A DNA stretch of 64,000 nucleotides from Candidatus Latescibacterota bacterium. GTDB lineage: Bacteria > Latescibacterota > UBA2968. Of the stretch, positions 1 to 64,000 are shown piece by piece; positions within the stretch are counted from its first letter, which is position 1, and the number at the start of each line of letters is the position of its first letter. The notes below the pieces were generated by a model. The model searched no databases. It was given only the letters and a program-made list of their open reading frames with translations, and was not told the origin of the DNA. The DNA lies in assembly GCA_965214925.1 (NCBI GenBank), contig OZ244028.1, positions 3,710,058-3,774,057 of the forward strand, given 5' to 3'. Made by a program: the position numbers and the translations under genes.

Positions 1-8
1 GCAGTTCT

Positions 9-1637
9 ATGGTGTTTCCAACCCATGGCATCACACACAGACCCACCGTGACGGGCACGCGCGGCATGGTGGCCTGCGCGCATCCACAAGCCGCGCTATC
101 CGGCGTGCGGATATTGCTCGACGGCGGCAACGCGTTTGACGCTGCGGTCGCTGTTGCTGCCGCGCTCAATGTCGTTGAACCCTATATGTCTGGCATTGCC
201 GGGGTGGGCTATGCGATTGTCTATGACGCGAAAAACGACCGCGTGCGCGTGCTGGATTACTGCGGGCGAACGCCTTATGACGCCCGCGCCGAGTTGTTTG
301 ACAAAGCCACCGACAAAGACGCCGGCCCGCGTTCATGCCTGACGCCGGGCGCGTGTGGCGGTTGGTTGGAACTGTTGAAACACTGCGGCACGATGCCGCC
401 TGCAAAGGTATTTGCACCTGCAATTGAATTGGCAGAGCACGGGTACGCGGTCACCGTGAAGAACAGCGAATCGATGACCCATAATGGCGGGCGGATGAAC
501 GTCAATGCGGCCAAGGTGATTCTATCGCGTGGGCGTCCACCTAGGCCGGGTGAAATCCTGATTCAAAAAGACCTCGCACGCACGTATCAACGGGTCGTTG
601 AAGGAGGTGCCGAGGTCTTTTATCGCGGGGACCTCGCCCGTGAAATCGCGGCATGCGTTCGGGCAGAAGGCGGGTGGTTGTCCGAGCGCGACTTGGCGGA
701 CTTTGAACCCGAATGGGTCGATCCCATCGCCACGACCTATCGGGCCTATGAGGTGTTTTGCCCGCCGCCGCCGAGCGCGGGGTTCCAGATTCTCGAAACC
801 CTCAATATGCTCGAAGGCTACGATCTCGCAGATCTGGGCCACCACTCGGAACAGGCCCTTCACCTGTTCATCGAAGCCGTGAAATTGGGCAATGCCGATC
901 GGATAGAATACGCGGCAGCCGCGCAGGCACCGGTTGAAGGGTTGTTGGCGAAGGGCTATGCCGCAGAACGCCGCAAGTTGATTGGCGAGCGAGCAGGTGT
1001 GCATCGAGGTGAGTGGTATCCCGCGACAAAATTACCGCGCGAAATTGAACCGGGTGACCCCACGGCATGGCTCAACGAATGCACCACGCATTTCGATGTG
1101 GTCGATGCCGATGGCAATGCCGTCGCAATCACGCAGAGTTTGGGATCGGGTTTTGGGTCGGGGATGATCATGGGCGATACGGGCATGTTTTTGAACAATT
1201 TCATTCGCTGGGGCGATCTCGTTCCCGACAGCCCAAACTGCATTGCGCCGCACAAAAAACTGGACATGTGCCTGTCGCCGCTCTTGGTTTTTCGGGATGG
1301 CGCGCTCTTTTCCGCGCTGGGCACGCCGGGCAGTTGGGGCATTCAACAAACGTCAGTGCAATTTTTGACCAACGTGCTGGATTACGGCATGAATATACAG
1401 GCGGCGATTGAAGCACCCCGATTCCGCATTGAAGGTGCCGGAACGCAGGTATCCATTGAAAGGCGAGTGCCGCGCCCTGTTCGCCGCGCGCTGATGGCTC
1501 GCGGGCACGGCGTGAAGGTGCTGCCCGAATACTCGCCCGTTTGCGGAGGCGCGCAGGGCATTGTGGTCAACGCGAAAACGCGCGCGCGAATGGGCGGTGC
1601 AGATCCGAGGCGCGATGGATATGCAATCGGAATTTAA
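9..1637 (+). CDS. ggt: gamma-glutamyltransferase (Ntn-hydrolase) family protein, paralogue 1
   Basis: 542-aa ORF. The N-terminal 'GTRGMVACAHPQAALSGVRILLDGGNAFDAAVA' and the catalytic-Thr context 'NECTTHFDVVDADGNAVAITQSLGSGFGSG' are classic GGT signatures. Confidence 0.9.
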   Translation: MVFPTHGITHRPTVTGTRGMVACAHPQAALSGVRILLDGGNAFDAAVAVAAALNVVEPYMSGIAGVGYAIVYDAKNDRVRVLDYCGRTPYDARAELFDKATDKDAGPRSCLTPGACGGWLELLKHCGTMPPAKVFAPAIELAEHGYAVTVKNSESMTHNGGRMNVNAAKVILSRGRPPRPGEILIQKDLARTYQRVVEGGAEVFYRGDLAREIAACVRAEGGWLSERDLADFEPEWVDPIATTYRAYEVFCPPPPSAGFQILETLNMLEGYDLADLGHHSEQALHLFIEAVKLGNADRIEYAAAAQAPVEGLLAKGYAAERRKLIGERAGVHRGEWYPATKLPREIEPGDPTAWLNECTTHFDVVDADGNAVAITQSLGSGFGSGMIMGDTGMFLNNFIRWGDLVPDSPNCIAPHKKLDMCLSPLLVFRDGALFSALGTPGSWGIQQTSVQFLTNVLDYGMNIQAAIEAPRFRIEGAGTQVSIERRVPRPVRRALMARGHGVKVLPEYSPVCGGAQGIVVNAKTRARMGGADPRRDGYAIGI

Positions 1638-1759
1638 TATGCGAATCAATGGCGCGGTGTACCTGTCTCGTAGGGACAACCACAGGGGTTGTCCTATTCC
1701 CCATAGTTATTTCGCAAACGAAAACGCGCGCGAATCGCGTTTTGTATTGAGGAAGAGAA

Positions 1760-2953
1760 ATGGCAGATTCATTTGACCTTGCGGTTGAGCAGATCACCTA
1801 TGGCCCCAAACACCACTTTTTTGGTTACATCGGGCAATCGCAGACCATTCCCTGGAATCAAAGTGGTCGCTATATTGTCGCGTTGCGGGCCGATTTTCAA
1901 GATCACATGCCCGGCCCGAGAGAGGCAGCGGATGTGATCCTGATCGACACCGAGAATGACTATGCCATCCAAGTGGTCGATCAGTCGCAGGGGTGGAATC
2001 CGCAGCAAGGCACGATGTTTTATTGGAATCCCGAATCGCCGGACACGCAATTTTTTTTTAATGATCGCGATCCGGAGACGCAGAAGGTTTTTACGGTGCT
2101 ATTCGATATTTCCAAGAAAAAAAGAATCCGCGAGTATCGGTATGGGGATACACCGGTTGGCAACAGTGGTGTGGCGCAAAATGGCGGCTATTTTCTCGGA
2201 TTAAATTACGCGCGCATGGCGCGTCTGCGCTTGGTGACGGGATATCTCGGTGCTGCGGACTGGACCGAACGCATCGCCCATCCCGAAGACGATGGGATTT
2301 TCAAAGTCCACGTGAAGACTGGAGAGAAAGCGTTAATTGTGTCTTTTGCCCAACTGAGAGATGCTCTGCGAGACGACTATCCGGGGGTTGAAGACAAGCC
2401 GATGTTTATCAACCACACCCTGTGGAATCGCGACGATGATCGGATTTATTTTTTTGCGAGGGGCAAATTCAACGCGCGCGGCAGTCGGCTCAATGTGCCG
2501 TTTACAATGAACCCCGATGGCAGTGACCTGACCATCCAGCGCGTCTTTATTGGCGGTCATCCCGAATGGTTAGAAGGCCACGAGATACTCGGTCATCATG
2601 CCGATGATCTGGTGGTGTACGATACCGACCAGCAGAAAATTGTGCGTACCCTGGGGGATCGGTCTGTTTTTTTAGACCCCGGCGGAGACAACGCGTTTTC
2701 GCCGGACGGGAAGTGGATCGTCAATGGATCGGGGCCAAAACGCGGCACCGTGTACGTGATGTATCGCATGCGCGACGGGGCCTGGGCGCGAACCGCGCGA
2801 TACGATCAGCGGGAATGGATATCGGGAGATTTGAGAAGCGATCCCGCGCCCTGCTGGAATCGCACCAGTGATCAAGTGCTTTTTCCATCGATTTCCAGCG
2901 ATGGGACGCGCCAATTGTTTGTGATGACCCGGCAAGAGGAAAGGACGGGATGA
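1760..2953 (+). CDS. hypothetical protein, possibly beta-propeller fold
   Basis: 397-aa uninterrupted ORF. A 4-nt ATGA overlap with the downstream ROK kinase gene suggests one operon. No catalytic motif recognised. Confidence 0.6.
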   Translation: MADSFDLAVEQITYGPKHHFFGYIGQSQTIPWNQSGRYIVALRADFQDHMPGPREAADVILIDTENDYAIQVVDQSQGWNPQQGTMFYWNPESPDTQFFFNDRDPETQKVFTVLFDISKKKRIREYRYGDTPVGNSGVAQNGGYFLGLNYARMARLRLVTGYLGAADWTERIAHPEDDGIFKVHVKTGEKALIVSFAQLRDALRDDYPGVEDKPMFINHTLWNRDDDRIYFFARGKFNARGSRLNVPFTMNPDGSDLTIQRVFIGGHPEWLEGHEILGHHADDLVVYDTDQQKIVRTLGDRSVFLDPGGDNAFSPDGKWIVNGSGPKRGTVYVMYRMRDGAWARTARYDQREWISGDLRSDPAPCWNRTSDQVLFPSISSDGTRQLFVMTRQEERTG

Positions 2954-3972
2954 AAAAAAGCAAAGCGCGCTGTTTTGCGGGTTTGGACATCGGTGGGACG
3001 AGTGTAAAATCCATTCTCGTGGATGCCTCTGGCAATCCATTGGGCGAGATGGTGGAAGTGCCCAGCCGCGTCAAAGAAGGGTATGAGGAGACGTTTGACC
3101 AACTCGAGAAAGCCCTGTTTTTGTTGACGGATCGGGCGGGCAGGCAACAGACGGATATCGCGGGGATCGGGCTGGATGTTCCCGCGCCGAGCAGTGGCGG
3201 CGTGATCCGCGTGCAGGCCAACCTCGGCGCCGATTGGGTGGGCACGAATATCCGCGACGCATTTTCCGCGCGCGCGGGTGTGCCCGTGTATATGACAAAT
3301 GACGGCAATGCCGCGGCCGCGGGCGAATACGCCGCTCGACCAGACATCGATGCGGGCCTGCTGCTCGTCGCGCCCGGCACGGGCCTAGGAGGTGGGTTGG
3401 TCCTGCCCGGGGGACAGATTTATGAAGGATCAAACGGTCTGGCGCTGGAAGTGGGGCATGCGTCGGTGCCGTTCCGCGAAGCCGACGGGAAATTGCCCAA
3501 TTGCTCGTGTGGTCTGAAGGGTTGCGCGGAAGCCTGGGTGTCGCTGATGGCCTTGCGGCGAAGGCTCGGCATGGAATTGGCAAAGGACAAATGGCGAGCG
3601 CACGCGCTGAATGCCCATTCCGGCCCCATAGAAGAAAAGGCGTATCAACTCCGCGATTACGCGGAAAAAGGCGATCCCCTCGCGGTGTCGCTTTTCAAAG
3701 CGCAGGCATTCGTTCTCGGCTATGCCATCGCCGATTGGGTGCGACTATTTGATCCGGGTCTCGTGGTGATAGGCGGGGGCCTTGCCGAAACGTCTTTTCG
3801 CGATCGGTATATGGCGTGGATAATTGAGGGGTTTGAAGATGGATCGTGGCCGATCTACCTCAAAAATCCCTTTGATGCCCAGGCCATTTCAACGCGGTTT
3901 GAATGGGCGCGTAGGGGAGATTCCGCCGCGGCATTGGGCATGGCTTTTGTCGCGGGTGAGGTTTTTGGATAG
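2950..3972 (+). CDS. ROK family sugar kinase (glucokinase-like)
   Basis: N-terminal ATP-binding 'GLDIGGTSVK' and the ROK zinc motif 'CSCGLKGCAEAW', with 'GGGL' near the C-terminus. Confidence 0.85.
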   Translation: MKKSKARCFAGLDIGGTSVKSILVDASGNPLGEMVEVPSRVKEGYEETFDQLEKALFLLTDRAGRQQTDIAGIGLDVPAPSSGGVIRVQANLGADWVGTNIRDAFSARAGVPVYMTNDGNAAAAGEYAARPDIDAGLLLVAPGTGLGGGLVLPGGQIYEGSNGLALEVGHASVPFREADGKLPNCSCGLKGCAEAWVSLMALRRRLGMELAKDKWRAHALNAHSGPIEEKAYQLRDYAEKGDPLAVSLFKAQAFVLGYAIADWVRLFDPGLVVIGGGLAETSFRDRYMAWIIEGFEDGSWPIYLKNPFDAQAISTRFEWARRGDSAAALGMAFVAGEVFG

Positions 3973-4217
3973 AGAGATACGAAGGGCGAGAACATTGGGA
4001 CGCGGCACTGGGTTTCGGTTTGGTTTTGCGATGCATTTGTATTTGGTGCCGGTTTTTGACTGGCATGTTATTGTGCATCAATTGGCAAGGTGAGCAGCAA
4101 ACCCAATGGAATACAAACAACCAATAGGATGTTTTTCACAATTCACACCGTTTCAAAAGTGGACATGTGAATTTGCGTATGACAAATATACGCCCTTTTT
4201 AATTTCTGTGAAAATAT

Positions 4218-4255
4218 AAGCCCGACCTGTCTCCTCGACGGGTCGGGCTTTTTTT
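4218..4255. terminator. GC-rich hairpin with flanking A/T runs (probable bidirectional rho-independent terminator)
   Basis: 'aagcccgacc' ... 'ggtcgggctt' forms a 10-bp stem followed by TTTTTTT on the plus strand and preceded by an A/T-rich run. It lies between convergent genes. Confidence 0.6.
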
Positions 4256-4293
4256 AGGGCCTGTCGCCAGTTCGTGATTCGCGCTGTCACCTG

Positions 4294-4839
4294 TCAAAAA
4301 AAGAATTTGAGGCCCGCATAGACCCGGTCTATGTCCGTCGTGCGATTGTCGGAAAAGATGAAGTCGTGTTTGTAATCAAGTCCGATGCGAACCCTTTCGT
4401 GCAAGATGATGTCGATACCCGCTCCGGGGGCCAAACCAAAGTTGTGGTCGCCCTGTTTTGGCGCGTACAGTCCGGCGTTGAGCGAGACGTGGTACACAAA
4501 GGGATCAAACGCATAGGCAAAGCGCGAGCCCAGGCTAATGATGGATATGTCGCGATCGGAAAGATAGGCATATCCCGCCTGAATGCCGAGCCACTGGTCC
4601 ATTTCGACGCCGAGTTCCACACCGTAGAGAAAACCCGTGCGTACATTGTTGAAGGCCGTGTTGTCGAAAAAACCAGAGCCAAAGGCCGTGTTGAGATAGA
4701 CGCGGTTGCGCTCGCCTCCAAAGGGATACCCCCCTTTGCCAAATTCGCTTTCTTCCGCGCCATCGGTGCGCCCCGTTTGCGCGCCGGCCCCGCCCCCCAA
4801 AAGCAGGGCGATTGCGAGTGTGAAGAACAGGTGTTTCAT
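4294..4839 (-). CDS. outer-membrane beta-barrel protein (OmpA-like/OmpW-like small porin family)
   Basis: Signal peptide 'MKHLFFTLAIALLLGGGAGAQ', alternating hydrophobic beta-strand pattern, and a C-terminal 'YAGLKFFF' aromatic terminus typical of OM barrels. Confidence 0.7.
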   Translation of the reverse strand: MKHLFFTLAIALLLGGGAGAQTGRTDGAEESEFGKGGYPFGGERNRVYLNTAFGSGFFDNTAFNNVRTGFLYGVELGVEMDQWLGIQAGYAYLSDRDISIISLGSRFAYAFDPFVYHVSLNAGLYAPKQGDHNFGLAPGAGIDIILHERVRIGLDYKHDFIFSDNRTTDIDRVYAGLKFFF

Positions 4840-4933
4840 GGTTTTGCTCCTTTGTAAGTGGTCAGTGGTCAGCTATCAGCCCGCCAAGAACACCGTGTAC
4901 CCCGCGCCACTTTGCACGCTACACCCTACGGCG

Positions 4934-5521
4934 TTACAATCCAATGCTTCGCTTTTTGTAGGCTTTGCGGATTTCTTTTTCATCGGTCCATACAATTTCC
5001 GACGTGCCCAGATCCGTCAGTTGGAAAGTAGCTTTGTAATAAACGAGTTTGTCTTTGCCCACTTCCTGCACATTGGCGCTGAGTGTGCCCGTCAAGATCA
5101 GGTCTGAGCCGGTCTGTTTGCCCGGTGCTTTGGCCTGTGTCGGATCCACGTAGCCAGACTGCTGATAGTCGTATTCCACGGCGATGTCTTTGCGATTGGT
5201 AACATCGACAAAGCGCACTTTGCCGCTCTGGATCAATGCAGTTTTGATTTTGTCAGAGAGTGCGACCATGTCAATGTGCTCAGTGGTGCGATTGCGCATT
5301 TTGCCGAGCATGATGGCTGGTTGCTCCCTGTTCAACGGCGCTTCGAGAATCGAATTGACGACTTTCTTGGCAATGAGTTGCATGTCGTTTTCGTTGAAGC
5401 GATCGTCGAGCAGGGCGATGGTTTTGGGATCCTCATAAGTCCCTTTTGTAAACGCTCTAGGGCCAACGCATCCCGTTGTGATACCGAGAAGAACAATTGC
5501 GGTCCAAGTGATGAATTTCAT
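4934..5521 (-). CDS. lpoB: LpoB/YcfM-family lipoprotein (penicillin-binding protein activator-like)
   Basis: Lipobox 'LLGITTGC'. The body 'QLIAKKVVNSIL...GKMRNRTTEHID...LILTGTLS...YYKATFQLTDLGTSEIVW' resembles COG3417/LpoB family proteins. Confidence 0.65.
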   Translation of the reverse strand: MKFITWTAIVLLGITTGCVGPRAFTKGTYEDPKTIALLDDRFNENDMQLIAKKVVNSILEAPLNREQPAIMLGKMRNRTTEHIDMVALSDKIKTALIQSGKVRFVDVTNRKDIAVEYDYQQSGYVDPTQAKAPGKQTGSDLILTGTLSANVQEVGKDKLVYYKATFQLTDLGTSEIVWTDEKEIRKAYKKRSIGL

Positions 5522-5641
5522 GGCTTATCTCCTTGTTGTTGTGAAAGACGAGCGGGGAGTCAGTTGTCTGTCCCCTCCCATCCGCCCATATCGAGTCAAA
5601 ATATGAGACGTCCGCTTAACGCTATCTCAATGCCTTGCGTC

Positions 5642-6457
5642 TCACCGCCACTCGCATTCCAGGTGCGCGTCCATCATGTGCCATTTATCCGGCAACATCA
5701 CATCCTGTTTGTAGCGAACATACGCGCGGCAGTCTTGAATCGGTGAACTGACCGGGTAAGTCAAGTCATAAGTCTGAACGCGGGCGAGGTCTATTTTGGG
5801 TATCTCGTCGATTTGACGTATTCCCGGGCGTGAGGACGTGAAAATCCGGACGGTTTTGGCTCCGTGTGTTTTAAGGGGGACAGTTCCCGAGAAGGTGACG
5901 CGTCGGATTTTTCGCGGGAGCAAGGGGTCCGTGACATCGATCAAGGCGTCCTGTTGCCACTGCCCAGAAAGGACCGTGTTCAAATCAGCCGTGAAGACGC
6001 GCTGGATCTCGCCATCGGGAATGATCACGTAGAGAAACCGATGGCGCGCGGTTTGCGAACTGCCGTCAAAGGTGAGGTAAACCGTGAGGGTGAGCGATTG
6101 ATTGGGCGCGAGCGCGTGTTTGGAGATGGCCTGTATCACCACGGGTGCAAGACCGGCTTTTTTGAGCGCGATCAGCCCCTCGGCAGACGCATCGCCCGCG
6201 TACCGTCGCTCGGCAACCATAAGCGCGATTTGCTCGGGTGCAAAGTCATTTTCGACCAATTGCAACAGGTCCTCACGGGTGAAGGGATGCTGTTCAGACC
6301 GTTCATAAACAGGGGGCAATTCCCCGCCGTCCCATTCGACGAGATTGACGACAACGCCCCGCGTAGGCGGCAAGTCTGATTTCGCCGCGCGTGCCATCGA
6401 AACCGCCAGCAAACTCAAAAAGACCACCAGCAAGAGGTTCTGATGTGAAAATTTCAT
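5642..6457 (-). CDS. secreted hypothetical protein
   Basis: Start chosen at the internal ATG preceded by a strong SD (AAGGAGGA). The signal peptide is 'MKFSHQNLLLVVFLSLLAVSMARA'. Part of the lipoprotein cluster. Confidence 0.65.
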   Translation of the reverse strand: MKFSHQNLLLVVFLSLLAVSMARAAKSDLPPTRGVVVNLVEWDGGELPPVYERSEQHPFTREDLLQLVENDFAPEQIALMVAERRYAGDASAEGLIALKKAGLAPVVIQAISKHALAPNQSLTLTVYLTFDGSSQTARHRFLYVIIPDGEIQRVFTADLNTVLSGQWQQDALIDVTDPLLPRKIRRVTFSGTVPLKTHGAKTVRIFTSSRPGIRQIDEIPKIDLARVQTYDLTYPVSSPIQDCRAYVRYKQDVMLPDKWHMMDAHLECEWR

Positions 6458-6551
6458 GCGTTCCTCCTTGTGGATTGAGATGGGATGAAAACACGCAGTC
6501 AGAAACTTGATCAAGTGTAGCATATTATAGCGACTCAGAATACGTATTTTT

Positions 6552-6956
6552 TCATTCTACGGGAAGTTCAGCATTAATAAGGTATATATATAGTATCAAA
6601 GTCAGACTGACAATCACCCCGCCGATAATCATGAGCGTTTTCGCATTGGCAGATATCTCTTTTTTCGGTAATACCGGTGCAACATAATTAATGTTCAAGA
6701 TATCAGCGTGCTGGAAAGTGAATTTTTTGCCACTGTGAGTATATCGCGTTTTGATTACGGTCAAAGTTTCTGACCCAACTTCCCAAATGACACATTCAAA
6801 GACTCTCTCTTGAAATGGCACGTCCGTTTCTTCTCGGATTTTTATTTTCGCCTGCATACCCTTTTTGAGTCTTTGCAATGCGTCCTTCGGATTCTGACTT
6901 TGCGTGCCATCAGCAGTGATTAGGAATCGCTGTGCGGCGCATCCGATTGTCTGCAT
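6552..6956 (-). CDS. hypothetical protein with C-terminal transmembrane helix
   Basis: 134-aa ORF with a C-terminal TM segment 'TLMIIGGVIVSLTLILYIYLI'. It lies between two lipoprotein genes on the same strand. No homology recognised. Confidence 0.45.
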   Translation of the reverse strand: MQTIGCAAQRFLITADGTQSQNPKDALQRLKKGMQAKIKIREETDVPFQERVFECVIWEVGSETLTVIKTRYTHSGKKFTFQHADILNINYVAPVLPKKEISANAKTLMIIGGVIVSLTLILYIYLINAELPVE

Positions 6957-7039
6957 CCCCCAATGCCATGCTCAGGACAATATTCATTGCGCGTATAATT
7001 GTCATCTCCACAATCTGTTCTTCCACAGGGGCCGCGCCT

Positions 7040-8404
7040 CTACTGATAGATCCTGTGATTCAAAAATGTGCGTTGACCTGGCGCGATTTCGACATTGCTC
7101 ATAGTTTCGGTTTCGATAACACGACTGTTGGCGTCGAGTGCTTCGAGTGTGATGGTGTGAATGCCCGGCGGCAATTCAAGACGGCCGATTTGAATGTTGT
7201 GGGGCAATGAGACCCAACTGCGCGTGTCCGCGATTTCGGTTGAGACATTGAACAGATTGGTGAAAAAACCGAGCACTTTGTTTTCTTTTTTTGCCGTGCG
7301 GTAAACCAGGTATTTGGCAAATCCTCGGGCAATCGTTCTGACCATAATCCTCGGGTAGTGATCCGCAAGCGATGCGTTTGCAATCGCGGCGTAGTTTTGA
7401 GCGGCCTGCGCCTGAACGGTACGGTCTCCTGCGCGGATGCGAATGCGCTGCGTGCGCGGGGCAAGGGCCTCGTATTTGGGAAGGGCGACGCGCAACCAAT
7501 ACTCAACATCGCCAGTCGGATGTGCATGGCGATGGCGATGCGATATGTCGGTGGCGACAGAAGAAACTTTGTCGCGCTTGCTGCGCTCGATGTCCGCTTC
7601 GTAAATGGGCAGATCAATTTCCTCCTGCACCTTGCGAGGAATAAAACCGATTTCCAAAAAAATCACGAGTTCGCCATTTCCCGCAGGCTGTACAAAAGGC
7701 GGGATATTGAGCGAGGCAAGACGCATGTCCTTTCCCGATCCGTTGAGCACGCCGGCCATGTGTTCGAGGTCTTTTGCAATGGTTTGCGGCGGGGCGAGAT
7801 GGAATATTTTTTGGTAGTGCGAATACGCGTCTTGCGCGTGTTGATAGGAAACATACGCGTCGTTGAGTTCCCCAGTGGCTTCGTAAAATAGGCCGGTAAT
7901 GTAGTGGATGAAGGCATCATTTTTGTAACTCGCTTGCCCATTGTGAATGGCGTATTTGTCGAGCTTCAAATTGGCTTTGCGGCATTCGACCAGTGCGTCT
8001 TCCGGGAGGCCCAGATACCAGTAATTCAGTGCCCGATAGTAGTGAACGGCAACCATTTCAAAACTGTCGCCCCGGTAGTGGCGTATAGCGTCGTTGGTCA
8101 CAAGTGCCGCTGCCTCTCGGGAAACAGAGCGGGTATAGAGTTGATCCGCCAGTCGCTCTGCGGCGGCAAAATACCGGTTAGAGGTCTCGTACTGCCCCTC
8201 ATAGTGGGTGAGCAGGCCATTTTCGAGAAAATAGAGCAACCGATTGCCCCTTTTGTTCGCCTTTCCAATTTTTGCACGGGCATCTTCATAATTGCGCGCG
8301 CGAAGGCTCGTGCGAAAGTCGCCCGAAAAGTGGGAATAGGTGGTGCAGCCGGAGAGTGACATGCCCAGCAGAAGCAATATGTAAAAGACGGGTTTCACTG
8401 GCAT
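7040..8404 (-). CDS. large lipoprotein, helical-repeat (TPR-like), COG3014-like
   Basis: Lipoprotein signal 'MPVKPVFYILLLLGMSLSGC' begins at the internal ATG; the ORF could extend to 8455. The N-terminal half is helical-repeat rich, and the gene clusters with the LpoB-like gene. Confidence 0.65.
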   Translation of the reverse strand: MPVKPVFYILLLLGMSLSGCTTYSHFSGDFRTSLRARNYEDARAKIGKANKRGNRLLYFLENGLLTHYEGQYETSNRYFAAAERLADQLYTRSVSREAAALVTNDAIRHYRGDSFEMVAVHYYRALNYWYLGLPEDALVECRKANLKLDKYAIHNGQASYKNDAFIHYITGLFYEATGELNDAYVSYQHAQDAYSHYQKIFHLAPPQTIAKDLEHMAGVLNGSGKDMRLASLNIPPFVQPAGNGELVIFLEIGFIPRKVQEEIDLPIYEADIERSKRDKVSSVATDISHRHRHAHPTGDVEYWLRVALPKYEALAPRTQRIRIRAGDRTVQAQAAQNYAAIANASLADHYPRIMVRTIARGFAKYLVYRTAKKENKVLGFFTNLFNVSTEIADTRSWVSLPHNIQIGRLELPPGIHTITLEALDANSRVIETETMSNVEIAPGQRTFLNHRIYQ

Positions 8405-8911
8405 TTTTCCATTGAAATTTTTGGACACTGTAATACTTTGCAAAAGGCGTGCCATTGTGTTTAATTTTTTAACTTATTGAATTATATGTGGATATGATCA
8501 GATCATAAAAATGGAAATGCGTGACAATTTTGCACAGGTGTGAATTTTAACAACAGTAAAAGGCGAGCGTGAAACGCAGGACGGGCACCCATCGTCAGCA
8601 GAACGAGCACCTTTTACGCTGAACATGTCGAAGCGCACTGCCTTAGGGTGGATGGGAGGGGACGCGGAGCACAACAATAGTAAAGCTGATAGCTCAAAAT
8701 TAGCCCATTTTGAGCCATGATTCAAGGCGGCGAATCTACGCAACGGGGTACAACCCGGCATGGTGCCAAGCTAGGCTGCGCCAGCCCTATCTGTTGACAG
8801 ACAGGCCCGCGCGCCTATTCGCACGACCTTCACAAAGCCAAAATTTTCAATGGCGGGGTATATGATCGATGTTCTCGCTTTTGACGGCAACGCGCTGGAT
8901 CAAAAAAACGA

Positions 8912-8981
8912 GGTATTTATTTGCTTAAACGCCTCGGTGGGGCCAAAGGTTCGTTGTACAAATAAAACCTCGTCCGAAAAT
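8912..8981 (-). terminator. probable rho-independent terminator downstream of metK
   Basis: On the minus strand, 'cgaggttttatttg' ... 'caaataaatacctcg' forms a long hairpin followed by TTTTTTT. Confidence 0.5.
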
Positions 8982-9002
8982 ATTGAAATCCCGATGCTTA
9001 GA

Positions 9003-10157
9003 TTACAGCCCAGCGGCTTTCTTTAGTGCATCGGCTTTACAGGTCTGTTCCCAGGTAAATTCTCTGCGGCCAAAGTGACCATAAGCGGCTGTGGAACGGT
9101 ATATGGGTCTGGTCAATTTGAGTGCTGCAATAATGCCAGATGGCTTCAGATCAAAATGCGCGTGGATCAGCTCGACAATTTTCGATTCCTCTATTTTGCC
9201 CGTGCCAAATGTATCAATGGCAACCGAAACGGGTTTTGCCACCCCGATGGCATAGGCCAGTTGCACTTCGCATCGAGATGCGAGGCCCGCCTCGACGACA
9301 TTTTTTGCCACCCAACGCGCGGCGTAATGCGCGCTGCGGTCCACCTTGGTCGGATCTTTGCCGGAAAACGCGCCCCCGCCGTGACGCCCCATGCCGCCGT
9401 ACGTATCCACAATAATTTTTCGCCCAGTCAATCCGCAATCGCCGTGGGGCCCGCCCACCACAAATTTGCCGGTTGGATTGACGTGATAAATCGTCTTTTC
9501 GTCCAAAAGATCCGTGGGCACGACCTCGCGGATCACTTTCTTTTGAATATCCCGCGCAATCCGTTCGTGACATACGTTCTCATCGTGCTGCGTTGAAACC
9601 ACTACCGTGTGTACGCGAAGCGGTTTGTCCCCTTTGTATTCTACGGTCACTTGTGCTTTGCCATCGGGTCGCAAATACGGAAGCCCTTTGTTTTTGCGAA
9701 TTTGCGCGAGTTCTGCCACCAGTTTGTGAGACAGGGTAATGGGCAATGGCATCAACTCTGACGTTTCCCTGCACGCATATCCAAACATCATCCCTTGATC
9801 GCCCGCGCCCTGCTCCGCGTGCAACCCCTCACCTTCCGTGACTCCCCGCGAAATATCGGGCGATTGCCGATCTAATTTCACCATCACCTCACAGCTTTTG
9901 TAATCAAATCCACAGCGCGAATCCGTATATCCAATGTCTTTGATCACGCCGCGCACCAGCGACTGGATATCCACGTTGGCCTTACTCGTCACTTCTCCGG
10001 CGATCACCACGAGCCCGGTTGTCACCAGCGTTTCACAAGCCACTCTCGATTTGGAATCTTGCGCCAACATGGCATCGAGCACGGCATCCGAAATTTGATC
10101 TGCCACCTTATCTGGATGCCCTTCAGAAACGGATTCCGAAGTAAACAAACGCCCCAT
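9003..10157 (-). CDS. metK: S-adenosylmethionine synthetase
   Basis: '[26 protein letters not shown]', '[12 protein letters not shown]' and '[16 protein letters not shown]'. The start is set at the ATG 8 nt after an AAGGAG SD. Confidence 0.97.
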
Positions 10158-10201
10158 AAAAGCCACTCCTTTCAAACAACCAGAACAAGCCGCACCTCGG
10201 C

Positions 10202-11965
10202 CTAATCCCCCGTCTCAACGCCGATCGTCTCGTCATTGGATAATGCGTCGCGTACGCGCGCCCGAATCTCTGCGATTCTATGCATATTGAGCACCTCTTT
10301 GGCAAGTGCTCGAAGCCGATCAAAAGACACATCGCGAATGGCGCGTTTGACTTCGGGCAACGCCGATGGCGTCATCGAGAGTTTATCGACCCCCATGCCC
10401 ACCAGCAACAATCCAGAATGCGGGTTCCCCGCCATTTCACCGCACACAGTCACCGATATATTTTGCCCATGCGCCGCGTCGATCACGCCTTTGATCAATC
10501 GCAACACAGCCGGGTGAAATGGCTCAAATAAATACGCCACGAGATCATTGCCGCGATCAACCGCAAGCGTGTACTGAATCAGGTCATTGGTGCCCAGGCT
10601 AAAAAAATCAACTTCGCGCGCCAATTGATCGGCCACCAGCGCAGCAGAAGGTACTTCGATCATGGCCCCCACGGGACAAATGGGGTCAAAGGGCACGCCT
10701 TCTCGCGTCAGTTCACCGCGCACATCATCGAGCACAGCGAGCGCGTCGCGCAATTCTTCGACCCCCGAAATCAGCGGCAGCATCAATTTCACATTGCCGA
10801 CGGCACTCGCTTTTAAGATCGCCCGCAACTGCGTTTTGAACAGATCGCGGTGCCCCAGTGTCAGCCTGATGGAGCGCAACCCCAAAAAGGGATTCATTTC
10901 GGGCTGTGTATTGAGCGCGTGCGACATTTTATCGCCCCCCAGATCCAGGGTGCGAATCACGAGCGGGCGCGGCGCGATGCGCTCGGCCATTTGCGAATAC
11001 GCGGCGACCTGCGACGCCTCATCGGGCAAAATATTGCTGGCGAGATAGAGGTATTCCGTGCGGTATAGCCCAACGCCCTCCGCGCCGTAGGCCATGGCAG
11101 AATGCACCTCGTCGGACAATTCCACATTGGCCTGCAACGCCACGCGAACCCCATCTTTTGTCTCTGCGGGCAAATCCCGAGAATCGGCCAATCCAGCCTT
11201 GCGCGCCCTGAGTTTTTCAGATAGGTGGCGATAGTGCGCGAGCGTTTCCTCATCGGGGTTGAGAATAAAATGCCCGTGGCGACCATCGACAATCGCCACA
11301 TCGCCCATGCGCGCTTCAGACAGCACATGGGCAATGCTGACAACCGCGGGAATCTCTAACCCGCGCGCGAGGATGATCGCATGTGACGTGGGGCCTCCAA
11401 CCTCGGTGACGAGCCCCGAAACCCGATCGGGTTGCAGGTGCGCCATGTCGTCGGGCATCAAATCGCGCGCCACCACAATCGCCTTGTGGGGCAATCGGTC
11501 CAACCCGGCCTTTTCCCAATTGCACAATTTGGCCAAGACCCGCTTTTCAATGCCCAATAAATCAGCGCCGCGTTCTCTCAAATAATCATCTTGAATCGCT
11601 TCAAATTGACGACGCAGATGCTGGAAAGTCAGCCAAAAAGCGTATTCGGCATTGTACGCCTCGTTCCGAATGCGCGCAACCGTGGGGTCGAGCAGCGCGG
11701 CATCTTGCAAAATGAGCAGATGGGCATCGAAAATTTGCGCGTGTTCTTTGCCGAGCATGTCCTCGACGTGCGCCCGCGTGGCCGAGAAATCCTCGGCCAC
11801 GGCCGCGATTGCATCTCGTAGTCGCGCTTCTTCTGCGGGAATATCGCGAGAATGGACCCGGCGTTGATCCACGAGAAACTCTTCGGGATCGTACAGGTAC
11901 ACGGGGCCAATCGCAATGCCGGGAGAAGCTGGTATGCCCCTAAAATATTTCATAAGTTCAGTCAA
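10202..11965 (-). CDS. ptsI: phosphoenolpyruvate-protein phosphotransferase (PTS enzyme I)
   Basis: Active-site His region '[20 protein letters not shown]' and PEP-utiliser C-terminal domain '[15 protein letters not shown]'. Confidence 0.95.
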
Positions 11966-12218
11966 ATTTCGACTCGATCATTTCGACGATGTGATCCACC
12001 GCATCGCGCGCATCTTCTCCTTCCGCCCGCACCGTGATCATAGAACCCTCTTCTGCAGCCAACATCATCACGCCCATAATGCTCTTGCCGTTGATCGCGA
12101 GGCCATCTTTTTTTAATATAATTTCAGAAGTAAATTTGGCTGCTGCCTGCACCAGCAAAGCCGCAGGTCTCGCGTGAATGCCCAGTTTATTTTTTACTTT
12201 GGCCCGTTGTTCTGGCAT
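11958..12218 (-). CDS. ptsH: phosphocarrier protein HPr
   Basis: 'KVKNKLGIHARPAALLVQ' contains His15, and 'KSIMGVMMLAA' is the Ser46 region. The start is at the internal ATG, giving about 86 aa. The gene overlaps the ptsI start by 8 nt. Confidence 0.9.
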   Translation of the reverse strand: MPEQRAKVKNKLGIHARPAALLVQAAAKFTSEIILKKDGLAINGKSIMGVMMLAAEEGSMITVRAEGEDARDAVDHIVEMIESKFD

Positions 12219-12270
12219 AAAGTATGTCACCCGTGAAAAATTTGAAAAACTTTTAACGTCAATCATGCAG

Positions 12271-13161
12271 TCACTCTTCAGCGATCAGGTGCAAAACCTG
12301 ATCTTCCCCGTAAATATGGCCGGCACCGCCGGCTTTTGCACACGTCAATGCCGCGCTGGCACTGGCAAATTGCACGCTGCGCGTCAGCGTCCACCCCTGT
12401 AAATACCCGTAAATGAGCCCGGCGCGAAACGCGTCGCCCGCGCCGGTTGTATCGCGCGCCGCAACCGGGTACGCGCGCTGTTCAAAACTGTTGCCATTTT
12501 CCTGAAAAACTTGACATCCCAGTTTTCCCTTGGTCATCACCACGGTTTCTACACCGGCCTTCAAAAGTCCAACCGCCACATCCGAGGGCATCCCCATCCT
12601 GTGTCGGCGCATAAATCCGGCAGAATTGATCACCACATCGCAGAATTTTGCAAGCGGATGATCGGACATCAATTCAATTGCAAACACCGTCACATCGCAT
12701 GCCCGCGCGATTTCCGCTGCTCGCACCGCGTTTTCACCCAAAAAGGGATCGACCGACAACAGGGTAATGCCGTCGAGATCCGCCTCGGTCAGGGGGCGGC
12801 TTCGCACATCGGGGAAATGCCCACAAATCGTTCGCCCGCCGTTGACATCAGACAGGATAACCGCGTGCCCAGTGCGAACGCTCGGGTCCACATCAAGCCT
12901 GCGAATATCCACGTCAAATTGACGCATGGCGCGCACAAAAAACGCGCCCCTGCGGTCGTCTCCAATCGCACACCCCATCAACCGCACATCAATGCCCAAC
13001 CCGCTCAGCGTCACCGCGGTATTGGTCGCTTCTCCACCGACAAATTCTTCGTCGCGCAACGCGCGCGTGTGCCCATTGCGCTCGGGAAACCACGCCACTT
13101 GCACGATTTGATCAATCCCCAGTACACCGTAACACAATACTGCGCTAGATGAAATAGCCAT
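12271..13161 (-). CDS. PfkB-family carbohydrate kinase (ribokinase-like)
   Basis: C-terminal signature 'DTTGAGDAFRAGLIYG' and N-terminal 'VLCYGVLGIDQIV'. The start is ambiguous and the ORF extends to 13206. Confidence 0.8.
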   Translation of the reverse strand: MAISSSAVLCYGVLGIDQIVQVAWFPERNGHTRALRDEEFVGGEATNTAVTLSGLGIDVRLMGCAIGDDRRGAFFVRAMRQFDVDIRRLDVDPSVRTGHAVILSDVNGGRTICGHFPDVRSRPLTEADLDGITLLSVDPFLGENAVRAAEIARACDVTVFAIELMSDHPLAKFCDVVINSAGFMRRHRMGMPSDVAVGLLKAGVETVVMTKGKLGCQVFQENGNSFEQRAYPVAARDTTGAGDAFRAGLIYGYLQGWTLTRSVQFASASAALTCAKAGGAGHIYGEDQVLHLIAEE

Positions 13162-13230
13162 AACAATACACTCACACAAAAAAACCGCCGGCAAAGACGG
13201 TAACAATCTACCATGATCAACAAAATGAAC

Positions 13231-13980
13231 TCAGTCGAGATAGTGAATTGCAGAAGCAAACGCGCCAATCAGCGCGGCATCCCAATCCATTTCTTCAAAA
13301 ACACTGCCAACCACCACAAAAGACGCGCCCAGTGCGACCCGTTTTGCAGCGGCTTTGGGATCGCGAATGCCGCCACCAACAAAGATCGGAATCGATACAT
13401 AGTCACAGACCGCTTGCACCATTTCTTCGGGCACCATCAACTCCGGCCCGCTGCCGGCATCCAAATACACGCATTGCATGCCCAGATATTCGGCAGCCAG
13501 CGCGTGCGCCATTGCAATCTCGGGTTTGTCGCGCGGCAAGGGACGGGTGTTGCTCACGTATTCGGTCGTGGTCTGCTGCCCCGCATCCACGAGCGCGTAG
13601 CCAGTTGCAATGGCTTCTAAGCCGCGCGCTTTTAAAATGGGCGCGGCCTTGACGTGTTGCCCAATCAGCAACTCGGGATTGCGTCCACTGATGAGCGACA
13701 AAAATAGAATCGCGTCGGCTGCCGCTGAAATCTGGTTGGTATCGCCGGGGAAAATAATCACCGGCACATTGACGGCTCGCACGACCTCGTGTACCATGCG
13801 ATCAAAATTGGTCGAAAACAAAAAACTCCCGCCAATCAGAATGGCATCTGCTCCCTGTGCTTCGCAAATAGAAGCCGTGCGCTGCAGATCTTTCTTGTCG
13901 AGCCTGTCGGGATCCAGATAGGGCAAAAATCCCGCCCCGCGGCGATTGCGAATAGCCACCAACTGTTCAAATATCGACAT
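13231..13980 (-). CDS. (gerany)geranylglyceryl / heptaprenylglyceryl phosphate synthase family protein (PcrB/GGGPS)
   Basis: 249 aa TIM-barrel pattern: 'LDPDR...AICEAQGADAILIGGS', 'VPVIIFPGD', 'SLISGRNPE', 'YLDAGSG' and 'IPIFVGGGIRD', as in PcrB/GGGPS proteins. Confidence 0.8.
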   Translation of the reverse strand: MSIFEQLVAIRNRRGAGFLPYLDPDRLDKKDLQRTASICEAQGADAILIGGSFLFSTNFDRMVHEVVRAVNVPVIIFPGDTNQISAAADAILFLSLISGRNPELLIGQHVKAAPILKARGLEAIATGYALVDAGQQTTTEYVSNTRPLPRDKPEIAMAHALAAEYLGMQCVYLDAGSGPELMVPEEMVQAVCDYVSIPIFVGGGIRDPKAAAKRVALGASFVVVGSVFEEMDWDAALIGAFASAIHYLD

Positions 13981-13988
13981 CGAGGTGC

Positions 13989-16598
13989 CTACCCTCCCAC
14001 CTGCGCGCGAATGATGTTGGGCACTTGCGCCAAAGCCTCTGCGATCTTTTCGGGATATTTGCCGCCGGCCTGTGCCAGATGGGGCCGACCGCCTCCGCCT
14101 CCGCCAATGATTTGCGCGACGGCTTTGACCACATCGCCGGCCTGCACCCCCTGACCGATCAGATCATCTGTCACCACCGCCAGGAGCGAGGCTTTGCCAT
14201 TTAAGTTCGCGCCAATCACGCCAACTCCTCCCGTGCCCAAGGCGTGGCGCAACCCGTCTCCCAGCGTGCGAAATCCGTCCATATCGGGCGGCGAGACTTC
14301 GGCTGCAACGACGCGCACCCCATTCACATTCAAGGCATTGCCCACCAGCACATCCATCTCGGAACCGGCGTGCTGGCGTCGCAAATTTTGCAACTCGCGC
14401 TCGAGCGCGCGATTGCGCGCCTGCAAGCGCGCCACCTTGTCCGGCAATTCCGATGGTTGCGCGCTTAGCTGTGACGCGAGATCGGCCAAAATTTTCCTTT
14501 GCTGGCGCACGAGGGCTTCTACACCCGGCCCGGTGATCGCCTCAATGCGCCGCACCCCCGCGGCTATGCCCGTCTCCTGCATGAGTTGAAACAGCCCGAT
14601 TTGCCCCGTGCTTTGCACATGCGTTCCTCCGCATAACTCCATGCTGAAGTCTCCCACGCGCACCACGCGCACCACATCGCCATATTTTTCGCCAAACAGC
14701 ATTATCGCGCCCATTTCCACCGCGCAGTCCAATGGAGCAAAGGAAATATCCACGGCCCAATCCCGCCTGACCGCATCATTGACAATCCCCACAATGTCGT
14801 CTAATTGTGCAGGCCCCACACCTTCAAAATGCGTAAAATCAAACCGCAGCCGATCGGGGGCAACCAGCGAGCCGGCCTGATGGGCGTGATCGCCCAATAC
14901 CTTGCGTAAAGCGCGGTGCAATAGATGCGTGGCCGTGTGGTTGCGCGCGGTGTTCAAACGGGTTTCCGCATTGACAGACGCCACGACATCCATGCCCACG
15001 AGGCCTTTGGTTTGCCCATCGCACAGGCGACCGCGATGGACAATGGCTTCTCCCGCCTTGAATGTGGTCTCGACGTCAAAGCGCACGCCTTCGCCCACGA
15101 ATTTGCCCCTATCCCCAACTTGCCCGCCCGATTCCGCGTAAAATGGCGTGATATCCAGGTAGAGATCCAGCATTCCATCTCGCGCGGGTCGATAGGCAAC
15201 CACGCGCGAATTGGACGCAAGCGTTTCGTATCCCACAAATTCCGAATGCTTTTGCGGCAAGTGCTGTGCTTGCGGTGCAAACACCTTTTTGCCCGCCTTG
15301 CGAGACCGCGCCTGCTGTTCTGCCATGCGCGCTTCAAAACCCGCCTCGTCGACCTCAAGGCCCTTTTCAGTTGCCATCAACCGCGTTAAATCCAGGGGAA
15401 ATCCATAGGTATCGTACAAGCGAAAGGCATCCGCGCCGGAAATGTGCCCTTTCGCGCACATCGCTTCAAAAATTTCCAAGCCGCGATCCAGTGTTTTGCC
15501 AAAGCTCTCTTCCTCGGCCCGAATCACGCGGGCAATGTGATCGCGCTTTTCTGCCACCTCGGGAAATGCAGCCTCCATTTCATGCACAACGGTCTGTGCG
15601 AGTCGAAAAATAAAGGGCTCGTGCATCTCCAACGTGCGCCCAAACCGCGCGGCGCGGCGCAAAATCCGCCGCAAAACATAGCCCCGGCCTTCGTTGGATG
15701 GCAACGCGCCATCTGCTATCGCAAAGGTTAGGGTGCGTATGTGATCCGCGATCACGCGCATCGGCACCCAGTGGTCTTCGCGATAGGGTTTTCGGGTAAG
15801 TTCGCTGATGGCGGCAATAATGGGCAAAAACACATCCGTATCGTACGTGGTTTTCACGTCCTGCAAAATCGCGCAAACCCGCTCGAACCCCATGCCCGTA
15901 TCCACATGCTGATCGGGCAAAGGTGCCAGGCTGCCATCCGCGTTGCGATTGTACTGAATAAAGACCAGATTCCAGATTTCGACATAATCCGGCGCGTCTA
16001 GGTTGGGCGCGGCATCCTGGCGTGAGGGATCATCGCCGAGATAATAGTGTATTTCAGAACACGGGCCGCAAGGCCCCGTATTTCCCATTTCCCAGAAATT
16101 GTCTTCCTTGCCCAACCGCAGCACGCGATTGGCGGGCAAATCCGTCGCGCGCGACCAGAGGGCTTCTGCCTCCACATCGGCCTCTAATCCATCGACCTCA
16201 TCGCCGCCAAACACCGTTGCCCACATGCGATCTTTTGGCAACTGCCACACATCGGTGAGCAACTCCCACGCCCATGCAATGGCTTCTTTTTTGAAGTAGT
16301 CGCCAAACGACCAGTTGCCCAACATCTCGAAAAACGTGTGGTGGTTGGGGCTAAATCCCACTTCTTCCAGATCGTTGTGTTTGCCCGAAACCCGCAAACA
16401 CTTCTGCGTATCCACCGCTCGCGAATAAGGCCGACGCCCGGTGCCCAAAAACACATCCTTAAACTGATTCATTCCCGCGTTGGTAAACAACAACGTGGGA
16501 TCGCCTTGCGGCACGACGGGCGCACTGGGCACCCGCGTATGGCCCTTGGATTCAAAAAACGCCTGAAACTCTTCGCGAATTTGTGCAGCAGTCTTCAT
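13989..16598 (-). CDS. alaS: alanine--tRNA ligase
   Basis: 869 aa. 'FFESKGHTRVPSAPVVP', 'FTNAGMNQFKDVFLG', the editing-domain 'HTATHLLH' and the C-terminal DHHA1-like 'GGGGGRPHLAQAGG'. Confidence 0.97.
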   Translation of the reverse strand: MKTAAQIREEFQAFFESKGHTRVPSAPVVPQGDPTLLFTNAGMNQFKDVFLGTGRRPYSRAVDTQKCLRVSGKHNDLEEVGFSPNHHTFFEMLGNWSFGDYFKKEAIAWAWELLTDVWQLPKDRMWATVFGGDEVDGLEADVEAEALWSRATDLPANRVLRLGKEDNFWEMGNTGPCGPCSEIHYYLGDDPSRQDAAPNLDAPDYVEIWNLVFIQYNRNADGSLAPLPDQHVDTGMGFERVCAILQDVKTTYDTDVFLPIIAAISELTRKPYREDHWVPMRVIADHIRTLTFAIADGALPSNEGRGYVLRRILRRAARFGRTLEMHEPFIFRLAQTVVHEMEAAFPEVAEKRDHIARVIRAEEESFGKTLDRGLEIFEAMCAKGHISGADAFRLYDTYGFPLDLTRLMATEKGLEVDEAGFEARMAEQQARSRKAGKKVFAPQAQHLPQKHSEFVGYETLASNSRVVAYRPARDGMLDLYLDITPFYAESGGQVGDRGKFVGEGVRFDVETTFKAGEAIVHRGRLCDGQTKGLVGMDVVASVNAETRLNTARNHTATHLLHRALRKVLGDHAHQAGSLVAPDRLRFDFTHFEGVGPAQLDDIVGIVNDAVRRDWAVDISFAPLDCAVEMGAIMLFGEKYGDVVRVVRVGDFSMELCGGTHVQSTGQIGLFQLMQETGIAAGVRRIEAITGPGVEALVRQQRKILADLASQLSAQPSELPDKVARLQARNRALERELQNLRRQHAGSEMDVLVGNALNVNGVRVVAAEVSPPDMDGFRTLGDGLRHALGTGGVGVIGANLNGKASLLAVVTDDLIGQGVQAGDVVKAVAQIIGGGGGGRPHLAQAGGKYPEKIAEALAQVPNIIRAQVGG

Positions 16599-17122
16599 CT
16601 CGTGTGCAACCCTTCTTCATTCTCTATGGTAGTCCACACTTTTTGAACGACATCCCGAACAACCGAAGCCTCAAATCCCCTGCGCTCCAAAAACCCGTAC
16701 ATCCGCCCCATCGCGCGCGCGCGAGACAATCCCCGGTAGCGATTTGCCCTTCGCATCATCAGATCGAGTGCAACATCTTCAACATCAACATCTGCAAATA
16801 CATCGTCCAAAATGAGATCGATCACCCCCGCCGCAACGCCCCGACGCGCGAGGTCGCGCGCAAGTGCCACGCGCCCCGCAGGACGCAACCGCAGCCGCTG
16901 TGCAACAAATTGACGCGCAAACAACGCATCGTCAACCAGATCGAGACGTTCGAGCGTCAATAGCGTCTCGTCAATCGCGCCTTGTGCATATCCTCGGGCG
17001 GCGAGTTTGTCGCGAATTTCCTTTTGGGTATAAGCCCGATTGCCCAGCAGGCGGAGTGCATACGCCTTGGCTTTTGCAGCGGCTTCATCGGTCTCGAACA
17101 GCGCGGCAGGCTCTAATTTCAC
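16595..17122 (-). CDS. recX: recombination regulator RecX
   Basis: 175-aa three-repeat helical protein with 'RAYTQKEIRDKLAARGY' and 'VDDALFARQFV'. 4-nt overlap with alaS. Confidence 0.85.
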   Translation of the reverse strand: MKLEPAALFETDEAAAKAKAYALRLLGNRAYTQKEIRDKLAARGYAQGAIDETLLTLERLDLVDDALFARQFVAQRLRLRPAGRVALARDLARRGVAAGVIDLILDDVFADVDVEDVALDLMMRRANRYRGLSRARAMGRMYGFLERRGFEASVVRDVVQKVWTTIENEEGLHTR

Positions 17123-17227
17123 GGCAAATTCTCACAAAAAAAGAACAACAGAGCAGGTATTAAAATAGGCAAACCCACTCTGTTGTCAAAGCCTAAAATG
17201 CGGTTTCTTTCTCATATTTCCCGTGCG

Positions 17228-20173
17228 TTATTGTCCGGCACTCGTGTACGCATAGATCTTATCATCCGCGTCATCAACCACATAGAATAGGTTGTTGGCA
17301 TAGGTAATCCCAAACGGATCGCCGTTGTTGCTGTCCAGATCGAAGTCGGCATCCGAATCGCGCTGCCCAGCACTCGTGTACACATAGACCTTTGCATCCG
17401 CGTTATCAACCACATAGAATCGGTTGTTGGCATAGGTAATCCCAAACGGATCACCGTTGTTGCTGTCCAGATCGAAGTCGGCATCCGAATCGCGCTGCCC
17501 AGCACTCGTGTACGCATAGACCTTTGCATTCAACAAATCAACCACATAGAATCGATTGTTGGCATAGGTAATACTCGCCGGAGTACTGTTGTTGCTGTCC
17601 AGATCGAAGTCGGCATCCGAATCGCGCTGCCCAGCACTCGTGTACGCATAGACCTTTTCATCCCCCCGATCAAACACATTTCCCCGATCAAGCACATAGA
17701 ATCGGTTGTTGGCATAGATAATAGCTTCCGGATCACCGTTGTTGCTGTCCAGATCGAAGTCGGCATCCGAATCGCGCTGCCTAGCACTCGTGTACGCATA
17801 GACCTTATCATCCCTGTAATCAACCACATAGAATCGGTTGTTGGCATAGGTGATACCTTTCGGATCACGATTGTTGCTGTCCAGATCAAAGTTTGCAGTC
17901 GAGACACGCACCCCATCCGAGCAGTTGTTATCGGTATTGCTCTCACCACTGACGCTTTGGACACACGCACCGTAGTAGTATATTCCCCCACCCGGTGGCG
18001 CATTCAAGTCAATTGACTGGTCACTCGTGCCTCCCGCATTGAGACTGCCTATGGCACCTGTGCCAACCTCTGTATCACCCGTTGTGATCGTCGCATCGGT
18101 CGAGCGATAGTAGCGCAAGGGCACCGCTGCCGAAGAACCCGCGCCTTGGTTGCGCACTGTAGCACTCAAACTGAAGGACTCGTCGGGATTCGGGCTGTTA
18201 TTACTCACCGAAGGCGATTCAACAATTAGATCGGGACTTGGGTCGGAACTCGTGTACCAATAGACCTTTGCATCATCCACATCAACCACATAGAATCGGT
18301 TGTTGGCATAGGTGATACCCGCCGGAGAACTGCTAGCCAAATCGAAGTCCACAGCCGAAATACGCTGCCCGGCACTCGTGTACACATAGACCTTATCATC
18401 CGCGTCATCAACCACATAGAATAGGTTGTTGGCATAGGTGATACCATCCGGAGAACTGTTAGCCAGATCGAATTCTGTAGCCGGATCCCGCTGCCCGGCA
18501 TTCCCGTACACATAGACCTTTGCATCTGAAAAATCAGACACATAGAATCGGTTGTTGGCATAGGCGATACCCGACGCATCATCGTTGTTGCTATGCAGAT
18601 CGAAGTCCGCTGTTGGATCCCGCTGCCCGTCACTCCCGTATCCATAGACCTTTGCATCATCCACATCAACCACATAGAATCGGTTGTCGGCATAGGTAAT
18701 ACCCGCCGGAGAACTGCTAGCCAGATCGAAGTCCACAGCCGAATCCCGCTGCCCGGCATTCGTGTACGCATAGACCTTTTCACCCCTGAAGCTACCCTCT
18801 ACATTAAGCACATAGAATCGGTTGTTGGCATAGGTGATATCCTGTGGATTGTTGTTGCTATGCAGATCGAATTCTGCAGCCGAATCCCGCTGCCCGGCAT
18901 TCCCGTACACATAGACCTTTGTATTCAACACATCGACCACATAGAATCGGTCGTTGGCATAGGTGATACCCGCCGGAGAACTGTTAGCCAGATCGAAATC
19001 CACAGCCGAATCCCGCTGCCCGGCATTCGTGTACGCATAGACCTTATCATCCGCGTCATCAACCACATAGAATCGGTTGTTGGCATAGGTGATGCCCGCC
19101 GGAGAACTGCTGGCCAGATCGAAGTCTGCTGTTGCATCCCGCTGCCCGGCATTCGTGTACGCATAGACCTTATCATCCGCGTCATCAACCACATAGAATC
19201 GGTTGTTGGCATAGGTAATACCCGCCGGAGAACTGCTGGCCAGATTGAAGTCTGCTGTTGCATCCCGCTGCCCGGCATTCGTGTACGCATAGACCTTATC
19301 ATCCGCGTCATCAACCACATAGAATCGGTTGTTGGCATAGGTGATGCCCGCCGGAGAACTGCTAGCCAGATTGAAGTCTGCTGTTGCATCCCGCTGCCCG
19401 GCATTCCCGTATCCATAGGCCCTTGTGTCATCCCGATCAAGCACATAGAATCGGTCGTTGACATAGATAATATCCTGCGGATTGTTGTTGCTATCCAGAT
19501 CGAAGGACGTCCCACCATTGCCACCACCTTGACCGCCATCGCTGACCGTGACACGCACCCCATCCGAGCAGTTGTTATCGGTATTGCTCTCACCACTGAC
19601 GCTTTGGACACACGCACCGTAGTAGTATATTCCCCCACCCGGTGGCGCATTCAAGTCAATTGACTGGTCACTCGTGCCTCCCGCATTGAGACTGCCTATA
19701 GCACCTGTGCCAACCTCTGTATCACTCGCTGCGATCGTCGCGTCGGTCGAGCGGTAATACGTCAGCGTCGTCTCAGTGGCTTGTTCACGCCCCTGGTTGC
19801 GTACCGTCGCATTTAGCGTGAACATCTGCCCAAGCGTCAGCGTGCTATCGCTCACCGAAGGCACAGTAACAATGAGATCAGAGCTACCACCTCCACCACC
19901 GCTAGAGGCAGATGTGCCAAAGGCATTGGCAAAGATCAAAAAATCGCCAAAACCTATCGCACCATCCCCGTCTAGATCGGCCCGGGCATTATATCTGGCG
20001 TCACCTTGACTTGCCCCAAACAAACTTGCAAATAACAAAAAATCCGCAAAGCCAACCATCCCATCGCCATCAAGATCTGCTGCATTGGGATCAGCAGAGG
20101 CTTGACCCGCGCATAGCAACAACGCAAGGGCAGTAATAAACGGCATACCTTTGTTGAAAAATATTCGCAACAT
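17228..20173 (-). CDS. secreted repeat protein: dockerin-like Ca-binding repeats + 2 CARDB-like domains + 15 x ~42-aa propeller-type repeats
   Basis: Signal peptide 'LLCAGQASA|DP' and two 'DLDGDGxxGFxDFLxFA' dockerin/EF-hand repeats. There are two near-identical CARDB-like segments ('ATVRNQG...YYRSTDATI...YYYGACV'). Repeats of 'DFDLxSSSPAGITYANNRFYVVDDADDKVYAYTNAGQRD' occur as 10 + 5 copies. Confidence 0.85.
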   Translation of the reverse strand: MLRIFFNKGMPFITALALLLCAGQASADPNAADLDGDGMVGFADFLLFASLFGASQGDARYNARADLDGDGAIGFGDFLIFANAFGTSASSGGGGGSSDLIVTVPSVSDSTLTLGQMFTLNATVRNQGREQATETTLTYYRSTDATIAASDTEVGTGAIGSLNAGGTSDQSIDLNAPPGGGIYYYGACVQSVSGESNTDNNCSDGVRVTVSDGGQGGGNGGTSFDLDSNNNPQDIIYVNDRFYVLDRDDTRAYGYGNAGQRDATADFNLASSSPAGITYANNRFYVVDDADDKVYAYTNAGQRDATADFNLASSSPAGITYANNRFYVVDDADDKVYAYTNAGQRDATADFDLASSSPAGITYANNRFYVVDDADDKVYAYTNAGQRDSAVDFDLANSSPAGITYANDRFYVVDVLNTKVYVYGNAGQRDSAAEFDLHSNNNPQDITYANNRFYVLNVEGSFRGEKVYAYTNAGQRDSAVDFDLASSSPAGITYADNRFYVVDVDDAKVYGYGSDGQRDPTADFDLHSNNDDASGIAYANNRFYVSDFSDAKVYVYGNAGQRDPATEFDLANSSPDGITYANNLFYVVDDADDKVYVYTSAGQRISAVDFDLASSSPAGITYANNRFYVVDVDDAKVYWYTSSDPSPDLIVESPSVSNNSPNPDESFSLSATVRNQGAGSSAAVPLRYYRSTDATITTGDTEVGTGAIGSLNAGGTSDQSIDLNAPPGGGIYYYGACVQSVSGESNTDNNCSDGVRVSTANFDLDSNNRDPKGITYANNRFYVVDYRDDKVYAYTSARQRDSDADFDLDSNNGDPEAIIYANNRFYVLDRGNVFDRGDEKVYAYTSAGQRDSDADFDLDSNNSTPASITYANNRFYVVDLLNAKVYAYTSAGQRDSDADFDLDSNNGDPFGITYANNRFYVVDNADAKVYVYTSAGQRDSDADFDLDSNNGDPFGITYANNLFYVVDDADDKIYAYTSAGQ
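17231..17893 (-). repeat. intragenic tandem repeat block B (5 copies, ~126-150 nt period)
   Basis: Encodes aa 761-981 of the repeat protein. Units of the 'DFDLDSNNGDPxGITYANNRFYVVD...KVYAYTSAGQRDSDA' type. Confidence 0.85.
17904..18110 (-). repeat. long direct repeat copy 1 (CARDB-like segment)
   Basis: 149 nt are identical to 19551-19699, followed by near-identity for about 50 more nt. Confidence 0.9.
18242..19504 (-). repeat. intragenic tandem repeat block A (10 copies, 126-nt period; three copies near-identical at DNA level around 19020-19400)
   Basis: Encodes aa 224-644. The units starting near 19021, 19147 and 19273 differ at only a few positions. Confidence 0.85.
19551..19757 (-). repeat. 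long direct repeat copy 2 (CARDB-like segment)
   Basis: Partner of 17904-18110, 1647 nt away within the same gene. Confidence 0.9.
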
Positions 20174-20373
20174 ACTTCTCTCACTTTTCCTGAAGGAGAA
20201 TTTATCAAAAGATGAAGTCGCTGCACGCCGCAGGCATAATCAACGCCAAAAAAAAGATGAAATTGTCACCAACACTTTCGACAAGCAAGGCAATATTATT
20301 CTCAGTTTTTTCGAAAGCGGGCGTAACATCAGTCATAATATAAATTAGAGCGTGTTGAGCTGCCAACAACGTA

Positions 20374-21435
20374 TTACACGGGTTCTTCCTTGAGTTGGAA
20401 CGCCTTATCGACGGGCATGCCCACAATCTCGCGCACTTGGCGTTCGATTTTTGCAGACAATGTGGCATTTTCTTTCAGGTAGCGCTTGACATTTTCGCGC
20501 CCTTGCCCGAGCCGATCATCGCCACAGGAAAACCACGTGCCACTTTTTTTGATGACGCCGTGCAATTCGGCCATATCGATCAGGCTGCCTTCTTTGGAAA
20601 TGCCCTCGCCAAACATCAGATCGACTTCACAATCCCTAAAAGGCGGTGCCATCTTGTTTTTGACCACGCGAATCCGGACGCGATTGCCAATGACCTCCTG
20701 CCCGTCTTTAATAGAGCCGATGCGCCGAATATCCATCCGCACCGATGCGTAAAATGGAAGGGCACGGCCGCCGGTGGTCGTTTCGGGATTGCCAAACATC
20801 ACGCCGATCTTCATGCGAATCTGATTGGCAAAAATCACGCAGGTTTTAGACCGACTGATCGACCCGGTCAGTTTACGCAGGGCCTGAGACATCAGACGCG
20901 CGTGGAGACCCATGTGAGAATCGCCCATTTCACCTTCAAGTTCAGCGCGCGGCACCAGCGCAGCCACAGAGTCTAAAGCCACGACCTCAAAAGCACCGCT
21001 TCGCACGAGCGTATCCGTAATTTCGAGCGCTTCTTCGCCCGTATCGGGCTGAGCGATCAACAAATTTTCGATATCCACCCCCAAGCACTCGGCCAATTCC
21101 ACATTCAAGGCGTGTTCTGCATCGACAAAAGCGGCTGCCCCGCCGCGCTTTTGCGCCTCGGCAATGATGTGCAAAATCAATGTGGTCTTGCCCGACCCTT
21201 CAGGGCCAAATATCTCGACAACTCGTCCATAGGGAACGCCACCGGCACCCAACGCAACATCTAGGCTCAAAGACCCCGTTGGGATAACCTCTGTTACGAG
21301 GGGTTGGGCTTCATCCCCTCCCAAGCGCATAATGGCCCCTTGCCCAAATTGCTTTTCGATTTGGGCAATGGCATTTTCAATGGCTTGCTGCTTGCCTTCA
21401 ATTTGTTGCTTGCCTTTCGTGTTGCGTTTTGCCAT
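20374..21435 (-). CDS. recA: recombinase RecA
   Basis: 'GAIMRLG', Walker A '[10 protein letters not shown]', '[18 protein letters not shown]' and '[22 protein letters not shown]'. The start is at the second ATG, 8 nt after the AAGGAG SD. Confidence 0.97.
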
Positions 21436-21511
21436 CTCCATTTCTCCTTACAAAAGGTTTGGGATCACGGCGCAGCCCATCTCGCCTTCTGCACCGCACA
21501 ATGTCAAACCG

Positions 21512-21540
21512 AATATAGTGAACATTTGTGTATATGTCAA
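21512..21540 (-). promoter_or_regulatory. sigma70-type promoter upstream of recA
   Basis: The minus strand reads TTGACA - 17 nt - TATATT, about 70 nt upstream of the recA start. Confidence 0.6.
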
Positions 21541-21589
21541 GGGACAGTTTGGCGGTCTAAAACTCATTGTCCAACGATAACGGGCATTT

Positions 21590-22081
21590 CTAAAGCGACA
21601 AATATCCGAATGTCGGCCACAACACCAGCAACCCGCGCAAAATTAGATGTCCATAAATTCCCGCAATCACATCGTCGGCCACGATGCCCCACCCATCGGA
21701 CAATGCCTCGGCCTGTCGGGCGGGCGGTGGCTTGATGATATCCAGAATGCGAAACACGACAAACCCCCCAATGCCCATGAACACGGACTGAGGCAGCAGA
21801 CTCACCGTAACAAAAAAACCGACAAACTCGTCAATCACCACGTACTTGGGATCTTTGCCCCAGGCTTTCTCGCCCGCGCGAGACGCGTAAACCCCCACCA
21901 AAAACAGCCCGCCCAGCAGCACCCCCCACGCCCAGGGGTTCAGGGGAGGCAATAGACAATAAATCGCCAATGCCACGCCTGAACCCACTGTGGCAGGGGC
22001 AAAAACCGAATAGCCAGAAAAAAAGCCGGTTGCAATCAACCGGACAAAAAACGAAGGTTCAGAAGGCCGAAAATCGGTCAT
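21590..22081 (-). CDS. pgpA: phosphatidylglycerophosphatase A
   Basis: 'GFFSGYSVFAPATVGS' and 'VVIDEFVGFF...DIIKPPPA' are PgpA family motifs in a multi-TM protein. Confidence 0.85.
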   Translation of the reverse strand: MTDFRPSEPSFFVRLIATGFFSGYSVFAPATVGSGVALAIYCLLPPLNPWAWGVLLGGLFLVGVYASRAGEKAWGKDPKYVVIDEFVGFFVTVSLLPQSVFMGIGGFVVFRILDIIKPPPARQAEALSDGWGIVADDVIAGIYGHLILRGLLVLWPTFGYLSL

Positions 22082-22148
22082 AGAAATCCCAAATTAAAAA
22101 TCGGTCAGCTCGCAAGGGTGGGAGTGAAGAGGGGCGGCCTGCTGACAG

Positions 22149-22790
22149 CTAAAACGCCTTGCGGTTTTCAATTAAATACCCAACGCCTGAAACCGCGGCA
22201 ACGAGGGTCACGGCAGCGACCAAGACATTCAAAACCCAATAAGAAATGTCGCCCACGAGCACAATGGGTTGGGCGGTCAATTTGGCCTCGACCACGCGCA
22301 CATTGATAAAGACCAGAATGCCAAACACGAGAACCAATTGCAGCATGGTTTTCCACTTTGCAAGTTGCGAGGTCACCACGGGCTTGCCGCGCCGAATCGC
22401 AAAAATTCGCAACCCCGTGATCACGACATCGCGCAGGAGCATCGCGCCGATAAGCCATGCTTCGACCATGCCCAAACGCACAAATGCAATCAATGCCGAA
22501 GACACTAGCAACTTATCGGCCAACGGATCCATAAAGCGACCAAAGTTGGTCACTGTACCGTCGCGCCGCGCAATGCGCCCGTCGTAGAAATCCGTCAAAG
22601 AAGCCACGGTAAAGACGAGAAGCGCGAGGATTTTGAAATACCAGTTGGCGGCAAAGATCAACAGCCAAAACACGGGCGCGAGCACCAACCGCGACACAGT
22701 CAAGACATTGGGCACTGTCCACAACCGATTTGTGGTATGCAGTTCGGACATTGTCACACGATTCGACTCTATGGTGTTTGTCTGGGGCAT
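22149..22790 (-). CDS. pgsA: CDP-diacylglycerol--glycerol-3-phosphate 3-phosphatidyltransferase
   Basis: CDP-alcohol phosphatidyltransferase motif 'DFYDGRIARRDGTVTNFGRFMDPLADKL'. The true start may be the internal ATG ('MSELHTT'). Confidence 0.88.
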   Translation of the reverse strand: MPQTNTIESNRVTMSELHTTNRLWTVPNVLTVSRLVLAPVFWLLIFAANWYFKILALLVFTVASLTDFYDGRIARRDGTVTNFGRFMDPLADKLLVSSALIAFVRLGMVEAWLIGAMLLRDVVITGLRIFAIRRGKPVVTSQLAKWKTMLQLVLVFGILVFINVRVVEAKLTAQPIVLVGDISYWVLNVLVAAVTLVAAVSGVGYLIENRKAF

Positions 22791-23432
22791 TTAATACTCC
22801 CGCCGTCCTTCCAGCGCGCGCGACAATGTCACTTGATCGGTTAGGGCGAGGTCGCTACCCACGGGCAACCCGCGCGCAATTTGCGTGACAGACACCTCAT
22901 AAGGCGTCAAACACTGAGACAGATATTGTGCGGTGGCATCGCCTTCAACCGTTGGGCCATTGGCCAGAATCACTTCGCGAATTTCCCCCTGCCGCAAGCG
23001 GTGGAGCAATTGGGAGATATTTAAATCCTCCGGGCCAATGCCATCCAGGGGAGAAATTCGCCCATCCAGCACGTGATAAAGCCCCCGATACAGCCCGGTG
23101 CGCTCAAACGCCAAAAGATCGCCAATAAAATCGATCACCATCACCCTAGAGCGATCTCGACGAGCGTCTCGACACACAGAACAAGGCTCAACCTCAGTCA
23201 AATTAAAACAGATTGAACAGCGGCGTACGCGGGTCTTGACCTCCACCATCAAATCGGCGAGCGCGCGCACCACATCCGTATCCCATGTCAGCATCTCTAG
23301 CGCAATGCGCCGCGCGGATTTGGCGCCGATTCCGGGCAGCCGATTCAAACCGACAATCAATTTTTCAATGGCCTCTGATGCCACGTGAAACCCCAAAAAT
23401 GGAGATTGGAGGCGTCGAACCTCCAGCCTCAT
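22791..23432 (-). CDS. recR: recombination protein RecR
   Basis: HhH 'LPGIGAKSARRIA', Zn finger 'CSICFNLTEVEPCSVC' and a Toprim region. Confidence 0.92.
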   Translation of the reverse strand: MRLEVRRLQSPFLGFHVASEAIEKLIVGLNRLPGIGAKSARRIALEMLTWDTDVVRALADLMVEVKTRVRRCSICFNLTEVEPCSVCRDARRDRSRVMVIDFIGDLLAFERTGLYRGLYHVLDGRISPLDGIGPEDLNISQLLHRLRQGEIREVILANGPTVEGDATAQYLSQCLTPYEVSVTQIARGLPVGSDLALTDQVTLSRALEGRREY

Positions 23433-23433
23433 T

Positions 23434-23763
23434 TTACATGATCCCCGACATATTCACCCCAGGAGGAATCAGACCCGCTGTGGCTTTCTGCATTTCCGCT
23501 TCGGCCATGTCCGCAGCTTTTTCACGCGCCTGCTGAATCGCTGCCAGCACGAGGTCTTCTAGCATTTCCACATCTTCGGGATCGACGACTTCGGGATCAA
23601 TTTTCACCGACAAAACATCTTGATGCCCATTGGCTCTCACCGTCACCATGCCCCCGCCCGAGGTCGCCTCCACCTCCTTTGACCCCAGTTCTTTTTGCAC
23701 CTTGGCCAGTTTGGCCTGCAACCTCTGAGCCTGCTTCATCATGGCTCCCATGCCTTTTGCCAT
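23434..23763 (-). CDS. ybaB: YbaB/EbfC family nucleoid-associated protein
   Basis: 109 aa with 'MMKQAQRLQAKLAKVQKEL...EATSGGGMVTV..NG'. Conserved dnaX-ybaB-recR synteny. Confidence 0.9.
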   Translation of the reverse strand: MAKGMGAMMKQAQRLQAKLAKVQKELGSKEVEATSGGGMVTVRANGHQDVLSVKIDPEVVDPEDVEMLEDLVLAAIQQAREKAADMAEAEMQKATAGLIPPGVNMSGIM

Positions 23764-23841
23764 CCTTTAACTCCTTAACTGGAATAAATTTCAGCCTGCC
23801 CAACTTCCCCCAGTCTCCTGCGTCTCGCCCTTTGGACTTCC

Positions 23842-25599
23842 TCACCCGATCACTTCGCCGCCGAACACCTGCATCACCATCTGCACGCGCGCATCTTCTT
23901 TCGGGGCCTTCTCATCCTTTGCTCGCGCTTTATTGTTGTTGTCGTAAACAACCTCGCACGAAAGGGTGACTGTGCCCCCAAAAACATCAAACGCCACTTC
24001 TTCGACCAGTGCGCGGTTGCGCCGCACCTGATTGGCGTGAAACTCGCGGTTTTTTTTGAATGCCACCACCAAACGCTGTCCATCCATCAATTGCGGGCGA
24101 CCTTCGGCCAAAAACGTGCCCACTGAAATTTTCTTGTGCTTCACCGCCTGTACAAGTTGTATCCACCTGTTTTCTACAACAGAAAGGTCTGGCGGCTCTC
24201 CATTAGAGAGCGGTGCTTCTTCTTTCACCCGCAGCGGTTCTGCCACGCGACGACCATTGCCTTGCGGTTGTATCACAGGAAGCGGTGAAGATTTGGGAGT
24301 GGTTGTTGTCTGAGGTGGTGCTGGCCTGGCGTTGTTTCCCTGGGGTTTGCGCGCGGGACGATCGGATGGTGTTGTGGTCTGAGATGCTGGTTCGGCGTTG
24401 GGCAATGGCTGTTTCTGCATGGCAGCAGAGGCACGACCAGATCCCGTTCCCTGGCTCTTTAACCCCCGCTCAAGTTGCTCCAGACGACTGATCAAAACCT
24501 GTAAATCAACACTCGCCGTCATCTGCACCAGTTTCATGACGGTCAATTCGAGCCAGAATCGAGGCTCGGTCACGCGGCCAATCTGCATTTCCAACTCACC
24601 CACAGCATTGAGCATACGCACCAAGTCGGCCTCTTCAAATTGCGCTGCAACCTCTGTATATTGCTCGTGGTCGGCTTCTGGCAAATTTTCATCTGCCAAT
24701 TGTCCCACTGCCCGCGCGACCAACAAATGCCGAAAATGCGCCATCAGACCCGCCACAAATTCCCCCAAGTCGCTGCCCTCGCGCACCAGCCGATCAACAA
24801 CGCTCAATGCCTGGGCACCATCCCGCGCCACAATCGCCTGGGTTAGATCAAAATACGCGTCGCGGGGAATCAGACCCAGTAAATTTTGCACCGCATCTTC
24901 CGCAATGTCTGCCTCTGAAAATGCAATGACCTGATCGAGCAAACTCAGCGCATCGCGCATGCTGCCATCGGCTTTTCGGGCGATCAAAAACAGCGCGGAT
25001 TCTTCAGCACTGACCCCCTCTTCATTCACCGCTATTTTGAGTTCTTCAACAATTGCCCCAATCGGAATGCGCCGAAAATTGTAGCGCTGGCAGCGCGACA
25101 AAATGGTTTCGGGAACCTTGTAGGCTTCGGTCGTTGCAAACACAAAAACAACATGCGCTGGCGGTTCTTCGAGTGTTTTGAGCAGGGCATTGAACGCCTC
25201 GGTGGTCAGCATGTGTACTTCGTCAATAATATAAACTCTGCGCTTGCCCTGCGAAGCCGCATAGCCCACCTCTTCGCGCAATTGCCTGATCTCATCAATC
25301 CCGCGGTTTGACGCCCCATCAATTTCCAGCACATCCATACTGTTGCCATGGCGGATGGCAACGCAAGAAGCACACTGTCCACACGGTTCAGCAGTTGGCC
25401 CCTGCTCGCAATTGAGTGCCATGGCGAGCAATCGAGCCATAGTGGTCTTGCCCGTTCCGCGCGGCCCGGAAAACAAGTACGACTGCGCCACGCGCCCCAG
25501 CCGAATGGCGTTTTGCAACGTGGTGGTCACATGGCTTTGCGCGACCACGGTTTCAAATGCTTGGGGCCTCCGCTTTCGGGCCATTACCGTGTAAGACAT
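23842..25599 (-). CDS. dnaX: DNA polymerase III subunit gamma/tau
   Basis: 'RKRRPQAFETVVAQ', Walker A 'GPRGTGKTT', Zn module 'CGQCASC' and 'IIDEVHML'. Confidence 0.95.
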   Translation of the reverse strand: MSYTVMARKRRPQAFETVVAQSHVTTTLQNAIRLGRVAQSYLFSGPRGTGKTTMARLLAMALNCEQGPTAEPCGQCASCVAIRHGNSMDVLEIDGASNRGIDEIRQLREEVGYAASQGKRRVYIIDEVHMLTTEAFNALLKTLEEPPAHVVFVFATTEAYKVPETILSRCQRYNFRRIPIGAIVEELKIAVNEEGVSAEESALFLIARKADGSMRDALSLLDQVIAFSEADIAEDAVQNLLGLIPRDAYFDLTQAIVARDGAQALSVVDRLVREGSDLGEFVAGLMAHFRHLLVARAVGQLADENLPEADHEQYTEVAAQFEEADLVRMLNAVGELEMQIGRVTEPRFWLELTVMKLVQMTASVDLQVLISRLEQLERGLKSQGTGSGRASAAMQKQPLPNAEPASQTTTPSDRPARKPQGNNARPAPPQTTTTPKSSPLPVIQPQGNGRRVAEPLRVKEEAPLSNGEPPDLSVVENRWIQLVQAVKHKKISVGTFLAEGRPQLMDGQRLVVAFKKNREFHANQVRRNRALVEEVAFDVFGGTVTLSCEVVYDNNNKARAKDEKAPKEDARVQMVMQVFGGEVIG

Positions 25600-25647
25600 A
25601 AAAACTCCAAAGGGGGCTTTTCAACTCCCAGCCTCTGCGAAAAAAAG

Positions 25648-25785
25648 GCCGTGCACCACGCTTCGAACCGTTACCCCAGGGCGTTCAACGAGCGCGGGCT
25701 CCTGCCAGGTGCTCCTGCGGCACACGCACCGATTTGCTTACCGCTGCTACCTTCCGGTCCTGACGGGGTTCGGCATAGGCACGTT
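25648..25785 (-). ncRNA. ffs: signal recognition particle RNA (4.5S-like); ends approximate
   Basis: The minus strand contains 'GUCAGGACCGGAAGGUAGCAGCGG...GUGUGCCGCAGGAGCACCUGGCAGG', matching the conserved SRP domain IV (E. coli 'GUCAGGUCCGGAAGGAAGCAGCC...GUGUGCCG...GCUGGCAGG'). It is followed by a T7 run and sits in the usual position upstream of dnaX. Confidence 0.75.
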
Positions 25786-26010
25786 GCACAGGACCTGACG
25801 ATCAACACTGCATACCCATTGATCGCGATCCAAAATACCGGCTCTCAGACGTGGAATTTGACCCCGCTATAGCGGATTGCGGGCTACAGGGCACCGCTAT
25901 CTCCCCGTCTAGCACGACCTAAAAAAGTCAGACGCGAGCACAGACGCACGAGTAAGCAAAACCATCCCTCCCTCTTACGCCTTACGTCTCGCCGCTTACT
26001 GAATATATTT

Positions 26011-26086
26011 TGGTGGAGCTGATGGGATTCGAACCCACGACCTCTAGAGTGCGATTCTAGTGCTCTCCCAACTGAGCTACAGCCCC
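26011..26086 (-). tRNA. tRNA-Ala (anticodon CGC)
   Basis: The reverse complement 'GGGGCUGUAGCUCAGUUGGGAGAGCACUAGAAUCGCACUCUAGAGGUCGUGGGUUCGAAUCCCAUCAGCUCCACCA' folds as a cloverleaf. It has the G3:U70 Ala identity pair and an encoded CCA. Confidence 0.93.
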
Positions 26087-26088
26087 AC

Positions 26089-26460
26089 CTAAACGGCTTC
26101 AACCACGATGTTATACACGCCCGATACGGACTTGAGCACCCTGGCATCGCCCAAAACCCGTCCAATAATATTGACGGGACTCGCCGGGCGAATTTCAATT
26201 CCGTGACTGGCCGGGGTCAGGCCATAAAAAATGCAAAACGCACGACCCGGCGGCCAATATCCGAGTTCGTTTAAGGACACGGTTTCTTGGGCATCTTCGG
26301 GATATGCTTCAATGGGAATGGAAAAATAAATCTCGTCGCCCCAGGTATTAAACGGACAATCCAGCGGCAAAATTTCGTAAATTTTGCTCGCGGTTTGTGA
26401 ATCATTCAACTGGGCATCAAGTTGAATATCGCCAACTGTGATGCGGATGGGACGCGGCAT
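26089..26460 (-). CDS. cyclophilin-like superfamily protein (TM1367-like)
   Basis: 'IRITVGDIQLDAQLNDSQTA..IYEILPL....NTWGDEIYFSIP...YWPPGRAFCIFYGLTPAS....RPASPVNIIGRV' matches the cyclophilin-like small protein family. The start is at the internal ATG (MPRPIRI). Confidence 0.75.
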   Translation of the reverse strand: MPRPIRITVGDIQLDAQLNDSQTASKIYEILPLDCPFNTWGDEIYFSIPIEAYPEDAQETVSLNELGYWPPGRAFCIFYGLTPASHGIEIRPASPVNIIGRVLGDARVLKSVSGVYNIVVEAV

Positions 26461-26543
26461 AACGACCTCGTAAATGGCTGTAAGCGACCAGTTTTTCCAC
26501 GCCCTTCCACCGGCCGGGCAGCGGATCTCCAATCGCGTGTTTT

Positions 26544-26633
<90 letters not shown>

Positions 26634-26657
26634 AAAATGGCTATAAGTGTTTGTTTT

Positions 26658-26747
<90 letters not shown>

Positions 26748-26757
26748 GCGAGATATT

Positions 26758-27192
26758 CTATTTTTTCCGCAAGGTTTGAAAAAATGACCGCAACATCTGA
26801 CCACATGCTTCTTCTAAAACCCCCCGATGCACGGCCAAGCAATGGTTTAGACGCGCGTCTTCGACAATATTTCTCAAAGAGCCACATGCCCCAGTTTTGG
26901 GATCGCACGCCCCAAAAACCAACCGCGACAATCGGGCGAGCACCATAGCACCTGCACACATGGCACAGGGTTCTAATGTTGCGTAAAGCGTGCAGTCATT
27001 CAGCCATCGAATACCCAGCTTTTCTGTGGCCTGCCGAAGAACGAGCATCTCGGCATGCGCTGTGGGATCATTCCGCTGTACAATGCGATTGTGATCTCGT
27101 GCGATCACCGCGCCATTGCACATCACAACCGCGCCAACCGGAACTTCGCGTTCGCATGCTGCCGCCCGCGCTTCTTTGAGGGCGAGTTGCAT
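26758..27192 (-). CDS. tadA: tRNA adenosine(34) deaminase
   Basis: CDA zinc motifs 'HAEMLVL' and 'PCAMCAGAM'. The start is at the internal ATG ('MQLALKEARAA'). Confidence 0.9.
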   Translation of the reverse strand: MQLALKEARAAACEREVPVGAVVMCNGAVIARDHNRIVQRNDPTAHAEMLVLRQATEKLGIRWLNDCTLYATLEPCAMCAGAMVLARLSRLVFGACDPKTGACGSLRNIVEDARLNHCLAVHRGVLEEACGQMLRSFFQTLRKK

Positions 27193-27681
27193 GCCTGTCA
27201 AGTCATCCCCTTGCACGCCCACTCCCCAAGTGTGAGAGAACCGCGCCGATTGCAAAAAAAATATACGGGTTTCCCCACACAGAGTCAACCACTCAATCAG
27301 CAACGCGACGAGTTTTTGCGACCCCTTCAACGGCCCAAGTTCCCAGTCCTCATTCCTTCGGAGATCGCATCAAAATCCGAGCGCGAAGCATCTGACTTGT
27401 CCCGATGCGTTTCACTTGCACGGTCTTGCTATCCTGACACGTAGGTCGGATTGTGCATTTGCAATACCTCGCCGAGAGCGATAATTGGCTGCCCGCATCT
27501 GTCCGCTAGGCAGGCGCCAGCTCCTCAAAATTGCAGTGCCAGGGCGTATCTCGTGCCATCGCGATATGCCCCCTCCGAACGCGCCGCCGATAACAACGGC
27601 CAACCATCGCCGCAAGTTTATACAGACTCTTTTTGGCGCACATGCGTACGCACGCGCCTGTGCGTCTATTCGTCCATTCGC

Positions 27682-28875
27682 CTACATTTCCAATCGGTTA
27701 TCTGTAGGTGGATCACCCAAATCGGGAATTTCGAGCAATTCCCCGCGTTTGAGGGCCGATTGGTGGGCAATGATGCCGGGGATCATGTAGCGAGCCGCTT
27801 CATAAATGTTGTTCGGCGGTATTTTGCCCGAAACACAAGCGCGAACAAAGTCGTCGACGAGAAACTGGTGTGACCCATTGTGGCCGTTGGGCAGCCCTTT
27901 GAACGCGTCTGGCAGGCGGTGGACGGGGTGAACAGGGGCCACGTGCGTTCCATCGTCTGCGATGACTTTATCCATGTCGCCTTCAACGCGCGTTGCTGGT
28001 CGGCGGCAGGTGAGTTGGTCATCGAGAGATTCGCGTTCCGATCGGTCTTTGGTCAGCCAAACAGCACCGGCGGCATTGTGTTCAAAGCTACCCTGTGTGC
28101 CAAACACGGCCATGCGCACCGCACCTGGATGCCCAATGCGGCGAAACTCATTGATGCGTGAGATGCTGCCATCCGAGAGTTTGAACAGGGCAGATTCATT
28201 GCTGAAGGGATTGTTCCACTGGTTTGAGGTGTAAATTTTATCTTCGTGGTGATCGACAACGCCCTGGCATGAGACGTGGGTCATGCGCGCGCCTGTGATA
28301 GAAAGAATCTGACTGGTTGAATGGGTGGGATAAAACATGGGCGGTACCCCGGCGATTTCGCGCCAGTTTTCGCCCCCGCGCCATCTGGCAACATCGTACA
28401 GGCCGTGATCCCAATCGTGGTAATATTCGGCTTCGGCATAGACCATATTGCCAAACGCGCCTTCGCGGAATCGCCGACGACAATATATGACTGCTGGATA
28501 GTAATAGCTGGTTTCACCGAGCATGTAGATATTGCCGGTTTCACACACAGCGTCAACAATGGCGCGAAGTTCGTCGAGTAATATGCCGGGTGGCACGGCT
28601 GAGTACACGTGTTTGTCCGCGCGCAGAGCTTGCACGGCCTGTGGCCCGTGCAGCCAGTTTTGGGTGAAGAGCGCAATGGCGTCAACATCGGTATGACACA
28701 GGTCATCGAGAGAAGGTGACGTCTGTGCAATGTCGTGTTTGTCCGCGCTGGCATGACGTTTTTCTGCATTCAGGTCGCACAGAATAACCTGCTCGACGTC
28801 TGGATGTGCATTGAAGAGGGGGATGAAATGCTGTGCAAATGCCCCCACCCCCACAATGCCGAGACGAATACCCAT
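27682..28875 (-). CDS. Gfo/Idh/MocA family oxidoreductase
   Basis: N-terminal Rossmann 'IRLGIVGVGAFAQHFIP' and a typical size of 397 aa. Confidence 0.8.
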   Translation of the reverse strand: MGIRLGIVGVGAFAQHFIPLFNAHPDVEQVILCDLNAEKRHASADKHDIAQTSPSLDDLCHTDVDAIALFTQNWLHGPQAVQALRADKHVYSAVPPGILLDELRAIVDAVCETGNIYMLGETSYYYPAVIYCRRRFREGAFGNMVYAEAEYYHDWDHGLYDVARWRGGENWREIAGVPPMFYPTHSTSQILSITGARMTHVSCQGVVDHHEDKIYTSNQWNNPFSNESALFKLSDGSISRINEFRRIGHPGAVRMAVFGTQGSFEHNAAGAVWLTKDRSERESLDDQLTCRRPATRVEGDMDKVIADDGTHVAPVHPVHRLPDAFKGLPNGHNGSHQFLVDDFVRACVSGKIPPNNIYEAARYMIPGIIAHQSALKRGELLEIPDLGDPPTDNRLEM

Positions 28876-28934
28876 GGAAAATTCTCTTCTAAAAAAAATG
28901 GTTCATAGCTGTGCAGCCAAAGTGATCGGACTTC

Positions 28935-28961
28935 AAATTTTTACACGTTGTGTAAAAATTT
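28935..28961. promoter_or_regulatory. perfect 12-bp-arm palindrome (candidate operator) upstream of the oxidoreductase gene
   Basis: 'aaatttttacac gtt gtgtaaaaattt' has 12/12 complementary arms and a 3-nt spacer. It lies 60-86 nt upstream of the ATG at 28875. Confidence 0.35.
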
Positions 28962-29200
28962 CGCATTGCATTTTCGCTCACAGTATGTATAATTGCAATG
29001 TCACTTACAAATACCAATGGTTCGGACACTTTTTGATAGATTCTCGACCAGCCAAAATCCCTAAGTTTCTATAATACAAAGATTTATAGAATTGTCCACT
29101 TTTTTTTATTTCAGGATACAGGTAGAAAAAATAAAACAAATGGCCTCATTGGTCTTTCAAATAAATTCGATTACATTTTTTTGCAGTGCTTTTATTGTCT

Positions 29201-29264
29201 GGATTCCCGCTTTCGCGGGAATGACGGGTCGTTGCTCGTCACTCCTGCGAAAGCAGGAGTCCAG
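29201..29264. repeat. pair of REP-like GC hairpins
   Basis: 'attcccgc tttc gcgggaat' and 'actcctgc gaaa gcaggagt'. Such elements give the familiar spurious peptides 'IPAFAGMT' and 'LLRKQES'. Confidence 0.7.
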
Positions 29265-29927
29265 TAGGTTAAGTCAATAAACTTTTTTGAAGAATCACTC
29301 ATCTAACCTGTTGATTTCAAAGAACCTCTACACCAAAAAACTGTCCGAAGTATTGAAACACAAACACGTTGATTTCAAGGAGTCAAATCGTGAAGTCAAT
29401 TTCGGACATGATTAACGAACTCACGACACTGTATCACTACAGCATCAAATCTTTGGGAAGTGAACTCGGAGTTTCTACCTCTACCCAGTAATTTCTGGTT
29501 AGGCTTTTGCAGAGAGGAGACAGCGAGGTCACAGAAGGGTTGCTCAAAGGCAATTTCCATGAAAGGTTAGAGTTGTCAGAGAAAAATTCTACCCTTTCAA
29601 AGGAGACCTGCCCATACTATCTCTCAGGAAAAAGAAAATGTATGGCCTCAAGAAACGCCAACATTTTCTGCCCTGCTTTCGCCTTTAGAAGCTCAATTGC
29701 CCCATCTCACCCCGTTGGAATCGGGAGCAATAAACCGCTGACTTGCACATCAAACAAACGTCAATCGGTTTTTCTGTTGCCGTTTTTTATTTTTCGGCTT
29801 TTCTTTGCCTTCTGCCGCTCCGCTTTTCGCCCCCCCCATACCTTTCGCCTTTTGTCTGTGTCTATTGGTGTTAATACTCGCTTCTCACTTCTCGCTTCTC
29901 GCCTCTCCCCGATTTCAAGGACGTATC

Positions 29928-32900
29928 ATGCACTATATCGCCGATGTACACTTGCATTCGCGTTTTGCCCGCGCGACGAGCAAGACTTTGAATCCCGAAA
30001 ATCTGTACCGGTGGAGTCTCATCAAGGGGCTGACTGTGGTGGGTACGGGCGATTTTACCCATCCGGTATGGGTTGAAGAATTGCGGGATCAACTTGACTC
30101 GGCCGAAGCGGGGTTGTTTCAATTGCGATCCGAGTTGCGGCGAGGTGTCGATGCCGAGTTGCCGCCCGCCTGTCGGGGGGAGATGCGCTTTGTCCTCTCG
30201 GTTGAGATCAGTCTCATTTACAAAAAAAATGGCAAGACGCGAAAAATTCATCACGTCGTTTTGATGCCGAGTTTTGACGCGGTGGCGCGTTTGAATGCTC
30301 GACTCGGCGCGATTGGCAACCTGAAGTCCGATGGGCGGCCCATTCTCGGCTTGGACAGCCGGGATCTGGTGGAGATTTGTCTAGAGGCGTGTGATGAGGT
30401 GTTGTTTATTCCCGCGCATATCTGGACGCCCCATTTTGCCGTTTTGGGGGCGAGTTCTGGGTTTGATACGCTCGAGGAGTGTTTTGAAGATATGCTGCCC
30501 CATATTTTTGCCGTAGAAACCGGTCTGTCTTCGGATCCGCCGATGAATTGGCGCCTGTCCATGCTAGACGATTACGCGATTATCTCCAATTCGGACGCGC
30601 ATTCCCCGCAAAAATTGGCGCGCGAAGCCACCTGCTTTGATACAGACCTTTCGTTTCGCGGGATGTATGAGGCACTGCGAGACCGCGATCCAACGCGGTT
30701 TCGGGGCACGCTGGAATTTTATCCCGAGGAGGGCAAATACCACTTTGACGGACACCGAAAATGCCATGTGTGTTGGAAACCCGCGCAGACGATTGAGGCA
30801 GAGGGAATGTGCCCGGTGTGCGGGCGCAAGTTGACGGTTGGGGTATTGCACCGCGTGGAAAGGCTTGCAGACCGCCCGGAAGGCGACCGGCCAGCCATGG
30901 CGATGCCGTTTGAAAACTTGATCCCATTGCCGGAGATCATCGGATCGGTTTTGCAAGTGGGCCCCACGAGCAAGCGCGTGCAGGGCGTGTACGAGCGCAT
31001 GCTTGCGGCCCTCGGGCCGGAGTTGAAAATTTTGCGCGAATTGTCCGTTGAAGAGATCGCAAAGACAGGGGATCCCCTCATTGCTGAGGGGATCCGGCGG
31101 ATGCGCGAAGGAGAGGTTCACATCGCGCCGGGATACGACGGGGTGTACGGAAAAATTCAGGTTTTTTCCGATGAGGACCGCGCGCGCTTGAGCGGACAAG
31201 ATACCCTGTTTCACGTGCCGAAGAAAAAGGGCACATCGCGCGCAGCAGATCGCCCGCGCGCGGAACGCGCGAAATCGGACGGGCACCGCGACGCCGCACA
31301 GCCACTTTCAGATACGGGATTGGACGCAGACCAACAAGCCGCGGTCGCGATGGACAAAGGGCCTGTGGTGGTGATTGCGGGACCCGGCACAGGGAAAACG
31401 CGGGTGTTGACGCATCGCATAGTCGATCTGATTCAAAATCGCGGGGTGTCCCCATCTTCTGTGATGGCCGTGACATTTACCAACCGCGCCGCGGTTGAAA
31501 TGTGGGCGCGCGTAGTGGCCTTGTCCTCGGGTGGCGAAGAATTGGTGCCGATGCGCGTGGGCACGTTTCACCGGTTGGCACTGGATTTGTTGCGCGAGTA
31601 CGCGCCCGACCGGTTGGGCGCGATCGCGGATCGGGGCGACGCGCGCGGCATTTTGCAAGAGACCATGGCCGATGTTGAGGCCGACCTATCGGCCGATCGC
31701 GCGCTTTCTGACATTTCGCGGTGCAAAGCCGAAGGGCAGCACCCAAACGATGTTTTGGATGCCGAATTGCGGGCTGTTTATGCGGCTTATCAGCGTCGCA
31801 TGGCAGCTTATGGGCTGATGGATTTCGATGATATTTTGCTCGTTCTAAACGATGTGCTTTGCGGCGATGTTTTGCGGGACGTGCAGGCGCGTTTTTCCCA
31901 CGTTCTGGTCGATGAGTTTCAGGATGTCAATGCCGTGCAATACGCCTTGGTTCAAAAATTGGCCGGAAAAGGTGCGGGTCTGTTTGTCATTGGCGATCCC
32001 GATCAGGCGATCTACGGTTTTCGGGGGGCGTGCGCGGCGTATTTTGCGCGGTTGAACGCGGATTTTCCCGGGGCGCGCGACGTGGTTTTGCAGCGCACAT
32101 TTCGCTCAACCCCTCAGATTATTTCCGCGGCGTCCGGTCTGCTTTGCGGCCGGTCGTATGTTGCGGTGCGAGAAGATGGCGCGAATCTAAAATTGTTATC
32201 CACGCCGGGGGAAACGGGCGAGGGCATTGCCATTGTGGATGAGATTGTGAAACGGGTTGGGGGCGCGGATTTGTTGCAGGCCAACGAAGAGGGCACGCGC
32301 GGTTTGGACGATTTCGCGGTTTTGTTCCGCACGGGCCGTCAGGCAGACGCCCTGGAGGCGTGTTTTTTGGAGGCGGGCATTCCCTATCGCGTCGTGGGGC
32401 AGAAGAGCTATTTGGACGCGCCGTCAGTGCAACAGGCACTGGCGTTTTTTAAGTACGCCTTGCGCGGCGATGCCCGCGCGCTGATCGATGTGTTGTCCAT
32501 CCCCGCGTTCGATCCCGGCCGAGCCGCGCGCGCGGCGCTGCGAAAGCGCGTTCAAAAAGGCGTTTTGACCGGCGCGCTGCCGGACGCGGTGCAGGAGAAA
32601 TGGGATGTTGTGATGGCGGCTGTGGATCGTTTCCGCGAGGCAGTGTCGCACCAGTCGCCTGCCGAACTCGTCGAGATGTGGACAGGCGAGTTTGCGATGC
32701 CTGACGATGTAGATATCGCGCGGTTGGCCCTTTTGGCCCAAGGCGTGGATTCCATCGCGGCGTTGTTGGACGTGGTCGCCCTGGGGCAAGAGGGCGATTT
32801 TGTCCGTCAGGGACGGGTCGTGCGTCCCGAAGCCGTGACCCTGATGACCTTGCATGCGTCCAAGGGACTGGAGTTTCCCGTGGTGTTTGTCTGCGGTGTT

Positions 32901-33146
32901 GAGGAGGGATTGTTGCCCTATTCCGACGCGGATGTCGCAGAGGAACGACGGCTGTTTTTTGTGGGCATCACGCGCGGGCAAGATGAGGTGATTCTCACGC
33001 GCGCCCGAAGTCGCCTGCGGTTTGGCAAACGCATTCGCCCCGAGGTGTCGCGGTTCGTGGCCGATATTCCCGACGAGGTGATCGACTGTGTCGATCTGCG
33101 AACCGAGCGGCATCCCAAATCCGCCGAGCAATTGTCGCTGTTTTAG
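29928..33146 (+). CDS. EndoQ-like PHP/Zn-finger endonuclease fused to UvrD/PcrA-type SF1 helicase
   Basis: The N-terminal ~460 aa carry 'ADVHLHSRFARATS', 'GTGDFTHP', 'IHHVVLMPS', 'PAHIWTPHF', 'SNSDAHSP', 'GKYHFDGH', 'CPVCGRKL' and 'GYDGVYGKIQV', the EndoQ motif order. The C-terminal half has 'VIAGPGTGKTRVL', 'TFTNRAA', 'VLVDEFQD', 'GDPDQAIYGFRGA' and 'MTLHASKGLEFPVV'. The start is set at the ATG at 29928, after an AAGGA SD. Confidence 0.85.
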   Translation: MHYIADVHLHSRFARATSKTLNPENLYRWSLIKGLTVVGTGDFTHPVWVEELRDQLDSAEAGLFQLRSELRRGVDAELPPACRGEMRFVLSVEISLIYKKNGKTRKIHHVVLMPSFDAVARLNARLGAIGNLKSDGRPILGLDSRDLVEICLEACDEVLFIPAHIWTPHFAVLGASSGFDTLEECFEDMLPHIFAVETGLSSDPPMNWRLSMLDDYAIISNSDAHSPQKLAREATCFDTDLSFRGMYEALRDRDPTRFRGTLEFYPEEGKYHFDGHRKCHVCWKPAQTIEAEGMCPVCGRKLTVGVLHRVERLADRPEGDRPAMAMPFENLIPLPEIIGSVLQVGPTSKRVQGVYERMLAALGPELKILRELSVEEIAKTGDPLIAEGIRRMREGEVHIAPGYDGVYGKIQVFSDEDRARLSGQDTLFHVPKKKGTSRAADRPRAERAKSDGHRDAAQPLSDTGLDADQQAAVAMDKGPVVVIAGPGTGKTRVLTHRIVDLIQNRGVSPSSVMAVTFTNRAAVEMWARVVALSSGGEELVPMRVGTFHRLALDLLREYAPDRLGAIADRGDARGILQETMADVEADLSADRALSDISRCKAEGQHPNDVLDAELRAVYAAYQRRMAAYGLMDFDDILLVLNDVLCGDVLRDVQARFSHVLVDEFQDVNAVQYALVQKLAGKGAGLFVIGDPDQAIYGFRGACAAYFARLNADFPGARDVVLQRTFRSTPQIISAASGLLCGRSYVAVREDGANLKLLSTPGETGEGIAIVDEIVKRVGGADLLQANEEGTRGLDDFAVLFRTGRQADALEACFLEAGIPYRVVGQKSYLDAPSVQQALAFFKYALRGDARALIDVLSIPAFDPGRAARAALRKRVQKGVLTGALPDAVQEKWDVVMAAVDRFREAVSHQSPAELVEMWTGEFAMPDDVDIARLALLAQGVDSIAALLDVVALGQEGDFVRQGRVVRPEAVTLMTLHASKGLEFPVVFVCGVEEGLLPYSDADVAEERRLFFVGITRGQDEVILTRARSRLRFGKRIRPEVSRFVADIPDEVIDCVDLRTERHPKSAEQLSLF

Positions 33147-33406
33147 GCGCGCGGGACATGCTTGTCTGCCTCAGGTAGGCTTGCCTACCTGAGGTATGCT
33201 TGCGCGTTGTTGGTGTTTTGCCTTTGGGTTACGCTCATATCAAAGAGGGGAGACCATGTCGGAAACCATTACCATTATTGCCGTTGGCATTGCCATTGCA
33301 GGGCTGATAAGGTCAGCGCAACATAGATGCTCGGCTGATGGCCATTGACGCGCGATTATCTACGCTGGAACGCCAGCACAACGATCAATATCACAAGAGG
33401 ACGAAC

Positions 33407-33616
33407 ATGGAACACCAAAACTGGAAATGCCCAAAATGCACCCACGCGCATTTTGAAACCGATGTATTTCGCGCAACGGGCGGTGGCCTGTCGAGATTCT
33501 TTGATGTTCAAAACAAGAAATTCACAACCGTAACGTGCTCGCAATGCAATTACACAGAGATATACAGAGCCGACTCTTCAACGCTGGGAAACATATTTGA
33601 CTTCTTCACGGGCTGA
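33407..33616 (+). CDS. zinc-ribbon domain protein
   Basis: 'WKCPKC...FRATGGGLSRFFDVQNKKFTTVTCSQCNYTEIY' has two CxxC pairs. The start is probably the internal ATG (MEHQNW); the ORF extends to 33338. Confidence 0.7.
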   Translation: MEHQNWKCPKCTHAHFETDVFRATGGGLSRFFDVQNKKFTTVTCSQCNYTEIYRADSSTLGNIFDFFTG

Positions 33617-33726
33617 GGGGTCTTTCTTCTTTCTTCTGAGCAATATGTCTCTCTATACCACTCATTTTTTTTTCGCGTATCACGCCTGAAACGATTCTGT
33701 CAATACCCCTCCGCCACAAGACAAAA

Positions 33727-33765
33727 GCCCGATGGATCAGTTATCCACCGGGCTTATTATTTTTT
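33727..33765 (+). terminator. rho-independent terminator
   Basis: 'gcccgatgg' ... 'ccaccgggc' stem followed by a T-rich run (ttattatttttt). Confidence 0.6.
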
Positions 33766-33814
33766 AACGGGAACGCGATCCAATCTGTCTATAAGCCAGA
33801 AAATCGCATAGCCA

Positions 33815-34840
33815 TTATTGACCCCATTCCCTCGTCAAGTAATTGGATGACGGACTCGCATTGATGTTCAAGAGATCGCGGATTTCTTTCGCAAGCTCAA
33901 TTGCTTTGCCGCCTCGTGTATTATCGGTAACTACGAACCGCGCTCCAGTGGCTTTAACGTACTCAATGGTTCCTTCAAAGTCAGCGTGATTCGAAAGTGC
34001 TACGGCAAAGGCCCGTTTCGAATATTCTGTTACAGGTTCATCACTGCGGGTAAAGTATGCGCTGAGTGTGATCTGGGTTGAATTACCCATGTCGGTAGGT
34101 TCGCTATCACCTGTGCTATAGACTCTTATCAACCGATTTTCGTTGACTAACTGCTTCCCGTCAAGAGAGTCGGCATCCACCAATGAGCCAATGGTGTAGC
34201 CGAAATTTTTATAGATATTTATTTCCTTGCAGAGTCGTGCGCTAGCGATGATTGGGCAGTCTATCTCGACGGAGATCAATTGAAGCGCTCGCTGGATTGT
34301 GCCTCGATGAGCCTTGATATATACAGACCCATGTACCAATCTTTGATTGATCAGGGTTATCAGACGTTCTTCGCATTCTCCTTGTGAGAATCGACGGACG
34401 CTACTTGGCGATCCGTATGTTCCATCAACTACGAGACCATCAACCTTGATTACTTCGTCGAGGGGCCATTGGAAATCGCCGGAGTAGCCCAGGCGCGTGC
34501 CATTGGATAGTTCTACGAGAACTTGCACGGCACCTAACATATGTCCGCTTGGTACCAGATATACCTTCGAGGTGCCAATTTTATGCCATTCTCCCTTGTC
34601 AAGACTCTTGATGTTGGAGCGATAGGGCAGTTCTGCATTGTGCTCGCAAATGAGAAGTTGACGAGTCGGCTCGCTCATAATAATGTCTTGTATGCCTTTA
34701 CTGGAATCAAACCCGCTCATATGATCTGAGTGGATGTGTGTCTGCACTCGCGCCTTGGCATTGCTTAGAAAGCCATCGCAGCTTATGTCATCTCCCAGCG
34801 AAATGGCTCCTGAAGCATTTACGTCTATCGGATACTTCAT
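33815..34840 (-). CDS. metallo-beta-lactamase fold nuclease, compact beta-CASP type
   Basis: 'THIHSDH' (HxHxDH), 'VPSGHMLGA', 'GYSGDF', 'LVVDGTYG' and 'ALSNHADF' occur in the order typical of the beta-CASP (RNase J/CPSF73/SNM1) family. 4-nt ATGA overlap with the upstream gene. Confidence 0.75.
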   Translation of the reverse strand: MKYPIDVNASGAISLGDDISCDGFLSNAKARVQTHIHSDHMSGFDSSKGIQDIIMSEPTRQLLICEHNAELPYRSNIKSLDKGEWHKIGTSKVYLVPSGHMLGAVQVLVELSNGTRLGYSGDFQWPLDEVIKVDGLVVDGTYGSPSSVRRFSQGECEERLITLINQRLVHGSVYIKAHRGTIQRALQLISVEIDCPIIASARLCKEINIYKNFGYTIGSLVDADSLDGKQLVNENRLIRVYSTGDSEPTDMGNSTQITLSAYFTRSDEPVTEYSKRAFAVALSNHADFEGTIEYVKATGARFVVTDNTRGGKAIELAKEIRDLLNINASPSSNYLTREWGQ

Positions 34841-35541
34841 GCATAGCTCCCACGCACGTCTATTGCAGCATTGATATCCGTCTCTAGTTGGTCTGGTTCC
34901 ACATCAAGGAGTTTTGCCAAATCGTGGTTGGAGATAATCGTAAAGTTGTTGGGGCCGAGTCGACTAGTCGCCGGATAATTAAAAGGGAGTATCTTGTTCA
35001 TCGTTTGATCCATCAGTTCATCGCGCTCCTGCTGTGTGAGCGTTGTCAAGTACTGCTTCGCCTCGTTGTTAATAATTGCTCCAGCAAAAAGGTATCGAGT
35101 CTCGACCTGTGGTCGTAGTTTCAAGATATCAGCGATACAGTCGTGGACTGACTTTCGGGAACGCTTGGCTATCTGAACCAACTGTACTACCTCTTTCCAA
35201 GTGAGTCTGTGGCGGAGTATCGCCTCTGCCGCTTTGATCTGATCTGCCGGCTTTAGCGGTGCCAACTCAGCAAGCGTTGAGAATGCTATGGATGCACCTG
35301 TGGTTCCTCGCCAATCAGATAAGTGCTGGATATCGGGGGCAAGCCTGACGAGTTTCAGAAAGGTCGATATCTGAGTCGTGCCTACCTGCAACGCTTCGGC
35401 ACATTCTTTATGCAGGGTTCCAGCCGTAACTGCCTTGTTGAGCAATTGGGCAACCTCCAGTGGCGACAGAACGCGCTCACTTCGATGGGTACCAACGGAC
35501 AGGATGAGGTCCCTGTATTCGTCAGTTGAAAGTCCTTTCAT
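34837..35541 (-). CDS. ParB-like HTH protein lacking the ParB/Srx N-domain
   Basis: 'LSPLEVAQLLNKAV...CAEALQVGTTQISTFLKLVRLAPDIQHL' resembles the ParB HTH/middle domain. ATGA overlaps on both sides. Confidence 0.6.
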   Translation of the reverse strand: MKGLSTDEYRDLILSVGTHRSERVLSPLEVAQLLNKAVTAGTLHKECAEALQVGTTQISTFLKLVRLAPDIQHLSDWRGTTGASIAFSTLAELAPLKPADQIKAAEAILRHRLTWKEVVQLVQIAKRSRKSVHDCIADILKLRPQVETRYLFAGAIINNEAKQYLTTLTQQERDELMDQTMNKILPFNYPATSRLGPNNFTIISNHDLAKLLDVEPDQLETDINAAIDVRGSYA

Positions 35542-36368
35542 GAAGCAGGTTCCTTCCAGAAGTCATTGATATACAGCCCGTCTTGGATGAGCCTTCCGGC
35601 CGCGTCATCACTGTTTGTTCCCTCGGATTGGGCGTATTGTCCTAATGCGGTATGCACTTCCGAGGTCAGTGTGACCACAAGTTGAGTAATACGGCCTCCC
35701 GTCTTTGCCGTTTCAATCACATCATCTGCGGGCGTAGTCGGATCTTTTTTTCGTTCGTCTAAAATTTTCTTTTGCTGTGCTCCAGACATTGGGGCCATCT
35801 CTTTGGCGAACATGACCGCTTCTTCTATGTTGATGTCTCCACTACTACTTGCGGCCTGTTGGGCGCGTAGGGCAGTCGGTAGTGGCACACTACTGTCATC
35901 TACCAAAACTTGTAGTTGGGGGACTAACTGATCATACTTCACATACTGGCTCACTTTCGGGTAGGATAATCCAGTTTGCTCTACCACTGCTTTTATGGAG
36001 CCGTAGTGCTTGTAGAGCCATGTGCAAACATCAATGAGGTCAGAAGAGTTGAGGTCCAGTCGCACTAAATTTTCGGTAACGGACAGCACTTTTGCTGTGA
36101 GTTCGTCCACAGACTCATCCAATATAGCGGCCAGGATTGTCTCTGTTTCGAGGTGTACGTGGGCCATGAACCGTCTCTGCCCGGTAACAATCTCGTACTT
36201 GCCTTCCAGGTCGCTTTCGCAGACCACGATCGGTTCGAGAAGTCCCACTTTCTGAATGCTGGCGGCTAATTCATCAATCTCCTTATTCACATTGCGTGTT
36301 CGTGCCTGCGCTTTTCCTATGGTGAGATTTTGGAGAGGTATCTCCCGTACTTCCTTGATGTGGGCCAT
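35538..36368 (-). CDS. ParB/Srx N-terminal domain protein with HTH and RHH-like C-terminus
   Basis: 'IPLQNLTIGKAQARTR...LAASIQKVGLLEPIVV...YEIVTGQRRFMAH' is the ParB box region. The C-terminal 'ITQLVVTLTSEVHTALGQYAQSEG' is RHH-like. The start is set at the ATG preceded by an AAGGAG SD; the ORF extends to 36407. Confidence 0.75.
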   Translation of the reverse strand: MAHIKEVREIPLQNLTIGKAQARTRNVNKEIDELAASIQKVGLLEPIVVCESDLEGKYEIVTGQRRFMAHVHLETETILAAILDESVDELTAKVLSVTENLVRLDLNSSDLIDVCTWLYKHYGSIKAVVEQTGLSYPKVSQYVKYDQLVPQLQVLVDDSSVPLPTALRAQQAASSSGDINIEEAVMFAKEMAPMSGAQQKKILDERKKDPTTPADDVIETAKTGGRITQLVVTLTSEVHTALGQYAQSEGTNSDDAAGRLIQDGLYINDFWKEPAS

Positions 36369-36432
36369 TTTATATTCTCCTTTTGACTGTTGAGGTTCGA
36401 AACTCAATTCGTCTGCAAAATAACAATTTCAA

Positions 36433-36510
36433 CTACAAATGGCAAATCGCACATCTCTCGGTTTCGTCAATCATGGGCAAGGACCCAAGACAGATGTGTT
36501 TGGTCTTTCC
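36433..36510 (-). pseudogene. remnant of the 3' end of a second sspD/dndC-like (PP-loop) gene
   Basis: Translates as 'GKTKHICLGSLPMIDETERCAICHL*', compared with the intact SspD-like C-terminus 'GKTLDDIANQPLRDLPVIDETEGCAICHL*'. The 48-nt core 36434-36481 matches 42029-42076 at 43/48 positions. A TAA stop lies immediately upstream in frame. Confidence 0.8.
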
Positions 36511-36568
36511 TTAGCCATCTATCAACTTCCTTTCTTGAAATAGGTTCGACTCCCTCTTATACCTCCTG

Positions 36569-37024
36569 TTATCGCAATAACTCATCCAAAGCGTCAGAAA
36601 GATTCCAGATTGGTTCCAGGTCGTCATCGCGTAGCATTTCTACGATGTAGGGAACGCCCGCTGCTGCCAGACCATTGGCAATGGTCATCATGCGCCGTGG
36701 TTCACCTACGATTTCCACATTGTCCTCAACAGCGATAGCAACTAGCATCACTGCCTGAATTCGCCAACTGTCCCGGTCAAAGATCGAGCCTTCAATGAAC
36801 TTGAAGGTTTTCTGCCTGGCTAGATCAATCGGCCTGAGTTGCTTTCGCGCTGCGACTGATAGTCCGACAAACCAGAGATCAACCATGCGTGGAAACGGAC
36901 ATTGGTCAATGCTGGTAGTACCGCCCCTTGTCTGAGTCTGGCAATAACGGTCATAAGCGTCACGTTGATCAATAGGTGCAATCAGATCAATGCCGGCGAA
37001 TGGATTATGATATCGCTGTGTCAC
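36569..37024 (-). CDS. 151-aa hypothetical protein, possibly dnd-system-associated protein 4 / SspF-like
   Basis: Lies 10 nt downstream of the DndD-like ATPase gene. The helical protein ('MLVAIAVEDNVEIVGEPRRMMTIANGLAAAGVPYIVEML') is assigned by context and memory only. Confidence 0.45.
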   Translation of the reverse strand: MTQRYHNPFAGIDLIAPIDQRDAYDRYCQTQTRGGTTSIDQCPFPRMVDLWFVGLSVAARKQLRPIDLARQKTFKFIEGSIFDRDSWRIQAVMLVAIAVEDNVEIVGEPRRMMTIANGLAAAGVPYIVEMLRDDDLEPIWNLSDALDELLR

Positions 37025-37034
37025 TGCTGCCCTC

Positions 37035-39176
37035 CTAAAATGTCTGTTCCATTTCTGATTCTAAATCCATCCGTCGCTGGCACACTGTACATTCTCTGCG
37101 ATGATTGCACTCGCACCACAATACTGTCCGCTCTTTCATCTGTGGGTCATTGATCAGCATGCGGGGATAGTGCGCCGGATTTGTCAGCGTGATCACTCGT
37201 CCTGCTTCAGTATCCAGAATGTCCTCGCAGTCTGCGATCTCAGAGCGCGTGAGAAACAGGACAAGTTGCGAACTTTCGCGGATAGCGGTCTTGAGCACGG
37301 ACCGCTTGACATAGCCACTCATCATTCCAAGCGGTGTATCAATCACATTGGGGGCTTCAACCTCACTCACCTTAGTCAATGCGAGAATAAAGGCGAGGGT
37401 CAGTGCCCGCCGGGAAGCACCATTCAAGTCACGGTCAGGATTCAGTGTCCGATTATCCGGTCCATAGACCAAAATATCGAATTCTTTGCTAATTTCCGCC
37501 TTTTGAATGATTGCGTTCTGTTCAGGGTCGGCACCGATCATTTCCAGGAAGATTGCATTCATTCGCTCACTGACCTTAGCCAATTCTTCATTCGTAATCC
37601 GATTATAGGAATTTTCCAGAACTTGCTTTACGTCCTGCGTTACTTCAAGTTGCGCCAATATGCGAGTCCCCTTCTTCTGTTCTCGAAGAAGGTTATTGCG
37701 GGTTGCGCTCAGAGAGATTTGTTCTTTTTTCAGCCCTTCGAGCTGGGTTTCGTATCGCACTTGGTTAGCGTAGAAGCGGTCACGCTGATTTGCATAGCGT
37801 CGCTTAGTATCACAAAGGCCCTGAATGTCAATATCCGGTATATCGCCAAGTTTTACTTCAAGAGCCTTGCGTTTCTTTCCCTGATCTACGAGCCTAGAAT
37901 CTTGCTCGTCGCGGTGTGCAAAGATCTTGGCATATTCGGCAAGCCAGCGTTCTTCATCGGTGACCTGATCCGGCTGAAATGACCGGGATCCATAATAAAG
38001 GTCGGTGACTATTCTTTTTGACTCATCCTCCTTCCGACTCTCATCGATCAGGCACTGGATATGGTTTCTTCGTCGTTTGCCATCACCATCGTTTGGAGCC
38101 AGCGACTCACCGCAAATACAAGTAGTACCCTTGAGGCGTTCTTCAAGGACGGGAATTGTCTCGTTGGGTATCTTGCCTTGGTCGTACAGTCTGTTCAACT
38201 CTCCGAGACTTTTTTTAACTACGGGGGCGAGGAGGTCACGTGAAAGCGAAAGGCTGCGAAACAATTTTGAATGCGCTTTGCCGGCGGCCTCTCTCTGTTC
38301 CTTGATCTGCTTTAGCTGTGCTTCGGTTTGTTCGATATCGCGCTTGAGTGCTTCCCGGTCGCCCTTGATCAAGGCTGCATCGATCTTCTTTTGAACCTCG
38401 GCGAGCTTTTCATCGTACGCTGAAAACTGTTCCTTCGCATCATCTCTTCTTTTTTCCAGGTCTGCCGAGACTTCATTAATCTGATCCAACCGAATCGCGA
38501 TCTGGGTAAGTTTCTCATCGGCCTCAATATTTTTTGCCGCCTTATTGACCTCAGAAGCTGTCTTTTTTATATGCCCTAGTGCATCCTCAATCACGCCAAG
38601 CCCCAATAAAGACCGGATCGCCTTTTCAACGCGCTCGCGCTTGGTTCTGACGTTCACATCTGCTTCGATGAAGCTCAGCGCACGGTCCCCGTCGGTAAAA
38701 AATACTTCACGAAGCTCGGGTGGGAGTTCATCATTAATCAGTGATTCAGGCCAGCCAATAGGCTCACTGCCGGTGTCTGTTAATTCGAACAGTTTTACTG
38801 TCGATGGAGTGTGATCCCATTTATCGCCGTTTAATGTCTCAAATGCTGATCGTATAATGAGATATTGTTGTCTGGTTTCAAATGAGCCTCTTGGGCCTCC
38901 AAGCTTCGTTATCTCAAATTTGACCTGTACGGATATTGGAACCCTACTGCTGTCCGCTACATCCCAATCGATCGGGTGGAGGCGGTAATCTTGGCGTTTA
39001 CCGGGCAAGGCATCATCGCCATAGAGTGCCCATTGCAGTCCATTCAGAATGGTGGTCTTTCCGGTTTCATTCTCGGCCCGGATGACTGTTAGTTTCTTCG
39101 AAGTATCTGTTGAGAAGTCCAAATCCAGAGGGCGCAAAAGGCGAAAATTTTCAAATTTGGCGCTGATCAGTTTCAT
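37035..39176 (-). CDS. DndD-like SMC/Rad50-type ATPase (SspG-like?)
   Basis: N-terminal 'FENFRLLRPLDLDF...VIRAENETGKTTILNGLQWALYG', a long coiled-coil middle, and C-terminal 'LNGASRRALTLAFILAL...APNVIDTPLGMMSG' (compare DndD 'VIDTPLGRLD'). The terminal cluster is CxC...CxxC. Confidence 0.75.
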   Translation of the reverse strand: MKLISAKFENFRLLRPLDLDFSTDTSKKLTVIRAENETGKTTILNGLQWALYGDDALPGKRQDYRLHPIDWDVADSSRVPISVQVKFEITKLGGPRGSFETRQQYLIIRSAFETLNGDKWDHTPSTVKLFELTDTGSEPIGWPESLINDELPPELREVFFTDGDRALSFIEADVNVRTKRERVEKAIRSLLGLGVIEDALGHIKKTASEVNKAAKNIEADEKLTQIAIRLDQINEVSADLEKRRDDAKEQFSAYDEKLAEVQKKIDAALIKGDREALKRDIEQTEAQLKQIKEQREAAGKAHSKLFRSLSLSRDLLAPVVKKSLGELNRLYDQGKIPNETIPVLEERLKGTTCICGESLAPNDGDGKRRRNHIQCLIDESRKEDESKRIVTDLYYGSRSFQPDQVTDEERWLAEYAKIFAHRDEQDSRLVDQGKKRKALEVKLGDIPDIDIQGLCDTKRRYANQRDRFYANQVRYETQLEGLKKEQISLSATRNNLLREQKKGTRILAQLEVTQDVKQVLENSYNRITNEELAKVSERMNAIFLEMIGADPEQNAIIQKAEISKEFDILVYGPDNRTLNPDRDLNGASRRALTLAFILALTKVSEVEAPNVIDTPLGMMSGYVKRSVLKTAIRESSQLVLFLTRSEIADCEDILDTEAGRVITLTNPAHYPRMLINDPQMKERTVLWCECNHRRECTVCQRRMDLESEMEQTF

Positions 39177-39418
39177 CGGATACCTCCCTCGGCCATTTTG
39201 GTTTGACCTCGCTTCTCCGCGAGAAAATGGCCTGCCGCATTACACTTGTCATTTATCTGTTTTTGAATATTCGTTCTCGATACGCGATGCGCTCTTTCAT
39301 ACTGAAGGATGTCGGAGATTACTTCGATCATCTCCTCTTGGTATCCGTCGCATCTCTCCTCAACCGTTTTGCACTCATCGAGAATGATGCTGATAATTTT
39401 TCGTTCGTTGAGCGGCAT
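39173..39418 (-). CDS. 81-aa hypothetical protein
   Basis: ATGA overlap with the DndD-like gene and 12 nt after the PLD-helicase gene. Helical and charged, with no recognised family. Confidence 0.5.
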   Translation of the reverse strand: MPLNERKIISIILDECKTVEERCDGYQEEMIEVISDILQYERAHRVSRTNIQKQINDKCNAAGHFLAEKRGQTKMAEGGIR

Positions 39419-39430
39419 TGTCTCCCTCCC

Positions 39431-41671
39431 TTAGAAAACTGCGTTGACGAGTTCATGAATGAGACTCAGCGGGCCGTCAGCCCTGCCGGCATTTCGCGCA
39501 AGGCTGGCAAATTCCTGTATCCGCAAGAGTTCCGATCGGATTAGGGTGCGGGCCTCACCGTCGATATTACCCATATCCGGCGGCAATGCGATGAAGTCGT
39601 GAATCTCGCTATGCGTTTTGCCAATTTCGCGGCAAGTGCGGAGAAGTCGTCCTCGACGCTGTACCCATTGCCGTTCCACTGTGGTACTTGCGAGGATGAA
39701 AGCCTTTTCAATCTGCGGAATGTTCACGCCTTCGTCAAGGACGCGCTTTGCGGTAAGGACGCGATGTGTGCCTTCTTGAAAGGACTGAATAATACGCGCC
39801 ATCTTATCGCGGTTCGCTGTTTCTACGTGAGTAAGTTGGTGAAAAAGTACTCCGTGTGTATTCAATAACGCATTGACGGCGTTGAGTTGCTGTGGTGCCT
39901 TATCAGAGGCATAAATCAACGTATGGCGAAGCGTCCGAAGGTCTTCGCGTATCAAGGCTTTCTCTAGAGCAGCAATTTTATTTTTAGCATTTTCTAAGAG
40001 TGCCCGACGGTCTCTGAGCAACTTGGTGAGATACTCATCGGGTTCCCCGTTCTCCTGACGCCAAGCATTCGCCTTGATCTTCGCGGTGAGGGCATACCAC
40101 TCATCCATCTCATCCTGCGTGAGTTTCACTGGATGGACGTAGTAATCGTATTCAACGAGACATCGCCCGATTGCTTCCTTGAGTGTGAATTGGAAAACAA
40201 CCGGGCCAAAAAACGAAAACAGGATCTCTGTTCCCTGTTCATCATATTGGCGAATAGGGGTTGCAGATAGACCAAGCCTGTAATCGAAGAAAGAGGGCAG
40301 ATCAGTTATGAATCCCTCACTTCCCAAATTGTGTACTTCATCCGCAATGAGCAAGGTATCACAGTCAAATTTTTCAACTTCAGCCTTAAACGCGCTATTG
40401 CAAAGTGTACGGTGCGAAACGACAACGGCCTCAATGTTGCTCATTCCATTTCGGAACCGCCGTTTGATCCTATTGAGTTCATGTGCCCGTCCCCTTGCGC
40501 CATTGGCCGCGGTCAGATTAACCGCTTTGAGTCCAAAGGGCGCGATCTCATCACACCATTGCTGAATGAGGGGGACATAGGGAGCCGCAACGACGATAAG
40601 AAGAGGTTTATACACATCATATAGCCTATGAGCGCAAATCATGGCAGTGATCGTCTTGCCCGACCCGGTCGCCATTTCCAAGACGCCCCGATAACCGGCT
40701 TCACACCAAGCCTTGACTGCTTTGCCTTGGTGCTCAAATGGTCCATCCTCAAATTGAAGGTCTGGTGGTATCGCAAATGACCCGTAGAGTTTAGGAGATT
40801 CTTCCACAACTGAAAATTCAGTTGCCCGCCTATAGAGCGCGCGCAAATCTGTCTCTGTTGGCGGGATGTCAGAGCAGTAGGTCTGCAATAGCTGTCTCTG
40901 GATAGCCTGTGGCATCCCAACGACGATGCAGCGATCATCTTCATTTTCCCAAAGCTGTCCGAATTGGTCACAAAACTTTTCGGTGATGTAGCGTTGGTTG
41001 GGATCCTCCCACGATTTGGAAATGGAGATTTGCTCAATATTCTTCCGAATACCGGCATAAGTCATGTTGCTTGACCCGTGCGCTGCTATTACATCACCAT
41101 CTCCACTAAAGAGCCAAACCTTTGGATGGAAAAGCGCGTCTTTCATCAAGGCAATTTTGATCTTGATGCGCCCACTACGCAGCAACCAAGAAAGACATTT
41201 CAGCGTGTGTTTCTGAACGAGGTCTTCAGTGACAACAATATCTTCTAAAGCGGCATTGGCGATATCTTCAGGAGAGATCACGCCTTTTTCGATTGCGGCC
41301 TTGTCTTCGGCTCGGAGAAGGGGACTGATGATCAAGCGAAAACTTTCTTGTGAGCAGTTTACAAAAGTAGCCAAGCCTGGGGCTAGTGACGCCAAAACCT
41401 CACTGGAAAAGAAGCCCACCATGCAATCAACTTGGGCAGCGGCCTGAAAGCATGGAATAAGCACCTCTTCTGTCACCGGATCATCAGGTAGTATGTAGAG
41501 TGGCCTTGTATCGGACACTGACCGCAGAGTCCTGCCATTGATCTCTGCCACCTTCAAATCCCTATCAGGTGCTACTTGGGCGACTGATCTGCCAAAGTGC
41601 TTTCGCTTGGGGCCAACTTTTCGCACTTGCAAGGTTCGCAAGTCATACTCTGGACGCAGTTCATCCTGCAT
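39431..41671 (-). CDS. PLD-family nuclease + SF2 (ResIII/DEAH) helicase fusion, PT-system restriction-enzyme-like (SspH-like?)
   Basis: PLD motif 'FHPKVWLF...AHGSSNMT'. Helicase motifs 'MATGSGKTITA', 'LIADEVHNLGS', 'GLSATP' and 'QRRGRLLR'. The start is set at the ATG at 41671, 7 nt after the brnT stop; the open frame extends to 41758. Confidence 0.8.
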   Translation of the reverse strand: MQDELRPEYDLRTLQVRKVGPKRKHFGRSVAQVAPDRDLKVAEINGRTLRSVSDTRPLYILPDDPVTEEVLIPCFQAAAQVDCMVGFFSSEVLASLAPGLATFVNCSQESFRLIISPLLRAEDKAAIEKGVISPEDIANAALEDIVVTEDLVQKHTLKCLSWLLRSGRIKIKIALMKDALFHPKVWLFSGDGDVIAAHGSSNMTYAGIRKNIEQISISKSWEDPNQRYITEKFCDQFGQLWENEDDRCIVVGMPQAIQRQLLQTYCSDIPPTETDLRALYRRATEFSVVEESPKLYGSFAIPPDLQFEDGPFEHQGKAVKAWCEAGYRGVLEMATGSGKTITAMICAHRLYDVYKPLLIVVAAPYVPLIQQWCDEIAPFGLKAVNLTAANGARGRAHELNRIKRRFRNGMSNIEAVVVSHRTLCNSAFKAEVEKFDCDTLLIADEVHNLGSEGFITDLPSFFDYRLGLSATPIRQYDEQGTEILFSFFGPVVFQFTLKEAIGRCLVEYDYYVHPVKLTQDEMDEWYALTAKIKANAWRQENGEPDEYLTKLLRDRRALLENAKNKIAALEKALIREDLRTLRHTLIYASDKAPQQLNAVNALLNTHGVLFHQLTHVETANRDKMARIIQSFQEGTHRVLTAKRVLDEGVNIPQIEKAFILASTTVERQWVQRRGRLLRTCREIGKTHSEIHDFIALPPDMGNIDGEARTLIRSELLRIQEFASLARNAGRADGPLSLIHELVNAVF

Positions 41672-41678
41672 TGTTGTC

Positions 41679-42005
41679 TCATCCTTCCTCATACCTGCCT
41701 GCCAGAGTCGCGCGACAGGCAGGGGTTTGTCTCTCTCTGCGGGTTGTTTCTCTTGCACTAATCAAACGAATCGCATCTCCCCGCTCGGTGTATGATACGA
41801 TTAACAAACGACCGCGCTTTGATTGTCCGATGATAATATACCGATGCTCATTATACGAGTGATCGGGGTCATAAAAATCAATATAGAGCGTGTCCTTGAA
41901 AACAGCACTTGCTTCGTCGAATGACACACCGTGCTTTGACAGATTCGCCTCTGCTTTGTTTTTATCCCATGTAAATGCCATAGGCATAACGTCTGATAAA
42001 TCCAA
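41679..42005 (-). CDS. brnT: BrnT-family (DUF497) toxin
   Basis: 'FTWDKNKAEANLSKHGVSFDEASAVFKD...DHSYNEHRYIIIG...LLIVSYTERGDAIRLISARETTRRER' fits the BrnT family pattern. Confidence 0.8.
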   Translation of the reverse strand: MDLSDVMPMAFTWDKNKAEANLSKHGVSFDEASAVFKDTLYIDFYDPDHSYNEHRYIIIGQSKRGRLLIVSYTERGDAIRLISARETTRRERQTPACRATLAGRYEEG

Positions 42006-42027
42006 AACCCTAATTTACACAGAGAGG

Positions 42028-42855
42028 TTACAAATGGCAAATCGCGCATCCTTCGGTCTCGTCAATCACGGGCAAGTCTCTAAGGGGTTGATTTGCAATG
42101 TCGTCTAAGGTCTTCCCATCCACCCAAGTAAATTGCTTCCCATTTTTCGCCTGCTCGTATTCCTTTGCTTTCTCAAACAAATCGGGATGTTCTTCTTTCA
42201 ACCGCTGCCATTCCCCAACCTGCTGGTAAAAGCAAAAATAGCATCCCGACCGCGACCGCCATTTGTAGTACTCCGGCAGACCAAGCCCTGACTCCTCCAA
42301 AATCTGCACAACATCCGCCAAGCCAAGTCCATCGTCCTTAAACGGATAAACGGGAATGATATTGGGCTGCTGAGAAATCGAGGGTGGTTTTTTTGCAATA
42401 TATCCATCTCGGTCTTCATCGTCGCGGATGCCGATATAGCTATACGCCCGGCTGTTGCCAACGTAATCTTCAAACGGTTCGATTTTCAACACGCGCGTAC
42501 ACCACCGCGATCTCGGGCTGGGCAAATAGCCGCCGTATATCTCATTCAAATACATATCAAACGGAGTGCGCCCGGGCTTTTTCTCCACCCCTAAACCGTC
42601 GAGCGCGTTTAGGCGACGAACAGTAACGCCAAGCAGTGCCTCTAAGCACTCCAAATACGCATACGTTTCATCTAATTCACATCCGGTGTCACAGAAGACA
42701 TACTCCACAGGGATTTGGGGATAGTTCTGCCGCATATAGATGGCCAAGGCGGCTGAGTCTTTCCCCCCTGAAACACTGACGATATGCCGAATGTCAGTTG
42801 CTGAGCCTGTCGAAACATCAGACAGATTGTTCAAGGCATCTTGTATTGTGGCCAT
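42028..42855 (-). CDS. sspD: PAPS-reductase/PP-loop ATP pyrophosphatase, SspD-like
   Basis: PP-loop 'VSVSGGKDSAALAIYM' and a C-terminal Cys cluster 'CYFCF...CAICHL'. The start is at the ATG 1 nt after the sspC stop; the ORF extends to 42924. Confidence 0.8.
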   Translation of the reverse strand: MATIQDALNNLSDVSTGSATDIRHIVSVSGGKDSAALAIYMRQNYPQIPVEYVFCDTGCELDETYAYLECLEALLGVTVRRLNALDGLGVEKKPGRTPFDMYLNEIYGGYLPSPRSRWCTRVLKIEPFEDYVGNSRAYSYIGIRDDEDRDGYIAKKPPSISQQPNIIPVYPFKDDGLGLADVVQILEESGLGLPEYYKWRSRSGCYFCFYQQVGEWQRLKEEHPDLFEKAKEYEQAKNGKQFTWVDGKTLDDIANQPLRDLPVIDETEGCAICHL

Positions 42856-42856
42856 G

Positions 42857-45800
42857 CTAATCCTTTCTCGTATTGTCTCTGAGAATGTGTGCAAACAAAT
42901 CACGGGCTTCTTCCGCACCAACAATATGGGTTAAACGTCCATACAATTTCTTCATGCGTTCTTGGACGAGATGAGTCAACCCATTTTTCATTGCGCCGCT
43001 TACACGGAACTCAGACGACAGGGCTAATTCCTCAATGCGTCTCACTGCGCTGTGAATTTCCCGATCAAAAGCTGCGATGCTGCTGTCATCCCATCGGTTG
43101 AGCGTCTTGCGAAGCAGCAAGCTAGACAGGGAATCAATGAGTTTGTCATCAGACGGATACGGCATACGCACACGGGAGAGGAGGCCCTTTGACACACTGT
43201 CATTGAGCATATTGGACAATTCATCGGGAAAACAAAATGCCCAATGGCGCGCGATCTCCTGCACATCTCTGTTTTTGGATTTCCAGTTCAGAGACAGGGC
43301 CCTAAGTAAAGAAGCAATTGCTTCTTTCCGGTAGCCGTCAATGACCTCAGAGAGTTCATTTTTGCATTTTTCGAGGGATTCCAACAACAAGTGTTGCTCT
43401 TGAATTGAGCACGCTAATGCGCTTGGAATGCGCTCAAAAAGCAGTTCCACCGGATCGGACTGCTGACGAAGTGCTGTTTGGAAGCGACGGGTTTGCGCGG
43501 TTAAACGCCGGGTTGAAAGCGCGCCTGTGGGAAGACTCATCTTCCAGTTTTCAAGCGCGTCATAGCAGGCCCGAATGAGATCATTTCCATTCGCTTCGCT
43601 CAGGACAGGTCCGGTCGTTAAACTTTTCGCCTGTGCCACACCGCCAAAGCGTTCGCAAATAGCCCGAAGATACGCTCGTTTTGTCTGATCGAGATCTAAG
43701 ACAGTAAATTCATATATTTCCGGTTCACGACATAACGCCTCAATCCTCGAAGGCAAAATATCAGACACATAACGCCCTTTATAGCGCAGAGAAAACACAC
43801 TCGGAAACGCTTTGAGACCTGCGGAAAAGAGAATGGGCAACAACCCGGCGCGAACCCCATAAGGAGGTTCCATCAGTTCATTGAAGAACCCTCGAATATC
43901 CTTGGGTTTTACCGATGGCATTGTGAAAAATGCACGCACCTTATCCCAAACATCGCTTAGCCCTTCATCCTCCACTTCCTCGGGCATCGCATAACGCCAG
44001 CGTCCCTGCCTGCGCCGCGGGCGCGGTAGGCAGGCATCATCGTCTTTTCTGTACAATCCCGTGTGTAGCAGCACCGTGCGGAACATGGACGCAGCAGGGG
44101 AATTGCCTTCAATCCCGAGATTCTCTTGACCGCTCCGTTCGAGAATACCGAGCAAGAGCTTCTTGCGCGCGTTCACCATAATGGGGGTCGGTTTGCGCCG
44201 AACAATCATCTCATTGTTGATCTTGGGTGTATGCGGGAAAATTTTTGACATGATTTTGGATAGTTCGTTCCTCAAGTCATAAGCACTTTTAACGGGCAAC
44301 TCGTTATTTCGAAAAAAATAGCGTGGCCCGTCACCACTCGGCAGGATCAACCGATCGAGAAGCTTTTGAAGATGGCTACGGGCATCATCTGTCATCTGTT
44401 GAATTTCAGACAACACATGCGGGTCTGATTCCACCAACTTATCATCCTCCTGCATCTGAATTAAACACCACACTTCCAAAGCTGTCTCAAACAGAGGGAT
44501 AGGGGCTTTGGGTATCGCAAGAATAACCCGTTCATCGCGCACGTGCTTGGCAGCCAGTGAACTTCTGTCGAAGTTGTACACCACTCGCTCTGCTTCCCGA
44601 AGTTCCTCTGCTGTCTCGACAATCACATAGATACAAATACCGTCACATCCAACAGGAATATTATGAGAAATGTTTGCCCCCAAGTATTCATCCAGTTTTT
44701 CCAAGCTACGATACGCGCCTAGAAGAAAACGCCTGATGTGAAAGTCGCTGTTATATGTGACCGGTCGCCAAACAGGAGGACTAGCCTCATCTGCCAAGAA
44801 AGTCATGAAATCGAATGTCCTTCGCTGCCGTGATTTTTCTTCTTCAAGCCTGCCCCGAAGATCGACATCTGTCCCATGCCAAACAGAGACTTCATCGCTG
44901 TGTTTTCTGTGTAAAAGGAGCTTTCTGTCTATGAGTTGATCAACGACTGCTTCTGCCTGCTGTGGTTGACGATAGCCGCGCAGGGCAAACAGCAGCAAAT
45001 CGCGGGACGTGCGAGACCGCTCGCCACCGACCCCGAAACCCAACAGGCTTGCGGTTCGCAGTGCTGTTGCCGCCAGGTCATTGTCATCGTCCAACTTCGA
45101 GAGGGCACTTTGTGTTTCGAGCCATTGTCTATATGTTCCCCCTACGGCTGTGTCTGTACGCATTTCAGGTGAAAAGTATTCGTAGAGATGGTCCGGCCGA
45201 ACGAGATGCTGAAAGTCCATAAAATTGAGAAAGCTGAACAGTGTTCTTTCGTTCTGAGCGACTCGGCCGGAAAGGCGGGGTAACAAGTACAGGGTCGTCG
45301 GCTCTAGGGGATATGCTCGGCGCAGAAGCGATTCGAGTTCCGGTAGGGTAAAGTCGGAAAACAGCCCGAGTTGCTTGCACCATTTTGCATACGACATAGC
45401 TTGTTTGGCAGGCAATTCAGAATAGATGGTCAGATCGGAAAACAGGCCGATCTGATCGTCCCCTTCCTGCCTGTGCGTTGCACGCAGACAGGTTGCAGGC
45501 ATGCGGTTCTGTGCGGAAACCACTTCGGATATCAAGCGGTATATTTCCTTGCTGTCGTCGATATACTGAATCGTCTGAAAACGACCCTCAATTTTTCGCC
45601 ACTCGGATCGAACCGACTGCGGCATACTGCCCGCATATTGCAACAACTCTTGATGCAACAACAGCCCGAGCGTTACGGGAATGGCCTGTGATCGACTCAC
45701 AAACTCAGCCAACAATTGAATTTCACTCAAAGCAACGGAACGCCCCTCAGAAATCAAAGACTCAATATGGCGTCCAAACTCATCCCACAAAATCGCAATC

Positions 45801-46336
45801 CGATCACAGCCTGCGGCGCGCGCCTTGTCCCGAACCACACTGAGCAACGCAATTGCCTGCTCAATTGTCTCACACGGCATTGACGCAATAGTACGAGCTT
45901 GCCGACCGAGTTTCATACGCCGCATTCCCTTCAGCGCGGCATCTTTCAGACTTTCGCTCAAATTCCGACAATAGTCCTGCAATACCAGCACAAGTCCTGT
46001 GTCTTTATTCTTGCGGCGTTCTTTGGAAAATTTGCCCAAATCTGGACTGACAACCCGTAGCCTGTCTTCGACCACAGTGAGTGTCTCATCAGCATTGGGG
46101 CGATTTTCAATCATAAGCGACAAATAGGTCGCCGTAATTGACTTTCCCGTTCCATAAGGCGCGACAACAAAAAATGCCCTGTCTCGTTCAAAACCGAGCA
46201 GGGATTTTATGAGAGGGACACTTTTAGCCGTGGGTTGGTAGTGTGCAATCCGATCCGGATAATCTGCATCGTATTGAATGTTGATGGAACGCAGAAATAC
46301 TTCAGCATCGAACTCAACTATTTTCTTACGCGGCAT
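42857..46336 (-). CDS. sspC: large P-loop ATPase, SspC-like
   Basis: 1159 aa with Walker A 'VVAPYGTGKSITA' and a probable Walker B 'RIAILWDEFG'. It lies between the DUF4007-like and PP-loop genes, with overlapping stop and start codons. Confidence 0.7.
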   Translation of the reverse strand: MPRKKIVEFDAEVFLRSINIQYDADYPDRIAHYQPTAKSVPLIKSLLGFERDRAFFVVAPYGTGKSITATYLSLMIENRPNADETLTVVEDRLRVVSPDLGKFSKERRKNKDTGLVLVLQDYCRNLSESLKDAALKGMRRMKLGRQARTIASMPCETIEQAIALLSVVRDKARAAGCDRIAILWDEFGRHIESLISEGRSVALSEIQLLAEFVSRSQAIPVTLGLLLHQELLQYAGSMPQSVRSEWRKIEGRFQTIQYIDDSKEIYRLISEVVSAQNRMPATCLRATHRQEGDDQIGLFSDLTIYSELPAKQAMSYAKWCKQLGLFSDFTLPELESLLRRAYPLEPTTLYLLPRLSGRVAQNERTLFSFLNFMDFQHLVRPDHLYEYFSPEMRTDTAVGGTYRQWLETQSALSKLDDDNDLAATALRTASLLGFGVGGERSRTSRDLLLFALRGYRQPQQAEAVVDQLIDRKLLLHRKHSDEVSVWHGTDVDLRGRLEEEKSRQRRTFDFMTFLADEASPPVWRPVTYNSDFHIRRFLLGAYRSLEKLDEYLGANISHNIPVGCDGICIYVIVETAEELREAERVVYNFDRSSLAAKHVRDERVILAIPKAPIPLFETALEVWCLIQMQEDDKLVESDPHVLSEIQQMTDDARSHLQKLLDRLILPSGDGPRYFFRNNELPVKSAYDLRNELSKIMSKIFPHTPKINNEMIVRRKPTPIMVNARKKLLLGILERSGQENLGIEGNSPAASMFRTVLLHTGLYRKDDDACLPRPRRRQGRWRYAMPEEVEDEGLSDVWDKVRAFFTMPSVKPKDIRGFFNELMEPPYGVRAGLLPILFSAGLKAFPSVFSLRYKGRYVSDILPSRIEALCREPEIYEFTVLDLDQTKRAYLRAICERFGGVAQAKSLTTGPVLSEANGNDLIRACYDALENWKMSLPTGALSTRRLTAQTRRFQTALRQQSDPVELLFERIPSALACSIQEQHLLLESLEKCKNELSEVIDGYRKEAIASLLRALSLNWKSKNRDVQEIARHWAFCFPDELSNMLNDSVSKGLLSRVRMPYPSDDKLIDSLSSLLLRKTLNRWDDSSIAAFDREIHSAVRRIEELALSSEFRVSGAMKNGLTHLVQERMKKLYGRLTHIVGAEEARDLFAHILRDNTRKD

Positions 46337-47231
46337 GATGATCTCTCCATTGGATCGCTTCGTAATGATTTCTCAGCCAATCAATGGGTCGTATTCGCGG
46401 AATGCGTATCCTTCGATCCCCGGCGAAACCGAGCACGCGGATATCCTCGTTTAAATTCTTTTTTTCGGCCTTAAGAGCAAGCGCGAATAGCGATTCACTG
46501 GTCAACGCGAATGCCCTGCCGGGTCCGCCTGGGCTCGTTGCTGCCTCTCTCACAGATATATTGACTGTGCCTTGGCCCGTTCGGGCCTCCACAAATGCTT
46601 TGGAGAGGGCATATCCGAGTAAATATGTCGGGACTGCTTTCTCGCCTTGATGCACTTGGTAATATCTCGACGTATGAAAATAACTCATTAAACCGAGCTC
46701 AACAAATGGACATTCAAGTGCTTCTTCTGGATCCTTATGTTCGATTGGAATGTGTCTGGCATAGCTATGCAAAAGGCAAGCAACATCTCGCTCAATAGTC
46801 CTTGGACTGAGCTTTCGATCTTGCTGTAGATAGCGAGATAGCCTGTCTATGCACATAGCCCTTTCAAATCGGGAGTGACTGAAATGATTGAAGAACCACG
46901 TCCAAGTAAAAGCTTGATTTTCGGGATTCACCAGATTGATGTGCAAGGCCCACCAGGTCCCGATTTCTATAAAATAGGGATCGCGATCGTAAATCAGCCT
47001 GCCGAGTTCTGTTACTTCCAATCGGGTCTGACGCCCATTGGCTCGTTTTCGCACGGCCAATCCCGTGACCTCCAACCAGTGGCGAATAGAACGGGACATG
47101 TTTTTGCCAACGCCGAGCCAATCCGCAACATATTCATCGAATAACAACTCGGGGTCTTCAATCAGCAACTTCAGCCCTTTGTGAAGCCACCCTTCTCGAA
47201 TTGCAAATGTTTCGTGTCCACTGAATTTCAT
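46326..47231 (-). CDS. sspB: DUF4007-like protein, SspB-like
   Basis: N-terminus 'MKFSGHETFAIREGWLHKGLKLL' is the hallmark start of DUF4007 proteins. ATGA overlap with the desulfurase gene. Confidence 0.75.
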   Translation of the reverse strand: MKFSGHETFAIREGWLHKGLKLLIEDPELLFDEYVADWLGVGKNMSRSIRHWLEVTGLAVRKRANGRQTRLEVTELGRLIYDRDPYFIEIGTWWALHINLVNPENQAFTWTWFFNHFSHSRFERAMCIDRLSRYLQQDRKLSPRTIERDVACLLHSYARHIPIEHKDPEEALECPFVELGLMSYFHTSRYYQVHQGEKAVPTYLLGYALSKAFVEARTGQGTVNISVREAATSPGGPGRAFALTSESLFALALKAEKKNLNEDIRVLGFAGDRRIRIPRIRPIDWLRNHYEAIQWRDHHAA

Positions 47232-48418
47232 GATCTCACCCCTGCCAAAGGCGTCAATCGCCGTCGCCTAAATCGGCGCAATTGTCCACACAAACGCTCG
47301 ATATGTGCAACCGTCTCATCGACCTCTTCAATCGCATTGAACTCCGAAAAGCTAAATCGGATACTCGAGTACGCCTCTGCTTCAGAAAGGCCCATCGCAC
47401 GCAACACATACGACGGTTCGGGCCGCTGATTGGTGCATGCCGAACTCTGCGAACACCGAATCCCTTCCTGATCCAACCGAGCCACGAGTGCCTGACCATC
47501 CACATCCCGAAACAGCAAATTTGTCGTATTGCAAATCCGCAACTCGGGATCGCCATTGATCGCCACATCGGGCACGCGATCCATAACGGACTGCTCAAAA
47601 TAATCCCGCAGCGAAGCCATAAGCACCTGCACATCCGCAAGCCGATTCAATCGCACCTGCGCCGCGGTGCCCATGCCAACAATGCCGGGCACATTCTCTG
47701 TTCCCGGCCGCAATCCACCTTCTTGCCCTCCGCCCCAAAGCAGTGGAAACAACCCTTTGGACGCTTTCACATAGAGCGCGCCAACGCCTTGGGGCCCGTG
47801 GAATTTATGCGCGGTAAACGTCAAAAAGGCAACGGGCAGTTCGTCTAAAGAAATGGACAACTTGCCAACGGCCTGCGCGGCATCGGTATGGCATAACACA
47901 CCTCGGGCTTGGCAAAGCCGAGCAATCCGCTCAATGGGCAAAATCGCGCCCGTTTCGTTATTGACCCACTGCACAGAAACCAGATCCGTGTCTGGCGTAA
48001 CGGCTTCGGCCAGCAAGCCCCAACTCAACTGCCCATTCCGATCCACGGGAACAGATACGACCTCAACGCCTTTTTCACCGAGATAGTTACACATCTTCAC
48101 AATGGACGAGTGTTCTACGGTCGTTGTCACAATGCGAACCCGTTTTTCCGTTTGGGCGCGTTGAACAACAGAATTGAAGACCGTGTTATTGGCTTCGGTC
48201 CCACTCCCCGTAAACACAATCTGATCAGATGTAGCACCGACCAACTTTGCAACGGCGTCACGCGCTGCAACCATGGCGTCGCGCACGCGGTCGCCAGCCA
48301 AATGCGCGCTCGACGGATTGCCAAACCCCTCGTCCAATACGCGCATCATCGCGTCGCGCACCTCGGGCAACGGTTGCGTCGTCGCATTATTGTCCAAATA
48401 CATTTCGCGCATCATCAC
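47228..48418 (-). CDS. sspA: cysteine desulfurase (class V aminotransferase), SspA/DndA-like
   Basis: 'LDNNATTQP', 'FTGSGTEANN', PLP-Lys 'FTAHKFHGPQGVGALY' and the catalytic Cys loop 'SQSSACTN'. Confidence 0.85.
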   Translation of the reverse strand: MMMREMYLDNNATTQPLPEVRDAMMRVLDEGFGNPSSAHLAGDRVRDAMVAARDAVAKLVGATSDQIVFTGSGTEANNTVFNSVVQRAQTEKRVRIVTTTVEHSSIVKMCNYLGEKGVEVVSVPVDRNGQLSWGLLAEAVTPDTDLVSVQWVNNETGAILPIERIARLCQARGVLCHTDAAQAVGKLSISLDELPVAFLTFTAHKFHGPQGVGALYVKASKGLFPLLWGGGQEGGLRPGTENVPGIVGMGTAAQVRLNRLADVQVLMASLRDYFEQSVMDRVPDVAINGDPELRICNTTNLLFRDVDGQALVARLDQEGIRCSQSSACTNQRPEPSYVLRAMGLSEAEAYSSIRFSFSEFNAIEEVDETVAHIERLCGQLRRFRRRRLTPLAGVRS

Positions 48419-48430
48419 TCCAAAATTTTG

Positions 48431-48673
48431 CTACATCTCTGTCAGTTTTAACTGATTTGCATTAGCCTGATCAATGGGTTCAATTCGGTTGGCGAAGCGG
48501 CGAATCGCTTCGGCCTCGGCAGATGTAAAGAGAACTTTCCGGCCGCGATACCGATTTCCAGCCGGAACTTTCCCCTCATTCCGCCACCGCCAAAGCGTTT
48601 GGCGCGACACATTCAAATCCCCTATCACTTCGGTTGCTGAATAATAGGTTATACCGTTAATCTGAATCGGCAT
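48431..48673 (-). CDS. MerR/excisionase-type HTH protein
   Basis: 'YYSATEVIGDLNVSRQTLWRWRNEGKVP' is an HTH_17/AlpA-like motif. It lies 12 nt upstream of sspA. The ORF extends to 48694. Confidence 0.7.
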   Translation of the reverse strand: MPIQINGITYYSATEVIGDLNVSRQTLWRWRNEGKVPAGNRYRGRKVLFTSAEAEAIRRFANRIEPIDQANANQLKLTEM

Positions 48674-48730
48674 GTTCGCCTCGCAGCGTTTCAAAGTGTT
48701 GCGTATGTCTCTGTATGTAACATTCGGTTT

Positions 48731-48759
48731 ATCGTAATACGAAAGTCGCCCTCAGTCAA
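48731..48759 (-). promoter_or_regulatory. candidate promoter of the island operon
   Basis: The minus strand reads TTGACT - 17 nt - TACGAT, between the mrcA terminator and the HTH gene. Confidence 0.4.
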
Positions 48760-48767
48760 CAAAATTG

Positions 48768-48800
48768 AAAAAAAAAAACGGACGGGTTATACCCATCCGC
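48768..48800 (-). terminator. rho-independent terminator of mrcA
   Basis: The minus strand reads 'gcggatgggtataacccgtccg' followed by T11, 30 nt after the mrcA stop. Confidence 0.8.
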
Positions 48801-48830
48801 GACTTTCGATCCCGCTGTGTCTCTCCGCGA

Positions 48831-51146
48831 TCAAAACTGGTATTCGCGCTTGGTCTTGGGCTTGCTGGGTTGGTTCGGCGCGGACAAGTCCTGCGCGTTG
48901 GAGGTGTGCATTGGGCACGGGCGTGTGGGTTCGGTGCCGGGCTTAAACACCTCAGTGTAGCGTTTGGAACAATAAATGGACGCGACTTGGTAGGTATCGC
49001 CACAAATTTCTACATTTGGAATGCTCGGGGGCAGCGCGAAATTTTCAACCGGGAGTTTGAGTGCGGCGTGCGCGCGTTTCATAAATTCCGCCCAAATGGG
49101 CAGGGCCACGGCCGCGCCCGACATGCGACTGCCCATTGACACTTTGGAATCAAACCCCACCCAAACCCCACACGCGATCTGCGGGGTGAACCCGATAAAC
49201 CACGCATCGGCATAATTCTGCGTGGTGCCGGTCTTTCCGGCCGCGGGACGGCGAAATCCATACGCCGTGCGCGCGATCCGGCCCGTGCCAGTCAACATCG
49301 CGTGCTGGGTGCCCCGGCGCATGTCCAGCACCGACCGCATCAGGTTCACGGTCACCGCCGCGGTCTCTTCGCTCAACACCGCTTGTTCGCGCCCTTGAAT
49401 ATTCTCTTCGAGCACAGTGCCATTTTTATCCTCAATTTTCAGCACCGCGAGGGGCGTCACGCGAATGCCTTTGTTGCCCAGCGTGCCATAAGCCGATACC
49501 AGTTCCAGCAACTCGACCTCACTGGTTCCCATGCCCAACGACAAAACGGGCCGGACGCGCGAGTCGATCCCCATTTGCTGTGCGTATTGCACCACGGTCT
49601 CTGGCCCGACCTTTTGCAACACCCGCGTCGTGACCACGTTGCGAGAACCGGCCAATCCCTCGCGCATGGTCATCCAGCCCAGAAATTTTCGGTCGTAATT
49701 TTCGGGTTGCCAGAATGTTCCGTCAAACATCTTAATCGACACCGCCGTATCGGGCAATTTCCACGTGGGGGCATAGCCCATATCAACCGCAGCCGTGTAG
49801 ATAAAGGGCTTAAAAGCAGACCCCGGCTGCCGCAGGGCCTGCGTTGCGCGGTTGAATTTGCTCTCGGCAAAATCGCGCCCGCCCACCATGGCCAAAATGT
49901 GTCCCGTGCGCGGGTTGAGCGCGACCAGCGCGCCCTGCAACACGAGATTGGCCAAGGTATCTGCTCTCGTCTTGATCTGGGCAAAAAATGTCGTATCGGG
50001 CGGATGGCGTCTCCAATTGGCCGCCACGCGATCCTTCAGCCGCCCCGTCACATGGCGCGAGACCACCTCTTCTGCAATCCGCTGCAACCGACTGTCCAGC
50101 GTCGTCTGCACGGTCGCGCCGTCATAGAGCACATCCAACCCGTAGTTGTGTTCCAAATACTTGCGAATGGACTCGGTAAAATAGGGGGCTTCGCCCATCT
50201 CTTCTGCGTGCTGCTGCAAGAGAATCGGCTGTTGCAAAGCCGCGCGATAGTCCGCGTCTGAAATGGTGCCCAACTGATGCATGTTGTAGAGCACCACATT
50301 GTCGCGCCTGTCCCGCGCGCGCTGGGGATGGTAAAGGGGCGAATAGGTGGTCGGCCCTTTCAAAAGCCCGACCAATAACGCGCTTTCAGCCAGCGCCAAA
50401 TTTTCGGTGTTCTTGCCAAAAAATCGACGCGAAGCCGCCTGAATCCCCCACGCGCTATTGCCGAAATAGACTTGATTAAAATACATCGTAATGATTTCGC
50501 GCTTGGTATAGGTGCGCTCTAAAAGCACGGCGGTCAGTTGCTCCTGAATTTTGCGTTTCCACGTGGGATCCGGGGTCAAAAAAATGTTGCGCGCCAGTTG
50601 TTGCGTCACCGTGCTGGCCCCGTGTCCCTTTAAGGTGCCCGACACGTAAATATTGCGAAACACCACGCGAATAATATCGGGAACGCTCACCCCCCAGTGT
50701 TCCCAGAAACGCCGATCTTCCGTGGAAATCAGGGCGTCAATGACCGTGCTCGGCAATTGCCCAAACGCGATGGGGTCGCGCCGTTGCACCCAGAATTTCT
50801 TCAACTCCACGCCATCTCGCGAAAAAATATGGGTCGTCTGCGCCGGATCGACATCTTCGAGTTTTTCAAAAGACGGCAAGCCATCTTTGTACTGATAAAT
50901 GACCGCAACGGCAATACCCGAATAAACCACCGCACAAATCGCGCAGTAGATCGCGATGCGCGGGATATAGGAACGTATCGATCTGGGGAGAGTTTTCACA
51001 CGCGACCACGCCGCGAAACCATGCGTTCGCGCAAATTTTTTCACTTGTCGCGCGCGTCTGTGGAACGTTTTCATGGGGTCTATCCGCGATTTATTGTTGT
51101 TTTTACAAGGGCGGCTGGGGCTGTCCGCTAATCGGGATACAGCCAC
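48831..51146 (-). CDS. mrcA: penicillin-binding protein 1A (bifunctional transglycosylase/transpeptidase)
   Basis: GT51 motifs 'STEDRRFWEHWGV' and 'GASTVTQQLARN'. Transpeptidase motifs 'QPGSAFKPFIY' and 'KTGTT'. The true start may be the internal 'MKTFHRR' at 51074. Confidence 0.92.
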   Translation of the reverse strand: MAVSRLADSPSRPCKNNNKSRIDPMKTFHRRARQVKKFARTHGFAAWSRVKTLPRSIRSYIPRIAIYCAICAVVYSGIAVAVIYQYKDGLPSFEKLEDVDPAQTTHIFSRDGVELKKFWVQRRDPIAFGQLPSTVIDALISTEDRRFWEHWGVSVPDIIRVVFRNIYVSGTLKGHGASTVTQQLARNIFLTPDPTWKRKIQEQLTAVLLERTYTKREIITMYFNQVYFGNSAWGIQAASRRFFGKNTENLALAESALLVGLLKGPTTYSPLYHPQRARDRRDNVVLYNMHQLGTISDADYRAALQQPILLQQHAEEMGEAPYFTESIRKYLEHNYGLDVLYDGATVQTTLDSRLQRIAEEVVSRHVTGRLKDRVAANWRRHPPDTTFFAQIKTRADTLANLVLQGALVALNPRTGHILAMVGGRDFAESKFNRATQALRQPGSAFKPFIYTAAVDMGYAPTWKLPDTAVSIKMFDGTFWQPENYDRKFLGWMTMREGLAGSRNVVTTRVLQKVGPETVVQYAQQMGIDSRVRPVLSLGMGTSEVELLELVSAYGTLGNKGIRVTPLAVLKIEDKNGTVLEENIQGREQAVLSEETAAVTVNLMRSVLDMRRGTQHAMLTGTGRIARTAYGFRRPAAGKTGTTQNYADAWFIGFTPQIACGVWVGFDSKVSMGSRMSGAAVALPIWAEFMKRAHAALKLPVENFALPPSIPNVEICGDTYQVASIYCSKRYTEVFKPGTEPTRPCPMHTSNAQDLSAPNQPSKPKTKREYQF

Positions 51147-52735
51147 GGCACGAGGCGGATGAGATGGTCGCGTTGTTCGCGCATCATAACTTCAATCACG
51201 GTCGGGCCTTCAAGGCCGAGGGTGTCGGCGAATACGGCTTCAAAACGCTGGGGATCGTCCACGCGGATGCCCCGCGCGCCGAGGGATCGCGCGAGGTCCG
51301 CGAGGCGAGGCGTTTGCATATCCGTGTCGATCACGCGCCCGTCAAAGGCTTTGGCTTGCGCGCCGCGAATCGCGGAGAGGCTGCCGTCGTTGGAAACGAC
51401 AGCCACGGTCTCAATGCCGTGTTCGGCCGCGGTGGCGAGTTCGCTGGCGGTCATCTGAAAGCCGCCATCGCCGCAGAACGCCACGACCTCTTGGCGCGGG
51501 CAGGCGAGTTTGGCACCAATGGCAGCGGGAATGGCAAACCCCAATGTGACCGAGTGGCTGGGGTAGAGAAATGTACGGGGGAGGGCAATGGGATATTCGT
51601 CAAACGCGCGATACCCAATAGAGGTGACATCCACGACGATGATCGCGTCTTCGGGAAGGGCGTTGCGCGTGACGCCCATCAAGGGGATGGGCGCGCGTTT
51701 GGACGCGGTTTCAGACCGCGTGCGCGCGATAAAATTGCCCCAATCGGCCGCGCAATCGCCCGCGGCTTCGGCGAGTTGGGGGATAGATTGCGCCAGATCG
51801 CCCGAAGCACCGGCTTCAATGGGATATTCGCGGGCGAGTTCTCGCGGGTCCGGGTCGAGTTGAATTTTGCGATGTGGCAAGGGCAGCGTCCAACTGCGCG
51901 TGTCAATTTGCGTGAAGCGACAGCCAATGGCGAGGAGCAAGTCCGCCTCGCCGAGCGCGATTTTGCCCGCCTGGGCAGCACAGTGCCCCACGGTGAGGGG
52001 GTGCCTGTCCGGCATCACTCCTTTGCCCAAACGCGTATAGACAACCGGGATGTTGCATGCCTCTGCGAGGCGACGGAGTGCATCGGTGGCATTGGCGTGT
52101 GTAACCGCATGGCCGGCGAGAATGATCGGGCGTTTGGACGCGCGGAGCACCTTGGCAACGCGTTCAATTTCCGCGCGGCGCGGGCGGGGGCGATCCCCTT
52201 CAACAAAGGGGGGAATATCCGCCATGCCCTCGGCCGCGGCGATATCGGTCGGCAGTTCAATGACCGCTGGCCCGGGCCGCGGCGCGCGCAGCGCGCGAAA
52301 AGCACCGACAACCGCCGCGGGGATTTCCGCGATGGATTTGGGGCGCGCGAAAAAGCGCGCAATGGGCCTGAAAAAGGTTTCTTGATCGAGGCCGTGAAAA
52401 CACTTGGCGCGATCCCGGCCGTCAAACGCCACTTCTGTCCCCCCGGTAATCAGCAACACGGGAACGCAATCGGTATGGGCATCCACGAGACCGGTGGAGG
52501 CATTGGTCGAGCCGGGGCCAGGCACCGTGAGCGCGACGCCCACGCGCCCCGATGCGCGGGCATATCCGTTTGCGATCAGGGTCGCGCCCTGTTCGTGACG
52601 GATGAGCAGATGGCGAATGCCCCCGGCGCGAAGCACCGCGTCGTAGAGGTGAATATTCTGGTTGCCGGGCATGCCCGTGAGGGTGTCAATGCCCTGCGCT
52701 TTCAGGCTTTGGATGAGGATGTCGGCACCGGTCAT
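51128..52735 (-). CDS. thiamine pyrophosphate-binding enzyme (acetolactate synthase large-subunit family)
   Basis: 'GADILIQSLKAQGIDTLTGMPG', 'HEQGATLIANGYARASG' and TPP motif 'GDGGFQMTASELATA...NDGS'. Confidence 0.85.
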   Translation of the reverse strand: MTGADILIQSLKAQGIDTLTGMPGNQNIHLYDAVLRAGGIRHLLIRHEQGATLIANGYARASGRVGVALTVPGPGSTNASTGLVDAHTDCVPVLLITGGTEVAFDGRDRAKCFHGLDQETFFRPIARFFARPKSIAEIPAAVVGAFRALRAPRPGPAVIELPTDIAAAEGMADIPPFVEGDRPRPRRAEIERVAKVLRASKRPIILAGHAVTHANATDALRRLAEACNIPVVYTRLGKGVMPDRHPLTVGHCAAQAGKIALGEADLLLAIGCRFTQIDTRSWTLPLPHRKIQLDPDPRELAREYPIEAGASGDLAQSIPQLAEAAGDCAADWGNFIARTRSETASKRAPIPLMGVTRNALPEDAIIVVDVTSIGYRAFDEYPIALPRTFLYPSHSVTLGFAIPAAIGAKLACPRQEVVAFCGDGGFQMTASELATAAEHGIETVAVVSNDGSLSAIRGAQAKAFDGRVIDTDMQTPRLADLARSLGARGIRVDDPQRFEAVFADTLGLEGPTVIEVMMREQRDHLIRLVPWLYPD

Positions 52736-52840
52736 AAAAGATATCCTTGTGTGAAATATACGAAAAAAACTTTGAATAATCACTTATTGAGCCGGAGGAG
52801 GGCAGACAAATACGCGATGTGCCGCGTCGCGCCCTTCCGC

Positions 52841-54004
52841 TCAGCGCGCGCGCGGCGTCTTTGTCGCGATTTTCGCGTCTTTTGCTGACATTGTGCTTCG
52901 CGCGCGCGATTTTCCTCGTTCACCATTGAAAATCTGGACGTATTCCGCAGCGGTTTTGTCCCATGTATATTCAGACCGGACATAGTCGCGGGCCTCGCGT
53001 TCGATTTGCGCGCGTTCTTTTGCGGGCAATTGAAAGAACGCGTGAATTTGATCCGCGAACGCGCGGTAATCATTTGGGGGAATGAGATAGCCGCCCTTGC
53101 GAACGCTTTCCGTGAGCGCATCCACCGCGAAGACGACCGCGGGCGTGCCGTCGTGCATGCATTCGAGTTGCGCGATGCCAAAGCCCTCAACATCGTTGGG
53201 ATAGGACACGTTGGGCATGATAAAGAGGTCGGCTTCTTTGCGGAGCAAGCCCAATTCTTCATCGCTGAGATAGCGCAGCAACACGCGGTCTTGAAGGTTG
53301 TTTTTTTTCCAGATATCGCGAATGCGCGCGGCATCTGGGCCAGATCCGCTGATGACCAGTTTGATGTCTCGGTCGAGCAATGGCATGCCGCGTTCCAAAA
53401 ATTGGGCAACGCCTTTTCGAGGCACTTGCCTGCCGAAGTTCAGGAGGATTTTGTCGCGCCCAAATCGAATGCCGTGTTTGGCTTCAAATTGCGATTTGAG
53501 GGCATCGCGCTGTGCTTTGGGAATGGTGGGCGGATCGATGCCGAGATAGATGATGTCAATTTTTTTAGCAGGCACGCCCGCGCGGATCGCGACTTTTTTC
53601 GTCTTTTGACTGATCACGGGCACGCTGTCGCACACCGAGACCCCATAGCGCATCAAGGGACTCAGGATCGGATTGGCATACGTCATTTCCAGACCGTAAA
53701 TGGTCGCGACAAACCGCGCGCGCGTCAACGGCCTGAGAAATGGGGCGAGGATGCAGATCACGCCGTCGCTAAAATAAATGACGTCGACGCGCCGGCAGAG
53801 AATTTGAAAAAGAGAAACGAGAAACGCATAGGGCACAAACCAAACGAGGTGCAAGCGCGAGTTCTCGCGCAGGGCGACCAGTTTGACCGCGCGCGTTTCG
53901 ATCAGGCGGCGATAGAGGTTGTAACAATGCGTCTCTATGCCGCCCACGCTCGGTGGATAGCGTCGCGTGAGGAAGAGGACGCGGAGGTTGTTTTGAGGGG
54001 GCAT
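52841..54004 (-). CDS. glycosyltransferase family 4 (GT-B)
   Basis: 'VLFLTRRYPPSVGGIETH' and the C-terminal 'EGFGIAQLECMHDGTPAV' EX7E-type region. Confidence 0.85.
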   Translation of the reverse strand: MPPQNNLRVLFLTRRYPPSVGGIETHCYNLYRRLIETRAVKLVALRENSRLHLVWFVPYAFLVSLFQILCRRVDVIYFSDGVICILAPFLRPLTRARFVATIYGLEMTYANPILSPLMRYGVSVCDSVPVISQKTKKVAIRAGVPAKKIDIIYLGIDPPTIPKAQRDALKSQFEAKHGIRFGRDKILLNFGRQVPRKGVAQFLERGMPLLDRDIKLVISGSGPDAARIRDIWKKNNLQDRVLLRYLSDEELGLLRKEADLFIMPNVSYPNDVEGFGIAQLECMHDGTPAVVFAVDALTESVRKGGYLIPPNDYRAFADQIHAFFQLPAKERAQIEREARDYVRSEYTWDKTAAEYVQIFNGERGKSRARSTMSAKDAKIATKTPRAR

Positions 54005-54007
54005 AAT

Positions 54008-55066
54008 CTATAGGTGGAGATCGGCCTGTTTGCCGCGCACGGCGAGTTCGCGTTCGGCTCTGCGGCGATCGGCTTCGTTTTTGAGCGGGATGGTGGTCGC
54101 GCCGGGGCGGGGTTTGGGATAGAGGATGCGGCGGGCGCCGGCCTGTTTCAGGGCTTTGACAATGGGTTGCATTTCGCATGCGAGCGCGATGATGGTGCCC
54201 CCGCCGCCCGCGCCCGCGAGTTTCGCGCCGAGCGCGCCGCCGTTGAGCGCGGCTTGAATCAGCCGGTCATTTTCAGCACCCGATCCGCCCAGATCGCGCT
54301 GGATATCGTGGTTTTCAATCATGAGCGCGCCCAGTTGTTTCCAGTCTTTGGCGAGGATCGCGCGCTTGCCCATGCGCGCGAGATGCGCGATGCGCAGATA
54401 ACAACGCTGGACTTCTCGGTCGCCTTCTAGCCAGCGTTCCCGAATCGGCACGTGGACGGTTTCCGACGAGCGTTGCACGCCCGTGTGCGCCAACACAAAG
54501 GGGTAATCCCCGACGTAATCGTGGAGCGGTTCGATGGTGGCATAGGGTTCATCGCCAAACGCGCGGTAAAATTGCTTGCCGTGGAAGTCCATGTAATTCA
54601 AGCCGCCAAACATGCACATATAAGCGTCTTGATACCCGCACAATGCCATGTAGTTGAGCTCGATGTGGCGCGCCATTTCCGCTCGAAAAAAGGGGTGTTC
54701 GTCGCGTTTGAGAAATGCAAAAATCGCGTTGAGAATGGAAACGCTCATCGCCGATGAACTGGAAAGCCCGGCGGCAAAGGGCACGTCGCATGCCCAGCGC
54801 AGGGAAAATTTCGCGCGGCCGAGGTCGAGAAAGTCGATGATGGCTTTGGCGACATCAAAATAGCCCCCATCGGGGTAGAGGTCTTCGGGACGATGCACTT
54901 CAAAGCGTTGATTCGCAACTTCAAAACTGAGCACATCAGAGGGCTCGATCAAGACGGCCGCGCGTTCTTGGGTGGAACACGATATGACGCTGCCGCCGTA
55001 CATGTCCGTGGGATTGCCGATAATGCCACAGCGTCCGGGCGCCGTGGAGAGAAACGCATGGGTCAT
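54008..55066 (-). CDS. GHMP-family sugar kinase
   Basis: 'APGRCGIIGNPTDMYGG' and GHMP motif 'PFAAGLSSSSAMSVS', with a C-terminal 'GAKLAGAGGGGT'. Confidence 0.8.
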   Translation of the reverse strand: MTHAFLSTAPGRCGIIGNPTDMYGGSVISCSTQERAAVLIEPSDVLSFEVANQRFEVHRPEDLYPDGGYFDVAKAIIDFLDLGRAKFSLRWACDVPFAAGLSSSSAMSVSILNAIFAFLKRDEHPFFRAEMARHIELNYMALCGYQDAYMCMFGGLNYMDFHGKQFYRAFGDEPYATIEPLHDYVGDYPFVLAHTGVQRSSETVHVPIRERWLEGDREVQRCYLRIAHLARMGKRAILAKDWKQLGALMIENHDIQRDLGGSGAENDRLIQAALNGGALGAKLAGAGGGGTIIALACEMQPIVKALKQAGARRILYPKPRPGATTIPLKNEADRRRAERELAVRGKQADLHL

Positions 55067-55974
55067 TAGAATTGTCTCAGGCGCTTTTGCAGGTACTGCC
55101 GGATGAGGTAGCCATAGCGTTGATCAAAAAGGGCAAAGTCGATGAAGGATTTGAAATACGATTCGAAATTGCCGATGTCGTAGCGCGATTCTTCGGGGTA
55201 CAATTTGATGCAGCGAACCGCGTGTCCCATTTTGATGAGCACAGAGATGGCGTCTGTGAGCTCGATCTCGCCTCTGTAACTGGGGGAGGTGCGTTTGAGC
55301 GCGGTGAAAATTTCCGGATTGAAGATGTAGCGCGCGGCCACGCCGAGATTGCTCGGCGCGCGTTCTGGCGCGGGCTTTTCCACGATGTGTTCAATCGCAA
55401 AATCGTCTTCGGGCGCGCCTCTTTTGGGTTTGACAATGCCATACTGGTTTTCTTCGCCTTCGGGCACTTCAACGACAGCAATGGTGCAACTCGCCCGATT
55501 TTTGTGGTGGGATTTGATCATGCGCCGCACGAGACCGGCGTGATTGCCCGATTTTATGATCGTGTCGCCAAACGCCACGACAAATGTCTCGCCCGCAACA
55601 AAGTCTTCTGCCCTGCTGATGGCATCGCCAATGCCCGCCGGGGCAATGTGACCGGCCGGGATAATTTGTCGGGTATAAAAGAATTTGACGCCCTCTTTTT
55701 CATAGTCGAGTTCGTCGGGCAAATTTTTGTGGTCGCTTTCCGAGAGGTAATTTTGCAATTCCACATCCCGGTCAAAGTGGTCTTCAATTGTGCGTTTGTC
55801 TTTTCCCGTGACAAAGAGTATTTTTTTTAAGCCCTGCTCGACCACTTCTTCAACCACGTACTGAACGATGGGTTTTCGACCCACGGGCAGCATTTCTTTG
55901 GGCTGAGATTTGGTGGCTGGCAATAGGCTGGTGCCCAAGCCGGCAACCGGAATGACGACTTTTTCGATGTCCAT
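55066..55974 (-). CDS. galU: UTP--glucose-1-phosphate uridylyltransferase
   Basis: 'KVVIPVAGLGTSLLPATKSQPKEMLPV..KP.VQYVVEE' is the canonical GalU N-terminus. 1-nt TAATG overlap with the GHMP kinase gene. Confidence 0.9.
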   Translation of the reverse strand: MDIEKVVIPVAGLGTSLLPATKSQPKEMLPVGRKPIVQYVVEEVVEQGLKKILFVTGKDKRTIEDHFDRDVELQNYLSESDHKNLPDELDYEKEGVKFFYTRQIIPAGHIAPAGIGDAISRAEDFVAGETFVVAFGDTIIKSGNHAGLVRRMIKSHHKNRASCTIAVVEVPEGEENQYGIVKPKRGAPEDDFAIEHIVEKPAPERAPSNLGVAARYIFNPEIFTALKRTSPSYRGEIELTDAISVLIKMGHAVRCIKLYPEESRYDIGNFESYFKSFIDFALFDQRYGYLIRQYLQKRLRQF

Positions 55975-56174
55975 CGCGCGCTCCTCTGAATGCCAAACGC
56001 TTGACAGGGTGCAATTTGTCGCTTAGAATTAAAAAGAAAATGAGTTGAACGCAAGACAAAATGTCAGACGCGAAACGCCAGACGCCAGTAGCCCGTGACC
56101 CCGCACAGCCCCCCCGGAAAGGCGCGAGAAGTGAGAGGGGATGGGCTATCCGCTGGCGTCTTGTATTGATGATT

Positions 56175-56200
56175 GGGCAACCACAAGGGATTGCCCCTAC
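56175..56200 (+). repeat. REP-like element family A copy 1 (GGGCAACCACARGGGATTGCCCCTAC)
   Basis: Internal inverted repeat GGGCAA/TTGCCC. Nearly identical to 57266-57291. Confidence 0.8.
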
Positions 56201-56235
56201 ATGGGGTTGGGCGGGCTGATTGCTGAGAGCTTTCT

Positions 56236-57228
56236 ATGCGAAACAAAATTTTGACAGATTGCCGCGCGTGGACTTCCGAGACAGTCGACGCGTCTTCAAA
56301 GTGGTATTACACCCTGTCTGAAAGCTGTTTGTCCGCGCTGTATCGCGGCGTGCAAAAGCACTCGGGGCCCCTGTGTGATCTCCGCGTATCCGATGCCATC
56401 CGGTCAGCTTGCGCGCCGTGTCTGCGGCCCGTGTTGGAGGCATTGCAAACCGGGCGCGGGTTTGCCATTGTCGAGCGTTTGCCCGTAGAATATTATACAC
56501 CGGACCAAGCTCGGGGTTCTTATTGGATGATCGGGCAGTGTTTGGGGGTGCCTTTTGAACAGAATATCGAAGGGACGCTGCTCTACGATGTGCGAGATAC
56601 CGGGCGAGATGTGAAATCCGGGGCGCGTTTTTCCGTGACCAATGCAGAGAGTTCGTTTCACACGGATGGCGCGTTTGGCGCACAGGTGCCCGAGTTGGTG
56701 GGCTTGCTTTGTGTAAAAACCGCGCGGTCGGGTGGCCGCAGTCAGCTGATCAGTGCCTATGCGTTGCACAACAGATTGCTCGATCGAGCCCCCGATGTCC
56801 TGAACGCGCTCTACTCGCCCTTCTGTTTTGACCGACGGGGGCAGTTTCTGCCAGGCGAATCACCTGTAAAAAAGGCGCCCATTTTTTCCGGGGACGAACA
56901 GACATTGATGACGCGCTATTTGCATTATTACATCCGCGTGGGGCATCGGAACGCGGGTGTGCCATTGACGCGCGAACAAGCGCGCGCCCTAGAAGCCGTT
57001 GAAGCCGCGTTGAAGCGTCCCGATATGCGCGTGGCATTCGATCTCGAGCCGGGGCAGATGCTGTTCACCAATAACAGGTGGATTTTGCACAATCGCACAG
57101 CCTTTGAAGATGCGCCCGAAGTCGGGCAAAGACGCCACTATGTGCGATTGTGGTTGATGGAGAGGCAAGAGGCTGCCCATCGGCAGGCAGGTGAAAAGCC
57201 CACCCAACCCCTCTTACACAAAAAATAA
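56236..57228 (+). CDS. TauD/TfdA-family Fe(II)/2-oxoglutarate dioxygenase
   Basis: 'SSFHTDGAF' (HxD facial triad) and the distal 'NNRWILHNRTAF'. 330 aa. Confidence 0.8.
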   Translation: MRNKILTDCRAWTSETVDASSKWYYTLSESCLSALYRGVQKHSGPLCDLRVSDAIRSACAPCLRPVLEALQTGRGFAIVERLPVEYYTPDQARGSYWMIGQCLGVPFEQNIEGTLLYDVRDTGRDVKSGARFSVTNAESSFHTDGAFGAQVPELVGLLCVKTARSGGRSQLISAYALHNRLLDRAPDVLNALYSPFCFDRRGQFLPGESPVKKAPIFSGDEQTLMTRYLHYYIRVGHRNAGVPLTREQARALEAVEAALKRPDMRVAFDLEPGQMLFTNNRWILHNRTAFEDAPEVGQRRHYVRLWLMERQEAAHRQAGEKPTQPLLHKK

Positions 57229-57265
57229 AACCCGCCCCGCCCATACCCGTAGGGGACACATATTC

Positions 57266-57291
57266 GGGCAACCACAGGGGATTGCCCCTAC
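57266..57291 (+). repeat. REP-like element family A copy 2
   Basis: 'gggcaaccacaggggattgcccctac', one mismatch from copy 1. It is followed by the short tandem 'cgtcttacgtctcgcgtcttacgtctc'. Confidence 0.8.
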
Positions 57292-57420
57292 GTCTTACGT
57301 CTCGCGTCTTACGTCTCATTGACTTTTCTATATTGACGCGCTATATTACGCGGTCGCAGGTGGCTCCAGATCGAAAGATGGAAGTGAAAGCTCTAGCCCC
57401 TAACCCCTTTGGAGATAACA

Positions 57421-58464
57421 GTGAAAGCTGCACAAATTGTCGCGCCCAGACGCATCGTGGTCGTCGATGCAGACGAACCGCATCTTACAGGCACCGGACA
57501 AGTGAAAATTCAGATGGAACGCGCGTGTCTGTGCGGTTCAGACGTGCCTTTGTGGGATTACGATCACAATGAATTGGCGGAACGCGCGCGGTGCAACCCG
57601 AGCAAAGCAAAGCGCGCCCCATTTGTCGATTACGTCAATGGAGATCCGTATCCGTTGCGCGTGGGCCTGTCAATTCACGAATGCTTGGGCACGGTGGTCG
57701 AGTCGTCGTCTGAGCAGTTTCGACCGGGGGATTTCGTACTTGCATTGCCCGACCGACAAGGGGGGTTGTGCGAATATATTTGCGCGCCCGATAGCAGAAC
57801 CATTCCATTGCCAAAAGGGGTTGTGCCCGACGAACAAATTTTGATGACGCAACCCTTGGGCACGGTGGTATGGGCGTGTCAAAAACTGGGCAATATCGTC
57901 AATCGAGATGTGGCAATTGTCGGGCAGGGGCCGATGGGCTTGATGTTCACGCACATGCTGGGCAATTTGGGTGCCCGAAGTGTGATTGGACTCGACAAAT
58001 TGGATTACCGCTTACATGCGGCAAAAAAAATGCACGCAACCCATACCGTCAATGTCGATAAAGTCGATGCTGTCGAAGCGGTGCGCGAGATTACGCGCGG
58101 CAAAATGGCGGATCTGGTCGTCGAGGCGGTCGGGCATCAGACAGAGACTTTGAACTCGTGCCTGAAACTCGTGCGACACCTGGGTACACTCCTGTGCTTT
58201 GGCGTGCCCGATAATGCGTATTATCCATTTGCATATCCCGAATTTTTCAGATTAAATCTCAATCTGATTTCTACGGTTGGCCCCAATGTACTGCCCAATT
58301 TTTCTCTCGCCCGCGACCTGATCGCACAAGGGCGCGTCAATGTGGCCCCCTTGGTCACACATGTGTTGCCATTTGAAAAAATTCAGCACGGGTATGCGTT
58401 GTTCACCGATCGCGAGGATGGGGCCATTAAAGTGGTGATCGATTACGATTCATTGAGGACCTGA
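57421..58464 (+). CDS. zinc-dependent medium-chain alcohol/polyol dehydrogenase
   Basis: 'CLCGSDV' catalytic Zn motif and Rossmann 'VAIVGQGPMGL'. GTG start 6 nt after a GGAG SD; the ORF track starts at TTG 57409. Confidence 0.85.
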   Translation: MKAAQIVAPRRIVVVDADEPHLTGTGQVKIQMERACLCGSDVPLWDYDHNELAERARCNPSKAKRAPFVDYVNGDPYPLRVGLSIHECLGTVVESSSEQFRPGDFVLALPDRQGGLCEYICAPDSRTIPLPKGVVPDEQILMTQPLGTVVWACQKLGNIVNRDVAIVGQGPMGLMFTHMLGNLGARSVIGLDKLDYRLHAAKKMHATHTVNVDKVDAVEAVREITRGKMADLVVEAVGHQTETLNSCLKLVRHLGTLLCFGVPDNAYYPFAYPEFFRLNLNLISTVGPNVLPNFSLARDLIAQGRVNVAPLVTHVLPFEKIQHGYALFTDREDGAIKVVIDYDSLRT

Positions 58465-58484
58465 CAAAAAGGGGGTTTTTCCCT

Positions 58485-60071
58485 GTGGCAGCAATGTTTG
58501 AATACGGCACCGTGGTTGGACAACCCGAATCCGATTCTGCCGCTGTAAGTATGCTGAGAAAGGGTGGCAATGCAGTCGATGCTGCTGTAACAGCGGCATT
58601 TCTCGCGTGTGTTTTAGCACCTAAATCTTGCGGAATTGGCGGTTATGGGGGAATGATGACCGCCTATATTGATGGCAAAGTCGTCTGTGTGGACTTTAAT
58701 ACTGTGGCGCCTCGGTCCGCCCATGCGAGGATGTTTCGCGTAACGCGCTCGGATGGGCGATTTGGTTCGGCTGTCAGTGAGTATGCCAATGAAATTGGCT
58801 ATCGGGCCATTTCGGTTCCCGGGGTGCTGGCAGGTCTCGGTCTGGCACTGGAGAAATTCGGCAAAATGACATTGGCAGATGTACTCGCGCCCGCGATTCG
58901 CGCATGTGAACGCGGGTTTCGGGTGTCGGCAAACTACGCAGCCGGTATCGCCCAGAGCGAAGCGCGCATTCGCGCATTTCCAGAAACCGCGCGCTTGTTG
59001 CTAATCGATGGCAAAGTGCCCAAAAGTGGGGACCGGGGCCAAAACCCCCATTTGGGCGCGTTGCTCAGTCAGATTGCCGAGAAAGGAGTGCGCGAGTTTT
59101 ACGAGGGACGCATCGCGGCGCGCATTGCCAAACACATTCGAGATAACCGCGGGGGCTTAACGCAAAATGATCTGGCGAATTACGAGGCGCGGGTCGTCGA
59201 TCCTGTACACTTGATGTGTATGGAATACGATGTGTACAGTTCGCCACTTTGCAGCGCGGGATTGAGTCTGGCGCAAATGTGTGCCATTGCCGACGAGGCC
59301 GAATTAGATCTCTACGCGCGAGATGCCGCGCGGCTAGCGCATGGTATGATCGAAATTATTCGCGCGGCGTGGATGGATCGCTATCGACATTTTGGCGATC
59401 CAAAGCACATGGATGTGCCCACGAACGTGCTGCTGTCGGATATCCATCTCGGTGCAACCGCGAGAGAAATTGCCGGGTACATTGCCGACGGCAAACGCGG
59501 GCAATCCCTGTTGCGACCACTTTATACGGGTGGCACGACCCATATTTGCACGATAGACGCGCAAAGCAATATGGTGGCCCTGACCCTGACGCATGGGCCA
59601 GGCTTTGGGTCTTTTGTCACCATTCCCAGCATGGGCTTGGTGATGAATGCGGGCATGTCGCGGTTCGATCCCGGTTCGGGGTTGAAAAATTCAATTGCCC
59701 CCGGCAAAGCCCCGATTATGAACATGTGTCCGACCATTGTGTTGCGCGATGGCGAGCCTGTAATGACCTTGGGCGCGTCCGGAGGGACGCGCATCCCATC
59801 GTCCGTATTCCAGGTTTTGGCGCGCAGATTGGTGCTCGAAGAAGACCCCGAGTGGTCAATTGCAGCCCCTCGGGTGCATTCAGAAGGCAATGAGTGGGCG
59901 CGTTTGGAAGACGAGTTCGGAGAGGCTGCGCCGGCATATCTCAAGTCAATCGGGTACAAAATAAACACAAAGGGCACGGTAGCCGCCAATGTTCGGATGA
60001 TTGAGATAAGAGACGAGGGATTGTTGGCAATGTACGATCCGCGCATGAAGGCGAGAGAAAAAGGGTATTGA
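58485..60071 (+). CDS. gamma-glutamyltransferase family protein, paralogue 2
   Basis: 'LRKGGNAVDAAVTAAF' and the catalytic-Thr context 'GGTTHICTIDAQSNMVALTLTHGPGFGS'. Confidence 0.88.
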   Translation: MAAMFEYGTVVGQPESDSAAVSMLRKGGNAVDAAVTAAFLACVLAPKSCGIGGYGGMMTAYIDGKVVCVDFNTVAPRSAHARMFRVTRSDGRFGSAVSEYANEIGYRAISVPGVLAGLGLALEKFGKMTLADVLAPAIRACERGFRVSANYAAGIAQSEARIRAFPETARLLLIDGKVPKSGDRGQNPHLGALLSQIAEKGVREFYEGRIAARIAKHIRDNRGGLTQNDLANYEARVVDPVHLMCMEYDVYSSPLCSAGLSLAQMCAIADEAELDLYARDAARLAHGMIEIIRAAWMDRYRHFGDPKHMDVPTNVLLSDIHLGATAREIAGYIADGKRGQSLLRPLYTGGTTHICTIDAQSNMVALTLTHGPGFGSFVTIPSMGLVMNAGMSRFDPGSGLKNSIAPGKAPIMNMCPTIVLRDGEPVMTLGASGGTRIPSSVFQVLARRLVLEEDPEWSIAAPRVHSEGNEWARLEDEFGEAAPAYLKSIGYKINTKGTVAANVRMIEIRDEGLLAMYDPRMKAREKGY

Positions 60072-60108
60072 AGCGATCCGCGCGACCCAACAGTAACCAG
60101 CAGTCCAT

Positions 60109-60141
60109 GTAGGGGCAACCCTTGTGGTTCTGTGGTTGCCC
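60109..60141 (-). repeat. REP-like element family A copy 3 (inverted orientation, internal GTGGTT duplication)
   Basis: 'gtaggggcaacccttgtggttctgtggttgccc' is the reverse complement of the family A consensus, with a 6-7 nt duplication. Confidence 0.7.
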
Positions 60142-60205
60142 ATCATTCTAGGGACAACCCCAAGTAGTTCCTTCACTTCGCTCAGGATGGTCGCCCAATC
60201 ATCTT

Positions 60206-60773
60206 ATGGAATGGCACGACATTGCGAGACGCATCAAATCGGGCGAGGATCGGCGAACCGAATTTAAGCGCGACCTCGTACACCTATCGGGAATCGGCCG
60301 GGCGATTTGCGCCTTTGCCAATGCAGAAGGTGGGCTGATCATCTTGGGGGTTGATGATAGAGGGATGATTATCGGAGTGAGAGAGGATCCAGATGCGGTG
60401 CAGGAACGGCTGACCAGTTTTTTGCATTCGGGTTGTAGTGTGCCGGTGCCCGCGCGCTGTGGGCGGTACAGCGATCCAAACGGATGGGTGCATTGGATCG
60501 AAGTGCCTCGTCTGCGGGGGTTTGAGCCGCTTCACTATCGCGGGCGCGTCTGGACTCGGCGCGAACGCAGCAGGGTGCAACCATCGCCGACCGAACTTCA
60601 GGAGTTGTACAATTCTCGTCGCACGCTTGATGGAACAGCGCGGACGCGGATGGCCCGTGATGCGGCGCGCGATGCGGGAATTTAATGGCACTGAACCGGG
60701 CATTGTCCAGGACGAAAGCGGCAAGTTCGTGCGCGTGACATTCCACATTCGCGGCGAAACGCCACAACGATAG
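60206..60773 (+). pseudogene. AlbA_2/Schlafen-type (AAA_4) DNA-binding regulator, internally deleted and frameshifted
   Basis: Frame 1 carries an intact N-terminal AlbA_2 domain ('EDRRTEFKRDL...ICAFANAEGGLIILGVDDRGMIIGV'). Only the extreme C-terminus of such proteins ('EQRGRGWPVMRRAMREFNGTEPGIVQDESGKFVRVTF') survives, and it is in another frame. The ~200-aa middle (ATPase-like) part is missing. Confidence 0.6.
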
Positions 60774-60832
60774 AAAAGCTGACCGCTGAAAGCCGATGGT
60801 CAAAAAATTTGAATACTGAGGAGAGCAACCCC

Positions 60833-61951
60833 ATGGAGAACTATCCCTTTGGCAGCGGACGGCCCGACCCGGCGTCGTTTCCCAATCGCGAATTGGCCGA
60901 AGCCGCCATGCGTATTTTGCCCGAGATGGGCAATGAACTGGCACTTTATCCCGGCACATTGGGATATCAGCCCCTGCGACAAGTGATGGCGAACCGCTTG
61001 TTGCAGCGCGAGGGGATCGCCCCGCCCGTTGAAGAGATCGCGTTGACCAATGGGTCGATGCAGGCCGTGACCCTGATGGCGCAGATGTTTATCGATCAGC
61101 CCGGCGACGGGGTGGTGATGGAGGCGTTTTGTTATTCGGGCACTATTGGCGCGTACCAAAAAGAGGGCGCGGAATTGGTGGGCATTCCCGTGGATGAACA
61201 CGGCATGCGGATGGACGCGCTATCCGATGAGTTAAAAAAACGGGCCGATAGGGGAAAGTTGCCAAAATTCATTTACGTGCTGGCGACGTTTCAAAATCCC
61301 ACAGGTGCTATTATGCCTCTCAAACGGCGCCGTGAATTGTTGCAAATTGCCGCGCAATACGAGCTTCCGGTCGTGGAAGATCACTGTTATGCCGATACGG
61401 TGTATGAAGACGATTATTACGTGCCATCACTCTACACCCTACCGGCAGAAGTGCCTGTGGTGCATATTGAATCGCTCTCCAAAATTTTAGGCCCGGGCGT
61501 GCGCCTGGGGTGCTTTTTTACCCAACAACCCCTGTTGGGCAAAATTTTGCAAATTCGTCGAGATGGGGGAACGAGCTCGCTGGCCGCAGCGGTTGTGTAC
61601 GAGTATTTCCGCGAGCATCTGTGGACGCATGTTCATCACATCAATGCGATTGTAAAGGAAAAGCGCGATGTGATGTTTGAGATGCTGGCGCGATTTCCCA
61701 ATGCCTTTGAGTGGTTTAGCCGCCCCAAAGGCGGGTTGTTTATCTGGGTGAAATTGCCCGATACCACCGATGTGGTCAGGTGCGAACAAATCGCCGAAGC
61801 CCGCGGGATTGATTATGCCACGGGCAAGGCGTTTCACGTCTATCGCGACGATGTGCCTTACCTGCGCCTCGCGTTTGGCTACGCCTCCCTGCCGCAAATT
61901 CGAGAAGGCATTCCAAAGTTGGCAGAATGCGTGATGGAGACACAGGGTTGA
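60833..61951 (+). CDS. PLP-dependent aminotransferase, class I/II (2-aminoadipate/MocR-type catalytic domain)
   Basis: 'YVLATFQNPTG' and PLP-Lys 'ESLSKILGPGVRLG'. ATG start 9 nt after a GAGGAG SD. Confidence 0.85.
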   Translation: MENYPFGSGRPDPASFPNRELAEAAMRILPEMGNELALYPGTLGYQPLRQVMANRLLQREGIAPPVEEIALTNGSMQAVTLMAQMFIDQPGDGVVMEAFCYSGTIGAYQKEGAELVGIPVDEHGMRMDALSDELKKRADRGKLPKFIYVLATFQNPTGAIMPLKRRRELLQIAAQYELPVVEDHCYADTVYEDDYYVPSLYTLPAEVPVVHIESLSKILGPGVRLGCFFTQQPLLGKILQIRRDGGTSSLAAAVVYEYFREHLWTHVHHINAIVKEKRDVMFEMLARFPNAFEWFSRPKGGLFIWVKLPDTTDVVRCEQIAEARGIDYATGKAFHVYRDDVPYLRLAFGYASLPQIREGIPKLAECVMETQG

Positions 61952-61992
61952 GGTCGCATGTTGATGAATAAACGACAGAAGAACTGCTTCAG

Positions 61993-62211
61993 ATGAAGGA
62001 TAGAGAGATTGATTTTTCGGACATTCCCGAATTGGAAGAAGATTTTTTCAAAGTGCGTATCTCGTATTTCCCGTGGAAGGTCGAGATATTTTGATCTGGT
62101 ATAAAAAGCAATATGGAGAAGATTATCGTGCTCGGATGAATGCAGTTTTGCGTGACCATATAGATCAGACCGCGAAGCAAAAAGTGCGAAGTGCAATCGA
62201 GAAATCATGAA
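61993..62211 (+). pseudogene. degraded BrnA/DUF4415-like antitoxin gene
   Basis: Frame a reads 'MKDREIDFSDIPELEEDFFK' and then hits a stop. Frame c continues 'DILIWYKKQYGEDYRARMNAVLRDHI', the usual DUF4415 C-terminus. A frameshift or deletion is therefore likely. Confidence 0.45.
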
Positions 62212-62500
62212 TGGAAGAGAATTTGTTAGGCATGCCAGACGCTATGCAAGAAAGACAGGGAAGGAGTTCCGCTTTGATCCGCGCCGCGGCAAGGGCAGCC
62301 ATGGGACACTCTATGTGGGCAACCGCCAAACCACTATTCCGTACAAAGAAATTGGCCCATGTGTGCTGGCCTCCATGCTGAAAGACCTTGACATCAATAG
62401 AAAGAGTTTTGATCCATGCGCTATATTTATCCATGCAACCTTACACCGGAGGAAGAAGGTGGTTTCTTCGTGTCCTTTCCCGACGTACCTGGAGCCATAA
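62207..62500 (+). CDS. hicA: HicA-family toxin
   Basis: 'FVRHARRYARKTGKEFRFDPRRGKGSHGTLYVGNRQTTIP...MLKDLDI'. The reading frame runs 84 nt into hicB, longer than usual for HicA, so the stop may have been lost. Confidence 0.65.
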   Translation: MNGREFVRHARRYARKTGKEFRFDPRRGKGSHGTLYVGNRQTTIPYKEIGPCVLASMLKDLDINRKSFDPCAIFIHATLHRRKKVVSSCPFPTYLEP

Positions 62501-62844
62501 CGGGGGCGCGAACCAGGGAAGAATCTCTTTTCCTAGCTGAAGACGCCCTCGTCGCCATCCTCGCTGTGTACGTCCAAGAGAAACGGAAAATACCAACGCC
62601 AAGCCCTGTTGCCGACGGTCAGGAACTCGTCGCTGTCCCGCCAGTGGCCGCGGCTAAGTTGGCCCTCTATACGGCCATGTGCAAGCAGGAGATCGCCGAG
62701 GAAGCACTCGCTGTCCGTCTAAACCTGAGCGAGTCTGCCATCCGCAAGTTGCTCGACCCGGATTGCTACTCCCATATCAGTCAGATCATGAGAGCACTCC
62801 GAACCGTCGGGCGCAACCTAGTCATCGAAGACAGAGCAGCATAG
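62416..62844 (+). CDS. hicB: HicB-family antitoxin
   Basis: 'YIYPCNLTPEEEGGFFVSFPDVPGAITGARTREESLFLAEDAL' is a HicB N-domain. The C-terminal part is HTH-like. Confidence 0.8.
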   Translation: MRYIYPCNLTPEEEGGFFVSFPDVPGAITGARTREESLFLAEDALVAILAVYVQEKRKIPTPSPVADGQELVAVPPVAAAKLALYTAMCKQEIAEEALAVRLNLSESAIRKLLDPDCYSHISQIMRALRTVGRNLVIEDRAA

Positions 62845-62916
62845 TCGCCCGTGCAGCACCCTGTAGGGGTGCCTGCCCATCGTCGTGCCCAAAAAAATAA
62901 ACAATAGGAGTCCGTT

Positions 62917-63708
62917 GTGAATGCCCCCCCAATGCCAGCGCGTCCGCCCATTCCGGGTGTAAAACACATTGTCGCAATCGCCAGTGGCAAAGGGGGCGTT
63001 GGCAAATCGACGATGGCGTCAAATTTAGCTGTGGCAATGGCCCTGTCGGGGCGCGCGGTGGGTTTGATGGATGCGGATATTTACGGTCCCAATGTGCCGA
63101 TCATGATGGGCGCCAAAGCCCAACCCCAGATGACGCCCGAAAAAAAAATTAAACCGCTTGAACGGCAGGGCGTAAAATTCGTGTCAATGGGATTGATCGC
63201 GGGCGATGGGGTGCCGATTATCTGGCGCGGCCCCATGCTGGGCAAGATGGTGACCCAATTTGTGCGCGATGTGGCCTGGGCACCGCTCGATTGTCTGGTC
63301 ATTGATTTGCCCCCGGGCACGGGAGATGTGCAGTTGACTTTGACACAATCAACTCCTTTGGATGGGGCCGTGATCGTGACGACGCCATCGCTTGTGGCAC
63401 TGGAGGACGTGCGGCGCGGGGTCGAAATGTTTCGCACCGTTGAGGTGCCGGTGCTGGGTGTGATTGAAAATATGAGCACGTATATATGTGGCAGTTGCGG
63501 TACAGAGACGTGGATCTTCGGCCATGGCGGCGGCGAGCGCACGGCAAAGGCGTATCGCGTGCCGTTCTTGGGCGCGATTCCATTGCATCCTCAAGTGCAT
63601 ATAGGAAGTGATACGGGAGAGCCGATTGTGGCCTCTGATCCCGACGCGCCTCTGGCAAAGATATATCGCGACATCGCCGATTGCATCTGGCAGTCTTTGG
63701 CGGGGTGA
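62917..63708 (+). CDS. apbC: Mrp/ApbC-family Fe-S cluster carrier ATPase
   Basis: Deviant Walker A 'ASGKGGVGKST', 'DLPPGTGD' and 'CGSCGTETWIFG'. GTG start 6 nt after an AGGAG SD. Confidence 0.9.
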   Translation: MNAPPMPARPPIPGVKHIVAIASGKGGVGKSTMASNLAVAMALSGRAVGLMDADIYGPNVPIMMGAKAQPQMTPEKKIKPLERQGVKFVSMGLIAGDGVPIIWRGPMLGKMVTQFVRDVAWAPLDCLVIDLPPGTGDVQLTLTQSTPLDGAVIVTTPSLVALEDVRRGVEMFRTVEVPVLGVIENMSTYICGSCGTETWIFGHGGGERTAKAYRVPFLGAIPLHPQVHIGSDTGEPIVASDPDAPLAKIYRDIADCIWQSLAG

Positions 63709-63777
63709 ATCGCCCGTGATGGTTTTTCATATCCCATGCTGACGCTTGCCGGTGGCGAGTCATGTTGTACCCATTCT

Positions 63778-63817
63778 AAACAGGCGGTCGCGGTGCGATC
63801 GCCTGTTTTATTTTTTT
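63778..63817 (+). terminator. rho-independent terminator after apbC
   Basis: 'aaacaggcg' ... 'cgcctgttt' stem followed by a T-rich tract. Confidence 0.7.
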
Positions 63818-63818
63818 C

Positions 63819-63847
63819 TTGAAACATATACATTTGTTCAGTATATT
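63819..63847 (+). promoter_or_regulatory. sigma70-type promoter for a gene or RNA beyond the window end
   Basis: TTGAAA - 17 nt - TATATT. The spacer resembles that of the recA promoter. Confidence 0.5.
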
Positions 63848-64000
63848 TGGGCAGATTGCACAGACGACCTGAGAAAAAGAAAAAAAAGTGTACCTTTTGC
63901 GGCACTTGTGGGTCTATTATGAGGTGGTGTACATCATTCATTTTTAGGCTCACTCTGCCGCCGAACTGAAGCACAATCGCAGGTTCATCGGGGGGGATAT

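Follow-up and report, generated by a model that had tools for sequence, protein, structure and literature searches.

Thirteen minus-strand genes are tightly packed between positions 33815 and 48694 of the window, the 64,000-nucleotide stretch of contig OZ244028.1 from a Candidatus Latescibacterota bacterium that was analysed here, and the block is bounded by terminators on either side (Table 1). All thirteen open reading frames listed in the original prediction are present, confirming its description of the array. Between maximal reading frames, from the HTH gene onward, the gaps and overlaps are 12, -4, -11, -68, 22, -80, 12, -4, 10, 161, -4 and -4 nt. Homologues, however, support later starts for SspD (likely M24, at 42855; maximal ORF up to 42924), PbeA (M30, at 41671; up to 41758) and ParB1 (M14, at 36368; up to 36407). 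With these starts the large overlaps disappear, leaving gaps of 1 and 7 nt, and the spacer ahead of parB1 lengthens to 200 nt, in agreement with the single 200-nt spacer originally reported.

This 15-kb block was probably acquired horizontally. Its GC content is 49.5%, compared with 54.6% in the remaining window, of which it is the lowest 14.9-kb stretch. Twelve of the 13 island genes have a GC3 of 0.44-0.56 and sspA has one of 0.60, against 0.66-0.70 for the UvrD-like, PBP1A and TPP-enzyme genes on the flanks. The predicted dip is real, but its size had been overestimated (37-53% against 60-67%): the contrast is about 5 GC points rather than 15-20. In the related island L085, a hairpin homologous to the one at the right edge is located upstream of the island.

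Table 1. Genes and other features of the block (all on the minus strand)
Feature	Coordinates	Strand	Evidence or remark
Terminator-like hairpin, 10-bp stem + T10	48778..48800	-	block's left edge; ends upstream PBP1A gene
Sigma-70-like promoter TTGACT-17-TACGAT	48731..48759	-	ahead of HTH gene; consensus match only
HTH_17/MerR-like protein, 87 aa	48431..48694	-	operon head; profile matches
SspA, cysteine desulfurase	47228..48418	-	PADLOC SspA 7.2e-128; Aminotran_5 8.4e-71
SspB (DUF4007)	46326..47231	-	PADLOC SspB 2.8e-114; DUF4007 5.6e-63
SspC, BrxC-like P-loop ATPase, 1159 aa	42857..46336	-	PADLOC SspC 1.1e-153
SspD, PP-loop PAPS-reductase-family protein	42028..42855	-	PADLOC SspD 4.8e-94; PAPS_reduct 9.7e-11
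BrnT-family RNase toxin, 108 aa	41679..42005	-	Pfam BrnT_toxin 4.9e-29
PbeA, HKD (PLD) nuclease + SF2 helicase fusion	39431..41671	-	PADLOC PbeA 7e-197; TIGR04095 1.2e-112; PLDc_2/ResIII/Helicase_C
PbeB, small protein, 81 aa	39173..39418	-	lies between pbeA and pbeC; homologues by tblastn
PbeC, CxC-type (C353-I-C355) coiled-coil ABC ATPase	37035..39176	-	PADLOC PbeC 2.5e-46; DndD 3e-33
PbeD, 151 aa	36569..37024	-	position and size; homologues
sspD 3'-end fossil	36434..36481	-	blastn-short E 1.2e-9
Promoter-like match in 200-nt spacer ahead of parB1	36417..36445	-	consensus match only
ParB1, ParB/Noc-type	35538..36368	-	ParB_N 3.5e-16; TIGR00180 1.2e-21; PDB Noc 2e-13
ParB2, 234 aa	34837..35541	-	HTH_ParB 4.7e-5; predicted structure
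Beta-CASP metallo-beta-lactamase nuclease	33815..34840	-	profile matches; fold
Terminator-like hairpin, 13-bp stem	33725..33755	-	block's right edge; 60 nt past nuclease stop codon

The Ssp writer, BrnT and the PbeABCD module

The HTH protein at the head of the block is likely the operon's regulator, and its gene is kept ahead of sspA in the related loci L085 (85%) and L116 (53-54%). The next four genes were originally read as an SspABCD quartet for phosphorothioation (PT), a reading supported by HMMs (PADLOC 5e-94 to 1e-153), Pfam and catalytic motifs. Every motif quoted in that prediction was found: the PLP-lysine motif FTAHKFHG (residue 201) and the catalytic cysteine in SSACTN (residue 325) of SspA, FSGHETFAIREGWLHKG at residue 3 of SspB, the Walker A APYGTGKS at residue 59 of SspC, and SGGKDS at residue 52 of SspD. 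The 301-aa and 298-aa proteins belong, as proposed, to the DUF4007 and PAPS-reductase families. SspE (DUF262+DUF1524), whose lack had also been noted, is absent among the block's proteins. Since its sequences place it in the Ssp family, which has been characterised experimentally, SspABCD is predicted to place single-strand PT on the host chromosome.

The gene that follows sspD encodes the predicted embedded BrnT toxin. An 82-aa ORF (41801-42049) was rejected as BrnT in favour of the overlapping 108-aa ORF that Pfam matches, and neither the ORF map nor a profile search revealed a separate antitoxin gene after brnT. In related Ssp-Pbe loci the gene is partial (L102) or missing (L085). BrnT, an embedded toxin, may act as a back-up abortive effector.

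The PLD-helicase protein, the 81-aa ORF, the DndD-like ATPase and the 151-aa ORF had been proposed as an effector module. The proposal stands, and the identity of the module can be sharpened. PbeA contains the motifs H211xK and DEVH473 and a clade-specific N-terminal extension (MQDELRPEYDLR...); its TIGRFAM match, TIGR04095, is the family named 'DNA phosphorothioation system restriction enzyme'. PbeB, for which HMM searches gave no match, has homologues of 38-86% identity in 33 Ssp-Pbe loci (tblastn), and PbeD, with no Pfam match, has homologues of 30-79% identity in 33 loci. The four genes correspond to PbeABCD, whose function has been published (PMC6459918, PMC10853773), though only together with double-strand Dnd-type PT: in archaea, DndCDEA-PbeABCD blocks the replication of unmarked DNA (PMC6459918). 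PbeD is the cognate of DndE, and the PbeC-type CxC ATPases are a sister family of DndD (PMC10853773).

In the window PbeABCD is re-paired with Ssp, and this arrangement recurs in about 30 other genomes. Of 35 close relatives of PbeA, 46-87% identical to it, 30 have an SspD homologue (at least 49% identity) within 10 kb; nearly all of these 30 loci also have SspB and/or SspC, and sspD is mostly directly upstream on the same strand. The genomes with close PbeA relatives beside sspBCD are mostly sponge-symbiont MAGs. Synteny between L085 and the window, at 78-85% DNA identity, starts at the HTH gene and extends as far as the pbeD stop codon. We found no description of the Ssp-Pbe pairing in the published literature. 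The slot after pbeD is occupied by DUF262+SIR2 in L085 and by DUF262+kinase in L102, so that a ParB-superfamily protein with an effector is a recurring theme at that position.

The ParB1-ParB2-nuclease trio

In the window the slot after pbeD holds the second of the two nuclease-containing partner modules originally claimed, on which HMM, structural and comparative evidence agree. ParB1 begins with a CTPase-fold domain that carries the GQRRF and TENLVR boxes and also has an HTH and a C-terminal domain. ParB2 had been described as a truncated ParB; it is instead an intact member of a conserved family whose length hardly varies (about 232-240 aa), with a ParB-type DNA-binding domain, no NTPase domain and an extra, unmatched C-terminal alpha/beta domain. 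Its model (pLDDT 91.7) matches Spo0J/Noc DNA-binding domains in Foldseek. The last protein is a beta-CASP nuclease, as predicted; its HxHxDH motif (residues 35-40) and its active-site residues are invariant. In size and fold it is nearest to SNM1A, Apollo and Artemis (TM ~0.70 and rmsd ~4 Å over 320-350 residues), and among curated families it best matches TIGR04122, a ligase-associated DNA-damage-response exonuclease, at 9.4e-18, which is below cutoff. Plasmid, phage and IMG/VR collections contained no relatives of the nuclease, and none of the three proteins matched a PADLOC system model. A ParB2::nuclease fusion protein adjoining a PAPS-reductase gene also exists, in a single case on one short Logan contig that could be a frameshift artefact.

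The trio was surveyed in 81 species-level loci, with PT genes counted over 72 and SNF2 over 79, and is complete in 77 of the 81. It is a conserved cassette specifically linked to PT-writing genes elsewhere, which strengthens its original designation as a candidate effector module. Of 72 loci, 61 have a gene for a PT sulfurtransferase, DndC-like or SspD, no more than 10 kb away, mostly as part of one closely packed array of genes on the same strand; a cysteine desulfurase is present in 42 loci, and a divergent PAPS-reductase-like gene lies beside a desulfurase in 2 further ones. The partners are DndA-DndC-GmrSD (about 37 loci), DndC with a DndD-like ATPase (17) or SspBCD (8), and the nuclease clades track the type of PT writer. 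An SNF2 helicase gene precedes the trio in 65 of 79 loci (82%) and is missing here. SspA-SspBCD-SNF2-ParB1-ParB2-nuclease operons (L120, L122, L009, L011) contain the trios most closely related to that of the window. In addition, the spacer before parB1 retains a 48-nt fossil of an sspD 3' end, which ends in LPMIDETERCAICHL and a stop codon; it lies 65 nt before the start of parB1 and matches the end of the resident sspD (42029-42076) at 43 of 48 nt.

Possible roles of the trio

Overall, the evidence supports the original reading of an SspABCD-based defence island with two partner modules. The block is probably a horizontally acquired PT defence island in which an Ssp writer is served by two readers, PbeABCD and, as a candidate, the trio, which may be an undescribed reader of the PT mark. 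SspA would mobilise sulfur from cysteine and SspD would carry out the PP-loop sulfurtransferase step, at sites chosen by SspB (a DNA-binding nickase) and SspC (an ATPase). PbeABCD, with its HKD-nuclease/SF2-helicase, small protein, CxC ABC ATPase and DndE-like protein, would stop the replication of unmarked DNA. For the trio, we infer that it senses PT, forms a complex and acts against viruses: ParB1 as a CTPase-type clamp and ParB2 as a DNA-binding subunit would load on DNA, the NTP switch of ParB1 would be tuned by PT status, and the two would bring the SNM1/Apollo-like nuclease to unmarked DNA. The SNF2 translocase may assist in most genomes, and the PbeA helicase may substitute for it here. 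The PT-tuned switch is proposed on the precedent of SspE (PMC9646914) and DndI (PMC11662687), in which PT stimulates the NTPase of ParB-superfamily domains. Against it, the ParB1 domain is a canonical ParB_N (CTPase) and not of the DUF262 type with demonstrated PT sensing.

The trio, normally with SNF2, could instead be an autonomous defence system that merely shares islands with PT systems and arrived after pbeD by chance. It may work alone, since 9-11 of 72 trio loci have no PT gene within 10 kb, including SNF2-trio loci such as L002, L019, L121 and the IS-flanked L010. The trio is found in none of the 35 other Ssp-Pbe loci and its SNF2 partner is missing here, so that it could have landed by chance in a variable slot, one that holds unrelated cargo in other genomes. 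We nevertheless think this unlikely, because a PT sulfurtransferase gene in 61-63 of 72 loci is far over any island background, the nuclease phylogeny follows the writer type and the window's own copy of the trio carries a fossil sspD end beside it.

The similarity of the nuclease to repair enzymes, both in its best curated match and in its fold, could point to another role, as an accessory (with SNF2) for maintenance, repair or control of PT modification. It might deal with nicks from SspB/DndD-type nickases or with oxidised PT sites, or limit modification in the manner of DndB, a ParB-superfamily protein with that function. The trio accompanies writers even beside another likely restriction nuclease (GmrSD/DndI-like, PbeA), which fits such a role. 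Its occurrence without a writer does not, nor does the absence of ligase or polymerase partners; and the rapid shuffling of modules, the setting in islands and the nearby mobile elements (integrases and IS in L007, L008 and L120) are typical of conflict systems. We regard an accessory role as rather improbable. Least credible is that SNF2, ParB1 and ParB2 serve the sulfurtransferase as an alternative DNA-scanning and nicking apparatus and so belong to a third type of PT writer, with the window's trio a redundant or relic copy. To our knowledge, all characterised PT writers require an ATPase and a DNA-binding or nicking partner, and family HMMs find neither DndD/DndE nor SspB/SspC in the roughly 37 DndA-DndC-GmrSD-SNF2-trio loci, whose DndC scores 335 bits against TIGR03183, above the equivalog cutoff of 290. 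Against this, complete SspBCD and DndC-DndD writers are followed by the cassette too and would have no need of a second scanner, and it is hard to see what a beta-CASP nuclease would contribute to writing.

Comparison with known systems

The island, read as a PT writer with two readers, has parallels in several known systems. It shares with SspABCD-SspE (Xiong 2020; Gao 2022, PMC9646914) the four writer families in the same order, and possibly, through the trio, the logic of a PT-reading ParB-superfamily NTPase coupled to a nuclease. It differs in lacking a DUF262+DUF1524 protein, in having its ParB domain, of the canonical CTPase type, on a separate polypeptide, and in using a beta-CASP rather than an HNH nuclease. 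In SspABCD-SspFGH (PMC8092258) and IscS-DndBCDE-DndI (PMC11662687), likewise, a single PT writer serves several interchangeable or additive restriction modules; but the Walker-A protein SspF, the FtsK-like SspH and the DUF262+HNH protein DndI do not resemble the trio.

The individual proteins have their own relatives. ParB1 shares the N-domain boxes (GxRR, ENLxR) and HTH of the CTP-dependent DNA clamps ParB, Noc and KorB, and ParB2 shares their DNA-binding domain without the NTPase domain. Unlike those clamps, the trio has neither ParA nor a plasmid or phage context, and its operon partner is a nuclease, usually with an SNF2 helicase. The nuclease equals SNM1A, Apollo and Artemis in size and has intact metal-binding motifs, but is only 15-19% identical in sequence and is a bacterial protein whose gene shares an operon with those for the ParB proteins. 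BrnT matches the full-length toxin domain of BrnT/BrnA; here, however, the next reading frame leads straight into PbeA rather than to a brnA gene.

With DndCDEA-PbeABCD (Xiong 2019, PMC6459918), the CxC ABC-ATPase/DndE/HKD-SF2 system of PMC10853773, the block shares four genes in the same order, an HKD+SF2 PbeA, a CxC ATPase PbeC and proteins of similar size (PbeB, 81 aa here and 66 aa there; PbeD, 151 and 152 aa). In contrast to that system, the window's PbeA bears its N-terminal extension, brnT is wedged between sspD and pbeA, and the writer is the single-strand Ssp rather than Dnd.

SspABCD and its pairing with PbeABCD

All 13 of the consecutive minus-strand genes predicted for the block are found in place in the ORF map, and every motif quoted in the original prediction is present in the encoded proteins. 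The four proteins read as the phosphorothioate (PT) writer SspABCD all match their family models, including DUF4007 for SspB (exceeding its 27-bit cutoff) and PAPS_reduct for SspD, the two families on which that assignment had been made to depend. By analogy with characterised relatives, SspABCD would write PT into single strands. The operon is headed by an 87-aa HTH_17 protein, whose position is kept in related islands. The expectation that the block has no SspE-like partner is also borne out: none of the 13 proteins matches GmrSD_N, GmrSD_C or the PADLOC SspE models, and the fusion of a DUF262 (DGQQR) NTPase to a DUF1524 HNH domain is absent from them. Similarly, a trio of Walker-A SspF, SspG and FtsK-like SspH is absent from the block as judged by description, and there is no PADLOC match of those names.

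The first of the two nuclease-bearing partner modules that had been predicted can be identified, from PADLOC matches and gene order, as the known PbeABCD system. PbeA contains one HxK motif (H211xK) and a DEVH box (DEVH473), and the TIGR04095 model that it matches is described as 'DNA phosphorothioation system restriction enzyme'. In PbeC, C353-I-C355 lies mid-protein within the coiled coil, and such a CxC pair characterises the 'CxC ABC ATPase' clade (PMC10853773). In the A-B-C-D order, the ORFs of 81 and 151 aa fall where PbeB and PbeD are expected; they are close in size to the published proteins (PbeB, 66 aa; PbeD, 152 aa; PMC6459918), and 33 related loci conserve both, with identities of 30-86%. 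No HMM or Pfam model, DndE included, matches either of them. PbeD of the published system is a DndE cognate, and an identification of the 151-aa ORF as DndE itself was rejected for want of Pfam support. PbeABCD has been characterised with the DndCDEA writer, where viral DNA replication is halted in a PT-dependent manner (PMC6459918); by analogy, the PbeABCD described here would block replication of unmarked DNA.

A scan of the genome collection with the window PbeA as query returned 36 loci at 46-87% identity, 35 of them usable, from Poribacteria, Latescibacterota, Dehalococcoidia, Caldilineaceae, Acidobacteriota, Gammaproteobacteria and Oleispirillum naphthae Y-M2. An SspD homologue lies within 10 kb of the PbeA relative in 30 of the 35, nearly always with SspB and/or SspC, and the ssp genes are mostly co-directional and directly upstream of pbe, giving an sspBCD-pbeABCD array. 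In L085, a syntenic Latescibacterota MAG, DNA identity to the window is 78-85% over the stretch that begins at the HTH gene and closes with the final codon of pbeD. A sponge-associated Latescibacterota genome is thus the most likely source of the window. The Ssp-Pbe cassettes (L084-L118, also L120) share 60-87% protein identity across at least six phyla and come almost entirely from sponge-associated MAGs, the one cultured carrier being O. naphthae Y-M2 (L104). Such identity across the phyla of sponge-symbiont lineages points to intense inter-phylum exchange of PT immunity in the sponge habitat.

The ParB1-ParB2-nuclease cassette

The second predicted nuclease-bearing module exists as a conserved cassette of ParB1, ParB2 and a beta-CASP nuclease (the trio), which closes the block. 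In ParB1, an HTH accompanies an N-terminal ParB domain that carries the boxes GQRRF and TENLVR (ParB_N, 3.5e-16; TIGR00180, 1e-21). Its matches in the PDB include Noc, ParB and Spo0J, with E-values as low as 2e-13; a reading of its C terminus as RHH found no Pfam support. PADLOC matches for ParB1 are limited to two weak ones, with PD-Lambda-5_A and with a model for type II methyltransferases; ParB2 and the nuclease have none. ParB2 had been described as a truncated ParB, a description that must be given up, since its family is near-uniform at 230-240 aa and the protein is modelled with high confidence (pLDDT 91.7). The model shows a ParB/Noc-type DNA-binding domain from residue 1 to about 145, which is followed by an alpha/beta domain without a structural match, and ParB2 is weakly alignable to the HTH half of ParB1. 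Its relatives number 136 in a word-indexed search and 462 clusters at 50% identity in an exhaustive HMM search (E <=1e-10).

The nuclease family comprises 1,618 clusters, mostly unnamed, with H35, H37, D39, H40, H100, D122, H178 and H285 (HxHxDH, His and Asp motifs) invariant. The nuclease model (pLDDT 87.6) matches CPSF73 in Foldseek at 4.7e-17, and SNM1A, Apollo and Artemis match it with a TM of ~0.70 across the whole chain. These motifs and the fold match identify the protein as a beta-CASP metallo-beta-lactamase (MBL) nuclease. A role of the ParB genes in plasmid partition was rejected: ParABS needs both ParA and ParB on a segregating replicon, whereas ParA is missing from the block, and 72,556 plasmids, 50,697 phages and IMG/VR contain no relative of the nuclease. 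In L123, a PAPS-reductase gene stands after one that encodes a 582-aa fusion of ParB2 and the nuclease. The fusion is seen in one Logan contig of 5.6 kb, where a frameshift artefact is possible, and is weak evidence.

The occurrence of the trio was mapped by tblastn and family HMMs in 81 non-redundant nuclease-anchored loci (one genome per species and a few metagenome contigs), 77 of which hold it complete. An SNF2 helicase core of ~450 aa lies directly upstream in 65 of 79 loci, a DndC-like or SspD gene is present in 61 of 72 and a cysteine desulfurase in 42 of 72; two more loci have a divergent PAPS-reductase-like gene beside a desulfurase. Approximately 37 loci show the context DndA-DndC-GmrSD-SNF2-trio, in which DndC exceeds the TIGR03183 cutoff, GmrSD combines DUF262 with DUF1524 as SspE and DndI do, and neither DndD/DndE nor SspB/SspC is detectable. 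The corresponding seven-gene array (cysteine desulfurase, DndC, GmrSD, SNF2, ParB1, ParB2, nuclease) is widespread, being carried by L004, L013, L037, L043-L049 and L053-L082. At 17 loci DndC and a DndD-like ABC ATPase stand beside the SNF2-trio, and a further arrangement, SspB-SspC-SspD-SNF2-trio, is found at eight.

Clusters in the nuclease tree track the type of writer, and the window falls inside an Ssp-linked cluster. At 66% identity, the nearest relatives of its trio belong to operons of the form SspA-SspBCD-SNF2-ParB1-ParB2-nuclease; one such operon is from a metagenome with the contig prefix 'PetF', presumably a sample of the sponge Petrosia ficiformis. A tblastn search with three SNF2 partners (E 1e-3) finds no SNF2 match elsewhere in the window. 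One other locus, L075 from Terrimicrobiaceae, has a window-like order of PbeABCD, short spacer and trio without SNF2, with proteins only 35-51% identical.

Boundaries, composition and history of the block

When ORFs are taken at their maximal length, there are two large overlaps, of SspC with SspD by 68 nt and of BrnT with PbeA by 80 nt. With starts taken from homologue alignments (SspD M24, PbeA M30, ParB1 M14), the junctions become overlaps of 4-11 nt or gaps of at most 22 nt, in keeping with the tight packing originally described, and the single 200-nt spacer is indeed present, between PbeD and ParB1. Terminator-like hairpins bracket the block. The palindromic terminator 3' of the nuclease gene recurs in the L085 island, where a copy with 86-88% identity precedes the HTH gene, and may be a repeated boundary element.

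The block has a GC content of 49.5%, against 54.6% in the rest of the window, and is its lowest 14.9-kb stretch; the predicted compositional anomaly is thus real, but far milder than the spot counts had indicated. GC3 is 0.44-0.56 in 12 of the 13 genes and 0.60 in SspA, compared to 0.66-0.70 in flanking housekeeping genes. A neighbouring UvrD-family helicase was rejected as an island member, as its PADLOC matches (GajB, RTasHel) are confined to the generic helicase core and its GC3 is host-like; its 500-aa N-terminal region has no Pfam match. Elsewhere in the window, a tRNA-Ala, tRNA-Ser, tRNA-Ser cluster adjoins a MafB19/CMP-deaminase-fold gene, TadA-like in appearance, and no integrase lies in the window between this cluster and the island.

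DNA synteny with L085 and with L102, a second Latescibacterota MAG, stops exactly at the pbeD stop codon and resumes at a Zn-ribbon gene past the nuclease. The cargo in this slot differs between L085, L102 and L103, which makes it a site of effector swapping, and the slot often pairs an effector with a ParB-superfamily protein. Other Poribacteria loci have in common, in this slot, an uncharacterised set of 96-aa, 455-aa and 360-aa proteins. In the pbeD-parB1 spacer of the window, 65 nt before parB1, there is also a 48-nt sspD fossil, the remnant of a 3' end; it reads LPMIDETERCAICHL* and is identical to the end of the resident sspD at 43 of 48 nt (E 1e-9). The window's copy of the trio thus once stood directly after an sspD gene.

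The embedded toxin of the original prediction is confirmed as BrnT. In BrnTA systems the toxin is followed by the antitoxin BrnA, whereas no separate antitoxin ORF lies downstream here. Compared with L085 and L102, full-length brnT is specific to the window; L102 retains the 3' part and L085 none of it. From 7 nt past the brnT stop, a frame without stops runs into PbeA and encodes an N-terminal extension (MQDELRPEYDLR..., MQDELRPEYDLRTLQVRKVG...) that has no Pfam match and is kept in the window, L085 and L102. This peptide, which we take to resemble antitoxin N-termini, may be what is left of an antitoxin, now fused to PbeA; its identification as BrnA itself was rejected, there being no Pfam match even at E 5.

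Features of the block, its surroundings and the comparison loci
Feature	Sequence	Position	Description
SspA	window	HK at residue 204, SSAC at 325	PADLOC 7.2e-128, Aminotran_5 8.4e-71; class-V PLP cysteine desulfurase
SspB	window		PADLOC 2.8e-114, DUF4007 5.6e-63
SspC	window	Walker A APYGTGKS at residue 59	PADLOC 1.1e-153 over residues 13-1104; BrxC-like ATPase
SspD	window	SGGKDS at residue 52	PADLOC 4.8e-94, PAPS_reduct 9.7e-11; PP-loop ATP pyrophosphatase family
PbeA	window		PADLOC 7e-197, TIGR04095 1e-112; HKD endonuclease + SF2 helicase (PLDc_2, ResIII, Helicase_C)
PbeA N-terminal extension	window	41577-41686
PbeC	window		PADLOC 2.5e-46, AAA_23; coiled-coil ABC ATPase, DndD-like
BrnT	window	41679-42005	match 4.9e-29
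sspD 3'-end fossil	window	36434-36481	pbeD-parB1 spacer
Resident sspD end	window	42029-42076
Terminator-like hairpin	window	48800-48778 (minus)	one bracket of block
Terminator-like hairpin	window	33755-33725 (minus)	other bracket of block
Promoter-like matches	window		ahead of HTH gene and within 200-nt spacer
Palindromic terminator	window	33718-33765	3' of nuclease gene
Palindromic terminator copy	L085	2889-2936	upstream of HTH gene
UvrD-family helicase	window	29805-33146	1113 aa
tRNA cluster	window	26011-26747
MafB19/CMP-deaminase-fold gene	window	26758-27330
Slot after pbeD	L085	14993-16883	DUF262+SIR2
Slot after pbeD	L102	14959-17123	DUF262+Ser/Thr kinase
Between sspD and pbeA	L102	7470-9372	GIY-YIG + DndB-family protein
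Slot after pbeD	L103	14988-17285	765-aa GmrSD-like, SspE-sized protein
Seven-gene array	L004	2840-11014
ParB2::nuclease fusion	L123 (P0272)	656-2404

Role of the trio and comparison with known systems

The domain identities, the operon structure, the intact catalytic motifs and the recurrent physical linkage of the trio to PT writers are established. For the role of the trio, we propose that ParB1 and ParB2 would form a DNA-loading, NTP-switched module with PT-dependent behaviour. This module would bring the SNM1-like nuclease to DNA that lacks the mark, and SNF2, or PbeA in the window, would serve as the motor. Rival readings make the trio an autonomous neighbour of the writers beside which it recurs, an accessory in repair or control, or a part of a writer. 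A PT-dependent switch is proposed on the precedent of SspE and DndI, in which a PT-stimulated NTPase of the published ParB-fold domains gates the nuclease. Taking the evidence together, we give slightly less than an even chance to the combined proposal that the (SNF2-)trio is an unrecognised class of PT-reading effector, in which a CTP-switch ParB clamp guides an SNM1-like nuclease, and that SspBCD-PbeABCD is an unreported, widespread pairing.

The components of SspABCD and PbeABCD, and PT-based immunity of the restriction-modification type, are already known. The Ssp-Pbe pairing, and the systematic association of the ParB-ParB-beta-CASP cassette with PT writers, are undescribed in the literature searched, where the pairing and the SNF2/ParB/MBL module receive passing mentions only, although such absence is not proof. 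About 84% of sspBCD clusters have been reported to lack a known restriction partner (PMC8092258), which raises the question of whether most Ssp systems are orphans. Our analysis offers two answers, namely PbeABCD as a habitual partner of Ssp and a trio tied to PT writers of every kind. If the trio reads PT, the idea of ParB-fold PT sensors would extend from DUF262 proteins to canonical CTPase ParB clamps, and SNM1-type nucleases would gain a role in bacterial immunity.

The founding PbeABCD adjoins DndCDEA, whereas that of the window adjoins SspABCD instead; many pbeAC genes without dnd have been reported (PMC6459918). As a PT-reading effector, the trio would be a further type of partner beside DndFGH, DndI, PbeABCD, SspE and SspFGH, one repeatedly combined with SspBCD, DndC-DndD and minimal DndA-DndC writers.

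Follow-up and report, generated by a model that had tools for sequence, protein, structure and literature searches.

A ParB, ParB-HTH and beta-CASP nuclease gene trio as a candidate restriction partner of DNA phosphorothioation writers

The 64-kb stretch of DNA that was analysed (the window) carries three minus-strand ORFs chained by ATGA stop/start overlaps at 35538-35541 and 34837-34840 (Table 1). The first of them, a ParB gene, opens with an ATG that has GGAG just before it, and as the ORF on the 5' side ends at 36569 the trio sits behind a spacer of 200 nt. Both the ORF coordinates and the sequence thus agree with the original prediction, made from the letters of this DNA, which had described an ATGA-overlapped trio behind such a spacer. 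Within the spacer a promoter-like site (TTGCCA-17-TATTTT, 36445-36417) is suggestive by position only, the promoter count of the region not being above chance. An 18-bp palindrome (TTGAGGTTCGAAACTCAA, 36390-36407) lies past the -10 element and before the RBS of the ParB gene, and neither the window nor any of the loci searched contained a second copy of it. The terminator-like hairpin after the last gene was graded strong.

Table 1. Genes and signals of the trio and its upstream neighbourhood in the window.
Feature	Position	Strand	Basis
sspA	47228-48418	-	PADLOC SspA 7e-128
sspB	46326-47231	-	PADLOC SspB 3e-114
sspC	42857-46336	-	PADLOC SspC 1e-153
sspD	42028-42924	-	PADLOC SspD 5e-94
Intact phosphorothioation (PT) writer operon SspABCD	42028-48418	-	Pfam Aminotran_5, DUF4007 and PAPS_reduct among the matches
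BrnT-family toxin gene, between sspD and pbeA	41679-41987	-	Pfam BrnT_toxin 3.8e-29
PbeA, PLD/HKD nuclease fused to SF2 helicase	39431-41758	-	PADLOC PbeA 7e-197; TIGR04095 1e-112
81-aa small protein, PbeB position	39173-39418	-	Placement between PbeA and PbeC
PbeC, CxC-type coiled-coil ABC ATPase	37035-39176	-	PADLOC PbeC 2.5e-46
151-aa protein, PbeD (clade-2 DndE-like) position	36569-37024	-	Assigned by position only
5' spacer of the trio, 200 nt	36369-36568	-	Contains sspD 3' remnant, promoter-like site and palindrome
sspD 3' end remnant, encoding ...SLPMIDETERCAICHL and the stop	36434-36481	-	43/48 identical to 42029-42076, E = 1e-12
ParB-type NTP-switch protein, 276 aa	35538-36368	-	ParB_N, TIGR00180, PDB Noc match, motif conservation
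ParB DNA-binding-domain-only partner, 234 aa	34837-35541	-	HTH_ParB, AF2, Foldseek, hhalign
Compact beta-CASP metallo-beta-lactamase (MBL) nuclease, 341 aa	33815-34840	-	Invariant motifs, PDB profile, AF2/Foldseek
Terminator-like hairpin, 13-bp stem and T-rich tail	33725-33755	-	About 60 nt past the MBL stop codon

The first protein of the trio matches Pfam ParB_N (3e-16, 59.6 bits versus a cutoff of 26.3) and, over residues 6-156 that comprise the N-domain and the HTH, TIGR00180 (1e-21). Its nearest solved structures in the PDB are Noc, ParB and Spo0J (Noc at 3e-13). The NTP-pocket motifs GLLEPI, GQRR (within GQRRFMA) and ENLVR are conserved across 73 homologues and keep the general forms GxLxPI, GQRR and ENLxR intact; with an N-domain bearing the GxxRxxA arginine patch, the protein belongs to the ParB/Srx superfamily (ParB-CTPase fold). 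The N-domain and HTH foreseen for this protein are therefore backed by Pfam and TIGR00180, whereas the ribbon-helix-helix tail foreseen with them is without HMM support. The sole basis for the tail is a beta-alpha-alpha sequence pattern, and its 57 aa gave no Pfam match to a ribbon-helix-helix model even at E <= 10. The DndB model (DGQHR, TIGR03233) was absent from the NCBIfam matches of both ParB-like proteins.

The second protein is a ParB DNA-binding domain that lacks the N-domain, as had been proposed. Pfam HTH_ParB matches residues 25-124 (4.7e-5, 23.9 bits versus a cutoff of 22.6) and Pfam found no ParB_N domain. An AlphaFold (AF2) model with a pLDDT of 92 gave as top Foldseek matches the DNA-binding domains of Spo0J, Noc, ParB and KorB (TM 0.70-0.76, normalised to the isolated domain), the few remaining matches being Raf1 and ribosome-assembly proteins. 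The chain starts at the equivalent of ParB box III, runs through the HTH and a helical domain and ends in an alpha/beta domain of about 90 aa. It had also been taken for a paralogue of the first protein; here the case for direct paralogy is weak, an hhalign comparison with the ParB protein profile giving E = 6e-4 and a probability of 28%.

The third protein had been read as an MBL with the beta-CASP motif order. MBL motifs 1-4 (D22, H35-x-H37-x-D39-H40, H100 and D122) as well as beta-CASP motif A (D139 in VVDGTYG) and motif B (H285 in SNHAD) are invariant in 42 sequences. The family profile finds only beta-CASP chains in the PDB and aligns D139 and H285 to PH1404 and SNM1A. Foldseek agrees, since the best 50 fold matches of the AlphaFold model (pLDDT 88, pTM 0.86) are all beta-CASP nucleases, the best size-matched ones being Apollo and SNM1A. 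The reading is thus borne out, and profile support identifies a genuine beta-CASP enzyme. Beta-CASP motif C holds a His in RNA-acting and a Val in DNA-acting enzymes; the corresponding position is an invariant Asn307, so the substrate class is not readable from motif C. The best NCBIfam match is TIGR04122, the ligase-associated DNA damage response exonuclease (9e-18). Membership in that family was rejected at 64.1 bits versus a cutoff of 325 and with no ligase/Lhr neighbour; in the annotated loci none of the called genes is a ligase or Lhr gene. The compact fold and full metal site are common to the nuclease and to SNM1/Apollo/Artemis, TIGR04122 proteins and Cas14, but identity is only 14-20%. 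With Cas14, type VII CRISPR offers a precedent for a beta-CASP protein acting as a defence effector.

The trio stands at the end of a low-GC island that runs SspABCD, BrnT, PbeABCD, trio. PbeA matches PLDc_2, ResIII and Helicase_C in Pfam, and as the PADLOC alignment opens at residue 91, translation probably begins downstream of the GTG given for this ORF. PbeC shows a CIC motif in its translation and a below-cutoff match to TIGR03185 DndD (9e-29). The 81-aa protein has no significant family match in Pfam, NCBIfam or PADLOC. For the 151-aa protein no match was found in Pfam, NCBIfam, PADLOC or the PDB and no similarity to its counterpart in a related locus, L076; its gene fits the placement of PbeD described in PMC10853773. 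An sspD remnant upstream of the trio had been noted before and is real: its 48 nt match the 3' end of the intact sspD at 90% identity, in frame, with TAG as stop versus TAA and three of the five differences synonymous, and they end 65 nt before the start codon of the ParB gene. The link to sspD drawn from it holds for the remnant itself, but the genes directly upstream are those for the PbeD-like protein and PbeC, not sspD, the intact copy of which lies 5.6 kb further up. Judged by its sequence, the remnant is the mark of the ancestral sspD-ParB junction, and the Pbe block seems to have been inserted later, between sspD and the trio. The cassette of the window would once have followed sspD directly, and the BrnT-PbeABCD block would have come in between later. 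Because of this presumed insertion one SspABCD writer would now be followed by two candidate restriction modules.

The comparison took in 87 distinct related loci, which span many bacterial lineages and come without exception from metagenomes or uncultured genomes. The order ParB-HTH-MBL is nearly invariant, with the ParB gene before the MBL gene in 77 of 80 loci and the HTH gene in 78 of 80. A SNF2 helicase gene lies directly upstream of the trio in 83% of loci, and the usual cassette is SNF2 helicase - ParB - ParB-HTH-only - beta-CASP nuclease. Its SNF2 protein has intact Walker A and B motifs and matches ZorD as well as DpdE models. The original prediction lacked SNF2 as the usual fourth gene, the complete PbeABCD module and the BrnT gene between sspD and the trio, and the intact SspABCD upstream. 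A PT gene of the PAPS-reductase type (SspD or DndC) was found in 63 of the 73 loci (86%) that have at least 9 kb of sequence upstream, in line with the proposed tie of the trio to a PT operon. These neighbours are usually on the same strand, overlapping or abutting, and in fixed order. Three non-homologous writer sets occur beside the cassette: SspBCD (L002, L004, L006 and L086), DndC-DndD-DndE (L030, where DndE was confirmed by Pfam, and L090) and DndA-short DndC-GmrSD-like (L044 and L061). The last of these followed by the cassette is the commonest architecture (37/73 loci), and neither DndD/DndE nor SspB/SspC was found within 10 kb in such loci. In L016 the cassette even lies inside an operon, between dndE and dndA. 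The best 120 homologues are 55-67% identical across distant bacterial lineages, and the trio is kept in L088 and L089, though their nucleases are only 30-34% identical; L088 adjoins a cysteine desulfurase gene and L089 a DGQHR (DndB-like) gene. The MBL clades follow writer type, which indicates a long-term association.

No SNF2 homologue was found anywhere in the window, and the window trio might be a non-functional leftover after SNF2 loss and PbeABCD insertion, a reading that overlaps the others discussed below. The sspD remnant does show a rearranged locus and many SNF2-less loci elsewhere look degraded, but this reading is improbable given three full-length ORFs with all invariant residues and with ATGA couplings, RBS and terminator present. 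The short distance from the remnant to the ParB ATG moreover implies that the trio was already SNF2-less while attached to sspD, and a PbeA-PbeC-PbeD-trio arrangement without SNF2 occurs a second time in L076, which is phylogenetically separate.

In sequence the first protein is a genuine ParB/Noc-like protein, and its gene has a palindrome in the leader, as one might expect of a plasmid, prophage or chromosome partition or replication set made of ParB and accessory proteins. The canonical CTP-dependent clamps ParB, Noc and KorB have the same N-domain motifs and HTH, and KorB acts together with KorA, a small HTH protein, a pairing loosely like that of the ParB and HTH-only proteins. The trio differs from them in lacking both ParA and a plasmid or origin context, and its constant partners are a nuclease and a SNF2 helicase, not a partition ATPase. 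Indeed a BLAST search, with an approximate Soj query, found no ParA/Soj-like gene within 10 kb in 84 loci; the sole match in the window (62965-63678) is 27 kb from the trio. MBL homologues were absent from IMG/VR (2.9 million viral contigs) and PLSDB (72,556 plasmids), and the long contigs that bear the MBL gene are all chromosomal, up to 7 Mb. This is the opposite of what plasmid-partition or prophage genes without defence enrichment would give, and a partition role is extremely unlikely. Membership in ParABS was rejected, as neither a ParA partner nor a plasmid, prophage or origin-proximal parS context was found.

The cassette could also be an autonomous defence system that is merely co-located with PT genes in islands and does not read PT. 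L085 and L087 have an intact SNF2-ParB-HTH-MBL cassette with no PT gene within their 7-10 kb flanks, L076 sits amid WYL, YhcG and Mrr genes in a typical defence island, and L001 is bounded by IS elements. Such autonomy is decidedly improbable, since an adjacency of 86% is far above island co-localisation, with genes usually on the same strand, overlapping or abutting, and in fixed order, and since the link extends over all three types of writer, persists at 30% identity and includes the cassette embedded in the dnd operon of L016. Of the eight full-flank loci that have no PT gene, seven have no SNF2 either. Some PT-less loci look disrupted (the IS-flanked L001, L009 without ParB, and L022 without ParB and HTH).

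No published description of the cassette was found in the literature searched. Among PADLOC defence models there is no match to the HTH-only or the MBL protein and only a weak one to the ParB protein, in agreement with the original statement that the combination could not be matched to a named system. The closest in logic is SspE, which is encoded directly after sspBCD and in which a ParB-superfamily (DUF262) NTPase switch couples DNA/PT status to a nuclease. The trio likewise combines a ParB-fold NTP pocket with a nuclease. SspE, however, is one polypeptide with a DUF1524/HNH-type nuclease whereas the trio nuclease is separate and beta-CASP, and the trio, unlike SspE, has a canonical ParB N-domain and HTH switch, an HTH-only putative paralogue and usually a SNF2 motor; no trio protein matches the SspE model in PADLOC. 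SspFGH, a three-gene module proposed to damage non-PT DNA, adjoins sspBCD and so resembles the trio in placement. SspF contains a Walker A motif and the C-terminus of SspH resembles FtsK/SpoIIIE, with otherwise no homology to annotated genes (PMC8092258, Wang et al. 2021). With no ParB, HTH or MBL there, the trio was set apart from SspFGH (V. anguillarum A1QU_04845-04855) by domain descriptions. PbeABCD (Xiong 2019; re-annotated in PMC10853773), a candidate restriction module associated with PT, lies directly upstream of the trio in the window and is present again in L076. It combines an HKD nuclease-SF2 helicase and a CxC ABC ATPase with a small protein and a DndE-like protein. The trio is not itself PbeABCD: the PbeA and PbeC models match 39431-41758 and 37035-39176, and the components are not homologous. 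DndFGH also pairs an ATP-dependent translocase and nuclease module with a PT writer but differs in its domains (P-loop kinase, triple wHTH, REase and HerA/FtsK).

DndB and DpdB are ParB-superfamily NTP-binding proteins of DNA-modification operons, DndB being a DGQHR-type regulator and DpdB assisting base insertion, and the Dpd system includes a SNF2-like helicase, DpdE, whose model the cassette SNF2 matches. The main rival to a restriction role, possible though unlikely, places the cassette on the side of PT modification or maintenance, as a writing aid, a DndB/DpdB-like regulator or a means of PT-site repair. The SNF2 and ParB proteins would target or regulate the sulfurtransferase, replacing DndD/DndE or SspB/SspC, or else the beta-CASP protein would be an SNM1-like end-processing exonuclease at PT-site nicks and oxidative damage. 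The absence of DndD/E or SspB/C from the seven-gene operon majority fits a role in writing, although the GmrSD-like NTPase-nuclease could replace the missing nickase/ATPase of a DndAC writer and about 17% of loci, among them L036 and L052 of the DndA-DndC-GmrSD type, do without SNF2. The best size-matched folds of the nuclease, Apollo and SNM1A, are DNA-repair exonucleases and its best NCBIfam match is a damage-response exonuclease, which fits repair equally well. The embedded cassette of L016 and the high conservation across lineages are in accordance with this account too. On the other hand the cassette is kept, with motifs intact, beside complete SspBCD and DndCDE writers, intact cassettes without a nearby writer exist, and the trio ParB is nearest to Noc/Spo0J and without a DGQHR/DndB signature, while DndB and DpdB are not coupled to a beta-CASP nuclease.

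The reading we favour, with a probability of roughly 0.55, is that the cassette is an undescribed restriction or effector partner of PT writers, coupled to DNA phosphorothioation. SspBCD and DndCDE are complete PT writers, which in model organisms work without any further factor. The cassette beside them would therefore be an addition, sited where the known restriction partners sit, and we think that its genomic role may be the same as that of SspE, SspFGH, DndFGH or PbeABCD. It is encoded next to a PT writer operon in most loci and, in the window, next to SspABCD and the sspD remnant, and this adjacency suggests that it depends on PT. The intact nuclease metal ligands, ParB NTP motifs and SNF2 Walker motifs point the same way, as do the remnant so close to ParB and the hairpin that closes the trio. 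The idea of an undescribed effector module tied to a PT operon is thus partly supported, by comparative genomics (PT linkage, no viral or plasmid copies). Several observations weigh against a restriction partner: the majority operon without DndD/E or SspB/C, where the cassette could help writing; the repair-type relative of the nuclease; the ParB-fold proteins DndB and DpdB, which act on the modification side; and L085 and L087. The 55-67% identity of the best 120 homologues is high for a defence effector, and the window copy, without the SNF2 of most loci, may be impaired.

From the domain content and genomic linkage described above we infer how such a restriction partner would work. Translational coupling would supply the three trio proteins in fixed proportion. 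The full-length ParB would bind DNA via its HTH, with its intact NTP pocket serving as switch or clamp, and would act together with the partner that lacks the N-domain and would be able to bind DNA but not nucleotide. This pair may read DNA status, that is PT-marked self versus unmarked DNA, and then recruit or license the beta-CASP nuclease, which would cut or resect DNA without the mark. The SNF2 ATPase, where present, would supply translocation.

More speculatively, and we hold this as doubtful, DndA - short DndC - GmrSD-like - SNF2 - ParB - HTH - beta-CASP could represent a third, self-contained PT system. If this were true, the NTP-dependent ParB-type clamp and the SNF2 motor would track along DNA and guide sulfur insertion by DndAC as well as restriction by the beta-CASP nuclease, comparable to type I R-M or BREX, where one complex modifies and restricts. 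The trio of the window would then be the reader-effector half of such a system, re-attached to an Ssp writer.

The trio consists of three translationally coupled minus-strand ORFs whose stop and start codons overlap as ATGA, at exactly the coordinates of the original prediction. The first ATG, that of the ParB gene, is preceded by GGAG, and the preceding ORF stops at 36569, in accordance with the proposed 200-nt spacer. The spacer holds a promoter-like site that is suggestive by position only, such sites being no more frequent than chance in the trio region. It also holds a palindrome that occurs once in the window. A search of the related loci found no counterpart and, with no copy there or elsewhere in the window, a conserved operator or parS was rejected; the palindrome could be a candidate operator for the ParB/HTH proteins.

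Features of the trio and of the Ssp-BrnT-Pbe block (window positions)
Feature	Position	Strand	Remarks
Terminator-like hairpin	33755-33725		13-bp stem, 3' of MBL gene
MBL gene (protein 3)	33815-34840	minus	ORF, 341 aa
HTH-only gene (protein 2)	34837-35541	minus	ORF, 234 aa
ParB gene (protein 1)	35538-36368	minus	ORF, 276 aa
Palindrome TTGAGGTTCGAAACTCAA	36390-36407		18 bp, near-perfect; between promoter-like -10 and ParB RBS
Promoter-like site TTGCCA-17-TATTTT	36445-36417		in 200-nt spacer
PbeD-position protein	36569-37024	minus	151 aa; by position, unconfirmed by sequence
PbeC	37035-39176	minus	CxC ABC ATPase
PbeB-position small protein	39173-39418	minus	
PbeA	39431-41758	minus	HKD nuclease + SF2 helicase
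BrnT toxin	41679-41987	minus	BrnT-family ribonuclease toxin (Pfam 3.8e-29); between sspD and pbeA
SspD	42028-42924	minus	intact
SspC	42857-46336	minus	intact
SspB	46326-47231	minus	intact
SspA	47228-48418	minus	intact

Protein 1 is a genuine member of the ParB family (Pfam ParB_N, 3e-16; TIGR00180, 1e-21 over residues 6-156). Its nearest solved relatives are Noc, ParB and Spo0J, and the nucleotide-pocket motifs GLLEPI, GQRRFMA and ENLVR are kept across 73 homologues. The ribbon-helix-helix tail also proposed for it shows the beta-alpha-alpha sequence pattern but has no HMM support. Protein 2 had been taken for a truncated paralogue of protein 1; it does have a ParB DNA-binding domain and no NTP-binding domain, but direct paralogy is weak by sequence. 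The Pfam HTH_ParB match is barely over the gathering score. An AlphaFold model (pLDDT 92) matches mainly the DNA-binding domains of ParB, Spo0J, Noc and KorB, besides a few Raf1 and ribosome-assembly folds, with TM-scores of 0.70-0.76 when normalised to the isolated domains. The protein begins at the equivalent of ParB box III and therefore has no nucleotide pocket, and its C-terminal ~90 residues form an alpha/beta domain. Direct BLAST between the two proteins was not significant (E = 1.1) and hhalign gave E = 6e-4 with a probability of 28%; only profile and fold comparisons speak for kinship. Protein 3 proved to be a compact beta-CASP protein as predicted, with HxHxDH, H100, D122, motif A D139 and motif B H285 all invariant. 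Its family profile retrieved only beta-CASP chains from the PDB (archaeal CPSF, SNM1A, CPSF73, Artemis, Cas14), and all 50 top fold matches of its AlphaFold model (pLDDT 88, pTM 0.86) were beta-CASP, the best size-matched being Apollo and SNM1A. At the motif C position Asn is invariant; enzymes that act on RNA normally have His there and those that act on DNA have Val, so this residue does not tell the substrate class.

Clustered at 90% identity, the MBL family forms more than 1,600 groups. In a library whose representatives were chosen at 50% identity, 171 clusters matched at E <= 1e-30 and 630 at E <= 1e-3. We sampled 80 loci from species-representative genomes and 10 from other look-ups, 87 distinct loci being counted. 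They span Chloroflexota, Poribacteria, Gemmatimonadota, Acidobacteriota, Planctomycetota, Gammaproteobacteria, Binatia, Latescibacterota and others, and many carriers look marine or sponge-associated from lineage and bin names. All are uncultured genomes or metagenome contigs, which may be why the gene set went unnoticed. A JGI metagenome scan with a single-protein query added one locus (L090), with the order DndC-DndD-SNF2-trio. Among the 80 loci with at least 4 kb upstream, ParB preceded the MBL gene in 77 and the HTH-only gene did so in 78, and an SNF2 helicase of ~460 aa, its Walker motifs intact, lay directly upstream in 66; the trio, with the SNF2 gene where there is one, is called the cassette here. 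MBLs just 30-34% identical remain in ParB-HTH-MBL trios, one adjoining a cysteine desulfurase gene (L088) and one a DGQHR/DndB-like gene (L089).

The original prediction had tied the trio to phosphorothioate (PT) DNA modification, and the wider sample bears this out: a PAPS-reductase-type PT gene (SspD or DndC) was found in 63 of the 73 loci with at least 9 kb upstream. The writer was SspB-SspC-SspD in 10 of these 73, DndC-DndD-DndE in at least 9 (confirmed by Pfam DndE in L030), and in 37 a set of DndA, short DndC and a GmrSD-like gene (DUF262+DUF1524). The last forms a tightly packed seven-gene operon, DndA - short (400-aa) DndC - GmrSD-like - SNF2 - ParB - HTH - MBL, as in L044 (2833-11008), L061 (2667-11014) and ~35 other loci. 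In L016 (3168-12217) the cassette sits inside the dnd operon (DndC-DndD-DndE-SNF2-ParB-HTH-MBL-DndA). A cysteine desulfurase gene lies directly 3' of the MBL gene in L029, L073 and L084. MBL clades track writer type, with the window MBL in the Ssp+SNF2 clade. The linkage to PT genes is very strong, ancient and independent of writer type.

That the cassette is an autonomous defence system merely co-localising with PT genes therefore seems quite improbable to us. The nearest relatives of the window MBL (66% identity) do include SNF2-trio cassettes with no PT genes nearby (L085, L087), together with an SspA/SspBCD-SNF2-trio locus (L086). Several PT-less loci look disrupted, one being IS-flanked (L001), another lacking ParB (L009) and a third lacking ParB and HTH (L022), and SNF2 is also absent from 7 of the 8 full-flank loci that have no PT genes.

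The trio of the window forms the end of a low-GC island (~33.0-48.4 kb; GC ~0.48-0.50 vs 0.55-0.61 either side) that contains the entire Ssp-BrnT-Pbe-trio block. The island borders showed neither a tRNA nor an integrase, the nearest tRNAs being at 26.0-26.7 kb, and an Rfam scan of the island gave no match. Two of its ORFs raise questions of start. The first ~90 codons of the PbeA ORF fall outside the PbeA model and have no family match; they might be a cognate BrnT antitoxin or reflect a mis-called start. The sspD ORF, with a TTG start, overlaps sspC by 68 nt (42857-42924), the SspD model aligns from residue 46, and the true start is probably an internal Met (MATIQ...). At the island edge the gene of a small Zn-ribbon protein (DUF2082, Pfam 1.6e-28; 33338-33616, plus strand) and the MBL gene converge. 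Just outside, at 29805-33146 (plus strand), is a 1113-aa protein whose C-terminal half contains a UvrD/REP helicase and whose ~500 N-terminal residues have no Pfam match; it matches the GajB and DRT-helicase models of PADLOC, which could be true of any UvrD-family helicase.

The sspD remnant upstream of the trio is real, although the gene immediately upstream is not sspD, the Pbe genes being there instead. Positions 36434-36481 (minus strand) are identical in 43 of 48 nt (90%) to the last 48 nt of the intact sspD, with the reading frame preserved through to the stop codon (SLPMIDETERCAICHL* vs DLPVIDETEGCAICHL*). Of the five differences, three are synonymous, so the copy diverged when it still coded for protein. 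The remnant resembles the window-type SspD C-terminus and not that of L002/L086, and it possibly reaches ~36540. It stops 65 nt short of the ParB ATG, and the ancestral order was therefore sspD-trio with no SNF2 gene between. From these sequence features the 5.6-kb BrnT-PbeABCD block is best read as a later insertion between sspD and the trio, its arrival accompanied by recombination within sspD. A PbeA-PbeC-PbeD-trio order like that of the window recurred once, in a separate MBL lineage (L076, 27-3167), with no PT writer within the 10 kb examined; there WYL-WCX regulator, YhcG (PD-(D/E)XK) and Mrr genes precede it as a defence island. The idea of PbeABCD as a functional stand-in for the missing SNF2 is weakened by the remnant, which shows the trio SNF2-less while still joined to sspD. 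The window trio could also be an impaired, SNF2-less leftover; this we think improbable, and it is compatible with the other readings.

Known identities were rejected in turn. No ParA/Soj-like gene lay within 10 kb in the 84 loci searched, which speaks against a partition system, and no MBL homologue was present in PLSDB or in 2.9 million viral contigs, which speaks against a plasmid or phage gene set. The trio is not PbeABCD, DndFGH, DndB or SspE, and the published description of SspFGH, Walker-A and FtsK-like, does not fit it. PADLOC had no model matching the HTH-only or MBL protein and gave the ParB protein only weak ParB-domain matches (MTase_II, PD-Lambda-5_A). Full-text searches of the literature outside subscription-only papers gave no description of an MBL + ParB + SNF2 cassette with PT genes, and two broad Aravind-lab comparative-genomic surveys (Dnd/Ssp and BREX systems) do not mention an MBL.

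In model organisms both SspBCD and DndCDE are writers complete in themselves, and the cassette is therefore an addition to them. It sits where SspE, SspFGH, DndFGH or PbeABCD normally sit. Its parts are a nuclease, DNA-binding proteins that carry a nucleotide switch and, as a rule, a translocase, with their catalytic and NTP-binding motifs intact. We infer, with a probability of roughly 0.55, that it is a PT-coupled restriction or effector module. The ParB protein and its N-domain-less paralogue would load onto DNA as a pair and sense whether it carries PT; where it is unmarked they would license the beta-CASP nuclease, with SNF2 contributing translocation. SspE likewise couples a ParB-like NTPase to a nuclease; in the cassette the same logic is split over separate proteins.

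The main alternative, that the cassette acts on the writing, regulation or repair side of PT biology, is possible though we hold it unlikely. The nuclease resembles repair exonucleases, the ParB-fold proteins DndB and DpdB act on the modification side, and the DndA-DndC-GmrSD operons, the majority type, have no DndD/DndE or SspB/SspC detected within 10 kb. One may speculate that the role of the cassette is constant and that in the DndA-DndC writer the GmrSD-like NTPase-nuclease takes the place of the nickase/ATPase. The seven-gene operon could represent a PT system that is minimal or of a new type; the more specific reading, a third PT system that is independent of DndDE/SspBC and powered by a ParB clamp together with an SNF2 motor, seems unlikely.

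A PT writer with a restriction partner is a known kind of system; the component set is widespread, and it appears undescribed. For most sspBCD operons, and for many dnd operons, no restriction partner is known, sspE or sspFGH being found in only ~15% of 2,678 sspBCD loci (PMC8092258), and the cassette would fill part of this gap. No defence system has been seen to combine a ParB NTP switch of canonical type with a truncated ParB paralogue, a beta-CASP nuclease and, as is usual here, an SNF2 motor. With the cassette one can test how cells read PT marks, whether clamps of the ParB type can act as immune sensors, and whether DndA-DndC needs DndDE or SspBC to write PT.

Follow-up and report, generated by a model that had tools for sequence, protein, structure and literature searches.

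Why does the end of sspD occur twice in one DNA sulfur modification locus, once closing an intact gene and once, cut off from the rest of the gene, between two other modules? The locus lies in a 64,000-nt stretch of Candidatus Latescibacterota DNA (the window), where the genes concerned, all on the minus strand, run in the order SspABCD-BrnT-PbeABCD-[sspD stub]-ParB-ParB-MBL. A first-pass annotation had read the second copy as a recombination joint. The core of that observation proved right and its proposed extension failed. The interpretation, a joint of two Ssp-linked modules marked by a second, diverged sspD allele, is supported by codon-position bias and by the loci L086, L010, and L030 of other genomes.

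Gene content of the locus

The intact sspD (42028-42855, minus strand) encodes a 275-aa PAPS-reductase/PP-loop protein (PADLOC SspD, 4.8e-94; Pfam PAPS_reduct), which shares 86-91% aa identity with the closest SspD proteins, all from Candidatus Latescibacterota MAGs. The open reading frames of sspC (42857-46336), sspB (46326-47231), and sspA (47228-48418), likewise on the minus strand, are collinear with those of the related loci L005-L011 (59-83% aa identity). They were assigned via this identity to the relatives, whose counterparts in L002 and L097 match the PADLOC models for SspA, SspB, and SspC. The set comprises, in collinear order, an SspA cysteine desulfurase, an SspB with DUF4007, a BrxC-like SspC ATPase, and the SspD PAPS reductase. 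A brnT toxin gene (41679-41987, minus strand; Pfam BrnT_toxin, 4.9e-29) stands between sspD and pbeA. No brnA is recognisable after it, and Pfam detects nothing in 41500-41758; L006 lacks brnT and L005 has a degraded copy.

Between the two sspD copies lies a pbeABCD module (36569-41758, minus strand) with 68-87% aa identity to those of L005 and L006. The PLD/helicase and DndD-like genes that had been reported here are present, and are more exactly PbeABCD, for which annotation and roles follow PMC10853773. PbeA (39431-41758) combines an HKD (PLD) domain with an SF2 helicase (PADLOC 7e-197, the match beginning at ORF residue 91; Pfam PLDc_2 and ResIII), and PbeB (39173-39418), a small protein of 81 aa, is placed by the position of its ORF and by its published role (PMC10853773). 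PbeC (37035-39176) is a CxC ABC ATPase with a "CIC" motif (PADLOC 2.5e-46; Pfam AAA_23). The 151-aa PbeD (36569-37024), the DndE-cognate member of the set, has no HMM match and is identified by its position, its homologues in L005, L006, and L060, and its published role (PMC10853773). We found no integrase, transposase, or recombinase between the repeats or in the adjoining segment with Pfam and PADLOC, which detected only BrnT and PbeABCD between the repeats.

Downstream of the stub, three minus-strand genes with overlapping stops and starts (33815-36368) form the ParB-ParB-MBL trio. ParB1 (35538-36368) has a Pfam ParB_N domain with a GxRR box and resembles, in PDB comparisons, the CTP-binding N domain of Noc/ParB; an exact-protein look-up for ParB1 returned no record. 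ParB2 (34837-35541) carries Pfam HTH_ParB. The MBL protein (33815-34840; Pfam) is a beta-CASP-like nuclease that resembles SNM1A in the PDB and NCBIfam TIGR04122 at 9e-18, a score below the cut-off. The dN/dS of the trio is about 0.1 (against L085 and the closest relatives), which indicates that it is maintained by purifying selection.

A truncated sspD 3' end upstream of the ParB genes

The stub (sspD') spans 49 bases (36433-36481, minus strand) and comprises the last 15 codons and the stop of a second sspD allele. The reported match of 36434-36481 to the last 48 nt of intact sspD (42029-42076) was confirmed: 43 of 48 positions are identical in an ungapped alignment, a BLAST search of the window with the joint returns it at E = 5e-13, and a degenerate pattern scan found the repeat twice only in the window and had 0 matches in 100 dinucleotide-preserving shuffles. 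The similarity is not of low complexity. In minus-strand translation the stub ends in LPMIDETERCAICHL and a stop, and the intact SspD in LPVIDETEGCAICHL and a stop, as had been read; an in-frame TAA lies farther upstream. The homology sets in with the second stop-codon base and breaks off sharply at 36481/36482. Against the sspD 3' ends of Latescibacterota relatives, eight of which matched, the stub agrees at 39-42 of 49 positions.

The stub has neither a start codon nor a ribosome binding site, its sole ATG ORF has 13 codons and no RBS, and it is untranslated. It combines homology to a parent gene with truncation and an interrupted frame, as a gene remnant does, and is an ordinary kind of feature, a recombination scar. 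The ParB1 ATG (36368) comes 65 nt after the stub, the distance given earlier, and the spacer between them (36369-36432, minus strand) holds the -10 part of a promoter-like site. On the other side, 87 nt (36482-36568, minus strand) separate the stub from the PbeD stop. Neither sspD nor the L086 stub is significantly similar to this stretch, and no Rfam family and no unusual or stable fold was found in the joint. The 58 nt previously counted to the 151-aa gene are correct for a boundary at 36510 against the stop at 36569, though not for the edge of the stub, since homology ends at 36481.

That boundary came from a reading of about 25 surviving codons with a 12-nt indel, which does not stand. The 80 nt upstream of 36481, which include the proposed extension (36482-36510, "GKTKHICLGS"), align to sspD 3' regions and to the longer L086 stub no better than shuffles (p = 0.24-0.57), so that the sspD-derived part of the joint is, demonstrably at sequence level, 15 codons and a stop only (36433-36481). 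Two other candidate similarities were rejected. A collinear alignment to the L086 stub via the common 10-mer ATGGCTAAGG is no better than shuffles. Sequence upstream of the stub that looks like a copy of the ParB1 5' leader (TCGAACCT...AAAGGA...ATGGC) does not reach significance (p = 0.25).

The joint in independent assemblies

Chimeric assembly or a collapsed repeat is an a priori risk in metagenome-assembled genomes, and this is all that speaks for such an origin of the joint. Against it, one 26,886-nt Logan contig from three samples (depth 8-210) matches 35800-37300 without a single difference and extends to the intact sspD copy, 5595 nt from the stub. These three independent short-read assemblies give the identical joint, a fourth run of the same study contains all sampled words, and L086 independently shows the same gene order. 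No deletion joint between sspD and the stub was seen in assembled contigs. The misassembly that had been raised as a concern is refuted as far as contig-level data allow, and we give it virtually no chance.

In X6, a run from another study, a 151-nt contig is identical to 36431-36489 and then continues below 36431 into unrelated sequence that contains an RBS and a GTG. X6 and X8 yield ten contigs with 0-2 differences from the window, all of them from the Pbe, ssp, and flank regions; the 2.6-kb trio is hit by none (P of about 0.04 if coverage is even). These thin data suggest a near-identical strain with other DNA after the stub and, given X6, the stub-trio junction may itself be secondary. The alternative junction sequence is absent from the window, all loci compared, and the genome contig collection.

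Modules behind sspD and further stubs in relatives

Between the window and eight close relatives, nucleotide similarity extends through sspABCD and breaks 0-16 nt from the sspD stop (window 42012-42029). Behind it, L006 has PbeABCD, L005 has GIY-YIG and DndB-like genes followed by a BrnT remnant and PbeABCD, L007 and L050 have a convergent SspFGH-like module, L008 has a helicase, an MzaB-like HATPase, and a PLD gene, and L011 has DndB-like genes. The break and the differing downstream content together make the sspD stop codon the left edge of a variable effector slot. The slot is closed by a conserved flank, a UvrD-like helicase gene beyond MBL (29805-33146, plus strand; Pfam UvrD-helicase), which is homologous to the far flank of L011 (17455-20690, 6.6 kb past the L011 sspD). 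None of 80 SspD loci has the ParB trio downstream of sspD. Relatives in which the trio comes immediately after an intact sspD of this clade, which had been proposed as a check, were absent from the 80 SspD loci, 80 + 15 ParB1 loci, and three ENA contigs examined.

The PbeD-stub-ParB1 joint also occurs in a second lineage, with more of sspD kept. L086, an ENA metagenome contig, starts with the last 50 nt of a PbeD gene, followed by a 146-nt sspD stub, a hairpin, and ParB1. Its stub reads AKEYE, a stop, IKNEKKFTWVDGKTLDVIVNQSLKPLPVIDETEGCAICYL, and a stop, and is 87% identical to the sspD of L009 and 80% identical to that of the window; the hairpin is the one found after sspD in L008 and L006, and the ParB1 (72% aa identity) is one of the two closest to that of the window. 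The stub, the post-sspD hairpin, and ParB1 in succession indicate that ParB1 once stood directly behind an sspD of this clade, which supports the earlier claim that the ParB/MBL trio formerly followed sspD.

Scanning 79 SspD loci, each for a repeat of its own sspD end, yielded two more cases. L010 has a 28-nt stub (93%, "LTEGCEICHL" and a stop) 23 nt before a PbeA-like helicase gene. The interval from sspD to this stub holds a 235-aa ORF, a DndB-like protein, and IS debris, and behind the stub are the PbeA-like helicase and an MzaB-like HATPase. L030 retains 81 codons (88%) with the stop lost; GIY-YIG and DndB-like genes fill the interval, and a helicase and a HATPase stand behind the stub. 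The helicase and HATPase of both loci are homologous (35-44% aa identity) to the set directly after the intact sspD in L008, from which it follows that each stub marks an older sspD-module adjacency and that a newer module was put in front. Behind the main sspD copy, the window, L010, and L030 thus each carry a displaced 3' fragment and, attached to it, an older module that is intact. Pattern scanning for more stubs gave chance matches and already known loci only, and no stub follows PbeD in L005, L006, or L111.

Allele origin and age of the stub

Across the window stub, the window sspD, and the L086 stub, 12 sites vary, nine at third, three at first, and none at second codon positions. Third-position bias reflects coding constraint, and the stubs would therefore come from functional alleles that had already diverged. 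The Val->Met exchange of the stub also occurs in the functional SspD of L005 and L050, and only Gly->Arg affects an invariant residue, which suggests relaxed constraint. In type, the stub goes with the window's own (Latescibacterota) sspD and not with that of Chloroflexota, and the pattern of differences points to a different functional allele rather than a decayed local duplicate.

The cores of the window and L086 stubs are identical at 40 of 49 positions, above the neutral expectation of 0.40-0.59 identity (P <= 6e-4); dS is 0.9-1.5 for the neighbouring ParB genes and 0.6 for the SspD genes of the clade. This excess conservation makes a single ancient neutral scar too simple. Repeated formation, refreshment by recombination with a functional sspD, and selection on the core are possibilities. 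The window stub shares 43/49 positions with its own sspD and 42/49 with that of L006, a near tie that neither favours nor disfavours gene conversion from the resident sspD.

Origin of the stub

With a probability of about 0.7, we read 36433-36481 as the scar of a homology-anchored recombination: an older allele of sspD, of which the displaced 3' end survives. In the ancestral locus, sspABCD would have been directly followed by the ParB-ParB-MBL operon, and the incoming DNA would have come from a related Ssp locus, with at least an sspD end and (brnT-)pbeABCD. A circular fragment with the new module and a piece of the sspD 3' end could have entered the sspD 3' region by a single crossover of the Campbell type; the alternative is one homologous crossover in ssp combined with an illegitimate join at the far end, inside the recipient sspD. 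The product by either route would be a complete sspD, the new module, a truncated sspD 3' end with the original stop, the spacer, and the old module, so that ParB-ParB-MBL would have been displaced together with the old sspD end. Campbell-type integration and homology-facilitated illegitimate recombination both yield a full-length gene, an insert, a truncated 3' copy, and the original downstream DNA. This predicted product is the one seen here, with the truncated copy starting abruptly at the end of the insert; the two are mechanisms rather than families, and both fit equally. By analogy with L010, L030, and L008, we infer that Pbe arrived after the trio. Though untranslated, the stub may still provide a piece of the ParB operon promoter and a small homologous patch for later exchange.

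Several observations stand against this scar model. Among the loci examined, no genome has an intact sspD of this clade directly before the trio; an SNF2 helicase accompanies the trio in most other lineages and is absent here; the stub core agrees with that of L086 more closely than a neutral scar should; L111 (Verrucomicrobiota) has PbeABCD directly before the ParB trio and no stub, which shows that the adjacency of Pbe and trio can arise otherwise or be functional; and run X6 hints at a near-identical strain in which other DNA comes behind the stub. The other readings of the repeat have to be set beside these points. The last ~50 nt of the resident sspD could have been duplicated locally when Pbe was inserted, by a target-site-like event, slippage, or repair synthesis, and then have decayed neutrally. 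Direct repeats do flank the 5.6-kb insert, and the stub is as near to the window's own sspD (43/49) as to that of any relative (39-42/49) and has the GAC, ACC, and TGC states in common with it. Neutral decay, however, is at odds with differences that are biased to third positions and spare second positions, and the L086 stub is nearer to other alleles (L009, 87%) than to that of the window (80%). The Pbe modules of L005 and L006 lack flanking repeats, the insert has no transposase or integrase, and 48 nt is far above the usual length of a target-site duplication. We regard a local duplication as improbable, in agreement with the first-pass annotation, which had argued against a simple target-site duplication; the missing integrase and transposase and the stubless Pbe modules of L005 and L006 bear this out.

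It is very improbable that brnT-pbeABCD is a mobile element with the two repeats as its att-like ends and with a site-specific recombinase encoded elsewhere. Many integrative elements do have direct repeats where a conserved gene ends, at its 3' side, but there is no recombinase in or beside the segment, and L005 and L006 lack a second copy. Stub lengths differ by locus (28, 48, 146, and 243 nt), as do the inserted modules. Neither an associated recombinase nor the same flanking repeats in other genomes were found, and the missing recombinase, the varied stub lengths, and the varied modules speak against a site-specific element.

A further reading, compatible with an origin as a scar, is that the stub is kept as functional DNA, either as promoter or operator of ParB-ParB-MBL or as a homology anchor for cassette exchange. 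A sigma-70-like site, TTGCCA-17-TATTTT (36445-36417), has its -35 inside the stub and its -10 (36422-36417) in the spacer, and an equivalent, TTGCCA-17-TAAATT, lies at the intact sspD end (42040-42012), both being consensus matches only. In favour of function, both copies share these promoter-like hexamers, with the -35 TTGCCA within the CAICHL codons; the core is kept beyond neutral expectation next to upstream sequence that is unrecognisable; the X6 breakpoint falls 2 nt after the stub stop codon; and the trio is under purifying selection. Such promoter matches, however, occur at chance frequency (0.6 expected per region), their consensus may not be that of this phylum, and L086 has not kept the -10 but carries a terminator-like hairpin at that place. 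A search for RNA runs that could place a transcription start returned none. A repeat of 48 nt at 90% identity is also a poor RecA substrate. We consider a retained function unlikely, though less so than a local duplication.

Read as a scar of recombination, the stub orders and dates events in a defence locus. Together with the two parallel cases it suggests that new modules enter at the very end of sspD and that older ones are pushed downstream, a concrete route, open to testing, by which phosphorothioation-dependent effectors could turn over module by module. Such scars recur in the clade, give the order of events, and point to a gene set, linked to DndC or SspD, that is unstudied.

The ParB-ParB-MBL trio in other genomes

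The ParB1 family comprises 926 proteins at E <= 1e-10, and we compared 99 other loci with a ParB1 relative. The trio stands beside an SNF2 helicase in 70 of the 99, and a PAPS-reductase-family gene is found in the flanks of 66 (DndC-like in 58, SspD in 8). The commonest order, seen in many phyla, is DndA-DndC-GmrSD-SNF2-ParB1-ParB2-MBL, and Chloroflexota have SspBCD-SNF2-ParB1-ParB2-MBL. The neighbouring DndC and SspD genes support a link of the trio to DNA sulfur modification. The window likewise has a PAPS-reductase gene near its trio (sspD 5.6 kb away, the stub 65 nt). It lacks the full four-gene set, as no SNF2 helicase occurs anywhere in the window; L085 and L086 likewise show none. PbeABCD occupies the usual SNF2 place in the window and in L111, and probably also in L086, where only the PbeD 3' end is on the contig. 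SNF2-ParB-ParB-MBL is an unstudied set, linked to DndC or SspD in dozens of genomes from many phyla, and the literature searched contained no description of it with Ssp or Dnd genes, nor of sspD stubs.

Parallels in known systems

In published phosphorothioation loci, SspABCD is accompanied by SspE or SspFGH, and DndABCDE by DndFGH or PbeABCD (PMC9646914, PMC10853773). The window resembles them in having complete SspABCD and PbeABCD sets of the published domain make-up and a variable effector position behind the modification genes. Unlike the published PbeABCD, which goes with Dnd, the module stands behind SspABCD here and in L005, L006, L070, and L082. The second module also sets the window apart, since ParB-ParB-MBL has no match to the PADLOC SspE/F/G/H or Dnd/Pbe models. 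Defence hotspots and integron-like arrays share with this locus a fixed boundary, here the sspD stop, followed by different defence modules in close relatives. Unlike integron-like arrays, the locus has no integrase and no attC-like structured repeats, and its repeat is a coding fragment of a neighbouring gene.

The closest described parallel is the stacking of orphan rhs-CT/rhsI and cdiA-CT/cdiI modules, in which 3' gene fragments have been displaced to positions behind the main gene (Koskiniemi et al. 2014, PMC3967940). As in those orphans, a full-length gene is followed downstream by a truncated 3' fragment that lacks initiation signals and is still joined to an intact older module, successive arrivals stack modules, and the homology of the fragment to the main gene would be enough for recombination. 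The sspD anchor differs in being a neighbouring modification gene and not the effector, and the displaced modules stay complete operons that need no fusion for their expression. The sspD homology is also much shorter (28-243 nt, against 522 nt at 95%).

A broader reading is possible, and we offer it tentatively, as still rather doubtful. The sspD 3' end may serve this clade as a portable homology anchor, at which host recombination adds phosphorothioation-linked effector modules before older ones or swaps them behind the stub, each event leaving or refreshing a stub. If true, the leaving or refreshing of stubs would explain their likeness to recently coding alleles, and near-identical strains would differ in the DNA behind the stub. 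ParB(CTPase-like)-ParB(HTH)-MBL(beta-CASP nuclease) would then be a set, so far uncharacterised, that acts as effector or partner in DNA sulfur modification; elsewhere the trio is found with SNF2 behind DndA-DndC-GmrSD or SspBCD.

The sspD stub and possible strain variation beside it

The sspD stub of the window (36433-36481), which comprises the last 15 codons and stop of a second sspD allele, is followed by the ParB1-ParB2-MBL trio (33815-36368). Run X6, which belongs to a different study, yielded a 151-nt contig that agrees with the window at every position of 36431-36489 and departs from it 2 nt past the stub stop codon (36431), where it continues with different sequence (TGAATGGAGGTATAAAGTGGAACACTTAGA in gene orientation). 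X6 and a further run, X8, have contigs for the Pbe, ssp, and flank regions and none for the ParB trio, which may have been replaced in the strain sampled.

Two other Latescibacterota loci carry 3' stubs of their own sspD, one of 28 nt (L010:14893-14920) and one of 81 codons that has lost the stop (L030:12963-13205). Both stubs have an inserted DndB-like module on one side and a helicase and HATPase module on the other, and at a third locus, L008, an intact sspD is followed directly by this same helicase and HATPase module.

Genomic contexts of the ParB-ParB-MBL trio

Many phyla share a conserved gene order of SNF2 helicase, ParB_N protein, HTH_ParB protein, and MBL/beta-CASP-like nuclease (99 loci summarised; e.g., L125:4324-12565 and L002:3406-12545). 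This set is usually placed immediately after DndA, a DndC-like protein that passes TIGR03183, and GmrSD (DUF262/DUF1524), an arrangement with which no obvious DndD or DndE was seen; in Chloroflexota, it is placed behind SspBCD. The ParB and MBL proteins match no PADLOC models, and no description of the set was found in the literature searched. In a Dehalococcoidia locus (L003:10001-12383), the ParB1 gene is split, with residues 1-177 encoded at 10001-10639 and the remainder at 12033-12383, and the intervening ~1.4 kb, which contains a 463-aa minus-strand ORF, is probably an insertion element.

The two contigs closest to the window trio encode Multi_ubiq, Prok-E2, JAB-ThiF, and BubE a few kb downstream (L085:5679-8230 and L086:4491-7140). 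These genes are a ubiquitin-like defence cluster, which is absent from the 64-kb window.

A second, distant instance of Pbe-trio adjacency is found in a Terrimicrobiaceae (Verrucomicrobiota) genome (L111:5010-12540), where PbeABCD is followed 112 nt on by ParB-ParB-MBL; SNF2 and the stub are absent there, and the 10 kb upstream contain no Ssp/Dnd genes.

Pbe, SspD, and BrnT

The literature consulted places Pbe with Dnd systems, whereas PbeABCD lies behind SspABCD at four loci from Latescibacterota, Thermodesulfobacteriota, and Arenicellales (L005, L006, L070, and L082). Separate 5-17 kb contigs from the window's samples have only two 25-30-nt pbeD/pbeC patches in common with the window (36869-36898 and 37168-37192), spaced 262 nt apart in those contigs versus 269 nt in the window, and probably represent a Pbe paralogue of a co-occurring organism.

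The window SspD (42028-42855) and that of Chloroflexota (L002) are two subtypes with different C-termini: the former matches the PADLOC SspD model only at positions 1-221 of 277 and carries a CxxC motif at its very end (CAICHL), whereas the latter matches the full model and ends in CLACHK.

No brnA partner of the window brnT is recognisable in 41500-41987. The PbeA ORF of the window has an in-frame N-terminal extension of ~90 aa that reads as an antitoxin-like peptide (MQDELRPEYDLRTLQVRKVG...). Only a fragment of brnT is present in L005, and two Latescibacterota loci without brnT (L006 and L008) carry DNA homologous to the stretch for this peptide (window 41686-41564) right behind sspD.
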